From Bacteroides sp. CAG:530 (lineage in GTDB: Bacteria > Bacteroidota > Bacteroidia > Bacteroidales > Bacteroidaceae), in the NCBI GenBank assembly GCA_000434735.1, contig FR881281.1:12777-76776 (forward strand): DNA of 64,000 nt, in the 5' to 3' direction. Position 1 is the first letter of the stretch. The number at the start of each line of letters is the position of its first letter. The notes beneath the pieces were generated by a model, which had not been told where the DNA came from, did no database searches, and worked only from the letters and a program-made list of their open reading frames with translations. This document shows, one piece after another, positions 1 to 64,000 of the stretch. Made by a program: the position numbers and the translations under genes.

Positions 1-2301
1 ACCGAAACGGTTGAAGTTTGACGCATACAGACCACCGAAGTATCCCTGCATGGTAGAAAGGATAGAACTTGGACTTATGCCTGCCTTCTTACAAGCTGCA
101 GCATCGATATCGAGCTGATACTGCGGGAAGGTAGGGTTAAACGAAGTCTGTGCCGAGTTAATTTCGGGACGTGCTTTCAACTCATCCATATAATCTGTTA
201 CAACTTTACGGAAGTGCTCCAAGCTACCACCGGTTTTATCCTGCATGTTCAACTCGATATCGCTTGATGCCGAGTAACCCGGAATCATAGGAGGAGCAAA
301 GAACAATACCTGTGCGTCTTTGATGACTTTCTGCGCACGCATAAACAATGAAATGTACACCATATCGGCACTCTGCATTACAGAACGTTCTTCCCATGGT
401 TTCAGTTTGATGATGACTGAACCGTAACCCGGTCCCTGACCACCGATGAAGCTATATCCTGAGATGATAGTACGCGACTGTACAGCTGGGTCGGCAGCTA
501 CAAGGCTGTCTACACGAGCCAATATTTCTTCAGCACGTTCTTGTGATGTTCCAGGAGGCAATGTCACAGCACCCATGATAGTACCTGTATCTTCAGTAGG
601 CACCATTCCGGTAGGAGTTACTTTCATGAAGAATACCAACAGTACGATAGAGCCTGCTACCAAGCCGAACGATAACCATTTTTTATGGATAAAGAATACT
701 ACACGTTTCTTATATTTCTTCAAGACTGAATCGTAAGCAGCGTTAAATGAAGTGTGGAAACGATCTACCCACGACATTTTCTTCTCGCCACCGTGACCGT
801 CTGTAGAATGAGGTTTCAAGAACAAGGCACACAATGCAGGCGACAAAGTCAACGCGTTCAACGCAGAGAAACCGATTGAAATAGCCATGGTCAAACCGAA
901 CTGACGGTAGAATGTACCTGATGTACCACCCATGAAACTTACGGGGATAAACACAGACATCATGACGAGGGTAATAGAAACGATGGCACCACCCAATTCG
1001 CTCATGGCATCGATAGAAGCCTCACGAGCAGATTGGTATCCCTGGTCCAACTTGGCATGCACACCCTCGACGACCACAATAGCATCGTCCACCACAATCG
1101 CAATGGCAAGCACCATCGCCGAAAGAGTAAGCAAGTTAACGCTAAAGCCGATAAGCTTGAGGACGAAGAATGTACCAATCAACGCTACCGGGATGGCGAT
1201 AACCGGAATCAAAGTAGAGCGGAAGTCCTGCAAGAAGATGTATACCACCAATACCACAAGGATAAAGGCTTCGAGCAAGGTCTTGATAACCTCGTGGATA
1301 GAAGCGAACAAGAAGTCGTTGGCACTCTGCGCAATGTTTATATCCATTCCGGCCGGCAATGATTCTTTTGCCTTATCCAATACCTGTTCCAAGTTCTGAA
1401 TAGTCTCGGTAGCATTGGTACCTGCCATCTGGAATACGATAGAAGAAACCGCTTTATGTCCGTTTACCTTATTACTAAATGCGTAAGATACACGTCCCAA
1501 TTCCAAACGAGCGATATCGCCTAAACGAAGAATCTGTCCGTCGGGAAGCGCCTTAATAACGATATTCTCGAATTCTTTCTCTTCCTGCAAACGTCCTTTG
1601 TAACGCAGTGTGTACTGATAAGTCTGATGACCGCGCTCGCCCAACTGACCCGGAGCAGCCTCGATGTTCTGTTCTGCCAATGCAGCCGAAACATCCGAAG
1701 GAATAAGGTTATACTGAGCCATCACGTCGGGCTTCAACCAAACACGCATAGAGTAGTCACCACCCATCACCATGGCATCACCTACACCCTTTACACGCTT
1801 GATTTCAGGCACGATGTTGATGTTCATGTAGTTTTCGATGAACTGCGTACTATACTTATCTTCGGTATCCACCAAAGAGAAAATCAACAACATTGAGTTC
1901 TGACGCTTCTGGGTAGTCACACCGATACGAGTAACTTCGGCAGGCAGCAAACCTTGAGCCATAGACACACGGTTCTGAACGTTGACCGCAGCCATATCAG
2001 GGTCGGTACCCTGGTTAAAGTAAACACTGATGCTGGCAGAACCATTGTTTGATGCAGAAGACTGAATATACATCATGTTTTCTACACCGTTAATCTGGTC
2101 TTCCAACGGAGCGACAACCGAGTTCAATACGGTCTGCGCATTGGCACCAGTATAAGTTGCGCTTACAGAAACTGTAGGAGGCGCAATGTCCGGATACTGC
2201 GTGATAGGCAATGTAGCCAAACCAATCACACCCAAGATAACTATCAAGATAGAGATTACCGTTGATAGCACCGGACGGTTAATAAATTTATCTAGTTTCA
2301 T
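1..2301 (-). CDS. RND-family efflux permease (AcrB/MexB-like), partial: C-terminus lies beyond the window start
   Basis: Not in the ORF track because it is cut by the window edge. The reverse complement of 1..2301 is one continuous open frame starting with ATG at 2299-2301 (MKLDKFINRPVLSTVISILIVILGVIG...). It sits directly downstream of its adaptor gene, the classic adaptor-pump operon order. Confidence 0.85.
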   Translation of the reverse strand, partial: MKLDKFINRPVLSTVISILIVILGVIGLATLPITQYPDIAPPTVSVSATYTGANAQTVLNSVVAPLEDQINGVENMMYIQSSASNNGSASISVYFNQGTDPDMAAVNVQNRVSMAQGLLPAEVTRIGVTTQKRQNSMLLIFSLVDTEDKYSTQFIENYMNINIVPEIKRVKGVGDAMVMGGDYSMRVWLKPDVMAQYNLIPSDVSAALAEQNIEAAPGQLGERGHQTYQYTLRYKGRLQEEKEFENIVIKALPDGQILRLGDIARLELGRVSYAFSNKVNGHKAVSSIVFQMAGTNATETIQNLEQVLDKAKESLPAGMDINIAQSANDFLFASIHEVIKTLLEAFILVVLVVYIFLQDFRSTLIPVIAIPVALIGTFFVLKLIGFSVNLLTLSAMVLAIAIVVDDAIVVVEGVHAKLDQGYQSAREASIDAMSELGGAIVSITLVMMSVFIPVSFMGGTSGTFYRQFGLTMAISIGFSALNALTLSPALCALFLKPHSTDGHGGEKKMSWVDRFHTSFNAAYDSVLKKYKKRVVFFIHKKWLSFGLVAGSIVLLVFFMKVTPTGMVPTEDTGTIMGAVTLPPGTSQERAEEILARVDSLVAADPAVQSRTIISGYSFIGGQGPGYGSVIIKLKPWEERSVMQSADMVYISLFMRAQKVIKDAQVLFFAPPMIPGYSASSDIELNMQDKTGGSLEHFRKVVTDYMDELKARPEINSAQTSFNPTFPQYQLDIDAAACKKAGISPSSILSTMQGYFGGLYASNFNRFG

Positions 2302-2360
2302 TCTGTTTTATACCTTTATTATACTGTAATAATGAATGAGATATGCTTTTTACGCAAGGC

Positions 2361-3563
2361 TTAGAAAGCTGTCTTGAAGTTACCATCGTGCTGGTCTTTC
2401 AATGCCTGCTGATACTTGGCTTCTTTCTGAGCTGTAGTAATAGGCTCGATAGTCTGACCGTCTTTCAACTGCTGTACACCTTCTACTACAATCTTATCGC
2501 CCGACTTCAATCCGCCTGTTACCAAGTAAGTCTTACCGTCGTTCAGGTTAGATACGGTAATTTCTGTATGCTTAACTGTATTGTCAGACTGCAACACGAA
2601 GACGAATTTCTTGTCCTGAATTTCCTGAGTAGCCGACTGCGGGATAATGATAACATCGTTCAAAGTGTAAGGGAACATAATGTTAGCCATACCTCCACTG
2701 CGCAGAATGTTCTGCTTGTTAGGGAATACGGCACGCATGCTTACAGAACCTGTAGACTTATCGATTACACCACCTACAGCGTCAATCTTACCTTCTTCGC
2801 CGTAGATAGAGCCATCGGCCAACTGCAACTTAACCGCCGGCATCTTAGCCAACTGTTCTTTAATAGTGCCACCTGCCTTAGTCAAGGCCAACAACTGCTT
2901 TTCTGTCATTGAAAAGTATACATACATATCGCCAATCTGAGATACTGTAGTAAGAGCAGCACCCGAAGGACCTACCAACGCACCGATACGAGAAGGAATC
3001 ATACCGATAACACCGTCAGAAGGACTTGTTACAGTACAGAATCCCAAGTTCTGCTTAGCGGCAGCGTATGCAGCCTTTGCCTGAGCCAAACCAGCCTGAG
3101 CAGTCAAACGATTGTTAATAGCGGTTTGATATTCAAAATCGCTGATAATCTGCTGATCATGCAACATCTTCTTGTTCTGTTCTGTTTCGGTTATAGTACG
3201 AAGACTAGCCTCAGCCGACTTAACAGCCGCAGAAGCTTGGTCGAACGCAGCTTTATATTGTGTAGGGTCTATCTGAAAAAGAGCCTGTCCTTTACGTACG
3301 GTAGCACCTTCGTCTACACAAAGCTTCACGATGAAGCCAGATACCTGAGGACGGATTTCAATATCCTGCTTACCCTGAATAGTAGCTGGATATTGCTCTG
3401 TCTGAGAGCTGGATGTTACACTTACCGCTTCTACAGCGAATTGGTCATCACCCATTTTTCTACCGCCTTGGCCACCGCCACAAGCAGTCAGTACCGACAA
3501 GCCCAAAACCATCAGGGCAACTCGGTGAGAAGTAAATCTTCTGTTTTTGTAGTTCATATTCAT
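2361..3563 (-). CDS. RND efflux periplasmic adaptor subunit (membrane fusion protein, HlyD/AcrA family)
   Basis: 400-aa ORF with an N-terminal lipoprotein-like signal (LSVLTACGGG). It has long Ala/Gln-rich coiled-coil segments and a beta-barrel/lipoyl-like C-terminus typical of MFPs. It lies upstream of the RND permease. Confidence 0.85.
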   Translation of the reverse strand: MNMNYKNRRFTSHRVALMVLGLSVLTACGGGQGGRKMGDDQFAVEAVSVTSSSQTEQYPATIQGKQDIEIRPQVSGFIVKLCVDEGATVRKGQALFQIDPTQYKAAFDQASAAVKSAEASLRTITETEQNKKMLHDQQIISDFEYQTAINNRLTAQAGLAQAKAAYAAAKQNLGFCTVTSPSDGVIGMIPSRIGALVGPSGAALTTVSQIGDMYVYFSMTEKQLLALTKAGGTIKEQLAKMPAVKLQLADGSIYGEEGKIDAVGGVIDKSTGSVSMRAVFPNKQNILRSGGMANIMFPYTLNDVIIIPQSATQEIQDKKFVFVLQSDNTVKHTEITVSNLNDGKTYLVTGGLKSGDKIVVEGVQQLKDGQTIEPITTAQKEAKYQQALKDQHDGNFKTAF

Positions 3564-3890
3564 ATTCAGATAATTAATGTTTCCTTTTTCTCCTTAAAAA
3601 CAGCTGGAATCTATCGGTATTACTAATACCTACATTGAAAACTTTTCGATACCGCTCAGTTTTTAACGGTGCAAAGATAAGTATTTTCAATACTCTTACA
3701 CAACTGTTTAACTAACAATAACCATAAAAAAACGGGGTGTTATTACACATAGGCAAAATAATCTGATGAATAGACATTTTTTATCGACCAATTCTTACGG
3801 CTCTTTATTATAATCTTATTTAGAACAACGCATTGCAAAAGCCGACAATCCGCGAAAGAAAAATCGGCTTATTAAAAGAAAAACTCTATC

Positions 3891-3970
3891 CCTAGCCTAA
3901 GTATATATATTCTTAAGCTAAGTTTATATATACCTAGGCTAAGTTTATATATCTTTAGGCTAAAGATAGA
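3891..3970. repeat. ~3.5 tandem copies of a 22-bp unit (consensus YTAGGCTAAGTTTATATAT + 2-3 nt), locus A
   Basis: Direct reading gives cctagcctaagtatatatattc / ttaagctaagtttatatatacc / taggctaagtttatatatctt / taggctaaagataga. It lies in the 640-bp divergent intergenic region between the RND adaptor and maeB. It is homologous to the array at 42200..42292. Confidence 0.7.
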
Positions 3971-4082
3971 GAATTGAATAAGAGAAAACAGGTTTTCATT
4001 CGCAAAAGAGAGAAGTTTCAATCCTGACATTCTAAAGTTGCCATAGCCGTACATTTTGGTTATATTACATATTTTTATACGA

Positions 4083-4090
4083 TACTTTTG
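4083..4090 (+). promoter_or_regulatory. candidate Bacteroides-type -7 promoter element (TAnnTTTG) for maeB
   Basis: tacttttg matches the Bacteroidetes sigma-AB -7 consensus TAnnTTTG, ~113 nt upstream of the maeB ATG. A TTTG (-33-like) lies ~25 bp upstream. Confidence 0.3.
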
Positions 4091-4202
4091 TAACATTTAT
4101 CTTTTTTTGGGAGCTAAAATGCTACTATTTATTATTTTATTCCTACTTTTGCGATTCACATTACGATACAATACAAAGAAAACTTTAAACTTATTTATAA
4201 TT

Positions 4203-6485
4203 ATGGCAAAAATAACCAAAGAAGCTGCACTGCTTTATCACTCGCAAGGCAGACCAGGAAAAATTGAGGTAATACCAACCAAACCTTACCAAACACAGAG
4301 AGACTTGTCGCTGGCTTACTCGCCAGGTGTAGCCGAGCCATGTCTGGAAATCCAGAAAGACCCGGAAACCGCTTACGACTATACCGATAAAGGTAACTTG
4401 GTAGCTGTTATTTCTAACGGCACCGCAGTATTGGGCTTAGGAGATATAGGCGCATTGAGCGGAAAGCCTGTAATGGAAGGTAAAGGACTGCTTTTTAAAA
4501 TATATGCCGGAATTGATGTATTCGACATAGAAGTAAACGAAAAAGACCCGGATAAATTCATCGAAGCCGTAAAAGCCATCGCTCCTACCTTCGGTGGTAT
4601 CAATCTGGAAGATATAAAGGCTCCTGAGTGCTTCAAGATAGAACAGCGTCTGAAAGAAGAACTCGACATTCCGGTTATGCACGATGACCAGCACGGTACT
4701 GCCATCATCTCAAGCGCCGGACTGCTGAACGCCCTCGAAGTAGCGGGAAAGAAGATAGAAGATGTACACATAGTAGTAAACGGAGCCGGAGCTTCGGCTA
4801 CATCGTGCACTAAATTGTACATAGCCTTAGGTGCACGCAAAGAGAATATCTTGATGCTAGACAGTAAAGGTGTAATCACTTCCGACCGTGAAAACCTGAC
4901 TGAAAGCAAGAAGTTCTTCGCTACCGACCGCCGCGACGTACATACACTTGAAGAAGCTATCAAGGGCGCTGACGTATTCTTGGGTCTTTCTAAGGGTAAC
5001 GTACTTACACAGGATATGATACGTAGCATGGCAAGCCATCCTATCGTATTCGCACTGGCCAACCCTACCCCAGAAATATCTTACGAAGACGCTATGGCTT
5101 CACGCCCAGACGTATTGATGTCTACCGGACGTTCGGATTATCCTAACCAGATTAATAATGTAATCGGATTCCCATATATATTCCGTGGTGCACTAGATAC
5201 CCGCGCTACCGCCATCAATGAAGAGATGAAACTGGCAGCCGTACACGCCATCGCAGCATTGGCAAAGAAGCCCGTGCCCGATGTAGTGAACAACGCTTAT
5301 CATGTGAACAACTTTACATTCGGTCCATCTTATTTCATCCCGAAACCAGTAGACCCACGTCTTATTACCGAAGTTTCTATGGCTGTGGCTAAAGCGGCTA
5401 TGGAATCGGGTGTAGCACGTAAACAAATTACCGACTGGTCGGCTTACGAACACCAGTTGCGCGAGTTGATGGGACAAGAAAACAAACTTACCCGCCAACT
5501 TTACGCTATGGCTCGCCGCGATCCGCAACGTGTAGTATTTGCCGAAGGTATTCACCCCAATATGCTGAAGGCTGCCGTAGAAGCAAAAGCTGAAGGTCTG
5601 TGCAAACCTATCCTTCTTGGCAACGAAGAGCGTATCGAGAAATTGGCTAAAGAACTCGACTTGAGCTTGGAAGGTATAGAAATAGTAAACTTACGCCACG
5701 ACCGTGAAGCAGAACGTCGTGAACGCTATGCTCGTATTCTCTGCGAAAAACGTGCTCGCGAAGGTGCCAACTATCAGGAAGCGAACGATAAGATGTTCGA
5801 GCGCAACTACTTCGGTATGATGATGGTAGAAACAGGAGACGCTGATGCATTTGTAACAGGACTTTACACCAAGTACTCTAACACTATCAAGGTAGCGAAA
5901 GAAGTTATCGGCATCCAGCCGGGATACAAGCACTTCGGAACAATGCATATCCTGAACTCTAAGAAAGGTACTTACTTCATTTCGGATACATTGATTAACC
6001 GTCACCCCGATACCGATACGCTGATAGACATAGCTAAACTTACAGATAAGGCTGTACGCTTCTTCAATCAGGAGCCGGTTATGGCTATGTTGTCGTACTC
6101 TAACTTCGGTTCAGACACAGAAGGAAGCCCTGCCAAGGTACACGAGGCCGTAGCCTATATGCAACAGGAATATCCTGAATTGGCTATCGACGGCGAAATG
6201 CAAGTTAAGTTTGCGCTGAACAACGCTTTACGCGACGAGAAATATCCGTTTACCCGCCTCAAAGGAAAAGAAGTGAATACGCTGATATTCCCTAACCTTA
6301 GCTCGGCCAACTCAACATACCAACTCATCCAGAGCATGAGCGACGCCGAAGTATTAGGTCCTATCCAAATGGGTCTTAACAAACCTATTCACTTTACCGA
6401 CATCGAAAGCTCGGTTCGAGATATCGTGAATATCACTGCTATCGCTTGCATCGATGCTATCGTTGCCAAGAAATTAAACAAATAA
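4203..6485 (+). CDS. maeB: NADP-dependent malic enzyme (malic enzyme domain fused to a phosphotransacetylase-like C-terminal domain)
   Basis: The ORF 4056..6485 has an implausible hydrophobic leader. The in-frame ATG at 4203 (MAKITKEAALLYHSQGRPGKIEV...) matches the MaeB N-terminus. It has malic enzyme motifs (VISNGTAVLGLGDIG, NGAGASA) and a long C-terminal PTA-like domain. Confidence 0.9.
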   Translation: MAKITKEAALLYHSQGRPGKIEVIPTKPYQTQRDLSLAYSPGVAEPCLEIQKDPETAYDYTDKGNLVAVISNGTAVLGLGDIGALSGKPVMEGKGLLFKIYAGIDVFDIEVNEKDPDKFIEAVKAIAPTFGGINLEDIKAPECFKIEQRLKEELDIPVMHDDQHGTAIISSAGLLNALEVAGKKIEDVHIVVNGAGASATSCTKLYIALGARKENILMLDSKGVITSDRENLTESKKFFATDRRDVHTLEEAIKGADVFLGLSKGNVLTQDMIRSMASHPIVFALANPTPEISYEDAMASRPDVLMSTGRSDYPNQINNVIGFPYIFRGALDTRATAINEEMKLAAVHAIAALAKKPVPDVVNNAYHVNNFTFGPSYFIPKPVDPRLITEVSMAVAKAAMESGVARKQITDWSAYEHQLRELMGQENKLTRQLYAMARRDPQRVVFAEGIHPNMLKAAVEAKAEGLCKPILLGNEERIEKLAKELDLSLEGIEIVNLRHDREAERRERYARILCEKRAREGANYQEANDKMFERNYFGMMMVETGDADAFVTGLYTKYSNTIKVAKEVIGIQPGYKHFGTMHILNSKKGTYFISDTLINRHPDTDTLIDIAKLTDKAVRFFNQEPVMAMLSYSNFGSDTEGSPAKVHEAVAYMQQEYPELAIDGEMQVKFALNNALRDEKYPFTRLKGKEVNTLIFPNLSSANSTYQLIQSMSDAEVLGPIQMGLNKPIHFTDIESSVRDIVNITAIACIDAIVAKKLNK

Positions 6486-6496
6486 GAATATAACCT

Positions 6497-6541
6497 ACGT
6501 GCAAGGGTACTATATATAATGTGTCCTTGCACGTTTTTTTA
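6497..6541 (+). terminator. rho-independent terminator downstream of maeB
   Basis: Stem acgtgcaagg (6497-6506) pairs with ccttgcacgt (6525-6534), followed by a T7 run. Confidence 0.65.
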
Positions 6542-6811
6542 TTTTACTATGCGAAAACCACTAAATCAAACACAATGTATTTTATTAGCCCTCTGCTGGG
6601 CAGCACTTTGTTTCTATGTCATAGCAGCAAGTCCGCATATTGACGGCATGCTTATTCTTTCTCTCATAATATCTGGGGCATTGGTATTCATCCCTATAGT
6701 AAAAGCCATTAAAAACAAACAAAAGTAAAGCCAAATCGAATAAAAATTACTTTTTTGACATTCTTTGTACACTTTTCATACACTACTGTTGCATAAACCA
6801 AAATTAATATA

Positions 6812-6819
6812 TACTTTTG
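6812..6819 (+). promoter_or_regulatory. candidate -7 promoter element (TAnnTTTG) for gdhA
   Basis: tacttttg lies ~67 nt upstream of the gdhA ATG. A TTTG lies at ~6755. Confidence 0.3.
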
Positions 6820-6885
6820 TCACCGAATCAAAAGAAATAGTTCTCATTTAGATTATTTCATAACCAATAACTAAACAATATTAAT

Positions 6886-8220
6886 ATGAATGCAGCTAAA
6901 GTATTGGAAGATCTGAAAAGAAGATTTCCTAATGAGCCTGAATATCATCAGGCAGTAGAAGAGGTATTAGGTACTATCGAGGAAGAATACAACAAGCACC
7001 CAGAATTCGACAAGGCAAACCTTATCGAACGCCTGTGCATTCCAGATAGAGTTTACCAGTTCCGTGTGACATGGATGGACGACAAAGGTAACATCCAGAC
7101 TAATATGGGTTATCGTGTACAGCACAACAACGCCATTGGCCCGTACAAAGGCGGTATCCGTTTCCACAGCTCTGTAAACTTGGGAATCTTGAAATTCCTT
7201 GCTTTTGAGCAGACATTCAAAAACTCTCTTACCACACTCCCTATGGGTGGCGGTAAAGGTGGATCAGATTTCTCACCGCGTGGCAAATCTAACGCTGAGG
7301 TAATGCGTTTCTGCCAAGCATTCATGCTAGAATTATGGCGTCATATCGGCCCTGAAACAGATGTTCCTGCAGGTGACATAGGTGTAGGCGGACGTGAAGT
7401 AGGCTATATGTTCGGTATGTATAAGAAATTGTCTCATGAATTCTCGGGCGTATTGACAGGAAAAGGCCGTGAGTTCGGTGGTTCATTGATTCGTCCTGAA
7501 GCAACCGGTTACGGAAATATCTATTTCTTGCAGGAAATGCTTAAGACACGCAATATCAGCATCGAAGGAAAGACTTGCTTGGTTTCTGGTTCTGGTAACG
7601 TAGCACAATATACTGTAGAAAAATTGATTCAGCTCGGCGCAAAGGTTGTTACCATGTCAGACTCTGACGGCTACATCTACGATCCGGACGGTATCGACCG
7701 CGAAAAGCTCGACTATATCATGGAACTGAAGAACTTGTACCGTGGACGTATCCGCGAATATGCAGAAAAATACGGATGCAAGTATGTAGCAGGTGCTCGC
7801 CCATGGAACGAAAAGGCAGACATCGCACTTCCGTCGGCTACTCAGAACGAAATCAACGGTGACGACGCTAAGGCTTTGGTAGCAAACGGTGTATTCGCTG
7901 TATCGGAAGGTGCAAACATGCCTTCTACTCCTGAAGCTATCCGCACATTCCAGGAAGCTAAGATTCTGTATGCTCCGGGTAAAGCCGCTAACGCCGGTGG
8001 TGTATCGGTATCTGGTTTGGAAATGACTCAGAACTCTATCAAACTGAGCTGGAGCGCAGAAGAAGTTGACGAAAAACTGAAAAGCATCATGAAGAATATC
8101 CACGCCGCTTGTGTACAGTACGGTACTGAAGCCGACGGATATATCAACTATGTGAAGGGTGCTAACGTAGCCGGATTCATGAAGGTTGCAAAAGCAATGA
8201 TGGCTCAGGGCATCGTTTAA
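6886..8220 (+). CDS. gdhA: NAD(P)-specific glutamate dehydrogenase
   Basis: 444 aa with the hallmark GDH motifs (GGGKGGSDFSPRGKS, GVGGREVGYMFG, SGSGNVAQY). Confidence 0.95.
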   Translation: MNAAKVLEDLKRRFPNEPEYHQAVEEVLGTIEEEYNKHPEFDKANLIERLCIPDRVYQFRVTWMDDKGNIQTNMGYRVQHNNAIGPYKGGIRFHSSVNLGILKFLAFEQTFKNSLTTLPMGGGKGGSDFSPRGKSNAEVMRFCQAFMLELWRHIGPETDVPAGDIGVGGREVGYMFGMYKKLSHEFSGVLTGKGREFGGSLIRPEATGYGNIYFLQEMLKTRNISIEGKTCLVSGSGNVAQYTVEKLIQLGAKVVTMSDSDGYIYDPDGIDREKLDYIMELKNLYRGRIREYAEKYGCKYVAGARPWNEKADIALPSATQNEINGDDAKALVANGVFAVSEGANMPSTPEAIRTFQEAKILYAPGKAANAGGVSVSGLEMTQNSIKLSWSAEEVDEKLKSIMKNIHAACVQYGTEADGYINYVKGANVAGFMKVAKAMMAQGIV

Positions 8221-8248
8221 TCAGACAAAACACACTCATCAATTATAA

Positions 8249-8299
8249 GGGCCGCATCTATAGTGTGATAATCACACCTAGATGTAGCCCTTTCTTTTG
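8249..8299. terminator. imperfect long hairpin + T-tract between convergent gdhA and the lipoprotein gene
   Basis: gggccgcatctatagtgtgat pairs with atcacacctagatgtagccc (bulged), then tttcttttg. Confidence 0.5.
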
Positions 8300-8318
8300 T
8301 AAGACAGAATAATTTTTC

Positions 8319-9068
8319 TTATTTCAGTTCTACACTGTGCAACAGAGCCTGATCGGCTTGTAGTTTTCCGGCATTGGTTTCTTTGCGAGTGCAATAGTCG
8401 AACTCAGCAGACTTTTCTCCGCTGAACGAATTCCATTTCAAAGTCAGTTTTACGGTCTTACCTTCTGTATCGGGAAGACTCTTCAAACCGAAAGCCACTA
8501 ACGCATCGGCTGTACGCCCTGTAGTCTCGCCGTATGCATTATGACATAATCTTACTTCGTATGGATTATCCTTATTAACACCGGTAAGAAGATTTATCCA
8601 ATGAGCCTTGCCGCCAGCCCATACAGTACGGAAGCGAAGTGTAAGATAACCGTCTTCGGCTATAGTAACCCAGTCTTTAACAATCTCTACCGGATCTGAG
8701 CCGTATTGCGCTACGTCCATACCTTCTGCCCATTCTATCGCAGGCTTGGTAAGGATGCTGTCTATCCAGTTTACATATACCGCTTTATCGTACTTGGCGC
8801 TATTGCCGCCAGTCGCTACACAGTTTACCAACGCACGTACTTCTTTATCTCCGAACGGTGACTGCTTCATGTTGGTAGGGAACAAAGTTGTTTTATCGTC
8901 CAACTGCAGATATACCGTCTTGTCGGCTTCAGTCTTTACCGTTACCAACGCGTTAGGGCCATAACCTGGAAATACTACATACTTGTCGTCATCGTCTGAA
9001 CAAGATTGCATAGCAGTAGCTGTAATCAGCGCTGCTACACCCATTAAAATAGTTTTCATCGCATTCAT
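8319..9068 (-). CDS. small secreted lipoprotein, possibly NigD-like
   Basis: 249 aa with an N-terminal signal + lipobox (TAMQSC) followed by an acidic DDDD linker. The family call rests only on the size/architecture typical of Bacteroides NigD-like lipoproteins. Confidence 0.55.
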   Translation of the reverse strand: MNAMKTILMGVAALITATAMQSCSDDDDKYVVFPGYGPNALVTVKTEADKTVYLQLDDKTTLFPTNMKQSPFGDKEVRALVNCVATGGNSAKYDKAVYVNWIDSILTKPAIEWAEGMDVAQYGSDPVEIVKDWVTIAEDGYLTLRFRTVWAGGKAHWINLLTGVNKDNPYEVRLCHNAYGETTGRTADALVAFGLKSLPDTEGKTVKLTLKWNSFSGEKSAEFDYCTRKETNAGKLQADQALLHSVELK

Positions 9069-9212
9069 AGTTTTGCCTTTTTGTTTGTTCTTAATCTTAA
9101 TACATCTATTAAATGCGGAAACATGCTTTTTAATGCATCGCTATAGCTATAAAGAATGTTAAAGCGAAAATCAGCTACATCCATAACAAGGGAAACAGTG
9201 GACTATATAAAA

Positions 9213-10538
9213 TTACTTGCGGCGGCGTTTTCTGCGCTGCATACGCTGACGTTTATACTTCTGCCATCGACTATGAATCCGCCATACGCATAGGGCGAAT
9301 ACTACAACGAATATCAGCAGTACGATACCGCTATTCAGATTATCACCCTTTACACGCTGCCATATTTCGAGCACTTCGACTGTCTTATCGCCAAAGTCGC
9401 GTATCATAGAGCAACGGTTCACAACCGAAATATCGGGATATTGGGTATTATGTAACTTTACGTGTCGTCCTATCTCGCCAAAGAAATAGCTGGCATCTAC
9501 ATAATCTTCTAATGTAGTGTCAATACGAGCCTCCATAATTTCGGGAGAAGCAATAGAACTTACGTAACCAATCTCTTCCATATTACGCAATGCAACATCC
9601 GGACGGCAAAGGAAATTAATAAAATAGCTTGCCGCCTTTACGTTTCGTGCATATTTAGGGATTACCCATCCGTCGTACCAAATATTACTACCCTCGCGCG
9701 GAACCTCATAAGCCAATTCCACACCTACAGACTCGGCTTCGTCTATCGCCCACTGCGCATCGCCGCTCCATGTCATGTTTATCCAAGCCTTTCCTTTGGT
9801 CATCATCTCCTTTCCAAAATCGGCTTCCCATCCTGCCACATTCGGTTTGAGTAATTTCAGATACTTTTCTACCGTATCCATCGCCGCTGGCGAATAGTCG
9901 TTCATCAACTGCTTCACGGTTTTCTTTCCGTCTTCCAAATCTTTACGATAGGCATAGAGCAAAGCCGTACCATAAGCGTCGCGATAAGAGTCTTTCATCA
10001 GGATACGTCCTGCGAAACGCTTGTTCCAAAGGCAATCCCACGTACTCATATCTGCAGCCGAAACATACTTGGTGTTATACAACAAACCGGCAGTACCCCA
10101 CATATAGCATACAGCATATCTGTTTACAGGCTTATCGGGCGTACTGATTTGCGCTATCTGCTCGCGTATATACGGAGCTACTCCATTCATATAATTAGGA
10201 GAATGCGCGAAAACAGTATCGATAGGCAACAACAAGTCTTTATGCAGCATACGCTCTATGATGTATTCCGAAGGGCATACCACGTCAAAGTCTTCGTGTC
10301 CTTTCTCTATCTTGGTAAGCATTACCTCGTTAATGTCGAACGTCTGGTAAACTATGTGAATATCTTCGCCTGTCTGCTCTTTATAGTATTCTTGGAAGTC
10401 CTCTAAGACCCCTTCGCCGATATAATCGCCCCAATTATAAATCTTCAGCACATTCTGCCGCGACTCGTTTTCATTGTAACAGCCAGTCATAGCCACGCAA
10501 GCTATCAGCAAGGCAACAATCAGATTGAGTTTCTTCAT
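9213..10538 (-). CDS. potD: spermidine/putrescine ABC transporter substrate-binding protein
   Basis: 441 aa; lipobox (AMTGC); PotD/PotF-like SBP fold motifs. Unusual C-terminal hydrophobic helix plus polybasic tail (IVLLIFVVVFALCVW...KRQRMQRRKRRRK). It is the last gene of the pot operon. Confidence 0.85.
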   Translation of the reverse strand: MKKLNLIVALLIACVAMTGCYNENESRQNVLKIYNWGDYIGEGVLEDFQEYYKEQTGEDIHIVYQTFDINEVMLTKIEKGHEDFDVVCPSEYIIERMLHKDLLLPIDTVFAHSPNYMNGVAPYIREQIAQISTPDKPVNRYAVCYMWGTAGLLYNTKYVSAADMSTWDCLWNKRFAGRILMKDSYRDAYGTALLYAYRKDLEDGKKTVKQLMNDYSPAAMDTVEKYLKLLKPNVAGWEADFGKEMMTKGKAWINMTWSGDAQWAIDEAESVGVELAYEVPREGSNIWYDGWVIPKYARNVKAASYFINFLCRPDVALRNMEEIGYVSSIASPEIMEARIDTTLEDYVDASYFFGEIGRHVKLHNTQYPDISVVNRCSMIRDFGDKTVEVLEIWQRVKGDNLNSGIVLLIFVVVFALCVWRIHSRWQKYKRQRMQRRKRRRK

Positions 10539-10565
10539 TTCCTCTTGATATCTCTGTATTCTGGA

Positions 10566-11360
10566 TTAATTATCCGCCTTGGCTTTTCCGGCACGGCGGT
10601 TCAATATAATAAGCAACACCAATATCACTATAAATATCAATGCTGAAAGTGGTCTCAGTTCGGGAGTAAGTCCGCCTTTACGCGCATCGGCATAGATATA
10701 GGTGGAAAGTGTTTCCAAACCTTGGTTACCGATGGTGAATACGGTAACGGCAAAATCATCGACCGAAATGGTAATGGCCAACAAGAATCCGCTTATCATT
10801 CCCGGACGAATCTCCGGGATGATGACCTTGCGCAACGCCTGCATCGGTGTAGCTCCCAAATCGAGTGCCGCCTCATAAAGATTAGGATTCATCTGCTTGA
10901 GGCGAGGCAATACGCTAAGCACTACATATGGAGTACAAAACGTGATGTGCGCCAGCACTACGGTGGTGAATCCTTGCGTAATACCCAACGATACGAACAG
11001 CAAGAACAATGAGATACCGGTAATGATATCACCGTTAAGGATAGGTATGGTATTTATAAATCCCACAGCCTTACGATTTCTTGCCTTAAGATTGTAGATG
11101 CCGATGGCGGCTATACTTCCTAATATGGTAGAAGCTGTAGCGGCTATCAATGCTATAAGAATGGTGTTTACAAAAGCGTTCATCAGCGAGTGATGCGCAC
11201 CGGTATTAAGCAGAGACTCGTATAGCTTTAAAGAGAATCCAGTCCAGTTGCCCAGCACCTTAGCTTCGGTAAACGAATAGATTACGATAATTCCGATTGG
11301 GGCATACAGCAAAATAAGCAATACCCACAGGTATACCTGCCCGATAATACGTTTTACCAT
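10566..11360 (-). CDS. potC: spermidine/putrescine ABC transporter permease
   Basis: 264 aa, 6 TM segments, EAA-loop (EAALDLGATPMQALRKVIIP), PotC-like. Confidence 0.85.
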   Translation of the reverse strand: MVKRIIGQVYLWVLLILLYAPIGIIVIYSFTEAKVLGNWTGFSLKLYESLLNTGAHHSLMNAFVNTILIALIAATASTILGSIAAIGIYNLKARNRKAVGFINTIPILNGDIITGISLFLLFVSLGITQGFTTVVLAHITFCTPYVVLSVLPRLKQMNPNLYEAALDLGATPMQALRKVIIPEIRPGMISGFLLAITISVDDFAVTVFTIGNQGLETLSTYIYADARKGGLTPELRPLSALIFIVILVLLIILNRRAGKAKADN

Positions 11361-12151
11361 ACTCCTCCTTTCTCCGCATCGCTCTGCTCGTCTGAACTAA
11401 ACAGAGTAGTAGCGGCAATAAGAAACAACATGATTAACGACAAGGCTGCACCGTAATTCCAGAGACTATTGTTGATATTCTCCTGAATGGTGGTACCGAA
11501 CAGCTTGATATTGTTCATGGTTAGCAACTCGGCGATGGCGAACGTAGAGATGGTAGGCATAAACACCATCATCACTCCGCTGACAACACCGGGCATAGAA
11601 AGCGGGAATACGACTTTCCAAAACACCTGAAACTGATTGGCTCCCAAGTCTTGCGCAGCCTCAATATAACTCTTGTCCATCTTCTGAAGCGTATTGTAAA
11701 TAGGGTAAATCATAAATGGAATGAAGTTATATATCATACCAAATATCAAGGCTCCTTCGCCCAACGGAAGTTTGCAAAAATCGAACAACGCTACCGTAGC
11801 CAACGTGCGCACCAATATATTGACCCACATAGGCAGAATAAACAGCATGATAAGTGTGCGGGCATAACCCAAATTCTTACAATTATTAAGAATCCAAGCT
11901 GCCGGATAACCCAACAAGATACAACCTATAGTGGTTATCATGGCAATACCGATAGAATAAACAAATGTGTTTACAGCCTCTGGATGCGCAAAGAACTTAG
12001 CGAAGTTCTCTAATGTAAGGTGTCCGGCATCGTCAGTAAAAGCGTAAACAACTATCAGCAGCAGCGGTATAATAACAAATATCGCCGAGAATATAAGGTA
12101 CGGCAGTACCCAACTCTTACGCGAAGAGAACAAATGAAATATTTTATTCAT
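11354..12151 (-). CDS. potB: spermidine/putrescine ABC transporter permease
   Basis: 265 aa, EAA-loop (EAAQDLGANQFQVFWKVVFP). Overlaps potC by 7 nt. Confidence 0.85.
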   Translation of the reverse strand: MNKIFHLFSSRKSWVLPYLIFSAIFVIIPLLLIVVYAFTDDAGHLTLENFAKFFAHPEAVNTFVYSIGIAMITTIGCILLGYPAAWILNNCKNLGYARTLIMLFILPMWVNILVRTLATVALFDFCKLPLGEGALIFGMIYNFIPFMIYPIYNTLQKMDKSYIEAAQDLGANQFQVFWKVVFPLSMPGVVSGVMMVFMPTISTFAIAELLTMNNIKLFGTTIQENINNSLWNYGAALSLIMLFLIAATTLFSSDEQSDAEKGGVW

Positions 12152-12168
12152 TTAGCGCCTATTGATTA

Positions 12169-13560
12169 TTAGATTACACGTATAGCATCTGCAGGAATAG
12201 TAATACCCACATGGTCGCCATCATCCCATACGTCATTAGTATCGACAAATACATTCTCGTCCCAATCGGAACATACGGTAAGGTGGTAATGATTTCCTTT
12301 ATAAAGTATGAATTTCACTTCGCCAGTCAGCATGCCGTCTTCCGCATTATCCTGCAAAATGATTTTATCGAAATCGACCTCTACCTTTACATGCCCCCAG
12401 TCGCACGAAGCATCGCTCATGTCCACACGAGGACATTCAAACGTACAACCCAAGAATTCCACGTGAGTTTCGTCTACCATAGCAGCTTCGAACTCGTTGC
12501 ATGTACGCTCTTTATGCATGATATGTATATCGAACGGCTTAACCAGCAAGCCGACTTCAGTTCCTGCCTCAAACGCATGATAGTCTTGTACCAAGAGTTC
12601 GTAATCGTCTACCAAAACCGTCATTTCATAATGCACACCTTTAAATATGCACGACTGCACTACTCCGCGCAGCTGAGCCATGTCTGAAACAGGGAATATA
12701 TATAAGTCTTCGGGGCGAACCACAACATCCACCGGTACATCGTTACCGAAGTTCTTATCTACGCACTCAAAATCGTGTCCGCAGAAACGAACCAAGCAAT
12801 CGTGAACCATAGTACCGTTCAAGATGTTACTTTCACCAATAAAGTCGGCTACGAAAGAGTTGGTAGGTTCATTATATATATCTATAGGAGTACCTATCTG
12901 CTGAATGCGTCCTTCGCTCATTACCACTATAGTATCGCTCAGCGTAAGAGCCTCTTCCTGATCGTGAGTTACATACACAAACGTAATACCAAGACGCTTA
13001 TGCATCTCCTTCAACTCCATCTGCATATCCTTACGCATCTTCAAGTCGAGCGCCGCCAATGGTTCGTCGAGCAACAACACCTCCGGTTCATTTACAATAG
13101 CACGGGCTATGGCAACACGCTGTTGCTGACCTCCCGACAAAGAGTTCACATCGCGATATTCATAGTCGGTCATTCCCACCATGCGTAACGCCACCTTTAC
13201 TTTCTTTTCGATTTCCGGTTTCGACATTTTCTTCAGCTTCAAGCCAAAAGCGATATTGTCGAACACATTAAGATGAGGGAATAAGGCGTACTTCTGGAAC
13301 ACCGTATTCACAGGACGACGGTGCGGAGGTGTTTGGGTAATCTCCTTACCGCCAATATATATTTCACCCTCCGACGCTGTCTGAAAACCAGCTATTAACC
13401 GCAGAAGCGTAGTCTTACCACAACCCGAAGGACCTAATATAGTTACAAACTCACCTTTTCGGATAGACAAGTTCACATTGTCCAATGCGGTCTTTTCTCC
13501 AAAGAATTTAGACACACTCTTTACTTCGATGATTGGTTTGTTCTCTGCTTGCATAAACAT
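12169..13560 (-). CDS. potA: spermidine/putrescine ABC transporter ATP-binding protein with extended C-terminal regulatory domain
   Basis: Walker [10 protein letters not shown], signature [14 protein letters not shown], Walker B LLLDEP. 463 aa, longer than E. coli PotA. Confidence 0.9.
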
Positions 13561-13684
13561 TTATAAATTACGGGCTGCAAAGGTACATATTATATAGCGT
13601 TTAGAATGTAGTTTATCGAATTTTATTTCATTTTATGCATATAATTGCATTCATTTGTACTTTTGCATATTTTATACCCGATAT

Positions 13685-14788
13685 TTACTTATCGTGTATA
13701 GCATAGAAATATGTGTCGAGCAAGCGTTTAGCCGCCGAAAAAGAGGTTACACTTCCTTGCAACACTGCGTCTTCTTCGCTGCGAAGCATCGACGCTATAT
13801 TAGGATTATTATAGAAACTATCGCGCAATTGTTCTTCTATGGTTTCATACATCCAATACTTTGACTGCTCGTTACGGCGATATTGGAAATAACCATTGGC
13901 TTTAACGAAATCGAAGTAGCTGTATATCATATCCCATACCTCCTTAATGCCAAAACCATAGAAGCCCGAGTAAGTAAGTACTTGAGGAGTCCATCCGGAT
14001 TCTGGCGCAGGGAACAAATGCAACGCATTGCGGAAATGAGCAGCCGCCAACTTCGCCTTTTCTATATTGCTTCCGTCGGCCTTGTTGATTACGATGCCAT
14101 CCGCCATCTCCATAATACCGCGCTTTATGCCCTGCAGCTCATCGCCGGTACCTGCCAACTGGATAAGCAAAAAGAAATCTACCATTGAGTGGACTGCCGT
14201 TTCACTCTGCCCCACTCCAACCGTTTCTACGAATATCTTATCGAATCCGGCGGCTTCGCATAATATAATGGTTTCGCGTGTCTTTCTTGCCACACCGCCT
14301 AACGAGCCGGCGGTTGGACTAGGACGTATAAATGAATCTGGATGAACAGACAACTTCTCCATGCGGGTCTTGTCGCCTAGAATACTACCTTTAGAGCGTT
14401 CACTACTTGGGTCGATAGCCAACACAGCCAACTTACCACCACGTTCAAGCACATGCAGTCCGAAGACATCGATAGACGTACTTTTTCCCGCTCCGGGCAC
14501 TCCACTAATACCGATACGGATAGAATTGCCGGAATAAGGCAAACATTTCTCTATCACCTCTTGAGCCAATGCCTGATGTTCGGGCTTAACACTCTCTACA
14601 AGCGTAACAGCCTGACTTAGCACCGTTATATCGCCCTTTACTATACCTTCTACATACTCTCCTGCCGTAAAAGTCCGGCGGTGAGGCCGTTTACGCAAGT
14701 TGAGATACGGGTTTATTATACCGGGCTGCTCAATACCCTTATTGACAGCCAGTCCTTTATATTCTTCACTGTTTTCGGGGTGTTCCAT
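13685..14788 (-). CDS. meaB: methylmalonyl-CoA mutase-associated GTPase MeaB/ArgK family
   Basis: P-loop GVPGAGKST, G-protein motifs (DPSS, NKAD), size 367 aa. Confidence 0.85.
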   Translation of the reverse strand: MEHPENSEEYKGLAVNKGIEQPGIINPYLNLRKRPHRRTFTAGEYVEGIVKGDITVLSQAVTLVESVKPEHQALAQEVIEKCLPYSGNSIRIGISGVPGAGKSTSIDVFGLHVLERGGKLAVLAIDPSSERSKGSILGDKTRMEKLSVHPDSFIRPSPTAGSLGGVARKTRETIILCEAAGFDKIFVETVGVGQSETAVHSMVDFFLLIQLAGTGDELQGIKRGIMEMADGIVINKADGSNIEKAKLAAAHFRNALHLFPAPESGWTPQVLTYSGFYGFGIKEVWDMIYSYFDFVKANGYFQYRRNEQSKYWMYETIEEQLRDSFYNNPNIASMLRSEEDAVLQGSVTSFSAAKRLLDTYFYAIHDK

Positions 14789-14809
14789 AATATCTTCAGT
14801 ATTTTCAGG

Positions 14810-15886
14810 TTATTTCTTTATAGTGGCCTTTACTCTTATCACTACCGAAGGCGACGCTGGGTCATTGGTTATCATCAACACACGCGGTACACCTTTTACG
14901 CGAGGCAAGTTTTCAGTCAATACGGTTATTTTCATTTTTGTAGATTCGCCAGGCTTCAATACAGTCTTCTTCAATTTTACAGCCAAGGCTATATTAAAGA
15001 CTTGCATATCTTGTATCGTCAAATCCGACTTCCCGGTATTGGTGATAATGACTGTCTGCGATTTTTTCTGATGAGGATTCAAATCGAGAAACTCAACTTT
15101 AGTAGACGACAGAGAGATATGCGGCGGATTCTTCTTCTGTAATTCTGTCTGGTTAGAAAAATCGGGAAGCAGTACGGCAGAAACCGGAATTTCGTTTTCA
15201 GCACTTACCTTATCGCCCGAGAAGCGAGACAGATATACCGAAGCACGTGTAATACCAAATTTGGGAAGTTTGTCGGTATCAAGCGTAACTTTTATAACGC
15301 CATTCTTACCGCGTCCCAATGTTTCTGGTTCGGCTTTCGCACTTAAATAAGGAGGCAAGTGCATAAGCACCGGCTGGTATGCCTTACTCGATGTGTTGGC
15401 AACCAACAATGTCACCTCTGGATTCTCACCTTTATATACATTGTCGAATTCTATCTCGTCTTTATCCAAGCGAATAGCTCCGAATCCTACGGGATGAGTG
15501 AACGAATAGTTCTTTGAATCGGCGGTAACCTCACCGTTAAACTCCACATATAAAGGCATATCCGACGCATTACAATAAATGCCTAACTCTTTATAAAAAT
15601 GTCCTATCGCCTTTGCGTCGAAAACAGCGGTTACACTGCCTTTTCCACCTGCCGGGATGGGCGACTTTGTCCATTCTACATCGGTACATCCGCAAGAGGA
15701 ATATACTTTAGATATTACAAGAGGCTTATTGCCGGTGTTGGTGAAATTATATGTTATCGTTACTGGCTTGTTCCACAATACGTACCCCAACTCCTGAACT
15801 TTCTTATCAAATTCTATTTTAGGCTGGGCATACAAGGCCAAGCTTAACATCGACAGTAAACCAAATATATATAATGTGCGCTTCAT
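14810..15886 (-). CDS. DUF1573-family secreted protein
   Basis: The ORF 14810..15946 has an implausible N-terminus; the internal Met (MKRTLYIFGLLSMLSLALYAQ) gives a clean signal peptide. There are repeated beta-sandwich-like segments with CGC motifs as in DUF1573. The stop is 21 bp from the meaB start. Confidence 0.65.
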   Translation of the reverse strand: MKRTLYIFGLLSMLSLALYAQPKIEFDKKVQELGYVLWNKPVTITYNFTNTGNKPLVISKVYSSCGCTDVEWTKSPIPAGGKGSVTAVFDAKAIGHFYKELGIYCNASDMPLYVEFNGEVTADSKNYSFTHPVGFGAIRLDKDEIEFDNVYKGENPEVTLLVANTSSKAYQPVLMHLPPYLSAKAEPETLGRGKNGVIKVTLDTDKLPKFGITRASVYLSRFSGDKVSAENEIPVSAVLLPDFSNQTELQKKNPPHISLSSTKVEFLDLNPHQKKSQTVIITNTGKSDLTIQDMQVFNIALAVKLKKTVLKPGESTKMKITVLTENLPRVKGVPRVLMITNDPASPSVVIRVKATIKK

Positions 15887-16184
15887 TCTGTAATTGTTTT
15901 TATTATTTAGACAAAGATAAATAGAAATCGGCAATGAGCAAAACAATTATTCCCGCATTAAACCACTATTAACCATACAATAATGACATTACAAGTAAAT
16001 ATTATTCCACACAGCATAAGGTACAAGCTATCAAAAGCATACAATATACGCTAAAATAATACATAAAACACCACAAGTTTTTAAAACTATTCTCTAATAC
16101 ACAATCCACTTCATAAATATGTATTAAATTAGTACCCGAATATAACGATGCAAAAACATGAAATATCGAATAGAACATTATAAC

Positions 16185-18062
16185 ATGAAAACACTTGTAA
16201 GAATCACCTTTTTAGTGCTATGCACGCTTTTGCCTTTAGCTTGTTCTAATAATGCCTACAAACAAGTAGACGTATTAATTATAGGAGGAGGAGCCAGCGG
16301 TACCACAGCCGGCATTCAGTCTGCACGCATGGGAGTAGAAACCCTGATAATAGAAGAGTCGCCTTGGTTGGGAGGCATGCTTACCGCCGCTGGGGTAAGT
16401 GCCGTCGATGGCAACTATAATCTGCGGGCCGGCTTATGGGGCGAGTTTCTGAATAAAGTGTCGCAGTATTACGGTGGACTCGACTCACTTAGGACAGGAT
16501 GGGTAAGCAGTGTATTATTCGAGCCGTCGGTAGGAAATAAGATTTTCCATGAGTTAGCGGAAGTAGAAAAAGAGTTTCTCGAAGTGTGTGGAGAAACAAC
16601 ATGCCAAGCGGTTAAGCAGACTTCCGAAGGATGGGAGGTAATAGCCCAAAAGAAGAACGGTACAAAGATGCGCGTCAAGGCAAAGGTTCTTATAGACGCC
16701 ACTGAGCTTGGAGACATCGCCAAGCAATTCGTAAAATACGATATCGGTATGGAAAGTAAGTACGATACGCACGAAGACATTGCGCCCGACAGCGCCAACA
16801 ACATAGTGCAAGACTTGACTTACGTGGCTATACTGAAAGACTATGGAAAAGATGTCACCATTCCCCGCCCCGAGGGATACGACCCGAAAGAATTTGCATG
16901 CGCATGTTCTAATCCGATATGCGTTACTCCTAAAGAGCCCAACAGAGTATGGTCGAAAGATATGATGATTACTTACGGCAAACTGCCCAACAATAAGTAT
17001 ATGATAAACTGGCCCATTGAAGGGAACGACTATTATATCAACTTGATAGAGATGACTCCCGAAGAGCGCACCAATGCGTTGCAATACGCCAAGGACTTCA
17101 CAATGCGGTTTATATATTTCATACAACATGAATTGGGCTATAATCATTTGGCTCTGGCCGACGATGAATTTCCTACAGCCGACAAGCTGCCGTTTATTCC
17201 ATATCACCGTGAATCGAGGAGAATACACGGAAAAGTAAGATTCACGTTGAATCATATAACAAACCTGTATAATCAGCCTCAACCGCTTTACCGCACCAGC
17301 ATAGCGGTTGGCGATTATCCGGTAGACCATCACCATACACGCTATCACGGATACGATGAATTGCCTAATCTGTATTTCCATCCGATACCGTCCTTCTCCT
17401 TGCCGCTTGGAGTCATGATTCCCGACAGTTGCAAGAACTTGATAGTAGCCGAGAAGTCTATATCCGTATCGAATATCGTAAACGGATGCACTCGTCTACA
17501 ACCTGTGGTTCTGCAATTGGGACAAGCGGCAGGAATATTAGGAGCTATCGCAGTAAAAAAGGATATCGCTGTAGAAAATGTCTCGGTAAGAGATGTACAA
17601 GACGAGGTTTTAGCCGCCAACGGCTACTTGCTTCCGTATCTTGATGTTCCGGCAACCGACAGCCGATTTAAATCTTATCAGCGCATCGGCTCTACCGGAA
17701 TATTGAAAGGCGTAGGAAAAAACGTAGAATGGACAAATCAAACATGGCTACGCGCTGATACTGTATTACTGAAAAAGGAGCTCTGCGGAATAGTAGACAT
17801 ATATCCGTACGCCAATAAACTGATGGATTTCACTTCTCCCGACAAGGTGACTGTAAAAGAGGCAGTAATGCTTGTAGCTTCAATTGCAAAACAAGAAAAT
17901 ATTGCCCTAAAAGACAGCGAACAAAAACTATGGAATGACTGCGGACTAACAGATTGGAACGAAAGTAGAGATATAACTCGTGGCGAAATGGCTATACTTA
18001 TAGATAAGGTGCTCGACCCATTCCATAAGAAACCGGTAGATATAACAGGACAACTGAATTAA
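16185..18062 (+). CDS. FAD-dependent oxidoreductase (PF12831-like), secreted/lipoprotein
   Basis: After a signal peptide with lipobox (LPLACS) comes the dinucleotide-binding motif DVLIIGGGASGTTAG. The start is taken at the internal Met (MKTLVRITF). Confidence 0.75.
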   Translation: MKTLVRITFLVLCTLLPLACSNNAYKQVDVLIIGGGASGTTAGIQSARMGVETLIIEESPWLGGMLTAAGVSAVDGNYNLRAGLWGEFLNKVSQYYGGLDSLRTGWVSSVLFEPSVGNKIFHELAEVEKEFLEVCGETTCQAVKQTSEGWEVIAQKKNGTKMRVKAKVLIDATELGDIAKQFVKYDIGMESKYDTHEDIAPDSANNIVQDLTYVAILKDYGKDVTIPRPEGYDPKEFACACSNPICVTPKEPNRVWSKDMMITYGKLPNNKYMINWPIEGNDYYINLIEMTPEERTNALQYAKDFTMRFIYFIQHELGYNHLALADDEFPTADKLPFIPYHRESRRIHGKVRFTLNHITNLYNQPQPLYRTSIAVGDYPVDHHHTRYHGYDELPNLYFHPIPSFSLPLGVMIPDSCKNLIVAEKSISVSNIVNGCTRLQPVVLQLGQAAGILGAIAVKKDIAVENVSVRDVQDEVLAANGYLLPYLDVPATDSRFKSYQRIGSTGILKGVGKNVEWTNQTWLRADTVLLKKELCGIVDIYPYANKLMDFTSPDKVTVKEAVMLVASIAKQENIALKDSEQKLWNDCGLTDWNESRDITRGEMAILIDKVLDPFHKKPVDITGQLN

Positions 18063-18077
18063 TTCCCCAATAAAAAA

Positions 18078-18127
18078 TTATCTCACTACTACCGTAGTGA
18101 AAATGTGTGACGGTAGTAGTGAGATAA
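18078..18127. terminator. bidirectional rho-independent terminator (perfect 17-bp stem)
   Basis: ttatctcactactaccg ... cggtagtagtgagataa, flanked by an A6 run upstream (T-run on the minus strand). It lies between the convergent oxidoreductase and cdaA. Confidence 0.75.
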
Positions 18128-18154
18128 CTTTAATAAGAAAAGCAATAGATTATT

Positions 18155-18970
18155 TTATTTTTCTGTCTTCTCAGCCTTCTGCTCTGAAGACTTCTTCGAC
18201 TTGTCATTAGTAAGCATACGCTCAAGTTCCTCCGGAGTAAGGCGCAAATGGAACTCGCCCTGATAAGCTACCGATATGCCACCGGTTTCTTCGGAAACAA
18301 TGATAGCCAACGCATCTGTTTCCTGAGAGATACCAAGCGCGGCGCGATGACGCAAACCCAACTCTTTAGGTATATTCAGATTATGCGAAACAGGAAGAAT
18401 ACATCCGGCAGCCTTAATACGCTTATTGCTGATTATCATAGCACCATCGTGCAACGGACTGTTCTTAAAGAAAATATTTTCTATCAGACGCTGGTTGATA
18501 TTGGCATCTATAATATCTCCGGTACGAGCCACGTCGTCGAGCGGGAAATCACGTTCCACCACTATCAGTGCTCCTACCTTTCCCTTACTCATGTTCATGC
18601 AAGCCATCACAATAGGCATGATATCCTCTTTATTGTCGGTTTCTTTCTTTCCGCCAGAGAAAAAGCGGAATATACTGCTGCTGCGATGACGCGAGCCAAG
18701 CGAAAGAAGGAAATGACGAATCTCGTCTTGAAACAGCACGATAAGAGCTATAACTCCTACACTTACCAACTTATCGAATATAGAACCGAGCAAACGCATC
18801 TGCAAGACCTGCGACACGATAAGCCAAATAACAATAAACACCAATATACCAATAAACACATTGATAGAGCCCGAAGACTTCATCAGCTTATAGGTTTTAT
18901 AAAGCAGATAGGCAACCAGCAGGATGTCTATAATATCTTTTATCGTCAATATGGAAATATCAAAAGGCAT
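18155..18970 (-). CDS. cdaA: diadenylate cyclase (c-di-AMP synthase), membrane-anchored
   Basis: Three N-terminal TM helices then a DAC domain (motifs DGAMII, RHRAALGISQETDA). Confidence 0.85.
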   Translation of the reverse strand: MPFDISILTIKDIIDILLVAYLLYKTYKLMKSSGSINVFIGILVFIVIWLIVSQVLQMRLLGSIFDKLVSVGVIALIVLFQDEIRHFLLSLGSRHRSSSIFRFFSGGKKETDNKEDIMPIVMACMNMSKGKVGALIVVERDFPLDDVARTGDIIDANINQRLIENIFFKNSPLHDGAMIISNKRIKAAGCILPVSHNLNIPKELGLRHRAALGISQETDALAIIVSEETGGISVAYQGEFHLRLTPEELERMLTNDKSKKSSEQKAEKTEK

Positions 18971-18989
18971 ATCGTTTTATCTTGTTGAA

Positions 18990-19850
18990 TTATAATTCTT
19001 TCTGCAATCCTCGCATTGCGGCGAATATCTGTACGGCTTCTGCTGCAGCACGCACATCGTGCACACGCAGTATGTCGGCTCCTTTCATCAGCGAAATAGT
19101 GTTTATCACCGTAGTTCCGTTAAGTGCGTCTTCAGGACCGCCGCCAAGCAGTTTGTAAATCATCGACTTACGCGAAACGCCTACTAACACGGGCAACTCA
19201 AACATAGAGAATTCTTCCATGTGGTTAAGCAGTTCGTAGTTGTGCTCTAAGGTCTTTCCAAATCCGAAGCCAGGGTCGAGGATTATATCTTTCACGCCCA
19301 AGTCGCGCAAGCGGCGTACTTTATCAGAAAAGTAACACAGCACTTCTTTCATCAAATTATCATAATGAGGATTCAGCTGCATGTTCTGCGGAGTTCCCTG
19401 CATATGCATTATAATATAAGGTACGCCCAACTGCGCTACCGTAGCGAACATATCCTTATCCATCTCGCCTGCCGCTATATCATTTATGATGGCCACTCCG
19501 TATTCTTCCACACACATACGGGCTACATCGGCACGGAAAGTATCTACCGATACCACAGCGTCCGGACATTCGGCAAAGACGATGCGTAAACCATTACGAA
19601 GACGGTCCATCTCTTCCACTGGACTTATATTCTCAGCGTTTGGGCGCGATGAATAAGCTCCTATATCGATTATGCTTCCGCCCTCGTCTATTATCTGACG
19701 GGTGCGAGCCGCTATTTCCGCTTCGGTCTGTTTGCGGCTTCCGGCATAAAAAGAGTCGGGGGTAACATTCAATATACCCATCACCTGCGGGTAGGACAAA
19801 TCCATCAACCGCCCATTTACATTGATATATTTCGATATAGAATCTTTCAT
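18990..19850 (-). CDS. folP: dihydropteroate synthase
   Basis: 286 aa, pterin-binding TIM-barrel motifs (ILNVTPDSFYAG, IIDIGAYSSRP, ILDPGFGFGK). Confidence 0.9.
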   Translation of the reverse strand: MKDSISKYINVNGRLMDLSYPQVMGILNVTPDSFYAGSRKQTEAEIAARTRQIIDEGGSIIDIGAYSSRPNAENISPVEEMDRLRNGLRIVFAECPDAVVSVDTFRADVARMCVEEYGVAIINDIAAGEMDKDMFATVAQLGVPYIIMHMQGTPQNMQLNPHYDNLMKEVLCYFSDKVRRLRDLGVKDIILDPGFGFGKTLEHNYELLNHMEEFSMFELPVLVGVSRKSMIYKLLGGGPEDALNGTTVINTISLMKGADILRVHDVRAAAEAVQIFAAMRGLQKEL

Positions 19851-19969
19851 TATCTGCGTAGTTCTTGGTTTCTGCCGACAAACTTACTAAATAATTTCGA
19901 GTTATATTTCTGAAAGAAACCGAAGATTTTATCTAAGTTTGCAACTCAATATTATAAAAAGCGTAAGCT

Positions 19970-21253
19970 ATGAATATAGAAAATTTGTACAAACATTTTC
20001 TGGAGTGCACAGAAGTTACTACCGATACCCGAAAATGTGTAGCCGGCTCCATGTTTTTCGCTCTAAAAGGAGAGACTTTCAACGGAAACAAGTTTGCCGC
20101 CAAAGCAATAGAAGAGGGCTGTAAATATGCTGTCATAGACGAGCCCGAATATCAAACAGACAAAACCATTTTGGTAGACGACTGCCTGAAAGCGTTACAG
20201 CAATTGGCTAATTATCATCGCCAAACACTGAAGACTCCTATCATAGGAGTAACAGGAACCAACGGCAAGACTACCACCAAGGAGCTGATGGCTGCCGTGT
20301 TAACACGTAAATATAACTTGCTGTACACTCAGGGAAATCTTAATAACCACATCGGGGTTCCTCTTACACTGCTGCGCCTTACCAAAGAGCATCAATTGGC
20401 GGTTGTAGAAATGGGCGCCAGTCATCCGGGCGACATCAAGGAACTTGTAGACATAGCCGAGCCAGATTTCGGAATTATCACCAATGTAGGCAGAGCGCAT
20501 CTGCAAGGATTCGGCTCATTCGAAGGGGTTATTCGCACCAAAGGTGAATTGTACGATTATCTGCGCTCTAAAGGTAACGCTACTATATTTATACAAAACG
20601 AGAATACCTATTTAAATAATATAGCCGGAAACTTGAACTGCGTACGCTACGGACAAACACCCGGATTATTCGTAAGCGGAGAGATGGTAGACTGTTCTCC
20701 GTTCCTTAAGTTCCGCTGGACGGCAGAAGGCACATCACACGATGTACAGACAAGCCTCATCGGGGCATATAACTTGGATAATGTTCTTGCAGCGGTAGCC
20801 ATCGGAAGATATTTCAAGGTAGAAGATAATGATATATGCGATGCCATAGCTTCGTACGTACCTACCAACAACCGTTCTATGCTGAAAAAGACCGACGACA
20901 ACACGTTGATTGTAGATGCCTATAACGCTAACCCTACAAGCATGATGGAAGCTCTGAAAAACTTCCAGCATATTGACGCGCCTCACAAGATGGCAATTCT
21001 CGGTGACATGAAAGAGCTGGGAGAGGCAAGCAAAGAAGAGCATCAGAAAATAGCTGATTATCTGAACAACTGCGGACTGGAACGCATCATCTTGGTAGGA
21101 AGCGAATTTAAATCGACAAATCATCCGGGCACGGTACTCGACAACGTGGAACAGGTAAAAGCAGAGTTACAGAATCATAAGCCGCAAGGATTCTACATAT
21201 TGGTGAAGGGGTCTAACAGCACTAAGCTGTATCAGTTGCCCGACTACTTATAA
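19970..21253 (+). CDS. murF: UDP-N-acetylmuramoyl-tripeptide--D-alanyl-D-alanine ligase
   Basis: 427 aa, Mur ligase P-loop GVTGTNGKTTTKE, MurF-specific N-terminal domain. Confidence 0.9.
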   Translation: MNIENLYKHFLECTEVTTDTRKCVAGSMFFALKGETFNGNKFAAKAIEEGCKYAVIDEPEYQTDKTILVDDCLKALQQLANYHRQTLKTPIIGVTGTNGKTTTKELMAAVLTRKYNLLYTQGNLNNHIGVPLTLLRLTKEHQLAVVEMGASHPGDIKELVDIAEPDFGIITNVGRAHLQGFGSFEGVIRTKGELYDYLRSKGNATIFIQNENTYLNNIAGNLNCVRYGQTPGLFVSGEMVDCSPFLKFRWTAEGTSHDVQTSLIGAYNLDNVLAAVAIGRYFKVEDNDICDAIASYVPTNNRSMLKKTDDNTLIVDAYNANPTSMMEALKNFQHIDAPHKMAILGDMKELGEASKEEHQKIADYLNNCGLERIILVGSEFKSTNHPGTVLDNVEQVKAELQNHKPQGFYILVKGSNSTKLYQLPDYL

Positions 21254-21279
21254 TGCTTATCATAGTATACTAAATACAG

Positions 21280-21320
21280 AAAAGCCATCAGAGTTATAAA
21301 CTTACCCTGATGGCTTTTCT
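21280..21320. terminator. bidirectional terminator between murF and the convergent phosphoesterase gene
   Basis: aaaagccatcag ... ctgatggctttt, with T-rich flanks on both strands. Confidence 0.65.
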
Positions 21321-21334
21321 TGTAATCACGTTAT

Positions 21335-23308
21335 TTATTTCAAATCCATAGTCCAGCGAGTCTTAGGATTACTTGAAAGCACTTTCATACTGAGTTTTCC
21401 GTTTTTACATGTAAGGACAGCTACTGTTCCGTTCTTAACCGACGGACCACCACCAACCAATACGGGGTATTTGCAACCATCAGCTCCCTGCGGATAGAAT
21501 TTGGCAGTATGTGTATGAGCCGCAACTGCAATATTAAATGGAGCACTCTTCAATACTGGTCCCCATATTTCGGAGCATGGCTTATATCGTTCAGGATCGC
21601 CAAAAATAGGAATGTGACTTATAAGTACACGGTTCTTTGCTGACTTAAACTCCTTACTTTTCAGCTCTTTTTTCAAAAATTCCAATTGATCAAGTCGCAA
21701 TTGAGTGAAATCATTCAGACCGGCGTAAACAGGTATCGAGTCAGGTTTATCTTCACCGCAATCAAGTAATACAAAGCGTGTATTGCCACGTGTAAAACTG
21801 CTGTAGGTCTTATTATTATAATAGCCTATCAAACTATGCATTCCCGCCGAATAATGATTGCGTATTTCATGATTGCCACGCAAAAAGATTATAGGCTTCT
21901 CAGCACCGTTAATTGAATCGGCAAGACTATGTATTAAACGAATGGCATGAATACGATTGTTGGGCTCTGCCAAGCAATCGCCATTGAATATCACAAAATC
22001 GTAATCCACATCCTTCACTAAGCTACGCAGATGATTATAACATGCGGCATTATCGTGCAAGTCATTAAATATCACGCACGTAAAGTCTTCCATTTTATCG
22101 GAAGTGGTGCGGAAAGAATAAAACTTAGTACGCAACGTATCCGAACCGAAATGAGCGTCATAACCGCCTTTCTTTAATAGTTCAATACAGCATACACGAT
22201 AATAATAACGAGTAGCCGGCTTTAAGTTGTCTAACTTGATGTTGTTTTCTATATCAAAACAGACCTCCTGTCCATCAAGCAATGTACGGGCACGCTGCGT
22301 ATGCAGAGAATCGGTTCCATATTCTACCCAACAATGGCATACGCTGTTTGTTTGAAACATTACATTCATAGATGTAGGAGTAGCCAACTGTAAATAAGGT
22401 TCAGTAGTAAGCAACTTATTAACAGGAGTTGGCAGCAGTATTTCGGTAAACACCGGACGATGGTCAGACGAAACTGCATCGGCCACAACCGATGCACTTC
22501 TGACTACAGCCGCTTCATTGACATAAGGGCGATAAGAAGCCCAGTTCTTATCTGCATTTCCAGGACGTACCACATCTCCGTTGCGCTTATACACCGCTAT
22601 GTAATCGAGACAAGAGTCGGGCTTATCGGCAGGGAATGTAGCAACCGATGTCTTAGTACAAATCTGAAACTTCTTTGAAAGTGCCTTTATAAAAGCCGAC
22701 TGAGGTATATCGTTCCAATCGCCTGCTATAATAAAAGGCTTGGAATAAGCAGAAGCCACTTTTTCTATTATCGGCAATGAAGCCGCACGGTCTTCATCGG
22801 TCAAAGAAAGATGAGTACAAGCGAATACATAATCTTTAAACTCAGTAACCAGTAAAGTGCGAGCCTCTTCCCTACCGGGCAAAGCATATCTTTTAACATC
22901 CAACGGACGCTGACGCGAAAGAATGCCAACTCCATACTTACCTCCCTGAAAATCAATAGCCGCTCCATAAGTAGCATAATAGCGCATTTCATCGGCTATT
23001 TCGCCCAATCCATATCTACCGACGGTACGGGTTGTAGCACTGTCAACCTCTTGCAAAGCAATGACATCGGGTCTTAAACGTTCTAAACTTTGGGAAATGC
23101 GCCTAAAATCAAGTTTCCCATCCATTCCTTCACCATGACGGATGTTATAACTTGCCACACGAAGTCTTTTTGGGAACCCATATTGCGCAAAAACAGATTC
23201 GGTTTTCCCCAATAACACACAAAAGAGCAATGCCGATAATAGGATACGACAACTTGCTCCACAAAAATTTAGTTTCATATATTTATATTTTGTTCTAAGG
23301 TCTAACAA
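21335..23308 (-). CDS. secreted two-domain phosphoesterase: N-terminal endonuclease/exonuclease/phosphatase (EEP) domain fused to a C-terminal purple-acid-phosphatase-like metallophosphoesterase
   Basis: 657 aa. The signal peptide may start at the internal Met MKLNF. The EEP motifs are LRVASYNIRHG, LQEVD and SDHRPV. The calcineurin-like motifs are GDLHDN, GNHE and AAHTH. Confidence 0.7.
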   Translation of the reverse strand: MLDLRTKYKYMKLNFCGASCRILLSALLFCVLLGKTESVFAQYGFPKRLRVASYNIRHGEGMDGKLDFRRISQSLERLRPDVIALQEVDSATTRTVGRYGLGEIADEMRYYATYGAAIDFQGGKYGVGILSRQRPLDVKRYALPGREEARTLLVTEFKDYVFACTHLSLTDEDRAASLPIIEKVASAYSKPFIIAGDWNDIPQSAFIKALSKKFQICTKTSVATFPADKPDSCLDYIAVYKRNGDVVRPGNADKNWASYRPYVNEAAVVRSASVVADAVSSDHRPVFTEILLPTPVNKLLTTEPYLQLATPTSMNVMFQTNSVCHCWVEYGTDSLHTQRARTLLDGQEVCFDIENNIKLDNLKPATRYYYRVCCIELLKKGGYDAHFGSDTLRTKFYSFRTTSDKMEDFTCVIFNDLHDNAACYNHLRSLVKDVDYDFVIFNGDCLAEPNNRIHAIRLIHSLADSINGAEKPIIFLRGNHEIRNHYSAGMHSLIGYYNNKTYSSFTRGNTRFVLLDCGEDKPDSIPVYAGLNDFTQLRLDQLEFLKKELKSKEFKSAKNRVLISHIPIFGDPERYKPCSEIWGPVLKSAPFNIAVAAHTHTAKFYPQGADGCKYPVLVGGGPSVKNGTVAVLTCKNGKLSMKVLSSNPKTRWTMDLK

Positions 23309-23412
23309 AAATCAAAAAAATATAGTCCTGTACCAAACAGGAACTATTTAAATTAGGTTAACGTGAGCTTTAAAATAAAGCCGAATAAAATTGGAATTTT
23401 GATTTTTTGCAA

Positions 23413-23516
23413 CAAAGTTGTCTTACTTCGACCGAAGTAAGCACGTTGACCGTTCGATGTGAACGTTTACTTCGGTCGAAGTAAGCGTTCACATCGGTCG
23501 AAGTAAGACGACTTTG
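23413..23516. repeat. 104-bp complex nested palindromic element built on CTTACTTCG/CGAAGTAAG 9-mers
   Basis: The outer 22-bp arms (caaagttgtcttacttcgaccg / cggtcgaagtaagacgactttg) match with 1 mismatch. Inner palindromes are cttacttcgaccgaagtaag and gatgtgaacg..tttacttcggtcgaagtaag..cgttcacatc. It lies between the metF stop and the upstream gene start. Confidence 0.65.
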
Positions 23517-23533
23517 TTTAAATGTTCATAAGA

Positions 23534-24523
23534 TTAGAATACCTCTTTAGCTACACGGCGCACACTGTCCGAAGCTAAGAATGTATAGAAGTGAAGGCCT
23601 TTAACACCATGAGCTATAAGGTCTTTACATTGCGCAATACACCACTCCACTCCAACTTCCTTGGCTTCTTCGTCGGTCTTACATTTATAGAGTTCAGAAG
23701 CAAATGGCTCTGGAATATCCGAACGGAACACGCGCGGAAGTACAGTCAACTGATTTTTCAAGACAACAGGCTTAATGCCCGGAATAATAGGAACGTTAAT
23801 GCCTTCGGCACGGCAACGGTCGACGAACGCATAATACTTGCTATTGTCGAAAAACATCTGGGTAACCAAATAATCGGCTCCATTGCGTACTTTCTCTTTA
23901 GCATAATACAAATCTGTCTCCATGTTTGGAGCTTCTTCATGCTTTTCGGGATAACATGCCATACCGTAAGAGAACGGAGTTTCAATTCCCTCTAACTTAG
24001 AACCGTCGAGCGCAACACCATCGTTGAAACGATTCACCTGCGCCTGAAGGTCGCTTGCGTATTCGTTATAAAGTGAAAGCTTCTCTTTAGGAATATCCAA
24101 TCCTTTAGAATCGCCACGAAGTAGCAATAAATTGTTTATTCCCAAAAAGTTCAAGTCAAGAAGAGCGTATTCAGTCTCTTCCTTAGTGAATCCCTTACAT
24201 ATAATATGAGGCACCGCCTGTATGCCATACTTATACTGGATAGCAGCGGCTACAGCCACAGTACCTGGACGCTTACGCACATTTTCCTTACGCAGAGTGC
24301 CGTCGGGCAATGTCTTATAGATAGTCTCACTATGATGAGAAGTGATGTTGATATACTTAGGGTCGAATTCTCTCAGTTTATCAACTACATTATATACTTT
24401 CTGTATGCTATTTCCTTTCAAGGGAGGTAATATCTCGAAAGAAAAAGTCGGGTTCTTTCCGCTTTCTATAAAATCCGCTACTTTCATATCTCGTTTTTGT
24501 TTATAGCGGCAAAGATAATCCAT
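23534..24523 (-). CDS. metF: 5,10-methylenetetrahydrofolate reductase
   Basis: 329 aa, MetF TIM-barrel motifs (FSFEILPP..., QMFFD). The true start may be the internal MKVADF (24487). Confidence 0.85.
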   Translation of the reverse strand: MDYLCRYKQKRDMKVADFIESGKNPTFSFEILPPLKGNSIQKVYNVVDKLREFDPKYINITSHHSETIYKTLPDGTLRKENVRKRPGTVAVAAAIQYKYGIQAVPHIICKGFTKEETEYALLDLNFLGINNLLLLRGDSKGLDIPKEKLSLYNEYASDLQAQVNRFNDGVALDGSKLEGIETPFSYGMACYPEKHEEAPNMETDLYYAKEKVRNGADYLVTQMFFDNSKYYAFVDRCRAEGINVPIIPGIKPVVLKNQLTVLPRVFRSDIPEPFASELYKCKTDEEAKEVGVEWCIAQCKDLIAHGVKGLHFYTFLASDSVRRVAKEVF

Positions 24524-24638
24524 AGGATACTAAGTACAAATATAGCACCATAAATTTGGTAAATACATCTACAAAACGCCAAAATAGGCGGCTTAAACAG
24601 AATAATATTCTAAAAACATGCGTTTTATCAGAAACACG

Positions 24639-25112
24639 CTAAATATGAATTCCGTAATCATGCTTTACTTCGTGCATTACGAAGGTACTTTCTATAGAGC
24701 CTAAACTGTCTATTCTTCCAAGTACGTTAAGAATGAATTCCTGATAATACTTCATATTCGGAGAATGAATTTTAAGAAGATAATCGAAACTGCCCGAAAT
24801 GTTATAGCATTCGGTCACTTCGGGTATATCTTGCACCACTTTCGCAAAGTCGGCAGCTATATCGTGATTCATGCGGCGAAGCTTCACATTGCAAAACACT
24901 ACAAATCCCTGATTAAGTTTGTCCGCGTCGAGCACGGCTATATACTTCTTTATATAACCATTGTTTTCCAAACGTTTCAAACGCTCGAATACGGGGGTTG
25001 AAGAAAGGCTGACGCGAGCAGCTAACTCTTTTGTGGTAAGTCGGGCATTCTCCTGTAAAGTACGAAGTATCTGCAAATCGACCTTATCTAATTTTTCATT
25101 TAATGCAGCCAT
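24639..25112 (-). CDS. Lrp/AsnC-family transcriptional regulator
   Basis: 157 aa. The N-terminal HTH is LDKVDLQILRTLQENARLTTKELAARVSLSSTPVFERLKRLE, and the C-terminal RAM domain follows. It is divergent from metY. Confidence 0.85.
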   Translation of the reverse strand: MAALNEKLDKVDLQILRTLQENARLTTKELAARVSLSSTPVFERLKRLENNGYIKKYIAVLDADKLNQGFVVFCNVKLRRMNHDIAADFAKVVQDIPEVTECYNISGSFDYLLKIHSPNMKYYQEFILNVLGRIDSLGSIESTFVMHEVKHDYGIHI

Positions 25113-25300
25113 AAGAATAATTTTCTGCCAAGCAGGGTTCTAAAAGGTTTATATTGATTATATTTTCTTCTACACATGGCAAAAATAGTGATTATATCTT
25201 TATTTCAAAAGAATATTGGTCGAAACATCTGCATACCATAACTTTGCAACCGAAGATAAAACAAAACGATAACGAAATATAAATTTAAAACAATACAACT

Positions 25301-26587
25301 ATGGCAACAGACAAATTACACTTCGAGACTCTACAACTTCATGTAGGACAGGAACAGGCAGACCCAGCAACCGACTCTCGCGCTGTACCTATTTATCAAA
25401 CTACATCGTATGTATTCCATAACTCAGCTCACGCAGCAGCACGTTTCGGTTTGCAAGACCCAGGAAACATCTACGGACGACTGACTAACTCAACCCAAGA
25501 CGTATTTGAACGCCGTGTGGCAGCGCTCGAAGGAGGTGTAGCCGGATTGGCTGTAGCATCGGGCGCAGCGGCTATAACCTATACGTTCTTGAACATCACT
25601 AAACAAGGTGATCATATCGTGGCAGCCAAGACAATTTACGGCGGAAGCTATAACTTGCTTGAGCATACACTGCCCACATACGGAGTGAACACTACATTCG
25701 TAGATCCGTCTGATTTGAACAATTTCGAAAAAGCTATTCAAGACAATACAAAAGCTATATTCATAGAAACATTGGGCAACCCCAATTCAAACATCATTAA
25801 CATTGAAGAGGTAGCCAAGATTGCTCACAGTCACAAGATACCTCTTATTATAGACAACACCTTCGGTACCCCGTTCCTGATTCGCCCGATAGAGCACGGA
25901 GCAGATATCGTTGTACACTCTGCTACTAAATTCATCGGCGGACACGGTACTTCATTAGGCGGTGTAATCGTTGACTCAGGTAAATTCGACTGGGTAGCAT
26001 CCGGCAAATTCCCGCAGCTTACCGAGCCCGACCCAAGCTATCACGGAGTGAAATTTGTAGACGCTGCCGGTCCTGCCGCATTCGCTATCCGCACACGTGC
26101 CATCTTGCTTCGTGACACCGGAGCAGCTATCAGCCCGTTCAACGCTTTCATCCTGTTGCAGGGACTTGAAACACTTTCGTTGCGTGTAGAACGCCACGTG
26201 TCTAACGCACTGAAGGTAGTGGACTTCTTGAAAAATCATCCGAAAGTAAACAAAGTAAATCACCCGTCGCTACCGGAACATCCCGACCATGCTTTGTATC
26301 AGGAGTACTTCCCTAACGGAGCCGGCTCTATCTTTACTTTCGAAATAAAGGGAGGACAGGAAGAAGCATTCAGATTCATCGACAATCTGAAGATATTCTC
26401 ACTGCTTGCCAATGTAGCCGACGTTAAATCGCTCGTCATCCATCCGGCCAGCACTACACACTCTCAGTTGAACGAACAGGAATTGGCAGAGCAAGATATC
26501 ACTCCGGGCACAATCCGTCTTTCTATCGGTACAGAACATATAGACGACTTGATAGCTGACCTCAGCCAGGCTCTCGATAAAATCTAA
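25301..26587 (+). CDS. metY: O-acetylhomoserine aminocarboxypropyltransferase (O-acetylhomoserine sulfhydrylase), PLP-dependent
   Basis: 428 aa, Cys/Met-metabolism PLP enzyme motifs ([16 protein letters not shown]). Confidence 0.9.
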
Positions 26588-26622
26588 ATCCCGACCTGCA
26601 ATGTCAAAATCCTGACGGAAAT

Positions 26623-26661
26623 AAAAAAGCAGTACTGCAAAACATACAGTTCTGCTTTTTT
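26623..26661 (+). terminator. rho-independent terminator after metY
   Basis: aaaaagcagtactg ... cagttctgcttttttc. Confidence 0.6.
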
Positions 26662-27037
26662 CATATCTAATCAGCACAACCGATTAATTCATGAAGTCTT
26701 TATATATTTGGTAATAAATATCAGACCATCCTTCTTCTATATTATTTCGCAACCAATCGCCCACCTGCGGATGGCGGTCAATAAAACTTATAATATCGGG
26801 GTTGTAACGTGTGCCCGCATCCTTCCGGAATTCTTTCATTACAGAATCGAAGTTCTTATCCGCATAACTATCATGCCGATATTCTCAAGTAGTGGAACGG
26901 CATACCCGAGGGAATGACAGAAAATTCGCCAAACCGCAGATGGGAAGATGGCATACCGCAGATAAACAGATGGAAATGGATTATCCCCGATGCCGAAAGC
27001 GATACGTTTACAAATGAATAAAAGGATATCTCATTAA

Positions 27038-27086
27038 ATAAAACAAGCAGGAGCCCATCGTCAGTAATGATGAGTTCCTGCTTGTT
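27038..27086. terminator. terminator hairpin (perfect 13-bp stem) downstream of lrgB on the minus strand
   Basis: aaaacaagcagga ... tcctgcttgtttt with T-rich flanks on both strands. Confidence 0.65.
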
Positions 27087-27164
27087 TTATTTATACTTGA
27101 AGCTACGGCCTACTTTAACAAACCAATATCCGTAGCAAATATTATGCAAGGTGAATCAAAATAA

Positions 27165-27860
27165 TCAATACAGGCCAAGCAATCGTAACATAGTAGGAGT
27201 AAGCAAAGCTGTAAGAATACCGTTCAGCGTAAGTCCTAAGCTGGCGTATGCTCCGTATTTACCGCTCACTTCCATGGCACGCGAAGTACCTACGGCATGC
27301 GAAGCCGTACCCATGGAAAGTCCCTGAGCAATAGGACTGCCTACACGCCCTACCTGAAGCACCTTAAATCCGCATACGGCACCAAACAAACCTACCACCA
27401 CAACTACAGCAGCGGTAAGCGAAGGAATGCCGCCCACAGCACCCGATACCTCCATGGCGATAGGGGTAGTAACCGACTTAGGAGCCAACGACATGATAAC
27501 CTCTGGCGTAGCACCCATCCATTTTGCGATGAACACCACCGATACCAATCCTACCAAACAGCCTGCCAACTGCGAAACGATAATAGGCATAAGCTGCTTC
27601 TTTATCATACGGAGCTGCAAATAAAGAGGAACTCCCAATGCCACTACCGCAGGTTTCAGCCAAAACTCAATCAATGAGCCTGCTTCATAATACTTTTCAT
27701 AAGAAATATCCGTAAACTTGAGAAAGCATATCAGCATAGCGATAGCTATCAATATCGGATTCAATATTAACAATCCTGTTTTTTTCTGCAAAAGCTTCGC
27801 CAAGAAGAAAGAACCGAATGTGATGGCGAGCAAAAAGAATTTACTTTCTAAATAATCCAT
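27165..27860 (-). CDS. lrgB: LrgB-family membrane protein
   Basis: 231 aa polytopic membrane protein, LrgB-like. Overlaps lrgA by 20 nt. Confidence 0.85.
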   Translation of the reverse strand: MDYLESKFFLLAITFGSFFLAKLLQKKTGLLILNPILIAIAMLICFLKFTDISYEKYYEAGSLIEFWLKPAVVALGVPLYLQLRMIKKQLMPIIVSQLAGCLVGLVSVVFIAKWMGATPEVIMSLAPKSVTTPIAMEVSGAVGGIPSLTAAVVVVVGLFGAVCGFKVLQVGRVGSPIAQGLSMGTASHAVGTSRAMEVSGKYGAYASLGLTLNGILTALLTPTMLRLLGLY

Positions 27861-28191
27861 ACTTTCTAACTAATTGATGTACCCAACCTGTAACTACCAA
27901 AACTAACACCGTGCTGACCAACGTAGCTACTACTATCGGCCAAAACTGAGCTTCGATTATATCGAAATAAAGCATCAGCGCCACGCCCGAAGGCACGAAA
28001 AAGAAGCCCAAGTTAGCGACTAAGAAATCGGACAAGCCTTGCACCCAATGCAGCTTGACCCATCCCAACTGAAGAAACAAAGTAAGTAAAAGCATCCCGA
28101 TAATACTTGACGGGAGCTTGATGCCCGTGAGGTAAACTATCAGTTCACCCAAGGCCAAACATCCGAAAAGGATGGTACATTGACGAATCAT
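27841..28191 (-). CDS. lrgA: CidA/LrgA-family holin-like membrane protein
   Basis: 116 aa, 4 TM helices, upstream of lrgB. Confidence 0.8.
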   Translation of the reverse strand: MIRQCTILFGCLALGELIVYLTGIKLPSSIIGMLLLTLFLQLGWVKLHWVQGLSDFLVANLGFFFVPSGVALMLYFDIIEAQFWPIVVATLVSTVLVLVVTGWVHQLVRKYGLFRK

Positions 28192-28338
28192 ACCTATTGA
28201 ATTTATTATAGTTCTATTACCTTGAAAACAATTGCAAAATTAGAGATTCATGAGAAACCTTATCATTTAAGGTGTGAAATTTAAATAAACTGCTATCAAA
28301 CATGTATAATTTATATTGTTTACACTAAAAATATCTGG

Positions 28339-28376
28339 TTTTTGCAAACTTGATATTGCAAAAATGACTACTTTTG
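28339..28376 (+). promoter_or_regulatory. candidate pta-ackA promoter: 9-bp inverted repeat TTTTTGCAA-N8-TTGCAAAAA followed by -7 element tacttttg
   Basis: Inverted repeat arms at 28339-28347 and 28356-28364. TAnnTTTG at 28369-28376, 74 nt before the pta ATG. Confidence 0.35.
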
Positions 28377-28449
28377 CATCGTGATAGTAATATCTGTTAC
28401 CGCACACGAAATTGAGAAACATACAATATTTAAATTTATATATTAAGTC

Positions 28450-29460
28450 ATGGATTTAATCAGTCAAATCGTAGAACGCGCTAAAGCAAACAAACAGCGC
28501 ATCGTACTTCCTGAAGGTACAGAAGAACGTACATTGAAAGCTGCCAATCAGATATTGACAGACGGAGTAGCCGACCTTATTTTATTAGGTAACCCTGATG
28601 AAATAATGGGACTTGCTAAAGAATGGGGTCTTGGAAATATCAACAAAGCCACAATCATCGATCCTGAAAACCACGAGAAAAAAGAAGAATACGCTCAGTT
28701 GCTTTGCGAACTGCGCAAGAAAAAAGGCATGACTATCGAAGAAGCTCGCAAATTGGTAGTTGATCCTTTGTATTTAGGATGCCTTATTATCAAGGCTGGC
28801 GACGCTGACGGTCAGTTGGCTGGCGCACGCAACACTACAGGTAATGTATTGCGTCCTGCATTGCAGATTATCAAAACAGCTCCGGGCATTACTTGCGTAT
28901 CAGGTGCAATGTTGCTCCTTACTCACGCTCCTGAATGCGGTGACAATGGCGTATTGGTTATGGGCGACGTAGCCGTTACTCCGGTGCCTGATGCAAACCA
29001 GTTGGCACAGATCGCTATCTGTACTGCACGCACTGCTTCAGCTGTTGCAGGTCTCGACCCACGCGTAGCTATGTTGAGCTTCTCTACAAAGGGCTCTGCA
29101 AAACACGAAGTTGTAGACAAGGTAGTAGAAGCACTTCACATCGCACAAGAAATGGATCCGGCTTTGAAGATAGACGGCGAATTGCAGGCTGACGCAGCTT
29201 TGGTTCCAAGAATCGGCGAAAGCAAAGCTCCAGGTTCTCTCATCGCAGGACACGCTAACGTATTGGTAGTACCTTCACTCGAAGTTGGTAACATCTCTTA
29301 TAAATTGGTAGAACGCTTAGGACACGCTACAGCTATCGGTCCTATCTTGCAGGGTATCGCTCGCCCGGTTAACGACTTGTCACGCGGTTGCTCTATCGAC
29401 GATGTTTATAAGATGATCGCCATTACAGCTAACCAGGCTATCGCTGCAAAAGCTCAATAA
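28450..29460 (+). CDS. pta: phosphate acetyltransferase
   Basis: 336 aa, PTA/PTB family, conserved through the C-terminus. Confidence 0.95.
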   Translation: MDLISQIVERAKANKQRIVLPEGTEERTLKAANQILTDGVADLILLGNPDEIMGLAKEWGLGNINKATIIDPENHEKKEEYAQLLCELRKKKGMTIEEARKLVVDPLYLGCLIIKAGDADGQLAGARNTTGNVLRPALQIIKTAPGITCVSGAMLLLTHAPECGDNGVLVMGDVAVTPVPDANQLAQIAICTARTASAVAGLDPRVAMLSFSTKGSAKHEVVDKVVEALHIAQEMDPALKIDGELQADAALVPRIGESKAPGSLIAGHANVLVVPSLEVGNISYKLVERLGHATAIGPILQGIARPVNDLSRGCSIDDVYKMIAITANQAIAAKAQ

Positions 29461-29492
29461 ATAACCAATAAGAATAAAATAAAGAATTAGAT

Positions 29493-30692
29493 ATGAAAGT
29501 ATTAGTACTCAACTGTGGTAGCTCTTCTATTAAGTATAAGTTGTTTGAAATGACTACCAAAGAAGTCCTCGCACAGGGAGGCATTGAAAAAATCGGTTTG
29601 CCAGGTTCATTCTTGAAACTTACTTTGCCTAGCGGCGAAAAGAAAATCATCGAAAAGGACGTTCCTGAACATACTACTGGTGTACAGTTCATCTTCGATA
29701 CACTGACAAACGCTGAATACGGAGCTGTAAAAGACTTGCACGAAATCAAAGCAGTAGGTCATCGTGTATTGCACGGAGGTACAAAGTTCAGCGGTTCTGT
29801 ATTGATTGATGACGCTGTTATCGCTGCTGTAGAAGAATGCTGCGACCTCGGCCCGCTTCACAACCCAGCAAACTTGAAGGGTATCTATGCAGTACAGAAA
29901 TTGATGCCTGAAGTTCCTCAGATTGCCGTATTCGATACTGCATTCCACCAGACAATGCCCGACTATGCATACTTGTATGCTATTCCTTATAAGTATTTCG
30001 AAAAATACGGTATCCGTCGCTATGGTTTCCACGGAACATCACATCGCTACGTTTCAAAACGTGTATGCGAATTCTTGAACATCCCGCAAGAAGGCTCACG
30101 CATCATTACTTGCCACATCGGTAACGGTGGTTCTATCGCTGCTGTTAAAGACGGTAAGTGTGTAGACACAACAATGGGTCTTACTCCGCTGGAAGGTTTG
30201 ATGATGGGTACTCGTTCTGGTGATATCGATGGCGGTGCTATCACATACATCATGAAGAAAGAAGGCTTGACTCCCGACGAAATGTCTACTCTACTCAACA
30301 AGAAGAGCGGTGTTTTGGGTATGTTCGAGAAATCAAGCGATATGCGCGAATTGGAAGACGCTGTACAAAAAGGCGAAGAACGCGCTATCCTTACTGAAAA
30401 GATGTACTTCTATCGCATCACTAAATACATCGGCGCTTATGCTGCCGCTATGGGAGGCGTAGACGTTATCTTGTTCACTGGTGGTGTTGGCGAAAACCAG
30501 GCAAGCGCACGTGCAGGTGTATGCAAGACTTTGGAATTCATGGGTGTTAAGATCGACGCTGAAAAGAACAAAGTACGTGGCGAAGAAGCTATCATCTCTA
30601 CAGACGACTCTAAGGTTAAGGTTGTAGTTATACCTACCGACGAGGAATTGATGATTGCATCAGACACTATGGATATATTAAACTCTATTTAA
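29493..30692 (+). CDS. ackA: acetate kinase
   Basis: 399 aa; MKVLVLNCGSSSIKYKLF N-terminus and acetokinase signature motifs. Confidence 0.95.
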   Translation: MKVLVLNCGSSSIKYKLFEMTTKEVLAQGGIEKIGLPGSFLKLTLPSGEKKIIEKDVPEHTTGVQFIFDTLTNAEYGAVKDLHEIKAVGHRVLHGGTKFSGSVLIDDAVIAAVEECCDLGPLHNPANLKGIYAVQKLMPEVPQIAVFDTAFHQTMPDYAYLYAIPYKYFEKYGIRRYGFHGTSHRYVSKRVCEFLNIPQEGSRIITCHIGNGGSIAAVKDGKCVDTTMGLTPLEGLMMGTRSGDIDGGAITYIMKKEGLTPDEMSTLLNKKSGVLGMFEKSSDMRELEDAVQKGEERAILTEKMYFYRITKYIGAYAAAMGGVDVILFTGGVGENQASARAGVCKTLEFMGVKIDAEKNKVRGEEAIISTDDSKVKVVVIPTDEELMIASDTMDILNSI

Positions 30693-30852
30693 GTAATTAA
30701 GTAAATTACTTAAATAGAATAAATAAAGAGGGTATTCCCCGATAGATTTTCTAACTTTGCGACTGAAATATTGCAAAGAATGATATTCTACGGTGAATAT
30801 CCTCTTCTTTTTTTCTCGTATCAACAAGGAATATACATTAAACATACACGCT

Positions 30853-31896
30853 ATGAAAAAGAAAAAAATTGTAACGTTCGGTGAAATAATGCTCCGCCTT
30901 ACTACTCCTGACAACTTGCGTATACAGCAGAGTCACGATTTCTTAGTAAGCTATGGAGGTAGTGAAGCCAACGTGGCCATCTCTATCGCGAACTTTGGTG
31001 GAGACGTGGATTACATCACTCGTCTACCCGACAATGCGTTGGGAGAAACTTGTTTGTCTGAACTCCGTTCGCACAATATCGGTACACAGAATATCCTTAT
31101 CGGAGGTAAACGTCTTGGTACTTATTATATGGAAAAAGCTGCTGCCATGCGTAACTCTAAAGTGATTTACGACCGCGACGGTTCTGCTTTCTCTGAATTA
31201 AAACCGGGCATGATAGATTGGAAAGAAGTATTTAAAGATGCCGATATTTTCCACTGGTCGGGTATCGACGCAGCTCTTACTCCTGGCTTGGCAGATGTAT
31301 GTCATGAGGCTATCGTTGCTGCAAAAGAAATGGGATTGCAGGTTTCGTACGATATCAACTACCGCAAGAACTTGTGGAACTACGGAAAGACTGCTCAGGA
31401 AGTTCTTCGTCCGCTGTCTCAAGAAAGCGATATCATGTTTGGTAGCGAAGGCGAATACGCTATGCTGACAGGCATCCCTGCTCCGGGCTTCAAGGCTACA
31501 CGAAACGGAGAGGCTTACGACTTGAAGGCATACGAGGAATTCTGCAAGGCTATCAGCGCACAGATTCCAAATTGCAAGTACATTTATATAGCATTGCGTA
31601 ACGTGATGAGTTCTGAACATCACACATTTGCCGGTGTATTGTACTCTAACGGAACAATGAAGCATAGCCGTGTGTTCGATATCGACAACGTGATAGACTG
31701 TGTAGGTGTGGGCGACGCTTTCTGCGGAGCCATGCTGTACGCTCAGCGCGCTTTCGAAGACGAGCAGAAGCGAGTTGATTTCTCTACTGCCGCATCGGTA
31801 TTGAAGAATACCATCGCCGGCGACTATAACATGGTTAAGGTAGCAGAAGTTGAAGGACTTCTTGCAAAGAGTGAAAGCGGAGAAGTAGCACGATAA
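30853..31896 (+). CDS. PfkB-family carbohydrate kinase (2-dehydro-3-deoxygluconokinase-like)
   Basis: The start is taken at the internal MKKKKIVTFGEIMLRL. Ribokinase-fold motifs include GGSEANVA and the C-terminal DCVGVGDAFCGAMLYA. The upstream 60 nt of the ORF-track entry is not credible. Confidence 0.8.
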   Translation: MKKKKIVTFGEIMLRLTTPDNLRIQQSHDFLVSYGGSEANVAISIANFGGDVDYITRLPDNALGETCLSELRSHNIGTQNILIGGKRLGTYYMEKAAAMRNSKVIYDRDGSAFSELKPGMIDWKEVFKDADIFHWSGIDAALTPGLADVCHEAIVAAKEMGLQVSYDINYRKNLWNYGKTAQEVLRPLSQESDIMFGSEGEYAMLTGIPAPGFKATRNGEAYDLKAYEEFCKAISAQIPNCKYIYIALRNVMSSEHHTFAGVLYSNGTMKHSRVFDIDNVIDCVGVGDAFCGAMLYAQRAFEDEQKRVDFSTAASVLKNTIAGDYNMVKVAEVEGLLAKSESGEVAR

Positions 31897-31975
31897 AATT
31901 CCTTTCGTAGAAGGAATTGATTCCTCTCGCAAAAGGAACGCATTCCTATCTAAGAAGGAATAACGCCAAATAAGC

Positions 31976-32013
31976 AAACACCCCTTGCCCAAACGCACGG
32001 ACAAGGGGTGTTT
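31976..32013. terminator. bidirectional rho-independent terminator
   Basis: aaacaccccttg ... caaggggtgttt (12-bp GC-rich stem). Confidence 0.7.
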
Positions 32014-32063
32014 ACTATATAATAAATTCTATTATAGGAGAACTTTAATGATGAGAATGAAAA

Positions 32064-32840
32064 TCAACCTACAGAAGTCTCTCCTTCTATATATTGCTCC
32101 ATAAACATATTCTCACCGTCGAATACGGCATACGAGAATTCCGATATCCAATCACCAAGAATCATAATGCGCGAGCTACGGCTCAGCATCAAATCGAGCA
32201 TGATATGACGATGACCGAATAGGAAATAGTTGATATCGGGATGGGTCTTCAGATAGTCTTTTGCAAACAGAACAAGCGGTTCTTTATCCTCTCCCATGTA
32301 TTCCGGTTCTTTTCCATCCTTACGCTTTAAACGGCTATGCTTCGCCCATTCTAGTCCGAAATCAACGCTCCAACGCGGATGAAGGTTAGAAAAAAGAAAC
32401 TGAAGTGTCTTACTGCGAAACATGGCACGCAATAATTTAAATTTCCAGTCACCGTCGCCCAATCCGTCGCCATGAGCCAAAAAGAACTCCTTGCCATATA
32501 TTTCACAAGTCAAAGGCTGACGATGGATGGTTACTCCGCATTCTTTTTCCAGATAGTCGCCACACCATATATCATGATTGCCTATAAAGAAATGAACCTC
32601 AACACCTAAATCGGTCAGTTCTGATATCTTTCCGAGGAAGCGAGTATATCCTTTAGGTACAACCATACGAAATTCATACCAAAAGTCGAACATATCGCCC
32701 AAAAGGTATACGGCAGCGGCTTTATGCTTTATGCTGTCGAGGAAATTAACCAACCTACGTTCTTGTGTACGTCCGTGGGCTATTGCTCGCGAACCTAAAT
32801 GTGCGTCCGACAGAAAATAAACATTCTTCATTTCTTCCAT
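32064..32840 (-). CDS. lpxH: UDP-2,3-diacylglucosamine diphosphatase (LpxH-like calcineurin-type metallophosphoesterase)
   Basis: 258 aa, motifs FLSDAHLG, YLLGDMFDFW, GNHD. Confidence 0.7.
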   Translation of the reverse strand: MEEMKNVYFLSDAHLGSRAIAHGRTQERRLVNFLDSIKHKAAAVYLLGDMFDFWYEFRMVVPKGYTRFLGKISELTDLGVEVHFFIGNHDIWCGDYLEKECGVTIHRQPLTCEIYGKEFFLAHGDGLGDGDWKFKLLRAMFRSKTLQFLFSNLHPRWSVDFGLEWAKHSRLKRKDGKEPEYMGEDKEPLVLFAKDYLKTHPDINYFLFGHRHIMLDLMLSRSSRIMILGDWISEFSYAVFDGENMFMEQYIEGETSVG

Positions 32841-32874
32841 AAGGCACCTATTTAAATATGAGTCAAACTATGGG

Positions 32875-33195
32875 TTAGAGGAAGCCCAATTCTAATTTCG
32901 CCTCTTCGGTCATCATGTCTTTATCCCACTCTGGTTCGAAAACCAAGTTGATTTGGGCAGACGTGATTCCGTCTACCGACTCTATCTTCTGGCGGATATC
33001 CTCCATGATAAAGTCGGCTGCTGGACAGTTGGGAGCGGTCAATGTCATATCTATCACCACTTCTCCGCTGTCTTGCAAGTCTATTTTATAAATAAGCCCT
33101 AAATCGTATACGTTTACCGGAATCTCGGGGTCGTATACAGTCTTGAGCATATCTACTATCTTTTCTTCTATTTTCAGTTTAGTATCATTATCCAT
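32875..33195 (-). CDS. Fe-S cluster assembly DUF59 (MIP18/SufT-like) protein
   Basis: 106 aa; the conserved Cys-Pro motif (TAPNCPA) is characteristic of the DUF59 family. Confidence 0.7.
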   Translation of the reverse strand: MDNDTKLKIEEKIVDMLKTVYDPEIPVNVYDLGLIYKIDLQDSGEVVIDMTLTAPNCPAADFIMEDIRQKIESVDGITSAQINLVFEPEWDKDMMTEEAKLELGFL

Positions 33196-33253
33196 AAATG
33201 TTCTTTTTAATTTTCTTATTATTCATCATTTCATTCGGCCTATTCCGCAAAGG

Positions 33254-33898
33254 TTATTTTGCTGCTTCGAAACGGCCTTCGCCTGTCCATATATATTTCA
33301 GAGACTCCGCGTTCAAAAACGGTTTCAGTTTCTCTGCGGTTTCTTTGTCTAAATAGTCGGGAGTAGTATAACTATATAATAAGGTGTTATCTTTTTCTGA
33401 AAGTTTGGCTACGAAAAGATACATATCGGCTTGCTTACGTAGGTTATAATATATTTCCTGGTCGGCCTCAGCAACCGGAGCTTTATAAAAAGCGTCTTCT
33501 TTAGGCAGAGTAAGATAAGAACTCAGCGGCAACTCCTCCCACTGTGTGCTGTAGAAGCGGATACTACTGTCTGCAGCCGGTCCTTTATAAGTATGAACCA
33601 CACAAACCACCTTTACAGAATCGGTTACCGGAAGCAATTTCATCTGCACCTCACTGCTTTCGCTCATCTTCAAGTCCAAGTAGTCGGCTGTAAGCTTTAG
33701 CATCTCGGAATTCTTACCCAAACGGTTCTTTACTTCCGCCTTCATGTTGCTTGCCAAGAAATCGCCGAAGTCTTCTTTATTCACTTTCGTCAAAAGCGGC
33801 GCCAACGAGTCGGGCATGGCTATAAACAATGATTTCATATCTTGCGCCTGCAGCGAGCAAGTGCATATCATGAGTATCAAAAGCAATATCTTTTTCAT
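33254..33898 (-). CDS. secreted hypothetical protein (DUF3256-like)
   Basis: 214 aa, N-terminal signal peptide, no catalytic motifs recognised. Confidence 0.5.
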   Translation of the reverse strand: MKKILLLILMICTCSLQAQDMKSLFIAMPDSLAPLLTKVNKEDFGDFLASNMKAEVKNRLGKNSEMLKLTADYLDLKMSESSEVQMKLLPVTDSVKVVCVVHTYKGPAADSSIRFYSTQWEELPLSSYLTLPKEDAFYKAPVAEADQEIYYNLRKQADMYLFVAKLSEKDNTLLYSYTTPDYLDKETAEKLKPFLNAESLKYIWTGEGRFEAAK

Positions 33899-34001
33899 CA
33901 GTATAACCCTTATAAATTCATAGAATGAACATACATCACCTTTCGAGGAATAAACAGAGTTTTCAACAGGTGTTAATAACTCCGTTCATTGTTCAATATC
34001 A

Positions 34002-34844
34002 TCACAGCAGCAGGCTGCCTTCTTCCTTGCGTTTGCGGCAAGTCGCAATTAGGTAAAGTCCGAGCAAAATCAACGGTAAGCTCAACTTCTGACCGATATT
34101 AAGCGACATATTCATTTCTTCTGCCACCTGCGGATTCTTCATAAACTCAAGTCCGAAACGTGCGCCGAAGAATATAAGAAGCGAAACGCCTGTTATCAAC
34201 CCCACGTATTTCTGCAGATGGAATTTATGATACATCACCCACGATACCACTAAAGCCGCCAAGCAATATAGCATCTCATATATCTGCGTAGGATGACAAG
34301 CCTGAGCTACCCCACCCTGATTATAAAGTTCTTGCCATTCGCGAGAACGAACAAATTCAAATCCCCACGGCATAGTGGTAGGATAACCGAAGATTTCAGA
34401 ATTCATCAGATTACCGAAGCGGATACACATACACACTACGGCAACAGCCGGAATCATACGGTCGAACAGCCACCATACGTTCTTACCTGTTACTTTCTTG
34501 CTATACCATATAAGAGAAAGTATCAAGCAGAATACTCCGCCGTGACTGGCCAAACCGCCTTTCCATATCTTCAGTATTTCTATAGGATGCGCTCCGTAAT
34601 AATCCCATTCATAAAATAAGCAATGGCCTAAACGTGCTCCAAGCACACAGCTCACAATGCAATATACAAACAACTTGTCAGTCCACGATTCGGGATAATT
34701 CTCCTTGCGGAACAAACGCGACACCATTTCGTAAGCTAAGATAAAACCTATACCCCACATCAATCCGTACCAGCGGATTTCGAGAGGACCTAAATGAAGT
34801 AGCACGGGATCTACATTCCACACTATACTTGCCAATGAAGTCAT
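34002..34844 (-). CDS. lgt: prolipoprotein diacylglyceryl transferase
   Basis: 280 aa, Lgt signature (HLGPLEIRWYGLMWGIGF, GARLGHCLFYEW). Confidence 0.85.
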   Translation of the reverse strand: MTSLASIVWNVDPVLLHLGPLEIRWYGLMWGIGFILAYEMVSRLFRKENYPESWTDKLFVYCIVSCVLGARLGHCLFYEWDYYGAHPIEILKIWKGGLASHGGVFCLILSLIWYSKKVTGKNVWWLFDRMIPAVAVVCMCIRFGNLMNSEIFGYPTTMPWGFEFVRSREWQELYNQGGVAQACHPTQIYEMLYCLAALVVSWVMYHKFHLQKYVGLITGVSLLIFFGARFGLEFMKNPQVAEEMNMSLNIGQKLSLPLILLGLYLIATCRKRKEEGSLLL

Positions 34845-34943
34845 ATTATTCTTTATTTAAATACTTGTTTCTATTTACTTTCCGCAAAGGAACAAAAAAA
34901 AGATGAAAGTAGAGGTAGACTAACGGCTAAATTAAAGAATAAC

Positions 34944-34994
34944 AAAGCCGGCAGAAGAGCGACCTTTATTCTACAGTCGCTTTCTGCCGGCTTT
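34944..34994 (-). terminator. rho-independent terminator downstream of ddh
   Basis: aaagccggcagaa ... ttctgccggcttt, a perfect 13-bp stem, with a T-run on the minus strand. Confidence 0.7.
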
Positions 34995-35016
34995 ATGCCA
35001 TTTAGCCTATATATTT

Positions 35017-35916
35017 TTACACTAGATGTGCAATCCACTCATCACGATCGCCCGGAAGCAAATCTACTACCGGTATTTCAATCATAGTATAGCATCCCGG
35101 CTGCTGACGCATAGCGGCACGAGCCACGCATACCAATACCTGAGATGTAAGTGCAGGATTGTTAATCTTCATATCAAATTCGAACAATTGGTTATGAGTC
35201 TTTCCAGATACACCTTTACGCACCAAGTTTACTCCGTGACCTACATCGTTCAAATCGTCTACGCACGCTACCTGTTTTACGTGAGTCTCATCGTTTACGA
35301 AATAAGGATCGGCTTTGATAGTAGCTTCTACAGTCTTGAAATCGGCACCTTCTTCCAGTTCAACATACACCATACGGCGATGGATACCTGTTCCTACAGG
35401 AATAGTCATAGACAAAGCGTCTTTCACACCATCTATGGCACGCACAGCAACAGAGTGTCCCATGCTACGTCCCGGACCGAAGTTGGTATAAGTAATACCC
35501 TTAGGAGCGATAGCTTCCATCAGCGTACGCACTACAGAGTCGCTTCCCGGATCCCATCCGGCAGAAATAACCGATACGGTATTGTTAGCCTTAGCCACCT
35601 CGTTTAGTGATGCACGAAGCTGAGGTATCTGCGTATGAATATCGAAACTATCAACTGTATTAATGCCCAAAGCCAATATTTCCTTCGCATATTTTTCTAC
35701 GCTACGTGTAGGAGTAGCAAGAATAGCTACATCTACATCCTTCAGTTCCTTAATATCTTTTACTACCGGATAATCTTTCAACTCTTCGGGCTTGTTTTCG
35801 GCACCATTACGGCGCACTACACCAGCAATCTCGAAATCGGGAGCGGCTTCGAGAGCTTCTATCGCAAACTTTCCGATATTGCCGTAACCTACTACGGCGG
35901 CTCTTATCTTTTTCAT
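35017..35916 (-). CDS. ddh: meso-diaminopimelate D-dehydrogenase
   Basis: 299 aa, Rossmann GYGNIG N-terminus; overall match to the Bacteroidetes Ddh family. Confidence 0.8.
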
Positions 35917-36088
35917 ATCTGCTTGATGATTTAATTATATTATTCTTTGTTTGGACGCAAAAATACAGAAGTAATCGCTCCCTCACAAACAAGGCGAAAG
36001 CTATTTTACATTTATTCGGCTTCAACTTACAATTTATTACTTTCTTATCCGTATTTTTGTAGAAAAATAACAATTTATAAAGAAACAC

Positions 36089-36688
36089 ATGATTGAATAT
36101 ATAAAAGGAAAACTTGACGAGGCGACTCCGGCTTTGGCTGTAGTAGACTGTAATGGCGTGGGATATGGAATAAATATATCTTTAAATACATATTCTGCCA
36201 TACAGGGAAAGAAAGATATAAAGCTATACATCTACGAAGCTATACGCGAAGACGCATACGTGCTTTATGGCTTCGCTACCAAAGAAGAGCGCGAATTGTT
36301 CTTGCTGCTTATTAGCGTATCGGGCATAGGCGGCAACACGGCTCGCATGATTCTGTCGGCTCTCTCGCCTTCTGAACTTTGCAACGTAATCAGCTCGGGC
36401 AACGAAAAGCTGCTGAAGACGGTGAAAGGTATCGGATTGCGCACAGCCCAACGTATAATTGTAGATTTGAAAGATAAGATTGCTACCGTAAATATGCCTG
36501 TTGCCGGTGGCATGGGAACAAGCGCTATAGCTGCGGCCAACTCTGAAATCTACGAAGAAGCTGTAGCCGCCCTCACCATGCTGGGATTCGCTGCCGCACC
36601 ATCGCAAAAGGTTACAAACGCCATTCTTCAGGAAGAGCCTGACGCTCCGGTAGAACGAGTAATAAAATTGGCGCTTAAAAGACTATAA
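36089..36688 (+). CDS. ruvA: Holliday junction branch migration protein RuvA
   Basis: 199 aa, the RuvA HhH motifs LISVSGIG and [13 protein letters not shown] candidate -7 element, tatttttg, lies 30 nt upstream. Confidence 0.9.
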
Positions 36689-36923
36689 CAAAAATGCGCT
36701 TATTGCGGTACGCCACCTTAACGTGCCGCAATATACCCGAAAAACACCTTCACCCCACTATCAGCCGATACTAACTCTTGTTTTTTTAGAACAACGATTG
36801 TTTAGACATATATAAGAACTGTTCAAATTAACACGCTTTAACAAAGCTACTTTTCCTATCTATTTATTAATATCCTATATTTGTTGGATAAAAATTATAA
36901 AACCTTTAACAAATAGAAAAACA

Positions 36924-37148
36924 ATGATTACAAATTTCTTAATATTAGGAATCGGAACTCAAGAACTATTAATCATCTGTGTTATCGTATTATTGCTGTT
37001 CGGCGGTAAGAAAATACCCGAACTGATGAAAGGACTTGGCAAAGGCGTAAAGAGCTTTAAAGATGGTATGAATGACGTAGAAAATACGCTGAAAGACAAC
37101 GACACCGCCAACAATAAAGCCGATAAATCTATCGAAAACAAGAAATGA
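36924..37148 (+). CDS. tatA: twin-arginine translocase subunit TatA/E
   Basis: 74 aa with a single N-terminal TM helix, the hinge motif [16 protein letters not shown] and an amphipathic tail. Confidence 0.8.
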
Positions 37149-37158
37149 ATCATAGCCT

Positions 37159-37980
37159 GTGAAGCAAGATAAAGAACCAGCCGAGCTAACCTTTTGGGAC
37201 CATTTAGACGAACTGCGCGGCACGTTATTCCGCATAGTAATAGTAGTCGTAGGGTGTATGCTTTTGGCTTTTTGTTTCAAAGACGAACTGTTCGGCATTG
37301 TTTTGGCTCCTAAACATGCCGATTTTTATATCTATCGATTGTTTGATTATATAGGCAGACTTTTTGGCATTTCGGATTTAGAGGCAGAAAACTTTAACGT
37401 GCATCTTATAAACACGCAATTATCCGGACAGTTTATGATGCACATGAGCGTGTCTTTTTACGCCGGAATCATATTAGCGTCTCCTTATATAATATACCAA
37501 CTGTTTAGGTTCGTATCGCCGGCTTTATACGAGAATGAGCGAAAATACTCTTTGCGTGTTGTAACGTGGGGATATTTGCTGTTCATCTTGGGAGTACTAT
37601 TTTGCTACTTCATCGTATTTCCGTTTACGTTCCGCTTCTTGGCGTTGTATCAAGTAAGTTCGGAGGTAGAGAACACCATTCAGCTTGCTTCGTACCTTGA
37701 TACACTAACCATGCTTAGCCTAATGATGGGCATTTTATTCGAAATACCGATATTGTCGTGGCTGTTTGCCAAATTAGGTTTTCTTACAGCTAAGTTCATG
37801 ACAACCTATCGCAAGCACGCCTTAGTCATATCAATGATTGCGGCGGCCATCATCACTCCTACTAGCGATGCGTTCACGATGCTATTGGTTACATTACCGA
37901 TTACAGCCCTTTACGAAGCAAGTATTATCATAGTAAGACATACTAACCCGCAAAAGAAGTTGTCCGAAGATAAAGAATAA
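37159..37980 (+). CDS. tatC: twin-arginine translocase subunit TatC (GTG start)
   Basis: 273 aa, 6 TM, TatC-like; starts 11 nt after tatA. Confidence 0.85.
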   Translation: MKQDKEPAELTFWDHLDELRGTLFRIVIVVVGCMLLAFCFKDELFGIVLAPKHADFYIYRLFDYIGRLFGISDLEAENFNVHLINTQLSGQFMMHMSVSFYAGIILASPYIIYQLFRFVSPALYENERKYSLRVVTWGYLLFILGVLFCYFIVFPFTFRFLALYQVSSEVENTIQLASYLDTLTMLSLMMGILFEIPILSWLFAKLGFLTAKFMTTYRKHALVISMIAAAIITPTSDAFTMLLVTLPITALYEASIIIVRHTNPQKKLSEDKE

Positions 37981-37984
37981 ATTT

Positions 37985-40900
37985 ATGAAAAACCGTATCT
38001 ATACCATCGTATTACTGACCTTGTGCTTTTGCCTTAATATAACAATGGCACAAGGTGCTGGTCATTCTAAAGATAACCTGCATTTTTCTCATATCTCTAT
38101 CAATAACGGGTTGTCGCAGAACACTATATTCGCCATCGCGCAAGATGCCAAAGGCTATATGTGGTTTGCTACGCACAATGGGGTCAACAAATACGATGGA
38201 TACGATTTTACTATCTATCAGAATAATCCGCAAGATTCTACCACCATAGCAAACGATATTATCCGCACGTTGGTGACCGACGACAAAGGACGCGTATGGA
38301 TAGGAACCGAAAGCGGTTTATCGTATTACAACGAAGAAAGAGACATCTTTGAGAATTTCTACTTAAAGAATAGCAAAACAGCTACGGTTTCAAGCATAGT
38401 CACGCTGTCCGACTCGCAACTATTGGTCAACGCCGAGGGACAACTTTACAGTTTCGACGCTAAGAGCAAGGCATTCTCACAACAGACATTGCCTACCGAC
38501 CTGCTGCAACTCAACGTAACCGCCCTTTACCGTACCGCACAAAGCATATATATAGGTACTGCCGAAAACGGAGTTTTCGTGTGGGATTATAAGGGCAAGC
38601 GCATTCAGCGTTTAAGCCTCAGCATAAGACACCGCATACAAGCACTTTTGCTGCAAAATCCAAGCACGCTATGGATTGCGACTGAGGGAGAAGGCTTATA
38701 CCGACTCAACCCACAAACCGGAGAGCAGAAACATTATGTACATTCGTACAATGAAGGCGATATCAGCTCAAACTTTATTCGTGCCTTATCAGTTGATACA
38801 AAAGGTTATTTATGGATAGGTACTTTCAATGACCTTAACGTGTATCATGAAAGTAGCGATAAGTTCACTGCCTACACACATAACCCCATCGACCCAGAAA
38901 GTTTGAGTCAGCGTTCGGTGCGCTGCATCTACAAGGATTCGCAGGGAGGTATGTGGCTCGGCACGTACTTTGGCGGTATTAACTATTATCACCCGCTAAA
39001 GAACCGCTTCCGAAATATACAGCGACTAACATATAAGAAGCAACTGAACGACAATGTGGTAAGTTGCATAGTAGAAGATAGTAAGCACAACTTATATATA
39101 GGTACCAACGATGGCGGCGTAAACTACTACGACCCGCATACCGATGAGGTTACTTACTATACTTTCAACAACAAACAAAGTCCCGTAGTAGAATCTAACA
39201 ACGTGAAATGTATCTCTATCGACGAGAAAAGGAACGTAGTGTACGTAGGTACCCACGCTGGAGGAATAAAGATAATACACCGTGCCGGAGGCAACATAGA
39301 ACATTGCTATAGCGAGAATAATCCATCGGCAACACAGAACATTTATTCACTGCTGCCGTATAAGGATAACATGCTATGGGCAGGAACATTAAACGGACTG
39401 TACCTGTTCAATAAAGACAGCAAAACATTTACGGCTGTAGATAAAGATGTTAACGGCAATGAGATTCCAGACGAACAGATTAACATCTTATTCCAGGATT
39501 CAAAGCGAAGACTTTGGATTGGAGGTAAAAACAGTCTGACTGTATATAAGATAACAGACAACGGACTGAAAGCCATAAAGATTTCTATCGACGGCTTCAA
39601 CAACATTGTAGCGGTACAAGACATTCACGAAGATGAAGAACATTGTCTATGGTTCTGTACGCAATGGGGACTTTACAAGCTGGATAGAGAAAAGCACGTT
39701 ATCACTCATTACACCACCAAAAACGGACTGCCCAACAATGTGATATACGGCATAGAAGAAGACTCTTACCATCATCTTTGGCTCAATACCAACCACGGAT
39801 TGAGTTGCCTCAACCCATCGAACGGACAATTCAGAAACTTCTCCGTAAACGACGGACTGCAGAGTAACCAGTTTAATCCGCACTCGCACTGCCGCACTGC
39901 CGACGGAAGCTTATACTTCGGAGGCATAAACGGAATTTCAACATTCCGTCCAGAACTGCTTACGTTCAACCCATTTACGCCAAAGCCGTTCTTTACTAAA
40001 TTCTACCTATATAATAAGGAGGTACATCCGGGCGACGAAAGCGGAATACTTAGCAAGAACATTTCAGATACTGATTTCAGATACTGAAAAGATTGTCTTG
40101 AAGCCGTCGCAACGCGCCTTTACACTGGAGTTTGTAGTAACCAACTTCATATCCGGACAGCATAACACGTTCTCTTATCAGCTGGAAGGTTATGACAAGG
40201 AATGGTATTACCTTAAAGGACATCAGCGAAGCGTATCGTACTCTAACCTGCCCGCAGGAACGTACCGTTTCCTAGTGAAAGCTGCCAATAACGACGGACA
40301 TTGGAGCAGCGAACCCGCCATGCTTACCATCAAGGTGCTGCCCGTATGGTATGCTACTTGGTGGGCGATACTGTTATTCGTTATCATAACGGTAGCGTTG
40401 ATGGCTATTATATTACGTTATTTCTGGGAACGGAAGTCGATGGAAGCACGCCTGAAACTTGAACAGAAAGAGAAATTGCACCAAGAAGAGATAGCACAGA
40501 TGAAGATGCGTTTCTTCATCAACATTTCGCATGAGTTGCGTACTCCGCTTACTCTTATCTTGGCGCCGATACAAGATATGCTGGCTAAAACTACCGATAA
40601 ATGGATGAAAGAGCAGTTGAACTACGTAAACCGTAACGCCAATCGCTTGCTCAACCTTGTAAATCAGTTAATGGACTACAGAAGAGCTGAGCTGGGAGTG
40701 TTTAAGCTAAAGGTAGAGCATACATGTATATATAAGACAGTAAAAGAAAACTTCATGTTCTACGAAAAGTTGGCTCGTACCAAGAACTTGGAGTATACGT
40801 TAATTTCAGATATAGAAGATAAGGAATGCTATGCCGACCCTAAATACGTAGAGCTTATACTGAACAACTTGCTGTCTAACGCCTTTAAATATACCGAAAA

Positions 40901-42056
40901 AGGTAGTATCACTGTTCGCCTCACCATAAAGGACGACCAACTGCAGCTGGAAGTAAGCGATACAGGATGCGGTATAGAGCAAGACAAGCACAAGCGAATA
41001 TTCGAACGCTTCTATCAGCTTAAGAACAACTATGTAGGTAGCGGTATCGGACTCTCATTGGTAGAGCGTTTGGTGGAATTGCATCACGGACATATAGAAT
41101 TGGTAAGCGAAAAGGGCAAAGGTAGTATATTTACCATCTATCTGCCGCAGAACCCTAACGCATACGCCGAAAACGAATTCTATGGCAGCAGCGAAGATGC
41201 GGAACCAGAAGAAGTACACTCTACCAACTCTAAAGAGATGTATATCATAAACACCGAGAAAGACGACAACACCACAGAAGAAGATACCGACAATAAGAAA
41301 GGATGTATCCTTGTGGTAGAAGACAACGAAGAGATACGCCATTATCTATATAGCGGATTACAGCCCAACTTCTGCATAAAACAGGCAGCCAACGGTGCCG
41401 AAGCACTCGACATTCTGAAGGATACACAGGTAGATATCGTGATAACCGATGTCATGATGCCAGTAATGGATGGTATAAAACTATGTAAGCAGATAAAGCA
41501 GAACATTGTAACCAGCCATATACCTGTTATCATCCTTTCGGCTAAGACCGATGTGAACGATCAGATGCAGGCCATGCAGACTGGAGCCGATGACTACATA
41601 GCCAAGCCGTTCTCGCTTAGCGTGCTAATAGCCAAAGTGCAGAACCGCATGCGCACTCGTGCCCGCATGATAGAGCATTACGCAAAATCAGCCGAGGTAG
41701 ACCCTGAAAAGATAACCTTCAACGCTATGGACGAGAAGTTACTGAAACGCGCCGTCGAAGTAGTGAAGGCCAATATGGATAATCCAGAATTCTCTGCCGA
41801 AGAGTTTGCACGCAATATGAATATGAGTCGCTCTAACCTTCACCTGAAGTTGAAAGGCGTAACCGGAGAATCGGCTATAGAGTTCATACGCAAGATTCGT
41901 TTTAACGAAGCTTGCCGCTTGCTGCGCGAAGGACAATACAGTATTTCCGAGATAAGCAGCATGGTTGGTTTCAACACACCGTCATACTTCTCTACGGTAT
42001 TCAAGAAGTACATGGGTTGCTTGCCTACAGAATACGTTAAGAAAGGCAACCGATAA
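37985..42056 (+). pseudogene. hybrid two-component system sensor kinase/response regulator (HTCS; beta-propeller + Y_Y_Y + TM + HisKA/HATPase + REC + AraC-HTH), interrupted by a +1 frameshift caused by a 13-bp tandem duplication
   Basis: ORF 37985..40087 (700 aa) carries the periplasmic propeller repeats and ends NISDTDFRY*. ORF 40098..42056 (652 aa) starts in the +1 frame with Y_Y_Y, TM, HELRTPL, HATPase, REC (VVEDNEEIR...DVMMP) and the AraC HTH. Deleting one of the two ATTTCAGATACTG copies at 40061-40086 joins them as ...NISDTEKIVLKPSQRAFTLEF... It starts 4 nt after the tatC stop. Confidence 0.75.
40061..40086 (+). repeat. perfect 13-bp tandem duplication (ATTTCAGATACTG x2) inside the HTCS gene
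   Basis: The copies lie at 40061-40073 and 40074-40086. The length is not a multiple of 3, and the duplication creates TGA at 40085-40087. Confidence 0.9.
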
Positions 42057-42100
42057 TACGGCAGTCACAAGATTCTGTAAAAAACAACCAAGTTAATATG

Positions 42101-42142
42101 CGCTATGCCGCACGTCAACCAACGTGCGGCATAGCGTTTTTT
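42101..42142 (+). terminator. strong rho-independent terminator after the HTCS gene
   Basis: cgctatgccgcacg ... cgtgcggcatagcg (14-bp stem, 8-nt loop) + T6. Confidence 0.8.
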
Positions 42143-42199
42143 CGTATCTGTAATTGTCAAAAAACTTGCGAATAAAAGTTTGTTTTCTTTTATTCAATT

Positions 42200-42292
42200 C
42201 TATAAACTTAGCCTAAGAATATGTATACTTAGCCTAAGTTTATATATTCTTAGTTTAAGTTTTTATATACTTAGGCTAAGTTTATAGAATTC
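42200..42292. repeat. 4 copies (first inverted) of the 22-bp TTAGGCTAAGTTTATATAT unit, locus B
   Basis: Units are ctataaacttagcctaag (inverted), cttagcctaagtttatatattc, ttagtttaagtttttatatac and ttaggctaagtttatagaattc. The three direct units align copy-for-copy with 3891..3955 at roughly 85-90 % identity. It lies between the HTCS terminator and the PUL promoter. Confidence 0.7.
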
Positions 42293-42510
42293 ATGCCAAG
42301 CAATCAGCTTTTTCATCGCATGCCATCACACTTTCCACAAACATTGCCACAGCATTTACACATCACAAAACACTGATAAACAAGTGCTCTAAACATACGT
42401 ATAATCGCATTTTGCACAATTTTAAAAGTTCTCAAAACAAATGTTGCATTGATTGTACGATATTATGGAAAAGAAAAGTTATCTTTACGATACATACAAA
42501 CGTTAACCTA

Positions 42511-42518
42511 TAACTTTG
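42511..42518 (+). promoter_or_regulatory. candidate -7 promoter element (TAnnTTTG) for the PUL operon
   Basis: taactttg lies 45 nt upstream of the first PUL gene ATG (42563). Confidence 0.35.
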
Positions 42519-42562
42519 CATCACTAAAGTTCTAATCAATAATTTCTTAAAAGAGAGTATCT

Positions 42563-44767
42563 ATGAATAAACTTCATCTCTGTCTCATCGCAGCGATGGC
42601 GCTTACCGCGTGCACTGAAGACGACGAGACTCTAAAGGGTTCAGGAGTGATAGAGGGTACTATCATGCCGACTGAAAAGCCCAATGATGTTATCACTGAA
42701 GGCATTTTTGAAAAGTTAAATCTCGACTACCCAGGGTTGGAAAAAGTGAAAGCTTACCACGAGGCTGGTCAAGATTATTACGCATGCTATGAATTGTTGC
42801 AGTACTATCGCAACCGTAGCAACGTAATCAACCCAAGCATCGACTTGATTAACACATCTTACTCTGCCGCAGAAAAAGCTATGGCCGACCAAGCTCTGCT
42901 GCATCAGTTCTATGTTCGCGGCTTTTCTGCCGACTTAGGCGCAGACAATAAGCAAGGAACTTCTGATGACACATTCTACAAATTCGAGAAGAAAGACGAA
43001 AACGGACAAACTGTTATCGACTGGGATTTGCAGGTAGAAGGAGTAACCAGCGCAGAATTCAAATATCAGCGTCACCGTTGGCAGTGGATGGAACCGCAGG
43101 CCAAGACATATCGCGTAACCAAAAACGAAGATTATATCAAGAATTGGATAGAGACCTACCAAAGCTGGATGAATACTTATCCATGCCCTAACGCAAAATT
43201 CGACGATAACGAAACTGATAAGAACTCAAACTATCAGTGGAAAGGACTGCAGACTGCCGAACGTTTGCTGTCGCAGCTTAACGTAATGCAGTACTATCTG
43301 CAATCTACCAACTTCACACCCGAATGGCTTTCTACATTCTTGATTTCTATAGCCGATCATGTAGAAATGATTCGCAAGAACTACTATCAGACTCCGGGCG
43401 ACAACATTCGCTTAAGCCAGATACAAGCCGTATTTACAGCAGGAGTATTGATGCCGGAATTTAAGAACGCCACAGAATGGACAAACGAAGCATCTACTAT
43501 GCTCGATACGGAAATAGGTTCTCAGTTCCTTGAAGACGGTGTACATGCCGATCTCGACCCGAGCTATCACATCGGTTCAGTAAGCAACTGCCTCAGCCTC
43601 TATTATCTGTTGTCGCTTAACGATAAGACAGATTTGCTGCCGGCTTCGTTCGTATCGAAGCTGAAAAACGCTACTAACTTCCTGAAAGACATAATCTATC
43701 CAAACTATACTATCGACAATTACAACGATACCCGTTCAGACAGATTAGGTAAGAGCATTCAGATTAAGAACTTCAAGAAATACAGCGAAATCTATCCAGA
43801 CGATGAAGAAATGAAGTACATGGCATACGAACGTGCCAAAGGCACTGTGCCTTCGTACACTACTAAAGCATATTCGGCAGCAGGTTACTACATGCTTCGT
43901 AGCGGTTGGACAGAAAACTCTACCATGATGGTACTGAAGAATAACTATAATCCTGAAGCTAAATGGCACTGCCAGCCGGATAATCAGACATTCAGCCTAT
44001 ACCGCAACGGACGTATATTCTTCCCCGATGCAGGATGTCATGGATACGAAGGTGACCCGTTACGCAAAGATTTCGCAGCGGCAGTAAACCACAACACTTT
44101 GACCGCATTGAGTAAAGACCCAGACGCAACTCACCGTAAAGGAAAGTTCCTTACCATGTATACAGAAAAAATGAACGGTGTAAATGTTGACGTTCTTTCT
44201 ACTCAGTTCGAGATGAAAGAAGGTTTGACTCACCGTCGTACAGTATTCTTCGTTAATAAGGCATTCTTCGTTATTGCCGATGAAGCATTTGGTGATGGAA
44301 ACAAAGACAAGGTGAACTTGAACTTCCACATGATTACAACTGATGAATGTCCTACAGTAGCCGATGCTGACGCTGACAAGAAAACAGCAGGACTCCACAC
44401 TACCTTTACCGACGGTAACAATATGGTATTGCGTTCTTTCTACGCTGAAGGCTCTACAACCGGAGCGCTTGAAGGTAAAATAGACAACAAGGAAACAGAA
44501 GTATGGAATAATACTGCTGATGCCATTTCTAAAGCAAGCGGAAAGCGTTTAGGCATGAAATTCAATGTTCGTAAGCCTATCAACGGAGCATCTCGCCTCA
44601 TCACTATCATCAAACCGATAGACGGAGCTTATGACGCAAACATGGAACTCGACGCTAAGTTTACCGACAACACGGAAGAGACACGCAATACGTTCCATGC
44701 CGACGGCGTGACACTGCAAGTTACAGTAGACGGCAAGACTTATAATTTGCAAGCAAAAATAAAATAA
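42563..44767 (+). CDS. heparinase III-family (PL12-like) polysaccharide lyase, lipoprotein
   Basis: 734 aa with a signal + lipobox (LTAC). It shares paralog-like blocks with the 53531 gene (LNLDYPGLEKVK, HRWQWM, WHCQPDN, HRRTVFFVN, FVIADEAFG), typical of heparinase II/III-like (alpha/alpha-toroid + beta-sandwich) lyases. Confidence 0.75.
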   Translation: MNKLHLCLIAAMALTACTEDDETLKGSGVIEGTIMPTEKPNDVITEGIFEKLNLDYPGLEKVKAYHEAGQDYYACYELLQYYRNRSNVINPSIDLINTSYSAAEKAMADQALLHQFYVRGFSADLGADNKQGTSDDTFYKFEKKDENGQTVIDWDLQVEGVTSAEFKYQRHRWQWMEPQAKTYRVTKNEDYIKNWIETYQSWMNTYPCPNAKFDDNETDKNSNYQWKGLQTAERLLSQLNVMQYYLQSTNFTPEWLSTFLISIADHVEMIRKNYYQTPGDNIRLSQIQAVFTAGVLMPEFKNATEWTNEASTMLDTEIGSQFLEDGVHADLDPSYHIGSVSNCLSLYYLLSLNDKTDLLPASFVSKLKNATNFLKDIIYPNYTIDNYNDTRSDRLGKSIQIKNFKKYSEIYPDDEEMKYMAYERAKGTVPSYTTKAYSAAGYYMLRSGWTENSTMMVLKNNYNPEAKWHCQPDNQTFSLYRNGRIFFPDAGCHGYEGDPLRKDFAAAVNHNTLTALSKDPDATHRKGKFLTMYTEKMNGVNVDVLSTQFEMKEGLTHRRTVFFVNKAFFVIADEAFGDGNKDKVNLNFHMITTDECPTVADADADKKTAGLHTTFTDGNNMVLRSFYAEGSTTGALEGKIDNKETEVWNNTADAISKASGKRLGMKFNVRKPINGASRLITIIKPIDGAYDANMELDAKFTDNTEETRNTFHADGVTLQVTVDGKTYNLQAKIK

Positions 44768-44792
44768 TAATAACTCTTAATCTCATAACCAA

Positions 44793-47045
44793 ATGAACGT
44801 AAGACACAACATCTTATCCCGATTTTTGGGAGTTTTGACGGTCATGGTATTCGCATTGCTGGGCATTACTTCATGCTCGGAAACAGAAACCACCGACAAA
44901 ACCGATTTTATTCTCTACTATACCAGCATGACCGATATAGGTCCTGGCATGAGTAGCGACATTGCACAACCCAGTTACAAGGGAGCCACACCTTCTGACT
45001 TCACTATCACAGGAGTTACTTTGGACGGACAGGCTTACACAGGCAACTTGTTCGAGATTAATCCTACTAGCGGAACAGTACACATAGAAAGCGATGAAAC
45101 AACCCCAGTAGGTGTTTATAAGATTTCTGTTTCGTGTGTAGCAGGTGGAAGCACTTTCACTTACAACGACATTATCAGTGTAAACTTCTTGAAGCGTGTG
45201 CCCGAAGGCATCACTGTTACTCCGGAAGCATTGGTTGCCGATTTCGCTGACATCATCGATGCCAACAGTACAGTAGAATTACCTACCGCACAGGTTACTA
45301 CAGAACAGAACCATATCTCTATTACAGGATATTCTATCTCAAGCGTTCGCTTAGGCGAGACTATCGTCGACAACAAGAAGAACCCGATGTTCGCTGTTTC
45401 TTCAGACGGAACAATCTCTATCGTTCGCGGCTCTAATGCTATCGAACCGGGACTTTACACTATCGACCTTAAGTTGAACACTGCCGTATCGGGTAGCGAC
45501 AGCGAAGAAGGTTTGTTCGCTAACGCACTTACTGTAAACGTAACTTCTAAGCCGTTGGCTTTGACTTACGCTACAGGTAAATTGGAAGAAGCTACAGAAG
45601 AATCGGGCAACACATCTTTCGTTAGCCAAGTTCCTACATTCAAGGGTTCTACAGACGGTATCGCTTATTCTATAGAAAGCGTTTCGCCAGCTTCAGACAA
45701 ATTCGTTATCGATGCCAAGACTGGCGTTATCTCTGTAGCCGAAGGTCACGGACTTAAGAGCGGCGAAAAATATGTTGTCTCTGTTCGCGTTAAGAACGAC
45801 TATAGCACAGAAGGTGTAGTATTCAACAACGTATTCACACTGAACGTAGTAGAATACATCGAGCCTATTTCTAACTTCGCTTACGAAATGACTCCTGTTA
45901 CAGAACAGGTAGAATTCGAAATTCCTGTAAAAGACGGATTCAAGGGTGCAGAACCTGTATTCGTATTTGAATCTATCTCTGCCGAAGATAAGAACATCGT
46001 ATCATTGGACGGAAAGACCGGAACAATCTCTGCTAAGAAAGGTCACAAACTGACTTTAGGAGAACACAAGTTCACCGTAAAAGCATCAAACGATAAGAAT
46101 AGCGAAACCGCAGAGTTAATTATCAATGTCACTGAAAACCCCAACAAGTTTACATACATCCGCTACGGAAACAACTTGGGATTGACTCCTGCCGAAAACT
46201 ACGCTAACCAGTTCAGACTGGCAGATAAGGAAGAATTCAACGGTAACGCAGAATTTAGCACTCCTGAAACCGACAGTAAAAAGACATTGACTTGGAGCGT
46301 AAGCGGAATTGACGTTGGTGGTACTTCAACTTGGAATAAAGTAAAAATTGACTCTAAAACTGGTAAATTAACTCTCAATGCTCTACCTAATGAACAAAAA
46401 TGTGTTGTAGTATTGGTAAAAGCTACTGCAGGTTCTGGCAAAAAGGCTTATTCTATAACAGTGCCAGTATTCTTCCACAACTCTAATGCTGATAAAACTA
46501 ATGGTAAGATAGAATACACCCCATTCGTTCTGCAAGTAAATCCAAAGAAGGGTGGACGTTCTGTTACTCCTACCATTACTAACACTATAGATATGAGCAA
46601 ATTTGTTTTGGATTTCAGACGTGACCCTATCTATTACAATATTAATGGAGAATATCAAGACGGCACCCCACTTGAATCGGGAGGTACGCAAAAACACACA
46701 AAAGGCTACTATAAACAGTCTCCATTTATGGAAGCCTTGTGGGTACAATGCGGAGCTGGATTAGGAGCCAAAGCCCCCATGGCTTACTTCGATGTAAAGG
46801 GCAATATAAGGGAAAATCATACAGATAAAACATTGGGTTATGTAGACAATGCAGACGGAGACAAGAAATTCTCAGTTGTAATAAACGCTAACCAATGGTG
46901 CCAACGTGCAGAAGATAGCCAGGATATATTAGCTTGGGCAAACGGTGTCGTCATAATGAGCATGACATATAGCGACAACGTCACTAATGTAAACAAAGGA
47001 ACAGAAGTAGGTCCTATCGTAATTTGGCTTGATACTAATTTTTAA
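44793..47045 (+). CDS. PUL-encoded surface lipoprotein, probable surface glycan-binding protein (SGBP)
   Basis: 750 aa with a signal + lipobox (ITSC). It has multiple Ig-like beta-sandwich repeats and no catalytic motifs. Its position next to susC/susD matches PUL SGBPs. Confidence 0.55.
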   Translation: MNVRHNILSRFLGVLTVMVFALLGITSCSETETTDKTDFILYYTSMTDIGPGMSSDIAQPSYKGATPSDFTITGVTLDGQAYTGNLFEINPTSGTVHIESDETTPVGVYKISVSCVAGGSTFTYNDIISVNFLKRVPEGITVTPEALVADFADIIDANSTVELPTAQVTTEQNHISITGYSISSVRLGETIVDNKKNPMFAVSSDGTISIVRGSNAIEPGLYTIDLKLNTAVSGSDSEEGLFANALTVNVTSKPLALTYATGKLEEATEESGNTSFVSQVPTFKGSTDGIAYSIESVSPASDKFVIDAKTGVISVAEGHGLKSGEKYVVSVRVKNDYSTEGVVFNNVFTLNVVEYIEPISNFAYEMTPVTEQVEFEIPVKDGFKGAEPVFVFESISAEDKNIVSLDGKTGTISAKKGHKLTLGEHKFTVKASNDKNSETAELIINVTENPNKFTYIRYGNNLGLTPAENYANQFRLADKEEFNGNAEFSTPETDSKKTLTWSVSGIDVGGTSTWNKVKIDSKTGKLTLNALPNEQKCVVVLVKATAGSGKKAYSITVPVFFHNSNADKTNGKIEYTPFVLQVNPKKGGRSVTPTITNTIDMSKFVLDFRRDPIYYNINGEYQDGTPLESGGTQKHTKGYYKQSPFMEALWVQCGAGLGAKAPMAYFDVKGNIRENHTDKTLGYVDNADGDKKFSVVINANQWCQRAEDSQDILAWANGVVIMSMTYSDNVTNVNKGTEVGPIVIWLDTNF

Positions 47046-47073
47046 TTCAATTATCCATTAATCATATAGATTT

Positions 47074-50000
47074 ATGCATCAATACACTATAAAATCGGCA
47101 AGCAAAAGAGGGTTCATCACCCTCCTTGCCTTGATGATGTCTGTATGTCTGTACGCTCAGCGAATAACACTGAACGGTGTTGTTATAGACGAGACAGACC
47201 AACCGCTTATCGGTGCTACCGTACAAGTTGTGGGTACACCCGATGGTACCATTACCGATTTCGACGGTAACTTCTCTCTGAAAGTTAAGAAAGGAGCAAA
47301 GATTACTTTCTCTTACGTAGGATACTTAAGCAAAACCTTGACTTTCCAAGGACAGAACAAAGTAACCGTAAAACTGGAACCGGACAACAAGACTTTGGAA
47401 GAAGTAGTAGTTGTAGGTTACGGCGCTATGAAACGTAGCGACTTGACAGGATCTCTTTCATCAGTAGGTGGAAAAGACATCGAGGGTTATAAAACAAGTA
47501 ACTTGGCGGGAGCGTTGAGCGGCCAGGTTGCTGGTGTTCAGATTACCCAGACCGATGGTGCGCCGGGTTCTGGCTTCAACATCAACATCCGTGGTGTAGG
47601 TACCTTGACTGGTGATAATGCACCTCTTTATATAGTAGACGGTTTCCAGGTAGACGATATCAGCTATCTGTCTGACTCGGATATCGAAGACATCTCTGTA
47701 TTGAAAGATGCTTCTTCGGCTGCTATCTACGGTTCTCGCGCTGCAAACGGTGTTATCTTGATCTCTACCAAGCAGGGTAAGGAAAGCAAGCCTATCATTA
47801 CTTATAAGGGCTCTGCCACTTACCGTAGCATCGCTAAGAAACTCAATTTGCTTAGCCCGTACGAATTCGTAAAACTGCAGGGTGAAATCAACGATAAATA
47901 CTTGACCTCTTACTTCCAGGAAGGAAATGACTCTGAAGGCAACCCATACCGTTATCAATCGCTCGACGACTTTATCGGTGTAGAAGGTATCGACTGGCAA
48001 GACCAGACTTTCAATCCTACTTGGTCTACCGATCATAACGTAAGCATCATCGGTGGTACTGACAAGTCTAAATATTCAGGCTCTCTGTCGCGCTACGTAG
48101 AAGAAGGTATCTTCAACAACAGTGGTTTCGACAAGACTACCGGAAAGCTTCGTTATACTAACAAGCTCACTAAGAAGGTATCATTGGATGTTACATTCAA
48201 CTATGCCCAGACTAACCGTAAAGGTGTAGGTACATCGGCCGACTCTGGTCGTTTCAACATGTTGGCACAGATTATCAGTGCACGTCCTACCGCAGGTAAC
48301 CGCATGACTGATGACGAATTGCTGAACGCTTTCATCGACCCAACTATGTTGGAAGACGGAAACGATAATATCGCACAGGTAAACCCTGTATTGCAGACTG
48401 AAAACGTTACTAACAAGAAACGCTCTGAATATTGGTCGGCTAACGGTGCTGTAAACTGGGAAATCAGAAAAGGATTGACTTTCCGTACTGCTGCCACTTA
48501 CAACACTACCAACACCAGAACAGACATATTCTACTCTCAGAAGACAAAAGAAGCATACCGTAACGGTGGTAAGCCTTATGGTTCAAGCCAGATGCAACGC
48601 GATTCACGCTGGGTAAACAGTAACACCTTGACTTGGAAACAGAAGATTAAAAAACATCAGTACGATGTAATGTTGGGTCATGAAGTTTCACACAAGACTA
48701 CAGAGTACTTATACGGTCAGGCAATGGATTTCCCATTCGATAACCTGGGCAACAATAACTTAGGTCTTGGAGCTACTCCGAGCAAAGTAAATTCTGATTA
48801 TAGCGACAACTCGCTGCTTTCATTCTTTGCACGTGCCAACTACAACTACGACAACCGCTACTTGTTCACTGCAACAATGCGTGCCGATGGTTCTACAGTA
48901 TTCTCTAAGAACAATAAATGGGGATACTTCCCTTCATTCTCTGCCGCATGGCGTGTTTCTGAAGAAAAGTTCATGAAGAACTTGGATTGGATTTCTAACA
49001 TGAAGTTGCGTTTAGGATGGGGTCTTGTAGGTAACGACCGTATCAAGAACTACTTGTCGCTTGATCTTTATACAGACTCTAAATACGGTGTAGGAAACCA
49101 AATAGTAACTGTATTGACTCCGAAGCAGCTGCGTAACAGTGACTTGAAGTGGGAGGCATCTTCTACTGTCAACGCAGGTATAGACTTGGGCTTCTTCGCT
49201 AACCGCTTGAGCTTGACTGCCGACTTCTTTATCAAGAACACCAAAGACTTGCTGTTAGCACAGTCGTTGGCACACGTAACAGGTTTCGATTCTCAGTGGC
49301 AAAACGTAGGTAAGATTCAGAATAGAGGTATTGAATTAAGTATCAACAGCACAAACATTCAGTCTAAGAACTTCACTTGGCAAACCAACTTCAACATTTC
49401 GTTCATCCATAACGAATTGAAATCGTTGGCATCGGGAGTAGACGCAATGTATGCACGTTCAGGATTCGACGGCAACTTTACTTCTTACGACTACATCGCA
49501 AAAGTAGGCGAATCACTGGGCTTAATATACGGTTATGAATTCGACGGTATCTACCAATACTCTGATTTCAACCAGACTCCTGACGGAAAATGGATATTGA
49601 AAGAAGGTGTAGTAAATAACGCCGGATACAAAACTAAAAATACAAACTTGGAACCGGGATGCGTGAAATACAAAGACCAGGACGGCGACGGTGAAATCAC
49701 TACTAAAGACCGTACGGTAATTGGTAACACACTGCCTAAGTGGTATGGTGGTATCACCAACAATTTCAACTTCAAGGGTGTAGACTTCAGCTTCATGTTC
49801 CAGTTTAACTACGGTAACGATTTATACAACGCAACCCGTCTGTACAGTACTCAGACTCGTTTGGGCCGTCGTAACATGATGGCGGAAGTAGCAGACCGTT
49901 GGTCCGCCTACAAACGCATCTAACCTCGTTCCGAAGACAAACGGTTACATCACCAACGAAGTATATTCACGTTTCGTAGAAGACGGCTCATTCCTCCGTT

Positions 50001-50230
50001 TGAAGAACGTAACTTTGGGATATACCATTCCGCAGAAACTTACTAAGAAGTTCTATGTACAGAAACTCCGCGTATACGGAAGCGCACAGAACTTGTTCTG
50101 CCTGAGCAAATATAGCGGTTACGACCCAGAAGTAAGTACAGCTGCAAACAACCCGATGACACCGGGACTTGACTGGGGTGCATATCCTAAGAGCCGTATC
50201 TTCACAATAGGACTTGATTTACAATTCTAA
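47074..50230 (+). pseudogene. SusC-like TonB-dependent transporter, apparent +1 frameshift near 49900-49907
   Basis: ORF 47074..49923 (949 aa) carries the carboxypeptidase-regulatory-like, plug and barrel domains and ends ...ADRWSAYKRI*. ORF 50000..50230 is the canonical SusC C-terminus (...GLDWGAYPKSRIFTIGLDLQF), and its frame is open from 49892. Reading W-S in frame 1 and then PTNASNLVPKTNGYITNEVYSRFVEDGSFLRLKNVTLGYTIPQ in frame 2 restores a normal SusC; one extra nucleotide (around g49906) explains it. Confidence 0.7.
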
Positions 50231-50245
50231 TAAAAACGAAACAGT

Positions 50246-51964
50246 ATGAAAAGACATAAATTATATACCTTATTACTGGCAGGACTGGTTACTCTGGGTT
50301 CTACTTCGTGCAGCAACTTCTTGGAAGAAGAAGATAAAGTAGAAGTAGAAAAGAAGAACTACCTGACCAACGCCGACGAAGCACAGAACGTACTTTTAGG
50401 CGTATACCGCACTAACGTGAGAGAAGCGATGTATGGCCGCTACTTGTCTATCCACTTCAGCTTGGGTACCGATATGGAACAAGTAGAAGGTAGCAATACG
50501 GAAAACTTCCGTATTGTTCCTACCAACGCTTATCCCGCTACACAATCGGAAGTACAGCAGGCATGGCAATCGCTGTATATGGGAATTTATAACGCAAACG
50601 ATTTCTTGGAACAGCTGTCACTGCACATCGACAGCTACAGCCAGTCGGATAAAAAGAAAGCATTGATCTATGCAGCCGAAGCACGTTCATTGAGAGCTCT
50701 TTACTACTTCGAGTTAGTTCGCCGTTGGAACCGTGTGCCTTTGTTCACTAATACAGAACAATCTCACCAGAAACCGGAAACATTTGTACAGGCAGAGCCG
50801 GCTGAAGTATATAAGTTCATAGAAGAAGACTTGAAATATGCTGCCGAAATATTGCCGTATGCAACAGACGACGATGTACGTAGCGACAATTCTTACCGTT
50901 TCTCTAAGGGTGCCGCATTAGGATTGCTGGCTAAGGTATACGCTACATGGGCAGGATATCCTGTAAACGATACATCAAAATGGAAAGACGCTGCCGAAAC
51001 TGCCGCACAGCTTATCAACTCTGGTAAGCATGACTTGCTGCCCGACTTCGAGACATTGTGGGAAAACACCGCCAACGGCGTATGGGATCCTACAGAAAGT
51101 CTTATCGAAATCTCATTCTACTCGCCTACAGCTGCCGGTGGCGCAAACGACCCTTGCGGATACATAGGCAAATGGAACGGTGTACCGGCTTCGCAGATCT
51201 CGGGTACACGCGGAAGCTGTAAAGGTAACGTGAAGGTAATCTATCCGTTCTCATATAAATGGCAGCAGATAGCAGAGCAGAAAGGCGACAAGCGTTGGGC
51301 TTTGTCAATCTCTAACTTCCAGTACAAACCTACCAAGACATTCTTCGGTAAAGCTGGACAGTATACTATAGGTGATGAAAAAGTAACGCTTACTGCAGAA
51401 GAAGCAAGTCTTAATCCTGATGTAGACCAGAAGAACAAGCAATACTTCACTCCTGCCAAATGGGATTTGGAGAAATATACTAACGCTGCCAACAAGCTGA
51501 TAAACGACGACCGCTCTAACACTAACTGGTATGTATTGCGCTACGCCGATGTCTTACTTATCTATGCAGAAGCGCTGAACGAATGGAAGGGACATCCTAC
51601 TAACGAAGCATACGCCGCTATCAATAAGGTTCGTCGTCGTGGATTCGGTAACCCGAGCAACACATCCGTTTGCGACTTGCCTGCCGCTCTTAGCCAGGAA
51701 GCATTCCGCCAGGCAGTACGTGATGAGCGTGCATACGAATTGGCATTCGAAGGACACCGTCGTCTTGACTTGGTGCGTTGGGGTATCTATTACCAGACAA
51801 TCACCAAAACTTACAAAGACCTCCTGAACTGGTGGTCGAGCGACAACGAAAACTTCAACTATGCCATTTACCAATACACCATCGAAGGCAAGCATGAGCT
51901 GATGCCTATCCCGCAACGCGACATGGACTTGTGTCCGCAATTCAAGCAGAACCCGAAGTGGTAA
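50246..51964 (+). CDS. SusD/RagB-family outer-membrane glycan-binding lipoprotein
   Basis: 572 aa with a lipobox (STSC) and TPR-like SusD architecture. It lies immediately downstream of susC. Confidence 0.9.
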   Translation: MKRHKLYTLLLAGLVTLGSTSCSNFLEEEDKVEVEKKNYLTNADEAQNVLLGVYRTNVREAMYGRYLSIHFSLGTDMEQVEGSNTENFRIVPTNAYPATQSEVQQAWQSLYMGIYNANDFLEQLSLHIDSYSQSDKKKALIYAAEARSLRALYYFELVRRWNRVPLFTNTEQSHQKPETFVQAEPAEVYKFIEEDLKYAAEILPYATDDDVRSDNSYRFSKGAALGLLAKVYATWAGYPVNDTSKWKDAAETAAQLINSGKHDLLPDFETLWENTANGVWDPTESLIEISFYSPTAAGGANDPCGYIGKWNGVPASQISGTRGSCKGNVKVIYPFSYKWQQIAEQKGDKRWALSISNFQYKPTKTFFGKAGQYTIGDEKVTLTAEEASLNPDVDQKNKQYFTPAKWDLEKYTNAANKLINDDRSNTNWYVLRYADVLLIYAEALNEWKGHPTNEAYAAINKVRRRGFGNPSNTSVCDLPAALSQEAFRQAVRDERAYELAFEGHRRLDLVRWGIYYQTITKTYKDLLNWWSSDNENFNYAIYQYTIEGKHELMPIPQRDMDLCPQFKQNPKW

Positions 51965-52003
51965 CTATTGGAAAATAATTGAAAATATAACTTCAAGCAC
52001 AGA

Positions 52004-52055
52004 GGCGCAAAGGAGCAATAAAAAAACAATGTTTCTTTGCGCCTTATGCTTTATT
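52004..52055 (+). terminator. hairpin + T-rich tract after susD (possible attenuating terminator inside the PUL)
   Basis: ggcgcaaag ... ctttgcgcc (9-bp stem, 22-nt loop), then ttatgctttatt. A second long-range inverted repeat, ggccgatta...taatcggcc, lies at 52059-52150. Confidence 0.4.
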
Positions 52056-52211
52056 AAAGGCCGATTAAGACAATTATTATAGTCTATTCAACAAAAGTTG
52101 TATAACAAAAATGCGCTTTGAAAGGCTTTAGCACAATAATCGGCCTCTCTGACATAACAGTAAACTAATTTTGTAACCAAGAAAACAAACCCATAAAAAC
52201 AATACTTTATA

Positions 52212-53534
52212 ATGAAAAAACTGATTGCATTTGCTGCGGCAGCCATTGCTCTTGCCTCATGCCAGACTCAACCAAAAGAAGATTACAGCTGGATTAAAAA
52301 CGGACTTGATGTAGCACAACAGCAACTGATGCTTGCTGCTCACGAAGCTGAAGGAACAGGTAAATTGCCTCGTACTACTTATCAGAGTTACGACATGAAC
52401 TTCCTCTGCGAACAGTTGGAAAGAGATTCTGCAACATTTAAAGACTCATTGCGTCAGTCTGCTCCTGCCGAAAAAGTAGGAAAGATGAAACTCTGCACAG
52501 TGAAAGACTGGACAAGCGGATTCTTCCCAGGTTCTTTATGGTATGCATACGAATTGACAGGAAATGACTCGTTGAAAACAGAGGCTATAGAATATACTAA
52601 CTTGCTGAACCCAGTACGCTATTATAGAGGTACTCACGACTTGGGCTTCATGATTAACTGCAGCTATGGTAACGCACTTCGTCTTACCAAGAACGATACA
52701 ATTGCTGCAGTAATGCACGAAACCGCCGATAACCTCTGCAGCCGATTCAACGAAGGTATCGGTTGTATCCGTTCATGGGACTTCGGTACATGGAATTTCC
52801 CGGTTATCATCGACAACATGATGAACCTCGACTTGCTCTTCACTGTAAGCAAACTTACAAACGACGATAAATATAAAAACGTTGCTATCACCCACGCTAA
52901 CACTACCATGAAAAATCACTTCCGTCCGGACTACACTTCATGGCACGTAGTAAGCTATAACAATGACGGTACAGTAGAACGCAAACAGACTTTCCAAGGA
53001 AAGAACGACGACTCTGCATGGAGCCGCGGCCAGGGATGGGGCGTATACGGATATACAGCTTGCTTCCGTGAAACAAACGATTCTACTTACTTGAAATTCG
53101 CATGCAATATTGCAGATATGATTATGAGCCGTGTTAAGACAGACGACGCTATTCCTTACTGGGATTATATGGCTCCTGTAACTCCTGAAACTCCGCGCGA
53201 CGCATCGGCTGCAGCTGTTACAGCTTCTGCCATGTTAGAACTTAGCACATTCGTTGCCGACGGACAGAAATACTTTGACTACGCAGAAAAGATTCTGAAG
53301 AGTTTGTCGAGCGACGCTTATTTGGCTAAGCCAGGCACAAACGGCGGCTTCATCTTGATGCACTCTACAGGTTCTTTGCCTAACGGAAGTGAAATCGATG
53401 TTCCTTTGAACTATGCTGACTACTACTACTTGGAAGCTCTGAAGAGATACATGGATTTAAAGCACATTTCATACAAAATACATGGATTTGAAGCACATTT
53501 CATACAAAGACCTTTAATAATAAGTAATTCATGA
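52212..53534 (+). CDS. glycoside hydrolase family 88 (unsaturated glucuronyl hydrolase), lipoprotein; C-terminus altered by a 31-bp tandem duplication
   Basis: 440 aa with a lipobox (LASC) and GH88 alpha6/alpha6 motifs (SGFFPGSLWYAYELTG, RGQGWGVYGYTA). The last ~20 codons are read through a duplicated segment, and the stop overlaps the next gene's ATG (ATGA). Confidence 0.8.
   Translation: MKKLIAFAAAAIALASCQTQPKEDYSWIKNGLDVAQQQLMLAAHEAEGTGKLPRTTYQSYDMNFLCEQLERDSATFKDSLRQSAPAEKVGKMKLCTVKDWTSGFFPGSLWYAYELTGNDSLKTEAIEYTNLLNPVRYYRGTHDLGFMINCSYGNALRLTKNDTIAAVMHETADNLCSRFNEGIGCIRSWDFGTWNFPVIIDNMMNLDLLFTVSKLTNDDKYKNVAITHANTTMKNHFRPDYTSWHVVSYNNDGTVERKQTFQGKNDDSAWSRGQGWGVYGYTACFRETNDSTYLKFACNIADMIMSRVKTDDAIPYWDYMAPVTPETPRDASAAAVTASAMLELSTFVADGQKYFDYAEKILKSLSSDAYLAKPGTNGGFILMHSTGSLPNGSEIDVPLNYADYYYLEALKRYMDLKHISYKIHGFEAHFIQRPLIISNS
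53447..53508 (+). repeat. 31-bp tandem duplication (atacatggattt[a/g]aagcacatttcatacaaa x2, 30/31 identical) at the 3-prime end of the GH88 gene
   Basis: The copies lie at 53447-53477 and 53478-53508. 31 nt gives a +1 frame change, so the tail reads ...RYMDLKHISYKIHGFEAHFIQRPLIISNS* instead of ...RYMDLKHISYKDL*. Confidence 0.9.
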
Positions 53535-55528
53535 AATTAAAACATATAGCATTAAGCATAGTAGCTTGTATCGGTATGGCACAAGCTACTGCACAAGAGC
53601 TTAAAACGGAAGTTTTCTCTTTGCTGAACCTTAATTATCCAGGTTTGGAGAAAGTTAAGTCTTTGCACGAATCAGGAAAAGACAAAGATGCTGCACAGGC
53701 ATTGCTCGATTATTACCGCGCACGTACCAACATCAAGACTCCTGATATTAACCTGAATAAGATTACTATCGGTAAGGAAGAACAGAAGTGGGCCGACGAC
53801 GCTATGGAGCATACATTCTTCGTACATAAAGGCTACCAGCCATCGTTCAACTACGGAAAGGACATCAACTGGAAATACTGGCCTGTACAAGATAACGAAT
53901 TGCGTTGGCAGCTTCACCGTCACAAATGGTTTACTCCGATGGGTAAAGCATATCGCGTGTCGGGCGACGAGAAGTATGCTAAAGAATGGGCCGCTCAATA
54001 TATCGACTGGATTAAGAAAAACCCGTTGGTATCTATCGACAAGAAAGAATATGAACTGACAAGCAACGAAACCCTGAAAGGCGATGTAGAAAACATGCGT
54101 TTCGCTTGGCGTCCGCTGGAAGTTAGTAACCGCCTGCAAGACCAGACTACACAGTTCCAGTTGTTCTTGCCGTCTCCTTCGTTCACTCCGGAATTCCTTA
54201 CCGAGTTCCTTGTAAACTACTACAAGCACGCTGTTCATATCCTGAACAACTACTCAGACCAAGGAAACCACTTGCTGTTCGAAGCACAGCGTATCATCTA
54301 CGCCGGAACATTCTTCCCAGAATTCAAGGACGCTTCTGCATGGAGACAGAGCGGTATCGGTATCTTGAACCGCGAAATCAAAGTTCAGGTTTACGATGAC
54401 GGTGGACAGTTCGAGCTCGACCCGCACTATCACTTGGCATCAATCAACATTTTCTGCAAGGCTTTGTACATAGCAGATATGAACGGATTCCGCAATGATT
54501 TCCCGCAGAGCTACATGGATACAGTAGAAAACATGATTATGTTCTACCTGAACATCTGTTTCCCCGACTATACCAATCCTTGCTTCAGCGACGCTAAGCT
54601 GACAACAAAGAGAGAAATGGTCAAGAACTACAAAGAATGGAGCAAATTGTTCCCAAAGAATAAGGCTATCTTATACTTCGCAAGCGAAGGCAAAAAAGGA
54701 GAACTTCCTGCATACTTGTCTAAAGGTTTCTTGAAATCAGGTTTCTTTGTATTCAGAAACTCTTGGGGTGAAGACGCAACTCAGATGGTAGTTAAGGCTG
54801 GTCCGAAAGCATTCTGGCACTGTCAGCCCGATAACGGTACATTCGAGATGTGGTTCAACGGAAAGAATCTGTTCCCCGACTCTGGTTCTTATGTATACGC
54901 CGGAAGCAAGGAAGTAAACGAAGAACGTAATTGGTTCCGCCAAACTGCGGTTCACAACACACTTACTCTGAACAACAAGAATCTTGACCAGACAAATTCT
55001 AAGACTCTGTTGTGGCAGCCCGAAGGCGATATTCAGACACTTGTTACTGAAAACCCGAGCTACAAGAACCTTACTCACCGTCGTAGCATCTTCTTTGTAA
55101 ACAACACATATTTCGTGATTGTAGACGAAGCTATCGGTGCAGCAAAAGGCTTTGTAAACTTGCACTACCAAATGCCGAAAGGTAAGATTGCCAATAGTCG
55201 TGAAGACATGACTTTCATTACCGAGTTTGAAAGCGGAAGCAACATGAAGTTGCAGTGCTTCGGTCCTGACGGCATGAGCATGAAGAAAGAAGAAGGTTGG
55301 GCATCTACAGCTTACCGCAAGAAATTCAAACGTATGAATGTTTCATTCAACGTTAAGAAAGAAAACGATGCGGTACGTTACATCACCATCATCTATCCGA
55401 TGAAAGACAGCGCAGATGCGCCTGCTATGTCGGCTAAGTTCAAGACTAAGAAATTCGACGGTAAGAACTTGGAAGTTGAAGTAAAAGTAGGTGGCAAGAA
55501 ACAATCTTTGAAATATACCTTGCAATAA
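53531..55528 (+). CDS. heparinase III (PL12-family heparin/heparan-sulfate lyase)
   Basis: 665 aa with a signal peptide. Its size and motifs match HepIII-type enzymes (LNLNYPGLEKVK, HRHKWF, WHCQPDN, HRRSIFFVN). Confidence 0.8.
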   Translation: MKLKHIALSIVACIGMAQATAQELKTEVFSLLNLNYPGLEKVKSLHESGKDKDAAQALLDYYRARTNIKTPDINLNKITIGKEEQKWADDAMEHTFFVHKGYQPSFNYGKDINWKYWPVQDNELRWQLHRHKWFTPMGKAYRVSGDEKYAKEWAAQYIDWIKKNPLVSIDKKEYELTSNETLKGDVENMRFAWRPLEVSNRLQDQTTQFQLFLPSPSFTPEFLTEFLVNYYKHAVHILNNYSDQGNHLLFEAQRIIYAGTFFPEFKDASAWRQSGIGILNREIKVQVYDDGGQFELDPHYHLASINIFCKALYIADMNGFRNDFPQSYMDTVENMIMFYLNICFPDYTNPCFSDAKLTTKREMVKNYKEWSKLFPKNKAILYFASEGKKGELPAYLSKGFLKSGFFVFRNSWGEDATQMVVKAGPKAFWHCQPDNGTFEMWFNGKNLFPDSGSYVYAGSKEVNEERNWFRQTAVHNTLTLNNKNLDQTNSKTLLWQPEGDIQTLVTENPSYKNLTHRRSIFFVNNTYFVIVDEAIGAAKGFVNLHYQMPKGKIANSREDMTFITEFESGSNMKLQCFGPDGMSMKKEEGWASTAYRKKFKRMNVSFNVKKENDAVRYITIIYPMKDSADAPAMSAKFKTKKFDGKNLEVEVKVGGKKQSLKYTLQ

Positions 55529-55604
55529 ACCATTTATTGTTGTCGGGGATGGGATGAACATAATCCCTACTCCGACCTCAATAAAACCATTATAACTCTA
55601 TATC

Positions 55605-57209
55605 ATGAAAACAGTATCTCAAGCAGCATTGTGCCTTCCTTTAGTGGCACTGAATTTAACAAGCTGCGCAACCCAAAAAAAAGAAGAGCCGAAACAGCCG
55701 AACATTATTTTTATAATGACCGACGACCATACCACTCAGGCTATGTCTTGCTACGGAGGAAATCTTATCCAGACTCCAAACATGGACCGCATCGCCAATG
55801 AAGGTATCCGTTTCGACAACTGCTATGCAGTAAACGCCCTTTCAGGTCCGTCAAGAGCCTGCGTACTGACAGGTAAATTCAGCCACATGAATGGCTTTAC
55901 AGACAACGCTTGTAAATTCAACGGCGATCAGCAGACATTCCCGAAACTATTGCAGAAAGCAGGATACGAAACTTCTATCATCGGAAAATGGCATCTTATC
56001 TCTGAACCACAAGGATTCGACTACTGGAGTGTCTTAAGCGGACAAGAAGAACAAGGTGACTACTACGATCCTGACTTCTGGGAAAACGGTAAACACATAA
56101 CAGAAAAAGGTTATGTAACCGATATTATCACAGACAAGGCGATAAAATGGATGGAAGGACGCGACAAGAGCAAACCGTTCTGCATGATGTTCCACGAAAA
56201 AGCGCCTCATCGCGACTGGATGCCGGCTCCACGTCATTTAGGTATATTCAACGACGTTACTTTCCCCGAACCAGAGAATCTGTTCGATGACTACAAGGGA
56301 AGACAAGCTGCAGCCGAACAAGACATGTCGATTGCCAAGACTCTGAGAGAAGACTGGGACTTGAAACTTCTTACTCACGACGAAATAGTAAACGGAAAGT
56401 CAAGACTGCGCGATGTCTATATGCGTATGCCGGAAGATGTTCAGCACAAATGGGATTCTGTTTATGCACCACGTATCGCAGAATATCGCAAAGGCAACTT
56501 GAAAGGCAAAGAATTGATAAGCTGGAAATATCAGCAATACATGCGCGATTATCTGGCAACCGTTCTTTCTGTAGACGAAAACATCGGACGATTGCTTGAT
56601 TATCTGAGCGAAACAAATCAGTTGGACAACACTATCATAGTTTATACTTCCGACCAAGGCTTCTTCTTGGGAGAACACGGATGGTTCGACAAGCGATTCA
56701 TGTACGAAGAATGCCAGCGTATGCCGCTTATCATACGTTACCCCAAAGCTATTAAGGCAGGTTCTGTAAGCTCGGCTATCAGTATGAACGTTGACTTCGC
56801 TCCTACATTCCTCGACTTTGCAGGTGTTGATATACCGGAAGATATTCAGGGTAAATCATTGAAGCCTATCCTCGAAAACGAAGGAAAGACTCCTGCCGAT
56901 TGGCGCAAGGCTGCCTACTATCATTATTATGAATATCCGGCAGAACACTCAGTTAAACGTCACTACGGAATACGCACACAAGACTTTAAGTTGATTCATT
57001 TCTATAATGACATCGATGTTTGGGAAATGTACGACATGAAGAAAGATCCGCATGAGATGAACAACATCTTTGGCAACCCTGACTATGCCGACAAGCAGCA
57101 AGAACTGATGCAGCTGTTGAAAGAGACTCAGGAACAATATAAAGATACCGACCCCGACGAAAAAGAAAAAGTACTTTTCAAGGGCGACCGTAGATATATG
57201 AAACGATAA
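55605..57209 (+). CDS. S1-family sulfatase, Ser-type (formylglycine motif S-G-P-S-R)
   Basis: 534 aa with a lipobox (LTSC). The sulfatase signature is NALSGPSRACVLTG, and the metal-binding motifs are IFIMTDDHT and GKWHL. Confidence 0.9.
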   Translation: MKTVSQAALCLPLVALNLTSCATQKKEEPKQPNIIFIMTDDHTTQAMSCYGGNLIQTPNMDRIANEGIRFDNCYAVNALSGPSRACVLTGKFSHMNGFTDNACKFNGDQQTFPKLLQKAGYETSIIGKWHLISEPQGFDYWSVLSGQEEQGDYYDPDFWENGKHITEKGYVTDIITDKAIKWMEGRDKSKPFCMMFHEKAPHRDWMPAPRHLGIFNDVTFPEPENLFDDYKGRQAAAEQDMSIAKTLREDWDLKLLTHDEIVNGKSRLRDVYMRMPEDVQHKWDSVYAPRIAEYRKGNLKGKELISWKYQQYMRDYLATVLSVDENIGRLLDYLSETNQLDNTIIVYTSDQGFFLGEHGWFDKRFMYEECQRMPLIIRYPKAIKAGSVSSAISMNVDFAPTFLDFAGVDIPEDIQGKSLKPILENEGKTPADWRKAAYYHYYEYPAEHSVKRHYGIRTQDFKLIHFYNDIDVWEMYDMKKDPHEMNNIFGNPDYADKQQELMQLLKETQEQYKDTDPDEKEKVLFKGDRRYMKR

Positions 57210-57235
57210 TTCACTTTTATATAATTTATAATACT

Positions 57236-58864
57236 ATGGACAGAAGACGATTTTTAAAAACTACAGGATGGTCTTTCTTAGGTATTGCAGCATCGGGTAG
57301 CTTGCTCGAAGCTTGCACACCGGGCAGTAAAGAAGCTAAAAAAATAATGCCGTCGGCCAGCGACTATAAAATGTTCTGGGGCGACTTACATAACCATTGT
57401 AACATCACTTACGGACACGGCGACATGCGCGACGCTTTCGAAGCGGCTAAGCAGCAACTCGACTTTGTAAGTGTTACCCCACATGCTATGTGGCCTGATA
57501 TCCCAGGAGCCGACGACCCACGTTTGGCTTGGGTTATCGACTATCATACTGAAGCCTTCAAACGTCTGCGTGCCGGAGGATACGAAAAGTATGTAGCAAT
57601 GACCAACGAATACAATAAAGAAGGCGAGTTCCTTACTTTCATTGGTTATGAAGCACACAGCATGCAGCACGGCGACCACGTTGCCCTAAACTACGACCTC
57701 GACGCACCGCTTGTAGAATGTACTTCTATCGAAGATTGGAAACAGAAAGCCAAAGGTCATAAGGTATTCGTTACTCCGCACCACATGGGCTATCAAACAG
57801 GATACCGCGGATACGACTGGAACTTCTTTACCGAAGGCGATGTAACTCCGTTCGTAGAAATGTATTCTCGTCACGGATTGGCAGAAACAGATCAGGGCGA
57901 CTATCCTTATCTGCACGATATGGGACCTCGCCAGTGGGAAGGTACCATCCTTTGCGGATTGGAAAGAGGACACAAGTTCGGTATCATGGGTTCTACAGAC
58001 CAGCACTCAGGTTATCCTGGTAGCTACGGTGACGGCCGAATCGGTGTTTTGTCTCCGTCACTGCACAGAGAAAACATCTGGGAAGCACTGCGCAACCGCC
58101 ACGTTTGCTGCGCTACCGGCGATAAGATTCTCATCGACTTCCGCCTGAACGACGCGTTTATGGGAGACGTTACTAAGGGAAACAGCCGCCGCATCTACCT
58201 AAATGTAGAAGGAGAAAGCTGCATAGACTATGTAGACGTTATCAAGAACGGACGCTTGTTGGCACGCCTCAACGGTCCGATGACTCCGGTAATGCCGAAG
58301 GAAGATACCGTACGTTGCAAAGTGAAAGTACAGTTCGGATGGAACCGCGAAGAGAAATACGTAGCTTGGAAAGGAAACTTGTCAATCGATAAGGGTCGTA
58401 TCGTAAGCGTTACTCCTTGCTTTAGAGGTGCAGCGTTCACATCGCCTCAGCCGGGAGAAAAAGAGTTCCACACTCACGTAAACAAGATTTTGAGCGTAAG
58501 CGAAAAAAATACTGAGTTGGAAATGTACTCTTCTAAGAACCCCAACACCACTACCGATGCTACACAGGCAGTAATTCTGGAACTGGAAATGCCGAAAGAC
58601 GGAGTGCTTACAGCCGAATTCAACGGCAAGAAGTTCAGCCACACACTGGGCGAATTGTTAGAAGGCTCACGCACTCACTTCATGATAGGATGGTTGAGCG
58701 AGGCTATTTTGTTTAACCGCGCAATGCCTGAAAGCTGCTACACTGTAGAGCACTACATGGAAGATACCACACCAGAAAGAGATACTGACTATTATTACAT
58801 CCGTGTACGCCAGCGCGACCAGCAATGGGCTTGGAGTTCACCAATCTGGGTAGAAAGAACATAA
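57236..58864 (+). CDS. Tat-signal PHP-domain (DUF3604/CehA-like) metal-dependent hydrolase of unknown specificity
   Basis: 542 aa. The N-terminus, MDRRRFLKTTGWSFLGIAASGSLLEAC, is a canonical twin-arginine motif (RRxFLK) with a possible lipobox. The PHP motifs are GDLHNHCNITYGHGD, FVSVTPHA, GYEAHS, TPHHMGY and STDQHSGYPG. Confidence 0.7.
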   Translation: MDRRRFLKTTGWSFLGIAASGSLLEACTPGSKEAKKIMPSASDYKMFWGDLHNHCNITYGHGDMRDAFEAAKQQLDFVSVTPHAMWPDIPGADDPRLAWVIDYHTEAFKRLRAGGYEKYVAMTNEYNKEGEFLTFIGYEAHSMQHGDHVALNYDLDAPLVECTSIEDWKQKAKGHKVFVTPHHMGYQTGYRGYDWNFFTEGDVTPFVEMYSRHGLAETDQGDYPYLHDMGPRQWEGTILCGLERGHKFGIMGSTDQHSGYPGSYGDGRIGVLSPSLHRENIWEALRNRHVCCATGDKILIDFRLNDAFMGDVTKGNSRRIYLNVEGESCIDYVDVIKNGRLLARLNGPMTPVMPKEDTVRCKVKVQFGWNREEKYVAWKGNLSIDKGRIVSVTPCFRGAAFTSPQPGEKEFHTHVNKILSVSEKNTELEMYSSKNPNTTTDATQAVILELEMPKDGVLTAEFNGKKFSHTLGELLEGSRTHFMIGWLSEAILFNRAMPESCYTVEHYMEDTTPERDTDYYYIRVRQRDQQWAWSSPIWVERT

Positions 58865-58865
58865 A

Positions 58866-59819
58866 ATGGAAAATAAAAGATTCGCTATAGGAATAGACCT
58901 TGGCGGAACTTCTGTGAAATACGCCTTGACTGATGCCGAAGGCGTATTTCATTTTGAGGGGAAGATTCCGTCGAAAGCCGATATCTCGGCAGAAGCCGTT
59001 ATCGGACAATTGAGCTTTGCCGCACAGCAGTGTATGGATGCAGCAGCAAAAAACAATATTACAGTGGCTGGCATCGGTATTGGTACACCGGGCATTGTAG
59101 ACGAAACAAACCGTAAGGTACTTGGTGGAGCCGAAAACATTGTAGGCTGGGAGAATGTAAACTTAGCAGACGTAATGGAAGAGGCAACCGGACTCAAGGT
59201 TCAGGTGGGCAATGATGCCAACATGATGGGACTGGGCGAAACTCTGTTCGGAGCCGGAAAAGGAATGAAGAACGTGGTATTCGTAACCGTAGGTACAGGC
59301 ATCGGAGGTGCGGTAGTTATAGACGGCAAGCTATTTAACGGATTCGCCAACCGAGGTACAGAATTGGGTCACGTGCCCTTGATAGCCAACGGTGAAGAAT
59401 GCGCTTGCGGCTCTGTAGGCTGCTTAGAGCATTATGCCTCTACATCGGCTTTGGTACGCCGCTTCTGCAAACGCGCTAAAGAAGCCGGACGCATATTTTC
59501 TGAAGAGGTAAACGGCGAAGTTATAGTACGCCTTTACAAAGAAAACGATCCGATAGCCGTTGAAAGCCTCAACGAGCATTGCGACTTCTTAGGACATGGC
59601 ATCGGAGGATTCATCAACATCTTCAGTCCGCAACTGATAGTAGTGGGCGGAGGATTATCAGAAGCCGGCGATTTCTATATTCAGAAAGTCAGCGAAAGAG
59701 CCATGCGATACGCTATCCCCGACTGCGCCGTAAACACCCGCATCATGGCTGCCACATTAGGCAATAAAGCCGGATGCTTAGGAGCTGCCGCTTTAATTTT
59801 TCAACAGTCAGAACAATGA
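58866..59819 (+). CDS. ROK-family sugar kinase (glucosamine/N-acetylglucosamine kinase-like)
   Basis: 317 aa. The motifs are the ATP-binding IGIDLGGT, ROK-type GHVPL and the zinc motif CACGSVGCLE. The start is 1 nt after the upstream stop, and the stop overlaps the next ATG. Confidence 0.85.
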   Translation: MENKRFAIGIDLGGTSVKYALTDAEGVFHFEGKIPSKADISAEAVIGQLSFAAQQCMDAAAKNNITVAGIGIGTPGIVDETNRKVLGGAENIVGWENVNLADVMEEATGLKVQVGNDANMMGLGETLFGAGKGMKNVVFVTVGTGIGGAVVIDGKLFNGFANRGTELGHVPLIANGEECACGSVGCLEHYASTSALVRRFCKRAKEAGRIFSEEVNGEVIVRLYKENDPIAVESLNEHCDFLGHGIGGFINIFSPQLIVVGGGLSEAGDFYIQKVSERAMRYAIPDCAVNTRIMAATLGNKAGCLGAAALIFQQSEQ

Positions 59820-61090
59820 AAAAGAAAATACTACAACTTACCCTAATCATGATGTTCTGGTTTACCATTTCGTTCATCACGAACATCTTGGGACCACTTA
59901 TACCGGACATCATCAATAACTTCCACCTGAGCGACTTGGCTATGGCTGGGTTCATTCCCACCTCGTTCTTCATTGCTTATGCGTTGATGTCTATCCCTGC
60001 CGGTATCCTGATAGACCGTTTCGGCGAGAAACCCGTATTATTCTGCGGATTCCTCATGCCGTTCGTAGGAACTATCTTGTTTGCCATGCTGCATACTTAT
60101 CCGGCATTGCTTGCATCATCGTTCATCATCGGACTGGGTATGGCCATGCTGCAAACGGTTATCAACCCGCTGCAACGCGCTGTGGGAGGCGAAGAGAACT
60201 ACGCATTTATAGCCGAGTTGGCACAATTCGTATTCGGAGCCGCTTCGTTTGTCAGCCCGTTGGTTTACACATACCTGATTCACGAACTCGACCCGTCTAT
60301 CTACAGCGAAGGCAAGAATTGGCTTATCGACCTATTGGCTCGCGTCACTCCGTCCGATTTGCCTTGGGTTTCACTGTACTGGATATTCACAATCATCCTA
60401 TTGGCCATGCTGATAGCTGTAGCCGTATCTAAGTTTCCGAAGATAGAACTGAAAGAAGACGAAAAGAGCGGCTCGCGTTCATCGTACACAGAGCTATTTA
60501 AGAAGCCTTCTGTATGGTTGTTTTTCTTAGGTATATTTTGCTACGTAAGTACAGAGCAAGGTTCTTCTATCTTTATGAGTACTTTCCTTGAACAATATCA
60601 CGGTATAAACCCACAAACTGATGGAGCACAAACCGTTAGTTTGTTCTGGGGACTGATGACTGTGGGATGTTTCTTCGGTATGATTCTGCTGAAGTTCATA
60701 GACAGCAAGCGTCTGCTTCAGATGTCGGGAATAATCACCATAGTATTGCTGGCATGCGCTTTGTTCGGAAGCAAACAGCTTTCTGTAATGGCATTCCCCG
60801 CTATCGGATTCAGTATTTCTATGATGTACTCTATAGTATTTTCATTGGCTCTCAACTCCGTATCCGAACATCACGGCTCGTTTGCCGGAATTCTTTGCTC
60901 GGCTATTGCCGGAGGTGCCATCGGTCCGCTTATCATCAGTAGCATAGCCGATCATACCTCACTGCAAGTCGGAATGTCGGCCCTGTTTGTATTCGTTGCC
61001 TACATTACCTTCATCGGTTTCTGGGCTAACCCGATTATAAACAACAAGACTATCAGCCTGAAAGATTTATTCCGCAAGAGAAGTCTGTAA
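59816..61090 (+). CDS. MFS transporter (FucP/glucose-galactose-type sugar permease)
   Basis: The start is taken at the internal MKKKILQLT (the ATGA overlap with the ROK stop). It has 12 predicted TM helices and an MFS sugar-porter-like N-terminal motif. Confidence 0.85.
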   Translation: MKKKILQLTLIMMFWFTISFITNILGPLIPDIINNFHLSDLAMAGFIPTSFFIAYALMSIPAGILIDRFGEKPVLFCGFLMPFVGTILFAMLHTYPALLASSFIIGLGMAMLQTVINPLQRAVGGEENYAFIAELAQFVFGAASFVSPLVYTYLIHELDPSIYSEGKNWLIDLLARVTPSDLPWVSLYWIFTIILLAMLIAVAVSKFPKIELKEDEKSGSRSSYTELFKKPSVWLFFLGIFCYVSTEQGSSIFMSTFLEQYHGINPQTDGAQTVSLFWGLMTVGCFFGMILLKFIDSKRLLQMSGIITIVLLACALFGSKQLSVMAFPAIGFSISMMYSIVFSLALNSVSEHHGSFAGILCSAIAGGAIGPLIISSIADHTSLQVGMSALFVFVAYITFIGFWANPIINNKTISLKDLFRKRSL

Positions 61091-61115
61091 AATATAATTT
61101 ATTACTTTATCCAAC

Positions 61116-63611
61116 ATGAAAAGAAATACAGTCTTTTTCGTTTTATTGCTCACATTTGCCTTTATCGCACGCCTCCAGGCACAAATGCCTGCCTCACTTT
61201 ACGAAGAATGGCGCAAGACATCTTATCCGGCAGGTGACGCAGTAGTATCTACCAATCCGTCTCCGCTGCTGTGGAAATCGGACAAATATTGGGAAAAGCG
61301 AAAAGTAACTTATAATGTATACCTGAGCCGCAACGCTGCGTTTCCTAAAGCCGAAACGCAAAGCAGCATGAATCAGCGTTATTGCTTCTACAACCCGCAC
61401 CGTAAATTAGAAAGCGGTAAATGGTATTGGAAATACGAAACCGTGGAAAACGGAAAGGTATCATCGAGCGAGGTTTATTCGTTCATCGTACCCGAATCTG
61501 CCGACGGACTCGTTACCCCTACTGCCAAAGAGTTCCGCAACAATATCAGCAAAAGCCATCCGCGTGTAATGAACTACGGACGCTCTATGGAAGATATTCA
61601 TCGCGACGCTCCACAGCACAGACTTTACAAAAGCATTATAAATACTGCTAAAGAAGCTGCCGCAAAACAAATTTATCGTGGCGCAGTGACCGACCCTAAC
61701 CCGGCAACTGCTCGCCGCCTTAACCAAAAGGCAGGTAAAGAAGTATCTCTGTATCATGAGCTGCTTGAAGGTTATACGCTATCGGCAGATAATGACATGA
61801 AAGATGCCTTGCTGAAACGTACCGATGTATTGCTGTCATGGCCTACTAACGACTTGTTAGGCTCTAAAGTCCTCACAGCTTTGGCTTTGGGGTACGACAT
61901 GCTGTACGATGAGCTGACAGCCGAAACCAAGCAACAGATACTTACTACCATCGACAAGCAGTTTAAAGAAGGACTGGCACGTTGGCCCGGATTTACCGAA
62001 GCACGTCAGGTAGAGAATCACTTCTGGCAGATGGAATTGGCAGGCAACTTTACAGCAGCCTTGGCTACTCTTGGCGAACTCGAATCGGCTACCGAAATGC
62101 TTGACTATACATACGGCTTGTTCATAGCTCGTTTCCCTAACCTTGCTACACAAGACGGTGGTTGGAACGAAGGCGAAGGCTATTATAGCGTAAACCAAAC
62201 AGCCGTGGTAGATATGGCATTATTGCTGAAAAAGTTGGGTGGCATTGATATCTTCAAGATGGGATGGTATCGTAATCTACCCGACTACTTTACTTACTTC
62301 TCGCCAGTGGCATCGCCTGTTTCAGGATTCGGCGATATGCACGACCGCGTAGAAACCGGAGGATTGAAGGGTCGTTCAGAAATGCTCACCATAGGTTGCG
62401 AAGAGAACAATCCGTACGCTTTATACCGCTTTTTCCAGTCGGTACGTCCCGTAGAATCATTCTTCGGAGCCACAACCGACGAGAAATACTGGAGAAAACC
62501 GTTGGCAAAAACAGAGCCTTGGTATCAGATAGTAAACAATATCTCTGTTGCCCCCAAGCGAGCTAAAGCTCCCACCAATCAGCCTACCGACAAGGTATTC
62601 TACGGAGTAGGAGCAGCAGCAATGCACTCTTGTCTGGCAGACCCAGCAAAAGATGTTACCGTATTCTTCCGCTCGTCGCCCTTCGGTTCCAAGGGTCACG
62701 CTCATGCCGACCAGAACAGCTTTAACATCTCACGTCACGGAGAACGTCTGTTCTACCCCACAGGATATTACACATCGTTTGCCGACATGCACTCGCTTAC
62801 TTCGTACAAGCATACCCGTGCTTGCAACTCTATCTTGATTAACGGCTACGGACAAGCATTCGGTCACGAAGGCTATGGATGGATTAAACGCCATATAGAA
62901 GGAGAAAACATGTCGTACGTATGCGGTGAAGCAGGAGAAGCTTATAAGAAGACTACCGACAAGCAGTTTGCCGATTTCATGAAGGAAAAAGGAATAAAGC
63001 AAGACGCACACTTCGGCATGGGAGACACTCCGATGAAGAAATTCGAGCGCCACGTTGTATTTGTACGTCCCGACGTAGTTGTGATATACGATGTTCTCGA
63101 AGCCGATGAAGCTTCAGAATGGAGCTTGTTGTTACACACCATGCGTCCGTCTACCGTCGACAAAAACAAGTTGACCGTAGAGACTAGCCGAAGCCATGCC
63201 GAAGCGCAAGTATTCGGAAGCACAGCGGTTAAGGGAAGCGTTACAAACAAATTCTTCTCTCCTGCCAACGACTTCAAGAAGAAATACCAGAACGGCACCC
63301 CCGACCAGTATCACGCTACTTTCTGCAACACCGAGAAAGTAAAGCAGATGCGTTACCTCACCATTATAAACATGTGTGACAAAGGTGCCAAGGTTACCGC
63401 ACTGAAGTCTTCAGGAAAAGGAAAATGGAAAATTGGCGACCTTCAGATAGAAGCCGAAATGGATGCCAATAAAGCACCTCACGCCACAATTAAGTATGGC
63501 AAAGAGCAACTCTCTATCGGTGCAGAAGAAACAACTCTTAACGGAACAAAGGGAACTGTAAGCAGCAAAAACCAAATGCCGACAGGTAGCTATAATTATC
63601 TGAAGCGATAA
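61116..63611 (+). CDS. heparinase II/III-like polysaccharide lyase, large (possibly PL15-type)
   Basis: 831 aa with a signal peptide. It has an N-terminal alpha/alpha-toroid and a C-terminal Hepar_II_III-like beta-sandwich with GHAHADQNSF. It is the last gene of the PUL. Confidence 0.65.
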   Translation: MKRNTVFFVLLLTFAFIARLQAQMPASLYEEWRKTSYPAGDAVVSTNPSPLLWKSDKYWEKRKVTYNVYLSRNAAFPKAETQSSMNQRYCFYNPHRKLESGKWYWKYETVENGKVSSSEVYSFIVPESADGLVTPTAKEFRNNISKSHPRVMNYGRSMEDIHRDAPQHRLYKSIINTAKEAAAKQIYRGAVTDPNPATARRLNQKAGKEVSLYHELLEGYTLSADNDMKDALLKRTDVLLSWPTNDLLGSKVLTALALGYDMLYDELTAETKQQILTTIDKQFKEGLARWPGFTEARQVENHFWQMELAGNFTAALATLGELESATEMLDYTYGLFIARFPNLATQDGGWNEGEGYYSVNQTAVVDMALLLKKLGGIDIFKMGWYRNLPDYFTYFSPVASPVSGFGDMHDRVETGGLKGRSEMLTIGCEENNPYALYRFFQSVRPVESFFGATTDEKYWRKPLAKTEPWYQIVNNISVAPKRAKAPTNQPTDKVFYGVGAAAMHSCLADPAKDVTVFFRSSPFGSKGHAHADQNSFNISRHGERLFYPTGYYTSFADMHSLTSYKHTRACNSILINGYGQAFGHEGYGWIKRHIEGENMSYVCGEAGEAYKKTTDKQFADFMKEKGIKQDAHFGMGDTPMKKFERHVVFVRPDVVVIYDVLEADEASEWSLLLHTMRPSTVDKNKLTVETSRSHAEAQVFGSTAVKGSVTNKFFSPANDFKKKYQNGTPDQYHATFCNTEKVKQMRYLTIINMCDKGAKVTALKSSGKGKWKIGDLQIEAEMDANKAPHATIKYGKEQLSIGAEETTLNGTKGTVSSKNQMPTGSYNYLKR

Positions 63612-63639
63612 TTGTAATGTCATTAATAAACTAATAATA

Positions 63640-63688
63640 GAGTGAGGATGTATCAAAACCACTGAATAGGTATGATACATCCTCACTC
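63640..63688. terminator. bidirectional terminator (perfect 16-bp stem) closing the PUL
   Basis: gagtgaggatgtatca ... tgatacatcctcactc then aatgttttt. Confidence 0.75.
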
Positions 63689-63698
63689 ATAATGTTTT

Positions 63699-64000
63699 TC
63701 AATATTTGTTAATAGCCTCTTTAGCCTTAGTAACAACTGTAGCAGCCGGAATCTCTTTCAGGCTGAATTCATCGAATGTCTTTAATATTTTATCAATCTT
63801 ATTAATCGCTGATTTATTTCCTTTCTTTTCAAACTCTTCCTTTAATATACGGATTTTTTCGTAAGATTGGATACCTTCAATCAAACGTTCGAAACGAATA
63901 GATGAACGTCCTTCGGGATAAATCATATAAGTGTCTCCAGCAGCCCATGTTCTGAAGCGGCTGTCTTGCAAAGGATTTTTAACCCAACTATTTAAAGCCC
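63699..64000 (-). CDS. hypothetical protein, C-terminal portion only (gene continues past window end)
   Basis: The minus-strand frame is open to the window edge. The ORF-track fragment 63699..63971 (…RFRTWAAGDTYMIYPEGRSSIRFERLIEGIQSYEKIRILKEE…) looks like the conserved C-terminus of a larger Bacteroidetes protein. Confidence 0.45.
   Translation of the reverse strand, partial: ALNSWVKNPLQDSRFRTWAAGDTYMIYPEGRSSIRFERLIEGIQSYEKIRILKEEFEKKGNKSAINKIDKILKTFDEFSLKEIPAATVVTKAKEAINKY

Follow-up and report, generated by a model that had tools for sequence, protein, structure and literature searches.

Palindromic arrays upstream of maeB and a heparin utilisation locus are probably copies of a BOX-like, non-autonomous dispersed repeat

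Results

Two copies of a four-module palindromic element

Two palindromic arrays in the window, by which we mean the whole 64-kb stretch of DNA that was analysed, are with a probability of about 0.8 copies of a dispersed repeat from one gut Phocaeicola-like species, a repeat that is non-coding and non-autonomous and is built of modules in the manner of BOX elements. The same element is found in at least 19 independent intergenic contexts with unrelated neighbours, and a regulator shared by the two loci, one of two readings offered in the original prediction, is therefore unsupported. The other reading, a small non-autonomous repeat family, is the one that holds: copies with shared arms are dispersed over unrelated intergenic regions.

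Locus A lies between the divergent genes for an RND periplasmic adaptor (2361-3563, minus strand) and maeB, a malic enzyme/PTA fusion (4203-6485, plus strand; ATG at 4203). Locus B lies between the intrinsic terminator of a hybrid two-component sensor gene (42100-42137, plus strand; found by the terminator scan directly before copy B and kept in the sister-lineage contig L019) and a polysaccharide utilisation locus (PUL). The PUL is led by a heparinase II/III gene, followed by genes for a BT4661-like surface glycan-binding protein and a SusC-like (TonB-dependent) receptor. The gene and terminator calls agree with the contexts first assigned to the two loci, an RND efflux/maeB divergent region and the interval between sensor-gene terminator and PUL.

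With up to three mismatches, the unit TTAGGCTAAGTTTATATA is matched 10 times in the 64-kb window against 0.09 matches expected, and all 10 fall at loci A and B, which confirms that the cassette is duplicated at two loci and is not a chance motif. The identity between 3891-3955 and 42228-42292, given originally as about 85-90%, is 83% (54/65) when measured. TRF places arrays at 3893-3963 and 42201-42286 with a period of 21 bp. Each module consists of an 11-bp palindrome, CTTAGSCTAAG, and a 10-bp AT spacer, WWTATATAWW (TTTATATATA-like). There are four modules at locus A, with palindromes starting at 3891, 3912, 3933 and 3954, and four at locus B, starting at 42207, 42228, 42249 and 42270. The units are thus in tandem, as predicted, with TRF and direct reading of the sequence giving four modules of 21 bp in place of three of 22 bp. 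The extra inverted copy described at locus B is simply the fourth module, since the modules are palindromic.

Because the entire array is an imperfect palindrome, A matches B equally well on both strands within it (60/74 identical positions over the four modules on either strand). The relative orientation is instead set by the flanks: the plus strand of A corresponds to the minus strand of B, with homology reaching about 45 bp past the array on each side and including the motif AGAATTGAATAARAGAAAACAnnnTTTYATTCGCAA. The full homologous unit is about 160 bp, at 3846-4006 and 42163-42326 (about 160-185 bp in the family), compared with the cassette of about 90 bp in the original prediction. The unit is non-coding and has a GC content of 27-30%, compared with 43% for the window.

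Copy A (3846-4006) aligns with copy B and scores 132 bits on the plus strand and 86 bits on the minus strand against the nhmmer profile of the family. Its left arm (3846-3890, plus strand), GCGAAAGAAAAA ... AAGAAAAACTCTATC, fits the family consensus tTGCgAAgAAAAA-n-CAGAAAAACTaTAtA. The array (3891-3964, plus strand) comprises palindromes at 3891-3901, 3912-3922, 3933-3943 and 3954-3964, separated by the 10-bp AT spacers. The right arm (3965-4006, plus strand), GATAGAGAATTGAATAAGAGAAAACAGGTTTTCATTCGCAA, fits the consensus tATAGAGAaTTg.ATaAGAaAA..ATTTtt.ttcgcaa and is homologous to 42163-42206 on the minus strand in the A/B alignment. Copy B (42163-42326, minus strand) is inverted with respect to copy A and scores 126 bits on the minus strand and 99 bits on the plus strand. 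On the minus strand, its four 21-bp modules occupy 42207-42280, as given by TRF and sequence reading, and its right arm, including the outer part TTCGCAAGTTTTTTGACAATTAC, occupies 42150-42206. This outer part follows the consensus ATTCGCAAnyTTTnnnACAATTA, common to copies L033, L048, L094 and L077. The left arm of copy B (42281-42326, minus strand), ...GCGATGAAAAAGCTGATTGCTTGGCATGAATTCTATAAA, is degenerate when the copies are stacked and compared.

In the family as a whole, the left arm reads tTGCGAAgAAAAA, about 14 variable bases and then CAGAAAAACTCTATA, and the right arm reads TATAGAGAATTGAATAAGAAAAC ... ATTTTTnATTCGCAA, often followed by nyTTTnnnACAATTA. The arms form imperfect inverted repeats (TTGCGAAkAAAAA ... 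TTTTTmTTCGCAA; CTCTATA/TATAGAG). They are distinct from one another (CAGAAAAACTCTATA versus TATAGAGAATTGAATAAGAAAAC), and this asymmetry is seen in unrelated contexts. Many copies lack the outer parts of the arms or have them in degenerate form, and conservation is higher in the centre of the element than at its ends.

Bacteroidetes -7 boxes (TAnnTTTG) conserved in relatives are located 138-185 bp outside the two elements. A scan for such boxes found none inside either element, and scans for sigma-70 promoters and terminators also returned nothing there. The box of the RND adaptor operon, TATCTTTG (3672-3679, minus strand; pattern TANNTTTG), is 167 bp from the element edge in a block kept in L026 and L027. 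The maeB box, TACTTTTG (4144-4151, plus strand), is 138 bp from the edge and is kept as TACATTTG in L027. The box of the heparinase PUL, TAACTTTG (42511-42518, plus strand), is 185 bp downstream of the edge, in a block conserved with L019/L020, which have no element. For annotation, the element is best masked or labelled as a repeat, and neither the heparin PUL nor maeB should be assigned it as a regulatory motif.

Upstream of the heparin PUL, the gene for the hybrid two-component sensor is broken into open reading frames of 700 and 652 amino acids (37985-42056). A perfect 13-bp tandem duplication (ATTTCAGATACTG twice; junction at 40061-40087) shifts the frame, and the sister lineage L019/L020 has a single copy of the 13-mer and an intact gene of 1353 amino acids. 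The split gene is also found in other samples (L011 and L012), indicating that the PUL regulator is genuinely a pseudogene or a frameshift allele there.

The element occurs in many unrelated intergenic regions

Metagenome contigs were scanned with an exact two-module pattern. Of the 93 stretches returned, about 75 are true members of the family; all of these come from human-gut assemblies, and nearly all have exactly four modules. Clustering of the outer flanks by BLAST yields 32 flank-pair classes, with 19 copies whose flanks on both sides are independent of all others, although some of these 'independent' flanks may represent closely related species or assembly chimeras at the repeat (L013, L062). 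Up to six different element loci are present within single assemblies. A family nhmmer profile, built from 18 independent copies, finds exactly one copy at each family-bearing locus and none elsewhere in the approximately 1 Mb searched. The exact-pattern scan suggests 20-30 copies per genome, an estimate drawn from pooled metagenomes rather than from a closed genome.

All copies are intergenic. Of the 28 flank-pair classes that were scored, 9 place the element between divergent genes, 13 between tandem genes and 5 between convergent genes; in the remaining one, a flank has no open reading frame. Convergent pairs hold no promoter, indicating that placement of the element is unrelated to promoter geometry. 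The original prediction had named many copies without relation to promoters as the result that would count against a regulon, and about two dozen such loci are now observed. The functions of the neighbours are unrelated: they include a SocA-type antitoxin, a C-N hydrolase, HisH, an MFS transporter, a GntR regulator, a thioesterase, GH92, an IS5-like transposase, a serine resolvase, FeoB, the RND adaptor, malic enzyme and heparinase. None of the element-neighbour genes is paralogous to another.

The exact two-module pattern has no match in viral contigs, and the element has none in plasmid and phage collections. Among 185,579 species-representative genomes, in a scan that did not recover the source species, the pattern is matched only by a relative in Bacteroides cutis and by a Flavobacterium MAG, the latter probably by chance. 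The B. cutis relative (NZ_OEST01000005.1; L017 4745-4940, also L038) has two modules, CTTAGGCTAAG-N10-CTTAATCTAAG. It is centred in a palindrome of about 200 bp, where TTCATTCTAAACTTCCTTTTTATTGCTTGCAAACTTTT and its complement form nearly perfect outer arms of 38 bp and the inner arms resemble the family motif ATAGAATT..AAGAAAA.

The RND adaptor of the window is 79-80% identical to that of P. coprophilus, and another family-bearing contig encodes a FeoB with 83% identity to the P. coprocola protein. The host of the family is an uncultured human-gut Phocaeicola-like bacterium. Small dispersed repeats are little described in gut Bacteroidales, and in a literature search the family did not turn up for either Bacteroides or Phocaeicola. 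It may already be listed in the large MITE catalogues that exist for Bacteroidota (PMC11602168).

Divergence, loss and probable copying

Arrays at different loci have a mean identity of 81%, a divergence of about 19%, and the arms are about 55% identical between copies compared with 28% for distant flanks. Across copies, 21-bp blocks at the same position are more similar (0.821) than other blocks (0.767), a value reached in 0 of 500 label permutations. These position-specific module signatures indicate that the element spread as a complete four-module unit, without local expansion. Variation in the palindrome consists mostly of G/A and C/T transitions at positions 3, 5, 7 and 9. Within the species, the element is 96-99% identical and the intergenic flanks 94-100%, arguing that there is no extra constraint on the element.

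The number of modules is three rather than four in L005, L007, L067, L069, L078 and L114. In L005 and L007, which are conspecific contigs covering locus A, exactly one 21-bp module has been lost between direct repeats; such changes probably occur by slippage or unequal exchange between the repeats. The polymorphism of three or four modules provides a ready strain marker. The original prediction had asked whether the cassette is polymorphic in presence, and the element does vary between relatives as a whole. Copy B is absent in the sister lineage L019/L020 (heparinase 87% identical), where the window species has about 170 extra bases; in L019/L020 the sensor and heparinase genes are about 110 bp closer together, and conservation is kept in the proximal 250 bp, which include the promoter. 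Copy A is represented in a sister-lineage contig, L026 (adaptor 88% identical), by a decayed ortholog of 62% identity.

The element in L059 and L088 is 158 bp long, differs at three positions (98% identity) and is located in wholly different flanks, the outcome of either recent copying or flank replacement. In this pair, the only near-identical one in different flanks, no clear target duplication is seen. The 'empty' site in L019 is too diverged to be aligned for a target-site duplication.

We propose that copies arose through occasional transposition-like or recombination-mediated copying. The most likely driver would be a trans-acting protein. Its most plausible binding sites would be the four palindromes, which are evenly phased at two helical turns, by analogy with the multiple subterminal sites at transposon ends. 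Should maeB, the RND operon or the heparin PUL be affected at all, this would be a by-product, for instance of DNA bending or a cruciform upstream of promoters. Among the IS elements near copies, none is an autonomous partner with matching ends, their terminal repeats being unrelated, and the pattern matches are all solitary elements of three or four modules. The near-constancy of four modules despite about 19% divergence could reflect selection on array geometry and not neutral hitch-hiking. The fixed, helically phased four-module core would offer a good starting point toward the protein that recognises it.

Near feoB, contig L130 of the family-bearing species (12990-13175 and 13180-15047) carries two apparent tRNA genes, judged by eye, and directly downstream of them an IS (DUF772 and DDE_Tnp_1) with 25-bp terminal inverted repeats that are unrelated to the family.

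Four contigs (L013, L016, L026 and L062) start, end or switch context inside the element or array. Several loci have alternative flanks on one side, each with multiple long contigs: classes (12,13)/(12,40), (25,26)/(27,26)/(27,41), (4,5)/(4,22) and (46,47)/(46,48). The feoB copy, for example, has either META or a 233-aa protein as neighbour. The breakpoints fall at the element edge, about 35 nt from the array. These alternative flanks could result from repeat-mediated deletion or rearrangement, or from assembly chimeras. In L045, a low-coverage contig of locus A, a variant of copy A has an L033-type right arm, GAATTGAATAAGAAAAACCGAACTTCTATTCGCAAGCTTTACCACAATTA, followed by the normal locus-A flank, which suggests gene conversion between copies or a chimera. 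In practical terms, the element breaks or mis-joins metagenome assemblies, with some contigs ending in the array and L013 and L062 chimeric. Since several loci have alternative flanks abutting the element, the family would also make it possible to ask whether elements of this type influence rearrangement.

Alternative explanations

The arrangement of the array recalls an operator, on which dimers of a shared transcription factor would line up along the same helical face, placing maeB, the RND operon and the heparin PUL under common control. The dyad symmetry of the 11-bp cores, their exact 21-bp phasing and the position of both window copies upstream of promoters are all consistent with this idea, as is the start codon of a left neighbour transcribed away from the array, often 190-350 bp distant. 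We nevertheless consider it improbable. At least 19 independent loci have unrelated neighbours, five convergent pairs contain no promoter, and distances are variable. In L019/L020 the element is missing from locus B despite conservation of the proximal promoter block, and P. coprocola has none upstream of feoB. Conservation is no higher than in the flanking intergenic DNA, the elements are 138-185 bp upstream of the conserved -7 boxes and not at them, and positions 5 and 7 of the module vary freely by transitions, which is unexpected for a tight operator. The unrelated contexts, the convergent pairs, the absence in L019/L020 and the lack of extra conservation leave the shared regulator of the original prediction unsupported. 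A transcribed structured RNA is very improbable, be it a small RNA, a hairpin that stabilises mRNA or a terminator built from the long palindrome. Copy B does fold as a hairpin of about 96 nt with -56.9 kcal/mol (z = -9.5), copy A has a z-score of -3.4 with DNA parameters, and one strand of many copies has a T-run (TTTTTCTG) after the hairpin. However, both copies fold because the DNA is palindromic. In three pairing schemes (inside single modules, between neighbouring half-modules and over the full palindrome), paired positions show fewer double changes than independence would give, with no compensatory changes. A search of the whole window against Rfam 15 gave no hits at the gathering threshold, and at E <= 10 the loci produced only sub-threshold microRNA-hairpin noise. 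The window copies are upstream of -7 boxes, copy B follows a separate terminator, and the right-hand neighbours, 13 on the plus and 15 on the minus strand in the 28 flank classes, show no terminator-like placement. The unbiased orientation of neighbours also led us to reject a terminator made from the T-run after the left arm.

A vertically inherited, REPIN-like element, selected through a genome-encoded, sequence-specific protein that acts on the four phased palindromes, is unlikely in our judgement, though it would explain several observations. Such a protein might have been domesticated from a transposase or recombinase, or might belong to the nucleoid, and its co-evolution with the element could produce species-specific modules at conserved positions. 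Such selection is consistent with a module count near-constant at four across about 19% divergence, with retention of copy A at the orthologous site in a sister lineage, and with the similar arm motifs of the two-module relative in B. cutis. It is also consistent with the different four-module palindromic arrays, of 21-22-bp period, that related lineages have upstream of maeB, heparinase and hisH (L027-29, L021/22 and L032). These arrays cannot be aligned with the CTTAGSCTAAG family, though, so that they are at most putative orthologues, and L019/L020 and P. coprocola (at feoB) have no array at the corresponding sites. Within-species divergence looks neutral, the modules do not carry the GTAG/CGTC tag of REPs, no candidate protein was found, and the neighbours examined include no Y1 transposase. 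The inverted arrangement of A and B, with the conserved right arm facing inward, raises the further idea that they bound a segment of 38 kb (3.9-42.3 kb) that is mobile or invertible. Alternatively, they could be iterons from a replication or partition site; a row of four sites, each about 21-22 bp, is reminiscent of Tn7-type right ends and plasmid iterons. Both ideas are extremely improbable: gene order is conserved across both junctions (RND adaptor-maeB in L027-29; sensor-heparinase in L019/L020), each of more than 20 other loci has a single copy, no plasmid, phage or viral match was obtained, and the neighbours are chromosomal housekeeping genes. We therefore favour the dispersed, non-autonomous repeat.

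Comparison with known repeat classes

BOX elements of S. pneumoniae (boxA - boxB(n) - boxC) have two end modules and a tandem internal module that varies in number between strains (PMC3049150). The dispersed repeat described here is likewise small, non-coding and intergenic, has distinct end modules around a variable-number tandem module, and could form a long hairpin. Like BOX, it has no transposase of its own and was once suspected of being regulatory from its position near genes (PMC3049150). It differs in belonging to another phylum, in its 21-bp palindromic internal module (boxB is about 45 bp), in a module number nearly fixed at four (0 to many for boxB) and in having about two dozen copies where BOX has more than 100; terminal inverted repeats and target-site duplications are reported for BOX. 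The two are presumably unrelated in sequence, and their modules differ in size.

With MITEs such as Correia/NEMIS of Neisseria, RUP and ERIC the element shares a length of 100-200 bp, AT-richness, imperfect palindromy, intergenic location and presence or absence between lineages. At about 160-185 bp, non-coding and in multiple dispersed copies, it is within the small (<300 bp) size class by which MITEs are defined. What counts against a classical MITE is that the centre and not the termini is best conserved; no clear target-site duplication was seen in the L059/L088 pair and no cognate IS near copies, and Correia/NEMIS, RUP and ERIC do not contain an internal tandem array with four phased palindromes.

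REPs are imperfect palindromes of 20-40 bp tagged GTAG or CGTC (PMC3733652). REP, BIME and REPIN sequences resemble the element in having short palindromic units in intergenic arrays, a species-restricted sequence and possible vertical retention (copy A in L026). Because the GTAG/CGTC tag is absent, the element is not a REP; in addition, the arms of the unit are only 5 bp long, and copies number tens rather than hundreds. No RAYT was identified, and no Y1 transposase is encoded by the neighbours examined.

The likeness of the element to the right end of Tn7, the ends of Mu and the iterons of plasmids and phages is one of geometry only, namely three or four contiguous protein-binding sites spaced by about 21-22 bp. 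In those systems the sites are directional and lie beside transposition or replication genes, whereas the element described here has palindromic modules and stands alone in intergenic DNA of the chromosome.

Other palindromic arrays in related lineages and in the window

Arrays with other modules occur in the same kinds of intergenic region as the family occupies in the window species. In L027-29, a four-module array of the CTCGCCGGAG type is found upstream of maeB, about 125-210 nt upstream of the -7 box. In L021/L022 (3680-3760), a four-module CTCGCCGGAG/CTCGGGACG array is upstream of the heparinase gene; in L021 it is flanked by arms of the TGCGAAGAGGCTAAAAA type, which resemble the outer arm of the CTTAGSCTAAG family. 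A four-module array of the AAACAGAG-TTCTGTTT type adjoins hisH in L030-32, and in L032 (1629-1713, AAACAGAGnTTCTGTTT) it is placed between hisH and a MatE gene; hisH also adjoins a copy of the CTTAGSCTAAG family in L034. These different arrays are mutually unalignable. At feoB, a further locus at which the persistence of arrays was tested, P. coprocola has none.

One could imagine a superfamily in Phocaeicola and Bacteroides, with four palindromic modules phased at 21 bp, arms of the GCGAA...TTCGC type and species-specific modules kept at orthologous sites, in which a REPIN-like, sequence-specific partner protein co-evolves with the element and selection acts on the geometry of the array, not on its sequence. 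The arrays of the related lineages could point to it, but we regard it as unlikely. Other, unrelated 22-bp hairpin arrays are present in the window, and arrays of this kind may therefore simply be common in long intergenic regions.

One of these, at 23423-23507, has a 22-bp period and a REP-like look, with GC-richer hairpins CTTACTTCGaCCGAAGTAAG alternating with GTTCACATCGgtCGA..., and is positioned between two minus-strand genes. Another, at 31898-31961, consists of three tandem 20-nt hairpins (ATTCCTTTCGTAGAAGGAAT-like, period 22) directly after a stop codon at 31896 and precedes a terminator-like GC hairpin at about 31980-32010. Finally, a 31-bp unit, ATACATGGATTTAAAGCACATTTCATACAAA, is tandemly duplicated with 96% identity at 53447-53508, near the 3' end of the open reading frame at 52212-53534 and just before the start of the next one at 53531.

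Follow-up and report, generated by a model that had tools for sequence, protein, structure and literature searches.

Probable recent loss of function of a heparin/heparan sulfate locus in one strain lineage of Bacteroides sp. CAG:530, with a 13-bp tandem duplication in the regulator gene and a frameshift in susC

The heparin/heparan sulfate (HS) locus of one strain lineage of Bacteroides sp. CAG:530 has, with a probability of roughly 85%, recently lost its function and is starting to decay. In the 64,000-nucleotide stretch of DNA analysed here (the window), the gene encoding the hybrid two-component regulator (HTCS) of this locus is interrupted by a perfect 13-bp tandem duplication, and the gene encoding its SusC-like transporter is interrupted by a 1-nt insertion (Table 1). 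Both lesions are real, lineage-specific and recent, and the activities of the regulator and the transporter are, judging from the sequence, predicted to be lost.

Table 1. Window coordinates of the regulator fragments and of the genes of the heparin/HS locus
Feature	Coordinates	Strand	Basis and remarks
N-terminal HTCS fragment, 700 aa	37985..40087	+	ORF ends ...SKNISDTDFRY, then stop; deposited as CDA76080.1
C-terminal HTCS fragment, 652 aa from first possible start TTG	40098..42056	+	deposited as CDA76082.1
PL12 heparinase, 734 aa	42563-44767	+	Pfam; intact; 734 aa in intact strains
BT4661-like surface glycan-binding protein (SGBP), 750 aa	44793-47045	+	Pfam; intact; 752 aa in intact strains
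SusC-like TonB-dependent transporter, cut to 949 aa	47074..49923	+	alignment with L041/L043; deposited as CDA76087.1
Out-of-frame SusC 3' remnant	49924..50229	+	alignment with intact strains
SusD	50246-51964	+	Pfam
GH88	52212-53534	+	Pfam
PL12	53531-55528	+	Pfam
Sulfatase	55605-57209	+	Pfam
542-aa ORF	57236-58864	+	
ROK kinase	58866-59819	+	Pfam
MFS transporter	59774-61090	+	Pfam
DUF4962/heparinase-C lyase	61116-63611	+	Pfam

The unit ATTTCAGATACTG occupies both positions 40061-40073 and 40074-40086, forming a perfect 13-bp tandem duplication at 40061-40086 (+), which Tandem Repeats Finder reports as 40061-40087 with a period of 13, 2.1 copies and a 100% match. The period-13 run extends to 40087, 1 base past the second copy and, therefore, the ancestral 13-nt unit had a flanking microhomology of 1 nt ('A'). 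In the 64 kb window no other perfect tandem duplication has a unit exceeding 8 nt, and the doubling of a 13-mer by chance has an expectation of about 64000 x 4^-13 = 1e-3 per window. The second copy together with the next A generates a TGA stop at 40085-40087, and the 13 additional nucleotides shift the reading frame by +1, so that the 1352-aa HTCS is now read as ORFs of 700 and 652 aa. When one copy is removed, a continuous protein of 1352 aa without internal stop is regained, which reads ...SKNISDTEKIVLKPSQRAFTLEF.... The earlier note on this DNA had described the perfect doubling, the shift into a TGA that leaves two ORFs and the continuity restored by deleting one copy, and this description is confirmed by the sequence itself, by Tandem Repeats Finder and by the reading of the ORFs. 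The formation of a new promoter by the duplication was rejected because the Bacteroides -7 motif TAnnTTTG is, by eye, absent from the duplicated sequence, and a hairpin-driven hotspot was rejected because the CAG/CTG stem comprises just 3 bp.

The repaired 1352-aa reading contains Reg_prop, Y_Y_Y, HisKA, HATPase_c, Response_reg and HTH_18 domains (Pfam) in HTCS order. Its sensor region matches the structure of the BT4663 sensor domain (4A2L; E=3.9e-273, residues 7-787), and the protein shows 57% identity over its full length with the BT4663 orthologues of B. thetaiotaomicron. Heparin/HS degradation genes adjoin it downstream, in a gene content that agrees with the B. thetaiotaomicron heparin/HS PUL BT4652-BT4663 as given in PMC9067506, and tatA/tatC are located directly upstream. 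Domains, neighbours and the 4A2L match show that its earlier assignment as the HTCS of a heparin/HS PUL was correct. In the periplasm, BT4663 senses unsaturated heparin/HS disaccharides, upon which it activates the PUL next to it (PMC9067506); by orthology, the regulator of this strain would, when intact, bind unsaturated HS disaccharides and induce its PUL. As encoded, the domains do not reside on one polypeptide. The 700-aa fragment comprises a signal/anchor sequence, the Reg_prop beta-propeller sensor, the first Y_Y_Y strand and a frameshift tail (DFRY and stop), and the 652-aa fragment comprises the remaining Y_Y_Y, the TM helix, HisKA, HATPase_c, the receiver and HTH_AraC, and lacks a signal sequence as well as any ATG or GTG start ahead of the TM region. 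The gene, being split by the TGA, is therefore a disrupted member of its family, that is, a pseudogene. The break, between aa 696 and 697, precedes the Pfam Y_Y_Y match (716-781) by 20 aa. A single-sequence AlphaFold prediction of aa 620-800 reached a pLDDT of 41.6 and was discarded in favour of an AlphaFold model based on 16 homologues (mean pLDDT 79). In this model the C-terminal beta-sandwich starts with a strand at aa 668-675, and the break separates the first strand of the sandwich from the second; it therefore sits within the fold rather than at the edge of a domain. The previous placement of the break before the Y_Y_Y domain and the TM helix thus holds for the Pfam match and gives way, in the model, to a position inside the beta-sandwich.

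The 13-bp duplication is present in the DNA of the organism and is not an assembly artefact. All six of the fetched same-strain contigs (L001-L006, Bacteroides sp. CAG:530), whose DNA is 99.9-100% identical to the window, carry two copies in an identical 26-mer at the assembly level; these are SPAdes NODE contigs and a Nielsen-2014 reassembly, produced by other assemblers and from other runs, although the ENA assemblies may represent one or a few individuals sequenced in separate runs. Moreover, the Logan assembly of SRR29904083 encodes, at the protein level, an identical 700-aa product. The window belongs to a metagenome-assembled genome (MAG) built from short reads. At least one of the tandem duplications in this MAG, that of 31 bp at 53447-53508, is missing from both of the two reassemblies spanning it and serves as an internal control. 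Even so, the chance that the 13-bp doubling arose during sequencing or assembly, which the earlier note had named as a way in which it might be wrong, is negligible, given that the six contigs and the Logan product retain it and that a length of 13 bp matches no k-mer overlap. In the JGI metagenomes, a collection in which the species is rare, the 26-mer duplication junction gave 0 matches, and a gapped pattern allowing 0-26 inserted bases retrieved three contigs, all of them single copy.

In the rest of the species a single copy is the rule. It is found in all intact conspecific alleles checked (L007-L011, L012-L014), and the eight intact strains, whose DNA is 96-98% identical, have one copy each, which makes the duplication lineage-specific. 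The single-copy conspecific alleles read ...NISDTEKIVLKP..., and P0131 reads ...NISDTENIVLKP.... The 90%-identity cluster of this HTCS holds 921 members and, among the matches listed, nearly all measure 1352-1353 aa. Orthologues in other species also read through with one copy, distant ones, including that of B. thetaiotaomicron, are single proteins of ~1350 aa, and those found among the GTDB species representatives (at most 57% identity, the species' own representative not being among the matches) are all continuous. The suggestion that orthologues might be naturally split at this point did not hold, since the conspecific and orthologous proteins examined are continuous.

These comparisons also make it very unlikely that the split gene still works, be it as a two-piece system, through a sensor-less, constitutive C-fragment (a re-initiated TM-kinase-receiver-HTH product) or through a +1 ribosome shift at UAC-UGA-A with insertion of DFRY. 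The downstream ORF does hold all cytoplasmic signalling domains, a TTG occurs 11 nt past the stop, and a +1 shift at the stop would regain the frame with an insertion of 4 residues. However, no orthologue is split at the break, the C-fragment has no signal sequence for its periplasmic part and, since the break lies within the Y_Y_Y beta-sandwich, neither piece would hold the whole domain. DNA binding and output of HTCS proteins are auto-inhibited in the unphosphorylated state (PMC11253607), and SusC is truncated, so that induction would not bring back uptake. Regarding the ribosome shift, no slippery motif is apparent and tRNA-Tyr would probably be unable to re-pair in the +1 frame; a programmed frameshift was rejected, as orthologues are single-frame and neither X XXY YYZ nor a known +1 motif occurs around 40074-40087.

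The truncation of SusC is a second, independent lesion of the locus that the earlier note did not mention. It consists of a 1-nt insertion, an extra C at 49904/49905 that changes GGTCGCC to GGTCCGCC, and the product measures 949 aa versus 1051 aa in intact strains. This 949-aa product is found in at least 10 contigs from 8 assemblies. The SusC cluster comprises 612 members. The out-of-frame 3' remnant that follows accounts for the odd 323-nt 'gap' ahead of susD, the start of which lies 16 nt past susC in intact strains. Other candidates for truncated SusC alleles were rejected: in P0144 (762 aa) the break is just ~100 nt away from the end of the contig, and P0142 and P0150 seem to be short because their contigs end there.

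Both lesions must be recent, since the substitutions private to the strain are mostly synonymous and purifying selection is still visible in them: the ratio of synonymous to nonsynonymous window-private substitutions is 37:8 in the HTCS gene and 15:2 in susC, and resembles that of intact strains. As in other recent frameshift pseudogenes, the ORF is continuous in close and distant relatives, the lesion lies in the DNA and there is little neutral decay. Very recent pseudogenisation of the locus regulator, one of the alternatives in the earlier note, is thus supported by independent assemblies, by continuous relatives and by private substitutions under purifying selection. The lineage has also diversified, at 38972 (G/A), 40750 and 46611, with the duplication retained throughout. 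Among the duplication-carrying contigs, of 1.4-2.4x coverage, the locus genes show 10 nonsynonymous versus 3 synonymous variants and two in-frame deletions, the nonsynonymous ones including a stop in the SGBP gene and G330S in a conserved propeller motif, so that most of them are disruptive. In the ~38 kb housekeeping flank of the low-coverage contigs the variants amount to 1 synonymous change and, between genes, 1 SNV and 1 indel. The pattern is at most suggestive of relaxed selection at the locus, as the counts may include sequencing errors and chimeric contig ends and come from several assemblies probably sharing reads.

The other alternative, a reversible slippage switch in which frequent changes of the 13-bp unit between one and two copies would turn the heparin locus ON and OFF in the population, is unsupported and highly improbable. 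Perfect tandem duplications can be precisely deleted by slipped-strand mispairing, so that the present one is able in principle to revert, and, susC apart, the window has the genes of the locus in intact form. However, the tract of several units or homopolymer typical of slipped-strand contingency loci is absent, there being just two copies here and one in other strains. Copy number does not vary on this strain background at the contig level either: 6/6 fetched contigs of the lineage carry exactly two copies and never three, and two copies were seen in no other strain. A protein identical to the repaired reading of the strain, with either G330 or S330, is absent from a collection of 15 billion proteins in which the split products are present, and the duplication was kept while the lineage diversified. 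Furthermore, since SusC is independently frameshifted, loss of the additional copy would not by itself bring the locus back to an ON state, and the second frameshift in the transporter gene therefore points to ordinary recent gene loss rather than to a switch.

Recent loss of function probably came about as follows. A replication error would have doubled 13 bp within the HTCS gene, the orthologue of BT4663, and the resulting +1 frameshift would end translation after residue 700, within the last periplasmic domain, severing the ligand-binding propellers from the membrane helix, kinase, receiver and DNA-binding domains. With the propellers cut off from the output domains, the signal would fail to reach the promoter and the locus would stay uninduced. 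The 1-nt insertion strips the last ~100 residues from the SusC outer-membrane transporter. The strain is thus predicted to be unable to sense heparin/HS or to import it via this locus despite a full set of enzymes, and a survey of gene content in which PULs are counted would mistake it for a degrader.

Adaptive loss, that is, an inactivation of the heparin/HS locus selected in the host, e.g., because it saves cost or shifts glycan priorities, is a variant of this reading that differs in the cause alone, and it is possible though not likely. Two independent lesions in one locus would fit it, as would a conspecific allele (P0002/L056) with a separate in-frame deletion, of 522 nt, that removes the kinase core of the HTCS while leaving the remainder of the locus intact. 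In B. thetaiotaomicron, HTCS genes are in vivo mutational hotspots, the regulator gene for heparin/HS among them, and some HTCS losses improve colonisation (bioRxiv 10.1101/2025.06.24.661302). Nevertheless, the sample is tiny, and drift equally predicts two lesions once the first one had silenced the locus. It is rather doubtful that selection in human hosts has repeatedly inactivated the heparin/HS locus of this species, with independent lineages hit by different small rearrangements (the 13-bp duplication here and a repeat-mediated deletion, that of 522 nt, in L056); if this were true, a precisely revertible duplication would let the lineage regain the locus when host glycans pay. Regardless of the cause, recent loss of function in this lineage complements the experimental finding that HTCS regulators are frequent mutation targets with a naturally occurring case of human origin. 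Moreover, it illustrates that, in old MAGs, real small duplications can be separated from assembly artefacts by comparison with independent reassemblies.

The case is an ordinary one and reveals no new mechanism, as becomes apparent when it is compared with known systems. The repaired HTCS shares its domain order with BT4663 (heparin/HS PUL BT4652-BT4675; 4A2L/4A2M) and the same neighbours, namely PL12, a BT4661-like SGBP, SusC, SusD, GH88, PL12, sulfatase, ROK and MFS. Unlike BT4663, the gene is broken into two ORFs by the 13-bp duplication, its host is the uncultured Bacteroides sp. CAG:530, and it has tatA/tatC directly upstream. Frameshifts caused by short tandem duplications through replication slippage are classical, as exemplified by the lacI CTGG hotspot. 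The lesion resembles such mutations in its short head-to-tail unit, minimal flanking homology, frame shift and, in principle, precise revertibility, but other strains have no pre-existing repeat at the site and, thus, there is no hotspot tract. In Bacteroides, phase-variable PULs and surface loci, e.g., BT2260-BT2268, rely on invertible promoters and shufflons (bioRxiv 10.1101/2025.06.24.661302). A switch here would likewise leave a glycan utilisation locus ON in some cells and OFF in others; however, those systems use site-specific recombinases and inverted repeats, whereas the present lesion amounts to a plain duplication within a coding sequence. Finally, the in vivo mutations described in that same study also affect PUL regulators, the heparin/HS one included, although they were mostly point polymorphisms arising during mono-colonisation of mice, whereas the regulator of this human-gut strain carries a fixed or majority frameshift that is accompanied by a frameshift in the transporter gene.

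The HTCS regulator gene of the heparin/heparan-sulfate PUL is split by a perfect 13-bp tandem duplication, which moves the frame by +1 and leaves two ORFs identified by exact look-up as CDA76080.1 and CDA76082.1 of Bacteroides sp. CAG:530. In silico deletion of one copy yields an uninterrupted protein of 1352 aa, which confirms the split that the earlier note had described. The one base that still matches beyond the second copy implies an ancestral unit flanked by single-nucleotide 'A' microhomology. Within the 64-kb window this is the sole perfect tandem duplication whose unit exceeds 8 nt, and the chance expectation for such a doubling is ~1e-3 per window.

Coordinates of the HTCS split and of other features in and around the locus (window positions unless a contig is named)
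Feature	Position	Remark
21-bp repeat array, reverse complement of TATATACTTAGCCTAAGTTTA	3893-3963	~3.4 repeats
Diverging end of L052 (contig 1-373)	6886-7146	low-coverage SPAdes contig
Diverging end of L053	14073-14355	low-coverage SPAdes contig
Diverging end of L054	18485-18520	low-coverage SPAdes contig
Intergenic array	23423-23507	22-bp period, consensus unit TTACTTCGGTCGAAGTAAGCGT, looks partly palindromic
Intergenic array	31898-31961	22-bp period, consensus unit ATTCCTATCGAAGAAGGAATGC, looks partly palindromic
tatC/upstream region	37159-37984	tatC stop 4 nt before HTCS start
N-terminal HTCS ORF	37985-40087	700 aa, ending ...SKNISDTDFRY*
YFGG propeller motif	38971-38976	HTCS codons 330-331
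13-bp duplication	40061-40086	ATTTCAGATACTG, two head-to-tail copies
Tandem Repeats Finder call	40061-40087	period 13, 2.1 copies, 100% match
C-terminal HTCS ORF	40098-42056	652 aa, earliest possible start TTG
Deletion in L056 (contig 5078-5088)	40629-41161	522 nt, in frame
21-bp repeat array, TATATACTTAGCCTAAGTTTA	42201-42286	~4 repeats, between HTCS and first PL12
SGBP stop	46233	G>T, codon 481 (480 + 252 aa)
susC	47074-49923	949 aa, dead tail to 50229
Added C in susC	49904/49905	GGTCGCC to GGTCCGCC
Premature susC stop	49921-49923	
Additional ACT	53419-53421	
31-bp duplication, 3' end of GH88	53447-53508	one A/G mismatch between copies
L057 SusC region	L057 10001-12289	conspecific contig

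Relatives read through this site as one protein. Among the members listed of the 90%-identity HTCS cluster (921 members), lengths are 1352-1353 aa, the exceptions being this strain's two fragments and a fragment cut by a contig end, and 12 of 12 full-length sequences are continuous, 11 as ...SKNISDTEKIVLKPSQRAFTLEF... and one (P0131) as ...SKNISDTENIVLKPSQ.... A single copy is likewise present in the DNA of conspecific loci L007-L011 and of three JGI contigs (L012-L014), the window being 96-98% identical to the conspecific loci. Orthologues at 54-67% identity, B. thetaiotaomicron among them, are single proteins of ~1350 aa, and tblastn matches in genomes of other species span 1-1349 unbroken. 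The possibility raised in the earlier note that orthologues are naturally split is thus contradicted by conspecific and distant sequences. A functional split, re-initiation or +1 recoding is very improbable and finds no support, since no orthologue is split at the site, no slippery motif is present, and the break falls within a fold.

This position was placed before the Y_Y_Y domain in the earlier note, which holds by Pfam borders, with the break (aa 696|697) 20 residues upstream. However, when residues 560-800 of the intact P0001 allele are modelled with AlphaFold (16-sequence alignment; mean pLDDT 79, 85-90 near the break), the C-terminal beta-sandwich begins earlier, its first strand spanning 668-675, and the break falls immediately ahead of the next strand (698-701), so that neither fragment would contain the whole domain. 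With neither membrane anchor nor output domain, the N-fragment would amount to a periplasmic propeller, and the C-fragment lacks a signal sequence and an ATG or GTG start. When the receiver is unphosphorylated, interdomain interaction keeps HTCS off DNA (PMC11253607). Because DNA binding needs receiver phosphorylation, the sensor-less C-fragment, if made at all, is expected to be silent.

The deposited sequence is a short-read metagenome-assembled genome, as deduced from the Nielsen-2014 sample label of a reassembled scaffold, and an assembly artefact was considered. The 700-aa product also occurs in ERZ1311359 and ERZ501277, the 652-aa product in ERZ1311300, ERZ501283, and ERZ1310036, and split products in ERZ28620375, a reassembly of Nielsen sample SAMEA2042285. 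The 26-mer is identical in 6/6 fetched contigs from other assemblies, which are 99.88-100% identical to the window, although one sample or a small number, sequenced in separate runs, may underlie the low-coverage ENA contigs (1.4-2.4x). The Logan assembly of SRR29904083, whose much later accession number makes it look unrelated, also encodes a split product (protein level alone). Reassemblies can expose artefacts or minor variants: the 31-bp duplication in GH88 and the additional ACT are absent from both same-strain reassemblies covering the region (L044, L045) and most probably stem from an assembly bubble or from a minor variant in the deposited genome, yet the 13-bp duplication is confirmed by reassemblies. 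An artefact at the HTCS site is therefore exceedingly improbable. The 31-bp duplication extends the GH88 ORF from 423 to 440 aa. For a few hundred bases at their ends, three low-coverage SPAdes contigs differ strongly from the window, which suggests chimeric joining to sequence of another strain or species; such ends are thus unfit for variant calls.

A second lesion affects the transporter. Intact strains encode a SusC of 1051 aa, with susD beginning 16 nt downstream. Alignment to these strains reveals one added C, which leads to a premature stop and the loss of the last ~100 barrel residues; thus, the 323-nt 'intergenic gap' upstream of susD results from truncation of susC. The insertion is real, since 8 assemblies, ERR321078 of PRJEB4336 among them, encode the 949-aa product on at least 10 contigs in all. 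Removal of the C in silico restores a 1051-aa SusC ending ...FTIGLDLQF. A 15-billion-protein collection contains the broken forms of both proteins but no repaired version of either, whether HTCS is given G or S at residue 330. Separately, in L057, a conspecific contig with an intact 1352-aa HTCS, SusC leaves the family after residue 748, ~100 nt from the contig end, which could reflect a susC insertion or a chimeric end.

These observations bear on the two alternatives of the earlier note, very recent pseudogenization or an ON/OFF switch. A reversible slippage switch is very improbable: the hallmarks of a contingency locus are lacking, since a repeat tract is absent and copy number is constant on the strain background in the available data, and reversion would be pointless with SusC also broken. 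The preferred reading (probability about 0.85) is a recent loss of function, in which ordinary replication slippage would have produced the duplication and hence the regulator frameshift, which is accompanied by a separate transporter frameshift, and in which this strain lineage is losing the locus, whether or not the loss was adaptive.

Recent pseudogenization is also supported by the substitutions that set the window apart from every intact strain. Synonymous and nonsynonymous counts are 37 and 8 in HTCS, 15 and 2 in SusC, 7 and 2 in PL12, and 11 and 10 in the surface glycan-binding protein (SGBP), which evolves fast in every strain, and the ratios are similar to those of strains with intact genes. 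Since private changes are mainly synonymous, as in intact strains, purifying selection acted through most of the lineage's past, and the lesions are young. Among duplication-carrying contigs, the locus genes show 13 point variants (3 synonymous and 10 nonsynonymous, G330S and an SGBP stop among the latter), the window carrying the shared base of intact strains at every such site that those strains cover, and PL12 an in-frame 21-nt deletion. The YFGG site, unvarying in intact strains and BT4663, has three states: G in the window, L001, and L002; A (G330S) in the high-coverage reassembly L003/L044 and in L004 (ERZ1311300); and a 6-nt deletion at the GG codons in L005. The SGBP stop in L046 and L047 (ERZ501283 and ERZ1310036; coverage 1.4-1.9x, possibly shared reads) may represent either a genuine third lesion or an error. 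In ~38 kb of housekeeping sequence, the same assemblies show one synonymous change plus two intergenic differences, an SNV and an indel. With low coverage and probably shared reads, the excess of locus variants is suggestive of relaxed selection after inactivation, and of a duplication inherited while the lineage diversified.

The loss may have been selected or tolerated. A hint of recurrence comes from L056 (SRR31240045), another conspecific strain, where an in-frame HisKA/HATPase deletion flanked by near-identical 11-mers (AACCGTAACGC and AACCCTAACGC) reduces HTCS to 1178 aa, the remaining PUL, including a 1051-aa SusC, being intact; in that strain the regulator has been knocked out naturally and independently. 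The mutational hotspots reported for B. thetaiotaomicron in mice include HTCS genes, the heparin/HS one among them (bioRxiv 10.1101/2025.06.24.661302).

The 42.2-kb repeat array is the end point of several low-coverage contigs. In related species (P0003-P0005; 64-67% identity, 1615-1628 aa), gene callers give a TatC (PF00902)-HTCS fusion of ~1620 aa, which is either real or due to loss of a stop codon there.

The repaired protein has a complete HTCS architecture, with Reg_prop propeller repeats, Y_Y_Y (716-781), HisKA, HATPase_c, Response_reg, and HTH_18/AraC domains. Upstream lie ruvA, tatA, and tatC; downstream are a PL12 heparinase, a BT4661-like SGBP, SusC, SusD, GH88, a second PL12, and a sulfatase, followed by a 542-aa ORF, a ROK kinase, an MFS transporter, and a DUF4962/heparinase-C lyase. 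The split gene is a strain-specific pseudogene within a well-understood system and its mechanism is not new; it contributes one modest observation on how regulators are lost among natural gut populations and a caution for predicting phenotype from PULs. The periplasmic part of the repaired protein (residues 7-787) matches the sequence of the BT4663 sensor-domain crystal structure (4A2L/4A2M; E=3.9e-273), full-length identity to the B. thetaiotaomicron orthologues is 57%, and the locus has the same gene set as the heparin/heparan-sulfate PUL BT4652-BT4663 of that species (PMC9067506).

Follow-up and report, generated by a model that had tools for sequence, protein, structure and literature searches.

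The heparin/heparan-sulfate (HS) PUL of Bacteroides thetaiotaomicron, PUL85 (BT4652-BT4663), was described by Cartmell et al. (2017), and is taken here as summarised in PMC9067506. According to that summary, deletion of BT4661 or BT4662 has little effect on the growth of B. thetaiotaomicron on HS. HTCS genes, that of PUL85 included, are hot spots for mutation when B. thetaiotaomicron colonises mice (bioRxiv 10.1101/2025.06.24.661302), and loss of function that is locally adaptive and subsequently purged or reverted has been described for outer-membrane transport genes of Bacteroides (Torrillo & Lieberman 2024, PMC11379459). Loss of front-end genes is an event of a known kind.

We analysed a stretch of 64,000 nucleotides (the window) from Bacteroides sp. 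CAG:530. As judged by gene order and domain content, it contains a heparin/HS PUL colinear with PUL85, in an uncultured human-gut species represented by this MAG. In contrast to PUL85, the HTCS and SusC genes of the window are frame-broken, and the species, a different one, is known from metagenomes.

Gene content and order

All features lie on the + strand and are numbered from the first position of the window. The PUL comprises 12 genes (proteins CDA76080-CDA76096), with a fitting Pfam architecture in all 12 by domain matches, and their order is identical to that of PUL85 (BT4663 to BT4652), compared with the description in PMC9067506. The HTCS regulator stands next to the operon; its beta-propeller/Y_Y_Y sensor, kinase, receiver and AraC domains were all found, across two fragments, and it is 57% identical to one B. 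thetaiotaomicron HTCS. The intergenic region that separates it from the operon (42057-42562) contains an array of palindromic 21-bp repeats at 42201-42286 and, by analogy with the bt4662 promoter (bioRxiv 10.1101/2024.04.25.591157), probably holds the promoter of the susC/D operon.

After this region come a PL12 heparinase II/III-like lyase (PL12a; 42563-44767, 734 aa) in the position of the surface enzyme BT4662, and a BT4661-like surface glycan-binding protein (SGBP; 44793-47045, 750 aa) with a full-length PF16319 match (E=0). These are followed by an adjoining SusC/SusD pair, consisting of a TonB-dependent receptor with Plug and CarboxypepD_reg domains (47074-50230) and a SusD_RagB lipoprotein of 572 aa (50246-51964). 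A GH88 unsaturated glucuronyl hydrolase with a DUF4995 N-domain (52212-53534; CDA76090.1) comes next, then a second PL12 lyase (53531-55528, 665 aa) in the position of the periplasmic BT4657, a sulfatase (55605-57209, 534 aa) in that of BT4656, the 6-O-sulfatase, and a Tat-signal protein (57236-58864, 542 aa) in that of BT4655 (a predicted N-sulfatase; role from PMC9067506). The remaining three genes encode a ROK-family sugar kinase (58866-59819; BT4654 position), an MFS sugar transporter (59774-61090; BT4653 position), whose start is called 14 codons downstream in relatives, and a lyase with DUF4962 and a heparinase II/III C-domain (61116-63611, 831 aa; BT4652/PL15 position). Apart from SusC and the GH88, every gene from PL12a onwards is intact as it stands. 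No PL13 (BT4675-like) gene was found within the window. In the other ∼38 kb of the window there are some 35 housekeeping genes, none of them split, whose Pfam matches are full-length.

Three frame-disrupting duplications

The first-pass annotation had described three +1 lesions in one heparin-type PUL whose 12 genes were otherwise intact. All three lesions are indeed present in the sequence, as seen by TRF and by ORF repair. They are duplications of 13, 1 and 31 bp, each of which shifts the frame by +1, and once they are repaired, all 12 genes have one terminal stop each and lengths matching those of intact orthologues. By chance, one would not expect 64 kb to contain a tandem copy of 13 bp that is perfect or one of 31 bp that is nearly so. 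On clustering alone, the confinement of three out of three lesions to 40% of the window gives p∼0.06, and the case for significance is made by the population data given below rather than by clustering in the window.

The 13-bp duplication (40061-40086) lies between the propeller sensor and the Y_Y_Y domain of the HTCS. TRF reports the unit ATTTCAGATACTG at 40061-40087 (2.1 copies, 100% match), with copies at 40061-40073 and 40074-40086. The gene is split by the frameshift into products of 700 and 652 aa. Fragment 1 (37985-40087; CDA76080.1) comprises the signal/TM segment and the periplasmic beta-propeller sensor (Reg_prop repeats), and ends at a TGA arising inside the duplicated copy. Fragment 2 (40098-42056; CDA76082.1), an ORF from a TTG, contains Y_Y_Y, a TM helix, HisKA, HATPase, receiver and AraC HTH, and is without the sensor and without an N-terminal signal. 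Deletion of one copy of the unit in silico gives a single ORF of 1352 aa, the length of the intact conspecific orthologues (P0001, 98% identity), and the unit is single-copy in all haplotypes outside the lineage of the window. The duplication would uncouple the periplasmic sensor from the transmembrane, kinase, receiver and DNA-binding part; translation of the 652-aa C-terminal ORF from its TTG is conceivable, and some activity might then be kept.

The second lesion is one extra C in SusC (49904-49905; TCG to TCCG), the window reading CGTTGGTCCGCCT where every other haplotype has CGTTGGTCGCCT; haplotypes other than that of the window read TGGTCGCCT at this site. Intact SusC orthologues are 1051 aa long and read ...ADRWSPTNASNLVPK..., whereas the truncated ORF of the window (47074-49923; CDA76087.1) reaches a stop at 49921-49923 after 949 aa. 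Beyond that stop, 102 codons run on in the +1 frame to 50230. Counted from 49906, the 3' remainder (49906-50230) encodes in this frame the last ∼108 residues (...PTNASNLVPKT...GLDLQF and a stop), with the terminal barrel strands. The lesion is predicted to remove these ∼108 residues, including C-terminal strands needed for the folding of an outer-membrane barrel.

Both of these lesions recur outside the original assembly. The 700-aa HTCS product was found on 5 contigs and the 949-aa SusC product on 10, all from other assemblies, for which different assemblers had been used (SPAdes NODE contigs, k127 and scaffold-named contigs, and Logan). The carrier contigs come from at least three or four datasets and are 99.8-99.98% identical to the window; one source is the Logan assembly of run SRR29904083, of much later date judging from its accession number. 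One contig of the lineage, L004, is alone in covering both sites, and both lesions are present on it; the other contigs of the lineage all have the lesion at whichever of the two sites they span. Since independent assemblies of one near-clonal lineage have them in common, the lesions in HTCS and SusC are real and inherited. The ancestral state is given by the intact orthologues of 1352 aa (HTCS) and 1051 aa (SusC), at ∼98% identity. The two lesions thus share with ordinary MAG pseudogenes the appearance of split ORFs in a metagenome-assembled genome, but differ from them in having been verified in independent assemblies and in having identified intact ancestral alleles.

Two other kinds of locus were considered and are not supported. 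No frameshift is conserved in the orthologues, since all other haplotypes spanning these two sites have an uninterrupted frame there, any lesions of their own lying elsewhere, which speaks against a programmed ribosomal frameshift or a naturally split gene. A phase-variable contingency locus is not indicated either, as there is no simple-sequence tract, the repaired state was not found in the protein collection and other lineages are hit elsewhere.

The third lesion, at the 3' end of the GH88 gene (53447-53508), consists of a 31-bp unit in 2.0 copies (TRF, 96% match) with one mismatch, TTA in copy 1 against TTG in copy 2. The C-terminus changes from ...HISYKDL-stop to ...HISYKIHGFEAHFIQRPLIISNS-stop, so that of 424 residues only the last 2 are replaced. 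The protein has 440 aa in the window where relatives have 424/425, and its new stop overlaps the start codon (ATG) of the gene that follows. As annotated at first, the hit appears functionally mild, barely altering the protein. It may be private or artefactual: in the protein collection the product occurs on one contig only, and the lesion is missing in L004 and L005, two further assemblies of the lineage, and in all other loci covering the site. Either, then, the change is private, very recent and neutral, or it was introduced by the assembly of 2014. As with ordinary frameshifted MAG genes, one of the three lesions, that in the GH88, may thus be a product of assembly.

Inactivating events across the species

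We then considered 49 other conspecific loci, a non-random sample in which loci were retrieved via exact-protein anchors, the longest contigs were read and near-identical places were collapsed. HTCS, PL12a, SGBP and SusC together have 19 independent inactivating events, the eight downstream PUL genes one, and the thirteen flanking housekeeping genes none. Expressed per length, this is 19 events in 443 locus-kb of the front end; the corresponding figures are 1 in 333 kb for the downstream genes (p=2e-4) and 0 in 138 kb for the housekeeping genes (p=0.006). Both rates and p-values are rough, the sample being non-random and the lineages not phylogenetically independent. The controls came solely from the same locus and its flanks (downstream PUL genes and housekeeping genes, respectively), and some singleton events come from Logan contigs without known coverage. 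The events are mostly nonsense substitutions and 1-2-bp indels, with 11-bp and 32-bp deletions and one inversion in addition, and their sites differ. HTCS has the most independent knock-outs (8, plus that of the window), and no inactivating event was found in SusD in 63 locus-kb. Several events are common to 2-7 contigs from different samples. The multiply hit lineages are that of the window, L017, L040, L059 and L060; their further hits fall in SusC or SGBP, not downstream. Among loci with Hadza or Nepal record names or the MERR22-1 study label, 1 of 14 distinct loci is disrupted, as against 17 of 40 from other cohorts.

On these counts, sensor, surface lyase, SGBP and SusC have each been lost repeatedly and independently through unrelated mutations, in contrast to the downstream enzymes of periplasm and cytoplasm and to the housekeeping neighbours. 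The broken front end is a recurrent pattern across the species, in which an ordinary kind of event appears to recur unusually often. PULs in general may lose their front ends in this way, with nothing particular to the heparin/HS PUL. The pattern resembles that in mice, in that a heparin/HS regulator gathers mutations in the gut and HTCS is here the gene most often knocked out. The mouse study, however, reported polymorphisms arising within weeks in mono-associated animals (bioRxiv 10.1101/2025.06.24.661302), whereas the present knock-outs are fixed in lineages that live naturally in the human gut, and several occur in more than one sample. With the adaptive-loss system the locus shares premature stops and frameshifts that sit at the tree's tips and affect SusC-type and surface genes under strong long-range purifying selection. 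In contrast to that system, regulator and binding protein are hit here as often as the transporter, and zero reversions were observed. Adaptive loss of function in such Bacteroides genes was reportedly found by Zhao et al. (2019) as well.

The PUL genes have a dN/dS of 0.03-0.06 across haplotypes, no different from that of housekeeping genes (HTCS 0.042, SusC 0.029 and SusD 0.037, versus 0.02-0.07). The SGBP gene is the most variable of the locus, at 0.19. Within the lineage of the window, the private substitutions in PUL genes number N=12 and S=30 (omega about 0.13). Neither elevated dN/dS nor further lesions, the signs of long-standing relaxed selection, were found, and the ten other PUL genes are intact. 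These intact genes, together with private substitutions that still appear to be under purifying selection, mark the inactivation as young. The dN/dS comparison proposed at first therefore gave no sign of long-standing relaxation, while the suggested timing, shortly after selection was relaxed, fits these data. The label ‘a locus in decay’ is supported for the regulator and the transporter, if recent and recurrent, and does not extend to the GH88, with two residues changed on one contig only. The annotation had also treated the case as one strain's story; the lineage of the window is broken, but the pattern is species-wide, restricted to the front end and set against strong purifying selection otherwise.

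Explanations for the loss of the front end

Our main reading, to which we give a probability of roughly 0.8, is that this PUL85-type locus would be switched off by two inherited lesions, in a species where loss of the front end is recurrent and short-lived. In the clonal lineage of the window, the 13-bp duplication would cut the HTCS between sensor and output part and the 1-bp duplication would take off the last ∼108 residues of the SusC barrel; either alone should abolish induction or import. The sensing and uptake front end would be lost repeatedly where the substrate is unimportant or the surface machinery costly, and the resulting states would not last, the PUL genes being as constrained in the long term as housekeeping genes. 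Losses would be import-first, because loss of a downstream enzyme with working import would presumably be harmful. Recurrent, short-lived loss of the front end seems the most economical reading of the data.

The first-pass annotation also raised systematic assembly problems, that is, lesions that are errors of the 2014 MAG assembly. For the GH88 there is something to be said for this: beyond the single contig and the absence from L004 and L005, 31 bp is a very common assembler k-mer size and the TTA of one copy is found in no other haplotype, as would be expected of an untrimmed contig-end overlap. For the other two lesions, however, exact reproduction by other assemblers from other datasets refutes it, and the window agrees with an independently assembled contig of the lineage over 16.35 kb of housekeeping sequence with zero indels, which argues against a generally error-ridden contig; for the set as a whole, an artefact is very improbable. 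We consider it just as improbable that a slippage-prone sequence or replication context raised the duplication rate with selection unchanged. The three window lesions are all tandem duplications, and the lineage shows an (ACT)n unit change 26 bp upstream of the third lesion and, in L005, a 21-bp in-frame deletion in PL12a; yet none of the three sites has a homopolymer or microsatellite, the PUL genes downstream are spared although their composition is the same, and the 19 events of the other lineages, scattered over 4 genes, never fall at the same sites. Perfect tandem duplications can revert precisely via slippage or recombination, and the 13-bp duplication might be an ON/OFF contingency switch, frequently lost and regained. 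This is the least credible explanation, because neither the exact repaired HTCS (in both lineage variants) nor the repaired SusC occurs among ∼15 billion proteins, all contigs of the lineage carry the lesion at the site covered (L004 both), two hits would both need reversion and the HTCS site is used by no other lineage.

It is possible, if on balance unlikely, that loss is positively selected, inactivation of the regulator or of surface parts (SusC, SGBP, surface PL12) bringing a direct advantage in certain hosts, as when a phage receptor or antibody target is removed or the cost of expression is saved; this would be local adaptation, not neutral decay. The concentration of events in the regulator and surface components (19 versus 1) and of the extra hits of multiply hit lineages in SusC or SGBP points this way, and strong long-term purifying selection on the same genes fits adaptive loss followed by purge or reversion (PMC11379459). 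SusD, however, is also surface-exposed and was spared; SGBP and surface PL12 are individually near-dispensable in B. thetaiotaomicron, so that weak constraint alone could cover 8 of the 19 events; and neutral loss that proceeds import-first accounts for the asymmetry equally well.

Recurrent loss of the sensing and uptake front end thus remains our preferred reading. Rather doubtful, and offered tentatively, is the wider proposal that selection in human guts repeatedly favours the inactivation of HTCS, the surface lyase, SGBP and SusC, with knock-out lineages that spread between hosts but are short-lived on the species tree, and with loss linked to host lifestyle. If this were true, industrialised populations would be where a pathway for host- or diet-derived glycans is lost again and again, or where phages or the immune system attack its surface proteins.

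Gene content of the locus and the three lesions

By Pfam domain assignment, 12 co-oriented genes fill 37985–63611. The first encodes the HTCS (Reg_prop propeller, Y_Y_Y, HisKA, HATPase, receiver and AraC HTH domains) and the second a heparinase II/III-type lyase (the first lyase, PL12a), followed by a BT4661-like surface glycan-binding protein (SGBP; PF16319, E = 0, full length), a SusC/SusD pair, a GH88, a second heparinase II/III lyase, a sulfatase, a Tat-signal protein, a ROK kinase, an MFS transporter and a DUF4962/heparinase-C lyase. The gene order is identical to that of the Bacteroides thetaiotaomicron heparin/heparan-sulfate PUL, BT4663 to BT4652 (PMC9067506), and an HTCS of that species is 57% identical to the window HTCS. 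Proteins of the PUL region carry the public names CDA76080–CDA76096 of Bacteroides sp. CAG:530, a metagenome-assembled genome whose 87,370-bp contig includes the window. The rest of the window (∼38 kb) holds ∼35 housekeeping genes, all with full-length profile matches, and no split gene was found among them; an Rfam scan of the entire window returned zero matches.

The first-pass annotation, which had reported three +1 lesions in a PUL of otherwise intact genes, was right on both counts. All three are duplications, of 13, 1 and 31 bp respectively, and when they are repaired each of the 12 genes has a single terminal stop. On the window alone, finding 3/3 lesions within 40% of the sequence gives a p of only ∼0.06. 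In the HTCS gene, ATTTCAGATACTG occurs twice in tandem as a perfect copy (40061–40086), shifting the frame by +1 onto a new TGA and leaving ORFs of 700 and 652 aa. With one copy removed, the ORF is again 1352 aa long, as in intact conspecific HTCSs, one of which (P0001) is 98% identical. The breakpoint separates the periplasmic propeller sensor from the Y_Y_Y, transmembrane, kinase, receiver and DNA-binding part. In SusC, an extra C at 49904/49905 (TGGTCCGCCT in the window versus TGGTCGCCT in all other haplotypes) stops the protein after 949 aa; the remainder (...PTNASNLVPKT...GLDLQF) lies in the +1 frame, up to 50230, and matches intact 1051-aa orthologues.

The third lesion is a doubled 31-bp unit at 53447–53508, with one mismatch between the copies (TTA in copy 1, TTG in copy 2). 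The GH88 C-terminus changes from ...HISYKDL to ...HISYKIHGFEAHFIQRPLIISNS, and the relocated stop and the ATG of the second lyase gene overlap. Just two residues are replaced, which bears out the earlier description of this hit as mild, and the enzyme should be little affected whether the duplication is an artefact or real. An (ACT)n/(TAC)n tract 26 bp upstream (53413–53424) varies within the lineage, encoding Tyr-Tyr-Tyr in the window and all other lineages and Tyr-Tyr, one unit less, in two contigs of the window's own near-clonal lineage, L004 and L005.

The HTCS gene is separated from tatC by 4 nt (37980/37985), and in a related species the HTCS proteins P0003–P0005 (64–67% identity) are called as 1615–1628 aa with a TatC domain included, being either fused or mis-called. 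A palindromic 21-bp unit, TAG[G/C]CTAAGTTTATATATACT, has 10 matches at ≤3 mismatches versus 0 expected and forms two arrays, one upstream of a malic-enzyme/PTA gene (3893–3963) and one in the intergenic region between the HTCS gene and the operon (42201–42286). The latter is also kept in a divergent haplotype (L036, 9640–9725), and the arrays may be a regulatory or REP-like element. Between the HTCS and first-lyase genes, the Hadza-named L036 (8712–10001) and the MERR22-1 locus L037 (8570–10001) carry ∼0.8–0.9 kb of extra DNA, with a 174-bp unit repeated twice at 99% identity and GC-rich palindromic stretches, suggesting that a short piece of non-coding DNA was inserted in the promoter region.

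Inherited mutations and assembly error

In other assemblies, exact-protein look-ups located the HTCS fragment of 700 aa on 5 contigs and the SusC of 949 aa on 10; since some of the ERZ assemblies share identical odd SNPs and are probably re-assembled runs, these represent at least 3–4 independent datasets, not eleven. The contigs come from several different assemblers, including the Logan assembly of SRR29904083, a much later run as judged by its accession number. At 99.8–99.98% identity to the window, they share both its 13-bp duplication and its extra C. Because both lesions are reproduced in independent assemblies, they are inherited mutations of a near-clonal lineage and not assembly errors. 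An independent contig of this lineage also matches the housekeeping part of the window over 16.35 kb with zero indels, which, together with the recurrence of the two lesions, speaks against wholesale misassembly.

The suspicion of systematic assembly problems thus fails for the HTCS and SusC lesions, whereas the GH88 lesion may be either an assembly artefact or a private mutation. The 440-aa GH88 occurs on a single contig in the entire collection. L004, an 87,383-bp scaffold whose name code NIEL14-1 presumably denotes the Nielsen 2014 study behind the CAG genomes, and L005 both have a single 31-bp copy with TTG, as do all other conspecific loci covering the site (L012–L021 and L023). There were no conspecific GH88 gene calls longer than 425 aa, and the TTA variant of the unit was in no other haplotype. 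The 31-bp length and the unique base in one copy are what would be expected of an untrimmed contig-end overlap.

Recurrent knock-outs across the species

We retrieved 49 further conspecific loci, at 94–99% nucleotide identity per gene, using SusC, the first lyase, the sulfatase, TatC and SusD as anchors. Most came from exact-protein look-ups, with 6 from a PL12a search of metagenome contigs; an SGBP search of genome contigs gave a sole relative at 69% identity, unfit for strain-level comparison. The repaired window served as the reference to which each gene was aligned, and independent inactivating events were counted outside the window lineage. In the HTCS gene there were 8: an inversion, deletions of 1 bp (nt 2040) and 2 bp (nt 2922), and stops at codons 105, 381, 426, 511 and 784. 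SGBP had 6, of which four were stops and the other two 1-bp indels. SusC was hit 3 times, by an 11-bp deletion, a 1-bp insertion and a stop at codon 205, and the first lyase 2 times, by a 1-bp insertion and an 11-bp deletion. The eight downstream genes had 1 event between them, a deletion of 1 bp in the L046 lyase at the PL15 position, and thirteen flanking housekeeping genes had 0. Several events are common to 2–7 contigs of different samples and are therefore inherited.

Exposure came to 443 locus-kb in the front end (HTCS, first lyase, SGBP and SusC), against 333 in the downstream genes and 138 in the housekeeping genes. The front end is enriched over both (p = 2e-4, binomial, versus downstream; p = 0.006 versus housekeeping) in a sample that is non-random, with only the longest contigs taken, near-identical places collapsed, ancestry shared among lineages, some anchors demanding an intact anchor gene and some singleton events lying on Logan contigs of unknown coverage. 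The front-end genes have been independently knocked out time and again. In the multiply hit lineages (the window lineage, L017, L040, L059 and L060), SusC or SGBP is broken besides the HTCS. Premature stops are mostly G-to-T (GAA to TAA, GGA to TGA), and none of the conspecific ones had a C-to-T origin at CAA, CAG or CGA. Such a spectrum may stem from oxidative damage or, where the contig is a singleton, from artefacts of the library.

Four candidates were discarded: a GH88 5' lesion in L046 (a 10-N scaffold gap), an SGBP stop in L006/L007 (contigs of 1.4–1.9x coverage, apparently the same reads), PfkB disruptions caused by taking an upstream GTG as the reference start, and a ROK stop in L018 that costs 2 residues only. 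In L019, and likewise in 2 similar contigs, the stretch between HTCS nt 369 and SGBP nt 1028 is apparently inverted (junction near 6576–6605), truncating both genes; no inverted repeats were found at the window positions matching its ends, and the stretch was either truly inverted or misassembled. In L055 (21130–21605), a SusC-like gene of a neighbouring PUL is called in two pieces (99 aa, then Plug/barrel), and front-end disruption may extend beyond the heparan-sulfate PUL.

Knock-outs were found in 1/14 distinct loci that are Hadza- or Nepal-named or labelled MERR22-1 and in 17/40 others (Fisher p = 0.02), with cohort labels partly guessed, MERR22-1 presumed to be the same project as the Hadza/Nepal records, and the comparison confounded by the Hadza-type haplotypes forming a separate, more divergent group. 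Within the Hadza, Nepal and MERR22-1 set, one SusD haplotype group was intact in 23/23 contigs. We regard a host-lifestyle association of PUL loss as a lead, not a result; if it held in a proper survey, it would link a host-glycan pathway to industrialisation.

Selection, cause and consequence

Mean pairwise dN/dS among haplotypes was 0.042 for the HTCS, 0.057 for the first lyase, 0.029 for SusC, 0.037 for SusD and 0.016–0.087 for the downstream PUL genes, compared with 0.02–0.07 for flanking housekeeping genes, one of which, a DUF3256 gene, stands apart at 0.13. SGBP alone exceeds these values, at 0.19. The window SGBP (44793–47045) and its orthologues share 90–94% nucleotide identity versus 96–99% for neighbouring genes, with repeated in-frame indels near nt 1512, 1913, 2007 and 2212, and the window protein forms its own cluster at 90% identity. 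Across the species, the PUL is under strong purifying selection, with the knock-outs at the tips of the tree.

The dN/dS check proposed in the first-pass annotation returns strong species-wide constraint and, within the window lineage, recent inactivation. The private substitutions of this lineage in PUL genes (12 nonsynonymous, 30 synonymous) give an omega of ∼0.13, and no further gene is broken; the lineage has therefore passed most of its private history under purifying selection, and its knock-outs are recent. G330S in a conserved propeller motif of the L004 HTCS, and a 21-bp in-frame deletion in the first lyase of L005 (window 43175–43195, leaving 727 aa; one lineage contig), fit neutrality after the knock-outs, these being very few changes. 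The idea of a locus in decay accordingly stands for the HTCS and SusC lesions, which are inherited, recent and of a kind that recurs across the species; it does not extend to the GH88 lesion, mild and confined to a single contig.

The break in the HTCS would uncouple ligand sensing from the kinase and regulator, and the truncated SusC would not assemble its barrel, so that the PUL would be off in the window lineage. The receiver domain of the HTCS contains the conserved SHIP motif, which in B. thetaiotaomicron HTCSs is a sign of an auto-inhibited DNA-binding domain (bioRxiv 10.1101/2024.04.25.591157), so that the sensor-less 652-aa fragment, if made at all, is more likely to be silent than constitutive.

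We favour an explanation of the recurrence as repeated, short-lived losses where the substrate is of little importance. Import would be lost first, because losing periplasmic enzymes under working import should be harmful; SGBP and the surface lyase are proposed to be weakly constrained, since deleting either the binding protein or the surface lyase barely alters growth of B. thetaiotaomicron (PMC9067506). Alternatively, loss may itself be favoured by positive selection, whether because of phage, antibody or the cost of expression. This reading would also explain the asymmetry between front end and downstream genes, and agrees both with published ideas on Bacteroides outer-membrane transporters (PMC11379459) and with a report of HTCS genes, PUL85's included, as mutation hot spots in mice (bioRxiv 10.1101/2025.06.24.661302); we nevertheless consider it the less probable cause. 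The slippage-prone context also suggested in the first-pass annotation leaves the pattern unaccounted for, as the conspecific events fall at differing sites, none struck twice and none a simple repeat. Programmed frameshifting is disfavoured by the absence of the extra C from all other haplotypes and by the intact 1352-aa and 1051-aa orthologues. Exact look-ups among ∼15 billion public proteins found no copy of the repaired SusC or of two variants of the repaired HTCS, so neither a direct ancestor nor a revertant was seen, which weighs against a reversible switch.

Both the pseudogenisation of PUL regulators and transporters and the loss of function at the tree tips of gut Bacteroides are already known kinds of event. 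The main point here is the clean recurrence set against strong long-term constraint. The window lineage has two inherited frame-breaking duplications, in regulator and transporter, and intact ancestral alleles of both genes exist in the species. For genome annotation, the organism should be scored as unable to use heparin/HS despite its complete-looking PUL, a predicted loss, and CAZyme gene counts would overstate its capacity. With the intact ancestral sequence of every lesion to hand, the case is testable. It offers a clean natural example of one pathway repeatedly broken at its regulator and surface parts, yet under purifying selection species-wide, and so bears on whether loss-of-function alleles in gut commensals represent transient local adaptation or simple decay.

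Follow-up and report, generated by a model that had tools for sequence, protein, structure and literature searches.

Very probable recent susC pseudogene in the heparin/heparan sulfate locus of one Bacteroides sp. CAG:530 lineage, one of several recurring inactivations at the locus entrance

The window, i.e., the whole stretch of 64,000 nucleotides of the human gut bacterium Bacteroides sp. CAG:530 that was analysed, carries a gene cluster with the following features (positions refer to the window):

37985..40087, plus strand: N-terminal fragment of an HTCS regulator, 700 aa, periplasmic beta-propeller sensor (Pfam Reg_prop)
40061..40086, plus strand: perfect tandem duplication of 13 bp (ATTTCAGATACTG twice), which frameshifts the HTCS gene (sequence comparison)
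40098..42056, plus strand: C-terminal HTCS fragment, 652 aa, with Y_Y_Y, HisKA, HATPase, receiver, and AraC HTH domains (Pfam)
42563..44767, plus strand: surface heparin/heparan sulfate (HS) lyase, BT4662-like, intact (Pfam PF16889, PF07940)
44793..47045, plus strand: surface glycan-binding protein (SGBP), BT4661-like, intact (PF16319 over the full length, 1288.7 bits)
47074..49923, plus strand: 5' part of susC, truncated product of 949 aa (ORF list, Pfam, TIGR04056, TIGR04057)
49904..49905, plus strand: insertion site of 1 nt, CC against a single C in every intact allele (TCG to TCCG; junction comparison, MAFFT)
49921..49923, plus strand: premature TAA, five codons past the insertion (translation)
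49906..50230, plus strand, +1 frame: 3' remainder of susC, residues 945-1051 of the intact protein and stop, ending in ...GLDLQF (translation, TIGR04056)
50246..51964, plus strand: susD, 572 aa, intact (Pfam PF07980, PF14322)
52212..63611, plus strand: downstream genes for GH88, a periplasmic lyase, a sulfatase, a 542-aa protein, a ROK kinase, an MFS transporter, and a PL15-like lyase, all open (Pfam, frame check against conspecific references)

Based on Pfam domains and on comparison with the layout described for the heparin/HS PUL of B. thetaiotaomicron (PMC9067506), from which the gene roles were also taken, a co-linear gene set of the BT4652-BT4663 type is present in the window. At the front, the HTCS, a surface PL12-type lyase, a BT4661-like SGBP, SusC, and SusD follow each other in the same order, and the likeness continues at the back with GH88, periplasmic lyase, sulfatase, putative N-sulfatase, ROK kinase, MFS transporter, and PL15-like lyase. 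Judged by its sequence, the locus is a heparin/HS PUL with a layout orthologous to BT4652-BT4663. Its surface lyase starts with a lipoprotein signal carrying an acidic export motif (C-TEDDE). The SusC-like transporter of the B. thetaiotaomicron PUL is BT4660, whose counterpart in the window was judged by gene order and families; the nearest named Bacteroides SusC orthologues were about 73% identical over their full length. In contrast to the B. thetaiotaomicron PUL, the window has a transporter truncated at residue 944 and a split HTCS, and the locus therefore cannot work as described there.

The 949-aa susC product comprises a signal peptide and, according to Pfam, a carboxypeptidase-regulatory-like domain (PF13715), a plug (PF07715), and most of the barrel (PF00593). 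Frame 0 closes with ...MMAEVADRWSAYKRI (DRWSAYKRI, followed by the TAA at 49921-49923). The +1 frame is preceded by a stop at 49889-49891, is open from 49892, and runs to the stop at 50228-50230; it encodes QTVGPPTNASNLVPKTNGY...GLDWGAYPKSRIFTIGLDLQF, with PTNASN...GLDLQF being the conserved SusC C-terminus, and shares 30 nt (49892-49921) with frame 0. In the SusC/RagA profile TIGR04056 (NCBIfam), the 949-aa product matched positions 1-880 of 981 (857.8 bits), the +1-frame piece positions 896-981 of 981, and the intact allele P0123 positions 1-981 of 981 (972 bits), i.e., in full length above the curated cut-off. The frames and the profile coverage of both pieces show one susC gene that was split by one base. 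The initial annotation had read the locus in the same way, with the 949-aa ORF stopping at 49921, the SusC C-terminus in a +1 frame open from 49892, and a lone extra nucleotide between them, and our translations, the junction comparison, and the profile matches all agree with it. Its single insertion was retained, while its position near 49906 had to be corrected: intact alleles read GACCGTTGGTCGCCTACAAAC at the junction and the window reads GACCGTTGGTCCGCCTACAAAC, and since conspecific strains have TGG TCG CCT ACA, duplication of the C at 49904/49905, and not g49906, accounts for the additional base (MAFFT indel call 'ins C at SusC nt 2830'). Deletion of either C or of g49906 restores one and the same protein. 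The junction DRWSPTNASN, as expected in that annotation, is encoded in precisely this form by intact conspecific alleles.

Compared with intact 1051-aa alleles (including P0122 and P0123), 0-1 of the 107 residues of the 3' remainder differed, the single difference being V1000I (P0001 and P0124). The product of the window ends at residue 949, with its last five residues frame-shifted, and lacks the 107 C-terminal residues. Around the junction, D941, R942, W943, S944, T946, N947, S949, and N950 were invariant in 24 of 24 SusC orthologues, and the lost segment is densely invariant among them, including the terminal F1051.

With the profile matches and the SusC/RagA signature TIGR04057 at residues 203-233, susC of the window is a disrupted copy of a member of the SusC/RagA TonB-dependent transporter family; a complete beta-barrel with a C-terminal aromatic residue was not found in any one frame of this gene. 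The intact SusC aligned end to end with a solved SusC structure (query 11-1051 to chain 12-999, E 9e-153), and this alignment together with the signature constitutes its likeness to the homologues 8aa4_A, 5t3r_D, and RagA 6sli_B. In contrast to these structures, the product of the window stops short of the final strands. An AlphaFold model of the intact SusC (24-sequence alignment) predicted three strands after residue 944, a number to be taken as indicative since the model was poor (mean pLDDT 37.6).

For their assembly by BAM, outer-membrane beta-barrels depend on the last strands and on an aromatic signal at the C-terminus, and we therefore infer that SusC folding and transport were lost in the carrier lineage. 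The duplication of one C (TCG to TCCG, 49904/5) shifts the frame and ends translation five codons on, and the 107 missing residues would include the final barrel strands as well as the C-terminal Phe signal. The truncated barrel would then not be assembled by BAM and would be degraded; without it, the SusCD import complex would be missing and heparin/HS oligosaccharides would be kept out. The close coupling of susD to susC would also be lost, with a distance from susC stop to susD of 322 nt in the window versus 15 nt in intact loci. A polarity effect on susD may follow; a terminator scan of the 322 untranslated nt revealed no terminator-like site on the plus strand.

Eight separate ENA metagenome assemblies (L001-L008) encoded exactly this 949-aa product and shared its extra C. 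They were 99.77–99.97% identical to the window and set apart by SNPs and further lesions; some of them may share a cohort, or even individuals, and the number of independent hosts may thus be below eight, and the k-mer coverage of several carrier contigs was low (1.3–2.4). The in-frame TCG junction with 1051-aa alleles was present in L072-L083, L099-L108, and six further contigs (pattern scan). Other lineages of the species, 2–3% diverged from the window, were all in frame at the junction, and in a sister species (L009) susC was in frame and the whole locus open. Since the species of the window was not represented in a scan of the genome collection, with a sister species as the top match (86% identity), the species-level comparison was built on metagenome contigs. 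Across these contigs, the disruption of the susC frame is a derived state limited to one near-clonal clade (<0.3% divergence).

A sequencing or assembly error, in which case the genome would have a single C and susC would be intact in the organism, is highly improbable. Admittedly, a probable artefact exists elsewhere in the window, namely an imperfect tandem duplication of 31 bp in the GH88 gene (53447-53508), which is missing from the re-assembly L001 and from every conspecific locus, and coverage on some carrier contigs is very low. However, the same extra C occurs across eight assemblies from several pipelines (SPIRE-style scaffolds, metaSPAdes NODE, k127 MEGAHIT-style), on contigs that are mutually distinct in SNPs and other lesions, and at a site without a homopolymer run, while all carriers fall into a single tight clade, in line with an inherited mutation. 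Elsewhere in the window, the ORF map and a Pfam check of nine genes revealed no further broken gene, which argues against general assembly decay. As judged from the sequences compared, the question of a read error is effectively closed. A phase-variable simple-repeat switch was considered as well and rejected, the change from C to CC lying in a non-repetitive context.

By recoding, e.g., programmed +1 ribosomal frameshifting, a full-length, functional SusC could be restored, and the sole point that speaks for this is the 30-nt overlap of the two frames, anywhere within which a +1 shift would give a near-normal protein. However, the shifted arrangement is missing from all other lineages and from the sister species, where the junction is in frame, and a true recoding site would be conserved instead of occurring in one clade of <0.3% divergence. 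A prfB-type slippery/stall motif (CUU UGA C with an upstream Shine-Dalgarno-like element) is missing at UGG UCC GCC UAC, and inspection of UGG UCC GCC UAC AAA at the shift point revealed neither an in-frame stop nor a known hungry-codon motif. Since the shift is derived, confined to one clade, and without a conserved slippery/stall context, programmed frameshifting is excluded as far as can be read from the DNA, as the initial annotation had anticipated, and we regard the probability of recoding as negligible.

Apart from susC, the window lineage carries the lesion in the HTCS gene, whose product comprises 1352 aa in intact conspecifics. The 13-bp duplication was identified in the window, L001, L097, and L098, and the 700-aa product was also detected on a short Logan contig (SRR29904083), where it is known at the protein level. 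This fragment was found on the clade's own contigs only, the short ones of which end before susC. Since the HTCS is also broken, the heparin/HS locus is doubly dead in the window lineage, and it would be both uninducible and import-dead. As the duplication already disables the locus independently, the susC lesion may be without additional phenotypic effect.

Analysis of about 45 conspecific loci revealed 15 independent loss-of-function mutations verified at the DNA level, two of them in the HTCS, four in the surface lyase, five in the SGBP, and four in SusC. None were found in nine other scored genes (eight downstream and the upstream tatC), with an exposure of 336 kb for the front genes versus 386 kb for the others (P ~1e-5); the downstream periplasmic and cytoplasmic catabolic genes remained intact across the loci scored. 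At least four SusC loss-of-function alleles arose independently, namely the +C described above, GAA>TAA at codon 271, GGA>TGA at codon 838, and a +TG duplication leading to a stop at codon 418. A possible fifth one is the insertion-like break in susC of L084, located 140 nt from the contig end and possibly due to a mobile element; it was left out of the 15 events, as was an SGBP 'insertion' in L095 that contains an N gap. HTCS breaks in L087 (652 aa), L089 (767 aa), and L092 (871 aa) were counted as inferred only. The L087 break lies just beyond the fetched DNA, and its 652-aa product, of the same length as in the window, differs at 8 residues and belongs to a separate lineage (96.8% identity). 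Because each distinct gene context was listed once, the fraction of broken loci is inflated, which leaves the asymmetry between front and back unaffected.

Between lineages, dN/dS amounted to 0.023 for SusC, 0.049 for the HTCS, and 0.25 for the SGBP, which evolves fast and also shows in-frame indels. As is known, dN/dS depends on time. With regard to relaxed selection, private substitutions of the window lineage amounted to 7 nonsynonymous to 7 synonymous versus a hand-tallied total of about 73:249 in the other listed lineages; these counts are too few for an interpretation and are confounded by this time-dependence and by the 31-bp artefact in GH88.

The susC allele is one of the inactivating mutations that recur in this species at the locus entrance (sensor, surface lyase, SGBP, SusC), and the frameshift as such is an ordinary pseudogene of an already known kind. 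Altogether, we are highly confident that it represents a real and recent susC pseudogene in the heparin/HS locus of one CAG:530 lineage and one case of this recurrent inactivation.

As to its cause, a susC lesion that was itself selected and a phenotypically silent second hit after loss of the regulator are about equally likely. Neutral secondary decay, with the HTCS duplication silencing the locus first and the susC insertion following later and silently in a dead operon, has close to an even chance. In accordance with it, both lesions are present in the window and L001, the sole contigs spanning both sites, and L097 and L098, which carry the HTCS duplication, belong to the same assembly series as contigs with the susC frameshift. 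More lesions were detected within the clade, namely an SGBP nonsense mutation in L003/L004 and an in-frame lyase deletion of 21 bp in L002, and two hits also occurred in other lineages (L077, L085, L087). However, these second hits were likewise restricted to the four front genes, with none in about 13 kb downstream, a pattern not expected under neutral decay, and no intermediate, i.e., a clade member with a broken HTCS and an intact susC, was found.

Positively selected loss, with a knock-out of the surface/uptake module or of the activator being locally advantageous and the susC insertion being one such knock-out, is a serious candidate whose probability lies somewhat below even. This estimate holds jointly with the possible advantages, which are escape from a phage, bacteriocin, or antibody using exposed proteins, or costs saved where heparan sulfate is not limiting. 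Selection is suggested by the occurrence of at least four independent SusC alleles despite a dN/dS of 0.023, by the location of 15 of 15 verified events in the sensor and three of the four surface-exposed components (export signals), and by the fast evolution of the SGBP. Furthermore, locally adaptive loss of function followed by reversion was proposed for gut Bacteroides (PMC11379459), and Sus/TonB proteins were linked to phage sensitivity (PMC11601342). On the other hand, the antagonist remains hypothetical, and the surface-exposed SusD had 0 hits (about 2 expected; not significant). Since loss of the SGBP or the surface lyase only marginally affects growth in B. thetaiotaomicron (PMC9067506), 9 of the 15 events are possibly near-neutral. 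Another potential source of the asymmetry is harm caused when downstream catabolism is blocked while import continues.

In work on adaptive loss of function and on parallel evolution of surface and Sus genes in gut Bacteroides (within-host study of B. fragilis cited in PMC11379459; preprint 10.1101/208009), premature stops and frameshifts recur at the tips of the tree, as here, and the genes hit are, as in our case, strongly conserved over long timescales. In contrast to that work, with its tracked individuals, our data come from across hosts and from metagenome assemblies of an uncultured species, with selection deduced from the distribution of events only. Tentatively, and with a probability well short of even, we consider the entrance module (HTCS, surface lyase, SGBP, SusC) of CAG:530 as a possible hotspot for knock-outs that are locally adaptive and perhaps revert, driven by an agent that targets exposed proteins (phage, bacteriocin, IgA) or by expression cost. 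Under such a hotspot, the pathway could be re-activated because the downstream catabolic genes were kept intact, and the susC frameshift of the window would be one allele of a knock-out series. This series allows testing whether PUL loss is adaptive in the gut and can be reverted, in line with the reversion model of microbiome evolution, and which agent selects against the display of these surface proteins. The repeated loss of a transporter under very strong long-term constraint, together with the restriction of hits to the entrance genes, is more informative than a lone frameshift, which by itself only predicts a lineage without heparin/HS import and thereby helps the prediction of glycan niches. 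With regard to annotation, the deposited protein CDA76087.1 (Bacteroides sp. CAG:530), labelled 'uncharacterized protein', is identical to the 949-aa product and can be named as a truncated SusC.

The susC gene of the heparin/heparan-sulfate PUL revealed a 949-aa ORF (47074-49923) ending in ...NMMAEVADRWSAYKRI, followed by TAA at 49921-49923, while the +1 frame, after a stop at 49889-49891, is open from 49892 up to a double stop at 50228-50233 and encodes QTVGPPTNASNLVPKTNGYITNEVYSRFVEDGSFLRLKNVTLGY...GLDWGAYPKSRIFTIGLDLQF. Since the two pieces share out the TIGR04056 profile (NCBIfam, SusC/RagA), with the 949-aa product matching positions 1-880 of 981 and the +1-frame piece 896-981, they represent one gene split by a one-base shift. 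This bears out the initial annotation, which had proposed such a split with the C-terminal part encoded in the +1 frame from 49892, in both translation and profile match. CDA76087.1, named 'putative uncharacterized protein [Bacteroides sp. CAG:530]', is the database entry for this shortened protein. Based on Pfam assignments and the description in PMC9067506, the locus is co-linear with the heparin/HS PUL BT4652-BT4663 of B. thetaiotaomicron.

Genes of the heparin/heparan-sulfate locus (window positions; Pfam assignments)
37985-42056, + strand, hybrid two-component system (HTCS)
42563-44767, + strand, PL12-type lyase (first, surface)
44793-47045, + strand, BT4661-like surface glycan-binding protein (SGBP; PF16319, full length)
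47074-50230, + strand, susC
50246-51964, + strand, susD
52212-53534, + strand, GH88
53531-55528, + strand, second lyase
55605-57209, + strand, sulfatase
57236-58864, + strand, 542-aa protein
58866-59819, + strand, ROK kinase
59774-61090, + strand, MFS transporter
61116-63611, + strand, PL15-like lyase

An exact-sequence look-up found the 949-aa product on at least ten contigs, with eight distinct places listed, from eight ENA assemblies (L001-L008). These were 99.77-99.97% identical to the window and all read GACCGTTGGTCCGCCTACAAAC at the junction. They are not mutual copies, since L001 lacks a 31-bp duplication present in the window, the lyase gene of L002 has lost 21 bp in frame, and the SGBP of L003 and L004 carries an additional nonsense mutation (GAA>TAA). 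A search with the repaired protein resulted in a cluster at 90% identity that comprises 612 members, mostly intact 1051-aa alleles. GACCGTTGGTCGCCTACAAAC was read in all contigs of the intact alleles L072-L083, in further contigs (L087-L108) located via SusD or the 542-aa protein, and in six contigs retrieved from another collection by pattern scan. In the sister species (L009, 86% identity), the whole locus is open and the junction is TGG TCG CCG ACA. As the other lineages and the sister species all read TCG, this is the ancestral state, and the mutation duplicated the C at 49904/5; the initial annotation was thus right about a single extra nucleotide, but had placed it at the G at 49906. Deleting either C (49904 or 49905) restores ...DRWSPTNASN..., the junction it had suggested checking by alignment, which proved invariant in 24 orthologues. 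Lineages of the species diverge by 2-3% at the nucleotide level, whereas the carriers group in a single tight clade; the insertion thus arose once and recently. On these comparisons, sequencing error is essentially excluded as the cause of the extra C, and programmed frameshifting was ruled out, as the arrangement is not conserved and has no slippery context. The molecular reading of a real, derived, inactivating insertion is secure. SusC residue 258 is Asn in the same clade but Asp or Glu in all intact alleles examined, a nonsynonymous change private to the clade in a protein that hardly varies elsewhere.

The product lacks residues 945-1051, a segment rich in invariant positions through the terminal Phe (24 orthologues). 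Intact SusC aligns to solved SusC structures end to end; its AlphaFold model, which is poor (mean pLDDT 37.6) and thus indicative only, places strands after residue 944 at 973-985, 997-1009 and 1042-1050. For assembly, an outer-membrane barrel must be closed and carry an aromatic signal at its C-terminus for recognition by BAM, so that the truncated SusC should fail to assemble and the SusCD complex would not form. The distance from the susC stop to the susD start is now 322 nt instead of 15 nt, by which translational coupling of susD would be lost; a scan of this stretch revealed no terminator-like site on the plus strand.

The HTCS is also broken, into ORFs of 700 and 652 aa in different frames, by a perfect 13-bp tandem duplication (ATTTCAGATACTG twice, 40061-40086). 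The duplication was also found in L001 and in L097 and L098, two short contigs of the window clade, and the 700-aa product, at the protein level, on a Logan contig from SRR29904083. Both lesion sites are spanned only by the window and L001, the three short contigs ending before susC. Since the split falls between the periplasmic sensor and the transmembrane/kinase part, induction of the locus should fail as well. The observation and interpretation of the initial annotation, by which transport through this PUL would be abolished, hold with two corrections, one on which base was inserted and the other on the regulator, which is already disabled. The ORF map, with nine genes checked by Pfam, gave no other evident broken gene in the 64-kb window; the sole suspicious overlapping pair consists of LrgA and LrgB, both full-length to their own profiles.

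Taken singly, susC is an ordinary pseudogene of a kind already known, and what is worth pursuing is recurrent, entrance-specific inactivation across strains. Every gene was frame-checked in about 45 conspecific loci and each lesion located in the DNA (L105 read directly), which verified 15 independent loss-of-function events, all in the HTCS, surface lyase, SGBP and SusC.

Verified independent loss-of-function events (L numbers, conspecific loci or carrier contigs)
HTCS, 2 events: 13-bp duplication (window clade); GGA>TGA codon 426 (L077)
Surface lyase, 4 events: +A (L074); GAG>TAG codon 31 (L085/86/90); +C nt 97 (L087); +G nt 2 (L093)
SGBP, 5 events: GGA>TGA codon 79 (L072); -G (L075); -11 bp (L078); GAA>TAA codon 468 (L077); GAA>TAA codon 481 (L003/4)
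SusC, 4 events: +C (window clade); GAA>TAA codon 271 (L085/86/90); GGA>TGA codon 838 (L088); +TG duplication with a stop at codon 418 (L105)

Three more HTCS breaks (L087, L089, L092) were deduced solely from called product lengths, and two hits in the same lineage were found in L077, L085/86 and L087. In these loci, no event was detected in tatC, susD, GH88, the second lyase, the sulfatase, the 542-aa gene, ROK, MFS or the last lyase. With 336 kb surveyed for the four front genes (window 37985-50230) and 386 kb for the nine others (tatC and the eight genes at 50246-63611), the probability that all 15 events would miss these nine is about 1e-5. In two samples not picked by SusC state, susC was broken in 4 of 20 contexts, a proportion inflated by counting each distinct context once. 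In L084 (12246-12386), susC passes into unrelated sequence at gene nt 2246, 140 nt short of the contig end, which may reflect a mobile-element insertion; a product of 762 aa from this gene is recorded on two contigs, of which one comes from NCBI.

Two readings of the evolutionary cause of the susC insertion are about equally likely. The insertion may be a silent second hit, following regulator loss without phenotype; as deletion of the SGBP or surface lyase in B. thetaiotaomicron has little effect on growth (PMC9067506), many of the events may be near-neutral. On the other reading, knock-outs, second hits included, fall exclusively in the entrance module and a highly constrained transporter is lost repeatedly, which both suggest selection on the route by which the pathway is lost. 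Between-lineage dN/dS was 0.023 for SusC, 0.049 for the HTCS, 0.074 for the lyase and 0.25 for the SGBP, compared to 0.023-0.085 for downstream genes, so that the front genes apart from the SGBP are constrained in the long term as much as the back genes. Under such selection, shutting off entry and sensing may be advantageous, due to cost or escape from a putative agent using exposed proteins, or only entry-side losses may be tolerated, since a catabolic block with ongoing import is harmful. The selection pattern agrees with the picture, discussed for gut Bacteroides, of locally adaptive loss of function under long-term purifying selection (PMC11379459) and with a reported role of Sus/TonB proteins in phage sensitivity (PMC11601342). 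Front-end knock-outs may extend beyond the heparin locus, as a neighbouring ECF-sigma/anti-sigma/SusC locus revealed a truncated sigma factor in L103 (16726-17031; 101 vs 171 aa) and, with different flanking gene content, a split SusC-like gene in L104 (19499-21629; 99 + 895 aa).

All seven nonsense mutations in the locus were G>T on the coding strand (GAA, GAG or GGA to stop; L003/4, L072, L088 and two each in L077 and L085/86/90), with an expected share of 19.5%, which suggests a G:C to T:A mutational bias, possibly with strand asymmetry. Three of the four lyase knock-outs (L085/86/90, L087, L093) lie within the first 100 nt (equivalent to window 42563-42665), removing the lipoprotein signal and leaving a 700-723-aa ORF that could restart at an internal Met. 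The SGBP evolves far faster than its neighbours (dN/dS 0.02-0.09), with numerous in-frame indels and, in L080, a strongly divergent C-terminal half.

N-terminal lipoprotein signals with acidic surface-export motifs were detected in the first lyase (C-TEDDE), SGBP (C-SETE) and SusD (C-SNFLEEED), while GH88 and the sulfatase lack such signals. This agrees with the separate surface and periplasmic modules modelled for B. thetaiotaomicron. The imperfect 31-bp tandem duplication (53447-53508; copies differing by one A/G) lies at the GH88 3' end, overlapping the start of the next lyase, and lengthens the GH88 ORF to 440 aa, compared to 423-425 aa (423 in L001). Neither the near-identical re-assembly L001 nor any of the conspecific loci has this duplication, which resembles a k-mer bubble or an assembly artefact. 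Between the HTCS terminator, a strong hairpin with T-run at about 42098-42140, and the surface lyase gene, four palindromic cores CTTAG-N-CTAAG with 21-nt spacing (42198-42281), the third degenerate (CTTAGTTTAAG), could serve the AraC-type output domain of the HTCS as an operator array.

Follow-up and report, generated by a model that had tools for sequence, protein, structure and literature searches.

A 31-bp tandem duplication at the end of a GH88 gene of Bacteroides sp. CAG:530 is rather likely to be a local error of one metagenome-derived assembly and not a feature of the organism. We favour this reading because the duplication is absent from all other conspecific sequences, has no homology at its junctions and lies at a spot where assemblies recurrently break. 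If it is an artefact, the true gene would encode an ordinary GH88 protein of 424 aa with a 13-nt spacer before the lyase gene that follows, and the 18-residue tail and ATGA overlap described below would consequently exist only in the record. The analysis covers a window of 64,000 nt, meaning the whole stretch of DNA that was analysed, and coordinates refer to it. Whether read as an artefact or as real, the duplication shows nothing new in kind.

The duplication and its effect on the GH88 gene

The features at the site are as follows.

52212..53534, + strand: GH88 ORF (BT4658-like unsaturated glucuronyl hydrolase), 440 aa in the record, 424 aa if only one copy is kept
53447..53477, + strand: copy 1 of the 31-bp unit, with the private A53459 giving codon TTA, which, like the usual TTG, codes for Leu in the frame read
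53478..53508, + strand: second 31-bp copy, with the sequence that all relatives have in their single copy, read in the +1 frame as IHGFEAHFIQ
53515..53517, + strand: ancestral GH88 TAA stop (...KDL, stop), read through in the shifted frame
53531..55528, + strand: heparinase II/III-family lyase ORF (BT4657-like), 665 aa, its ATG inside the new ATGA overlap

The duplication, first described in a sequence-only reading of the window, is present as reported. Positions 53447-53477 (ATACATGGATTTAAAGCACATTTCATACAAA) and 53478-53508 (ATACATGGATTTGAAGCACATTTCATACAAA) are head-to-tail copies of the unit ATACATGGATTT[A/G]AAGCACATTTCATACAAA, identical at 30 of 31 positions, and the sole mismatch falls at base 13 of the unit (A53459 versus G53490). 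Tandem Repeats Finder agrees (period 31, 2.0 copies, 96% matches, score 117) and finds no other period-31 array in the 64 kb. By chance, an adjacent repeat matching at 30/31 positions would be expected about 3e-8 times per window. The two copies meet at CATACAAA followed directly by ATACATGG, and in the single-copy form one unit is followed by AAAGACC. A check of the 31-bp junctions for microhomology found no base in common, there being a G before copy 1, an A as the last base of the unit and a G after copy 2.

The ORF is assigned to the GH88 unsaturated glucuronyl hydrolase family by a sequence match that extends over the whole catalytic domain. It matches PF07470 at 37.8 bits (cut-off 26.6) and PF16386 (DUF4995) with E = 1.7e-38, and residues 68-422 align to PDB 3WIW from Pedobacter heparinus with E = 3e-119, the last helix NYADYYYLEALKRY included. 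The solved 3WIW chain stops five residues past the aligned block, whereas the window protein adds 18 unrelated residues.

Because 31 is +1 mod 3, the second copy shifts the reading frame, and the new tail and the overlap between stop and start codons are as originally described. The statement that the duplication rewrites the C-terminus was too strong, however. Copy 1 keeps the native frame as far as K422, where the alignment to 3WIW also ends; of the native protein just the terminal DL is lost, in exchange for a tail of 18 residues, a net gain of 16. After copy 2 the shifted frame runs through the old spacer as RPLIISNS, so that the 440-aa protein ends in ...HISYKIHGFEAHFIQRPLIISNS before its stop. 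The change is a tail in place of DL beyond the structure-aligned part, with no truncation. The new TGA (53532-53534) overlaps the ATG (53531-53533) of the heparinase II/III-family ORF. Removal of either copy gives the 424-aa protein, ending ...HISYKDL, with its stop at 53515-53517.

Single-copy relatives of the window

The comparison included seven clone-mates of the window (L002, L003, L023, L024, L026, L028 and L029) and other conspecifics 96.6-98.9% identical to it (L006, L007, L008, L009, L020, L022 and L025, counted as six separate contigs). When the duplication was sought in these related strains, as the sequence-only reading had advised, it was found in none of the 13 conspecific contigs, all of which have a single copy and at least seven of which agree with the window at all remaining bases of the region. 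Each of the 13 has G at the variable position, and the A is private to the window. A search of the JGI metagenomes with a 28-mer spanning the junction gave no matches, in a collection where the positive control found just two conspecific contigs; a pattern search that permitted A or G at the variable base returned G only. The exact 440-aa product has no record in an exact-protein look-up; the adjacent heparinase III protein (665 aa) has an exact match on 13 contigs.

The closest relatives are close indeed. The extra copy and A53459 are all that sets the window apart from L024 (5.8 kb) and L026 (5.0 kb), and L002, compared over 21.3 kb, differs only by the extra copy with A53459 and by a TAC indel. 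In other parts of the window, L011-L014 match it at 100% identity across 3.1-11.9 kb (11.9 kb for L011). Divergence among clone-mates amounts to about one substitution per 13-20 kb. It had been proposed that the mismatch between the copies makes the duplication not brand new, but L024, L026 and L002 contradict this, being single-copy and otherwise identical apart from the TAC indel in L002. The existence of such near-identical single-copy clone-mates implies that the duplication is either extremely recent or not real; if real, it would have arisen after the window's lineage parted from L024 and L026, since no other difference is found in 5-6 kb.

At the protein level, the recommended comparison with orthologues found that the long tail is not shared. 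All conspecific GH88 proteins seen have 423-425 aa and end in KDL or KDLK. The conserved last-helix motif could be placed in 118 homologues; in most of these it is followed by 15-16 residues, compared with 31 in the window, and clearly longer tails occur in only two of them, both aberrantly long products (724 and 756 aa). No match to the 18-residue tail was found among 8000 scored homologues or in any conspecific, and no conservation of the shifted frame or of the stop/start overlap was found in relatives. A protein search with the last 42 residues of the GH88 product returned no candidates, for the native part likewise. The distance from the GH88 stop to the lyase ATG is 10-13 nt in relatives, and L001, the sole match (69% identity) in a genome-collection scan with the BT4661-like protein, has a spacer of about 150 nt.

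Strains of the species also differ at the GH88 stop (window 53512-53517), which reads CTT TAA (...DL, stop) in the clone, L008 and L009, CTT AAA TAA (...DLK, stop) in L006, L007 and L020, and CTC TAA in L022 and L025.

The heparin/heparan-sulfate locus and its two other lesions

The GH88 gene lies in a cluster ordered HTCS, PL12-type lyase, BT4661-like surface glycan-binding protein, SusC, SusD, GH88 and heparinase II/III-family lyase, followed by a sulfatase, a ROK kinase, an MFS transporter and a further lyase-like protein. Its assignment is based on Pfam domains in ten consecutive ORFs and on the same gene order in relatives, and a SusC/SusD pair, an HTCS, PL12/PL15-type lyases, GH88 and a sulfatase in one cluster are the components of a PUL. 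The heparin/heparan-sulfate locus of B. thetaiotaomicron comprises BT4652-BT4675, with the GH88 enzyme BT4658 and the PL12 enzyme BT4657 (PMC9067506). The window matches it in components and in gene order; unlike that locus, it has an HTCS split by a 13-bp duplication, a SusC shortened by an extra C, and a GH88 tail that is absent from relatives. The first two are placed as follows.

40061..40087, + strand: perfect 13-bp tandem duplication in the HTCS gene, splitting it into ORFs 37985..40087 and 40098..42056
49904..49905, + strand: extra C in susC (CC versus a single C in intact relatives), a +1 frameshift truncating SusC (47074..49923)

Both lesions, noted earlier from the sequence, have proved to be real. 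Removing one 13-bp copy restores an HTCS of 1352 aa, the split falling at residue 700 of 1352, and the exact 700-aa fragment is found on at least five contigs from other samples; L004 and L005 are one base from the window. Without one C at 49904/49905, susC encodes 1051 aa ending in LDLQF (full region 47074-50230), compared with 949 aa as written. The susC insertion is common to L002 and L003, and susC is intact in L006, L007 and L009 (97% strains). Both lesions have been recovered repeatedly, in independent assemblies that stem from several samples and include a recent run (SRR29904083).

It had been suggested that the 31-bp duplication is the third +1 lesion of this locus. This holds for the frame shift, but it is doubtful that the three are of the same kind, for independent assemblies repeat the HTCS and susC lesions, and none repeats the 31-bp duplication. 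Like the HTCS duplication, which exemplifies frameshifting short tandem repeats made by replication slippage, the 31-bp duplication is head-to-tail, coding and not a multiple of three in length. The two copies in the HTCS gene, however, match perfectly and share 1 nt at their junction (2.1 copies), and they are found again in the contigs from other samples mentioned above, in contrast to the imperfect 31-bp repeat, which lacks junction homology.

A working locus would need an intact sensor-regulator and an intact transporter, and the window has neither. The locus would already be disabled, because the HTCS and susC lesions are real and common to clone-mates, and judging from these sequences heparin/heparan-sulfate use has probably been lost in a clone of this gut species that is in circulation. 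The locus is thus of modest interest as that of one clone of a common human-gut Bacteroides/Phocaeicola species, present in several samples, with two reproducible lesions in its heparin sensor-regulator and transporter. As a separate observation, L003 lacks 21 nt (in frame, seven residues) of the first PL12 lyase gene (window 43175-43195; L003 position 984), which is either another real indel or a low-coverage assembly error.

A role for the duplication in this locus can be imagined in three forms: an extension of the GH88 C-terminus under selection, coupling of its translation to that of the lyase through ATGA, or a duplication that switches reversibly on and off. The new stop does overlap the downstream start, and short tandem duplications are able to revert. 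We nevertheless consider such a functional change extremely improbable, as there is zero conservation, the tail is unique among the scored homologues and all conspecifics, and with the sensor-regulator and transporter broken there is little left to tune. Hardly any credence can be given, either, to the elaborate version in which the duplication is real and forms, together with the HTCS 13-bp duplication, a reversible off/on set for the heparin/heparan-sulfate locus of a widespread gut Phocaeicola/Bacteroides clone, with ATGA newly coupling translation of GH88 and the lyase.

Origin of the second copy

The main competitor to an assembly error is a real, very recent and near-neutral tandem duplication produced by replication slippage or unequal exchange, which we regard as possible but somewhat doubtful. 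It would be tolerated because the locus is already off, with its split HTCS and truncated SusC, and because the fold is intact. Several observations are in its favour: the two other frame-breaking lesions are genuine and common to independent assemblies, the clone-mates differ by more indels in the locus (TAC ×2 or ×3, and the 21-nt PL12 deletion in L003), the native GH88 sequence is retained to the last 3WIW-aligned residue, and A53459 leaves the encoded residue unchanged (TTA = Leu in the frame read). In addition, a new junction in a short-read graph assembly requires reads. If the duplication is real, selection on it would probably be relaxed, because the sensor-regulator and transporter of the locus are already broken; GH88 would keep its whole fold and gain a tail, terminating ribosomes would stop on the start codon of the lyase, and the outcome would be just a near-neutral tail on an enzyme of an already silent locus.

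A genuine mutation of the lineage might be expected to be present in independent sequences, to have identical copies if recent, and to show short homology at its junctions; none of these was found. Besides its absence from the conspecific contigs and from the exact-protein look-up, a real duplication would need a second private change, G to A, in the new copy, in a clone where L024 and L026 (5-6 kb) and L011 (11.9 kb) are otherwise identical to the window. At clone-mate divergence, a second independent substitution inside 62 bp would be improbable. There is also no microhomology at the junction, and the site is where other assemblies break.

The breaks are associated with a short tract upstream of the duplication.

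53421..53429, + strand: TAC ×3 tract (YYY), 18 nt upstream of the duplication, ×2/×3 polymorphic among clone-mates, with assemblies breaking at or beside it

TAC is present twice in three clone-mate contigs (L002 at 11210-11215, L003 and L028) and three times in four (L023, L024, L026 and the window). From the aligned sequences, this difference is a polymorphism within the clone that is separate from the duplication, because there are clone-mates with TAC ×3 and a single copy. A single complex event behind all three features (TAC difference, duplication and mismatch) is excluded by these contigs (L023, L024 and L026), nor can the window be turned into L002 by deleting one block of 34 nt, the TAC indel marking a different sub-lineage. 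The tract codes for the conserved YYY of the last GH88 helix, and the ×2 form loses one Tyr of this cross-species-conserved motif.

Two contigs have an end less than 60 nt from the duplication: the first base of L029 falls within the TAC tract, about 23 nt before the duplication, and that of L028 about 45 nt before it. For contigs of 3-4 kb such ends are unlikely to be a coincidence, and they point to a graph break at the TAC polymorphism. Both things to be expected of an artefact are thus seen: absence from other assemblies of the clone, and a position at a recurrent assembly break. At its other end L028 has 42 mismatches in its last 185 nt (3585-3768; window about 57019-57203) after 3.5 kb of identity, a pattern suggesting either that the contig end is chimeric or that a recombination boundary lies in the sulfatase gene.

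The origin of the record is also relevant. Four window proteins are exact matches to proteins of Bacteroides sp. CAG:530 (CDA76041.1, CDA76062.1, CDA76091.1 and CDA76092.1, with accession order the same as gene order), a metagenome-derived assembly from 2014. The CAG genomes of Nielsen et al. 2014 are said to be co-abundance assemblies of MetaHIT gut samples. Several of the clone-mate contigs are re-assemblies of the same cohort; the sample of L002 is labelled NIEL14, and L014 and L029 come from MetaHIT run ERR321079 (PRJEB4336). A single sample, ERZ1310036, yielded both clone-mate L024 and L010, which is 94.8% identical to the window. The assembly steps given in a paper that applies the Nielsen 2014 CAG method are read recruitment, Velvet and then gap filling with SOAPdenovo GapCloser (PMC4563136), and the pipeline of CAG:530 is taken to be that of this follower. 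We found no usable literature on duplications introduced by GapCloser.

An assembly error could have arisen in the following way. The strain would have been co-resident with variants differing in TAC ×2 or ×3, at a place where other assemblers break their contigs, and the upstream and downstream pieces would have overlapped by 31 nt. One piece may have carried a base error (A for G), for which one error-bearing read could suffice; the mismatch would block merging, leaving the overlap unrecognised. Once the pieces were abutted, or the gap between them "closed", a head-to-tail copy would remain. The joining step itself is one that we infer.

Duplications from unmerged overlaps or gap closure do occur in scaffolded short-read assemblies, and the present case resembles them in being a short head-to-tail copy, in one assembly only, at a break site and with a mismatch that would block merging. 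It is unlike that class, and this speaks against an artefact, in that the window has no N runs; nor does the window contain any further duplication of this kind, and the join is known from the finished sequence alone. De Bruijn assemblers normally invent no junction without read support, so that the new junction would need such support in a graph assembler. Moreover, the clone-mates have real indels in this locus (13 bp, 1 bp, 3 bp and 21 nt), and a 31-bp event would be in character. As a numerical observation, the TAC tract ends exactly 30 nt before A53459, and the unit has a length of 31 nt, a common k-mer size; no specific assembler mechanism was derived from this.

Another scenario is a chimera of two co-resident alleles, in which copy 1 derives from a strain with TTA and copy 2 from the main clone with TTG, joined either by the assembler or by real unequal recombination. 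Samples do hold more than one variant, as illustrated by TAC ×2 and ×3 and by the pair L024 and L010 in ERZ1310036, and the A/G difference changes no amino acid in the native frame, which is typical of natural polymorphisms. However, with A in none of the 13 conspecific contigs and only G returned by the A/G-tolerant pattern search, we judge a chimera very unlikely. A two-haplotype source of the mismatch was accordingly dropped as the main reading, G being the base in every conspecific contig.

The assembly-error reading carries a general caution, which is that a frameshift in one old metagenome-derived reference should not be taken as gene decay until it has been found in reads or in a second assembly.

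Finally, we note that the window contains other short repeats. The same 21-bp unit, TAG[G/C]CTAAGTTTATATATACT, forms two arrays in the same orientation, at 3893-3963 (3.4 copies) and 42201-42286 (4.1 copies), both intergenic and preceding genes of the + strand (the ORF at 4056 and the PL12 lyase gene at 42563). Two 22-bp tandem arrays, at 23423-23507 and 31898-31961, have internally palindromic units (TTACTTCGGTCGAAGTAAGCGT and ATTCCTATCGAAGAAGGAATGC) and look like small intergenic hairpin repeat elements.
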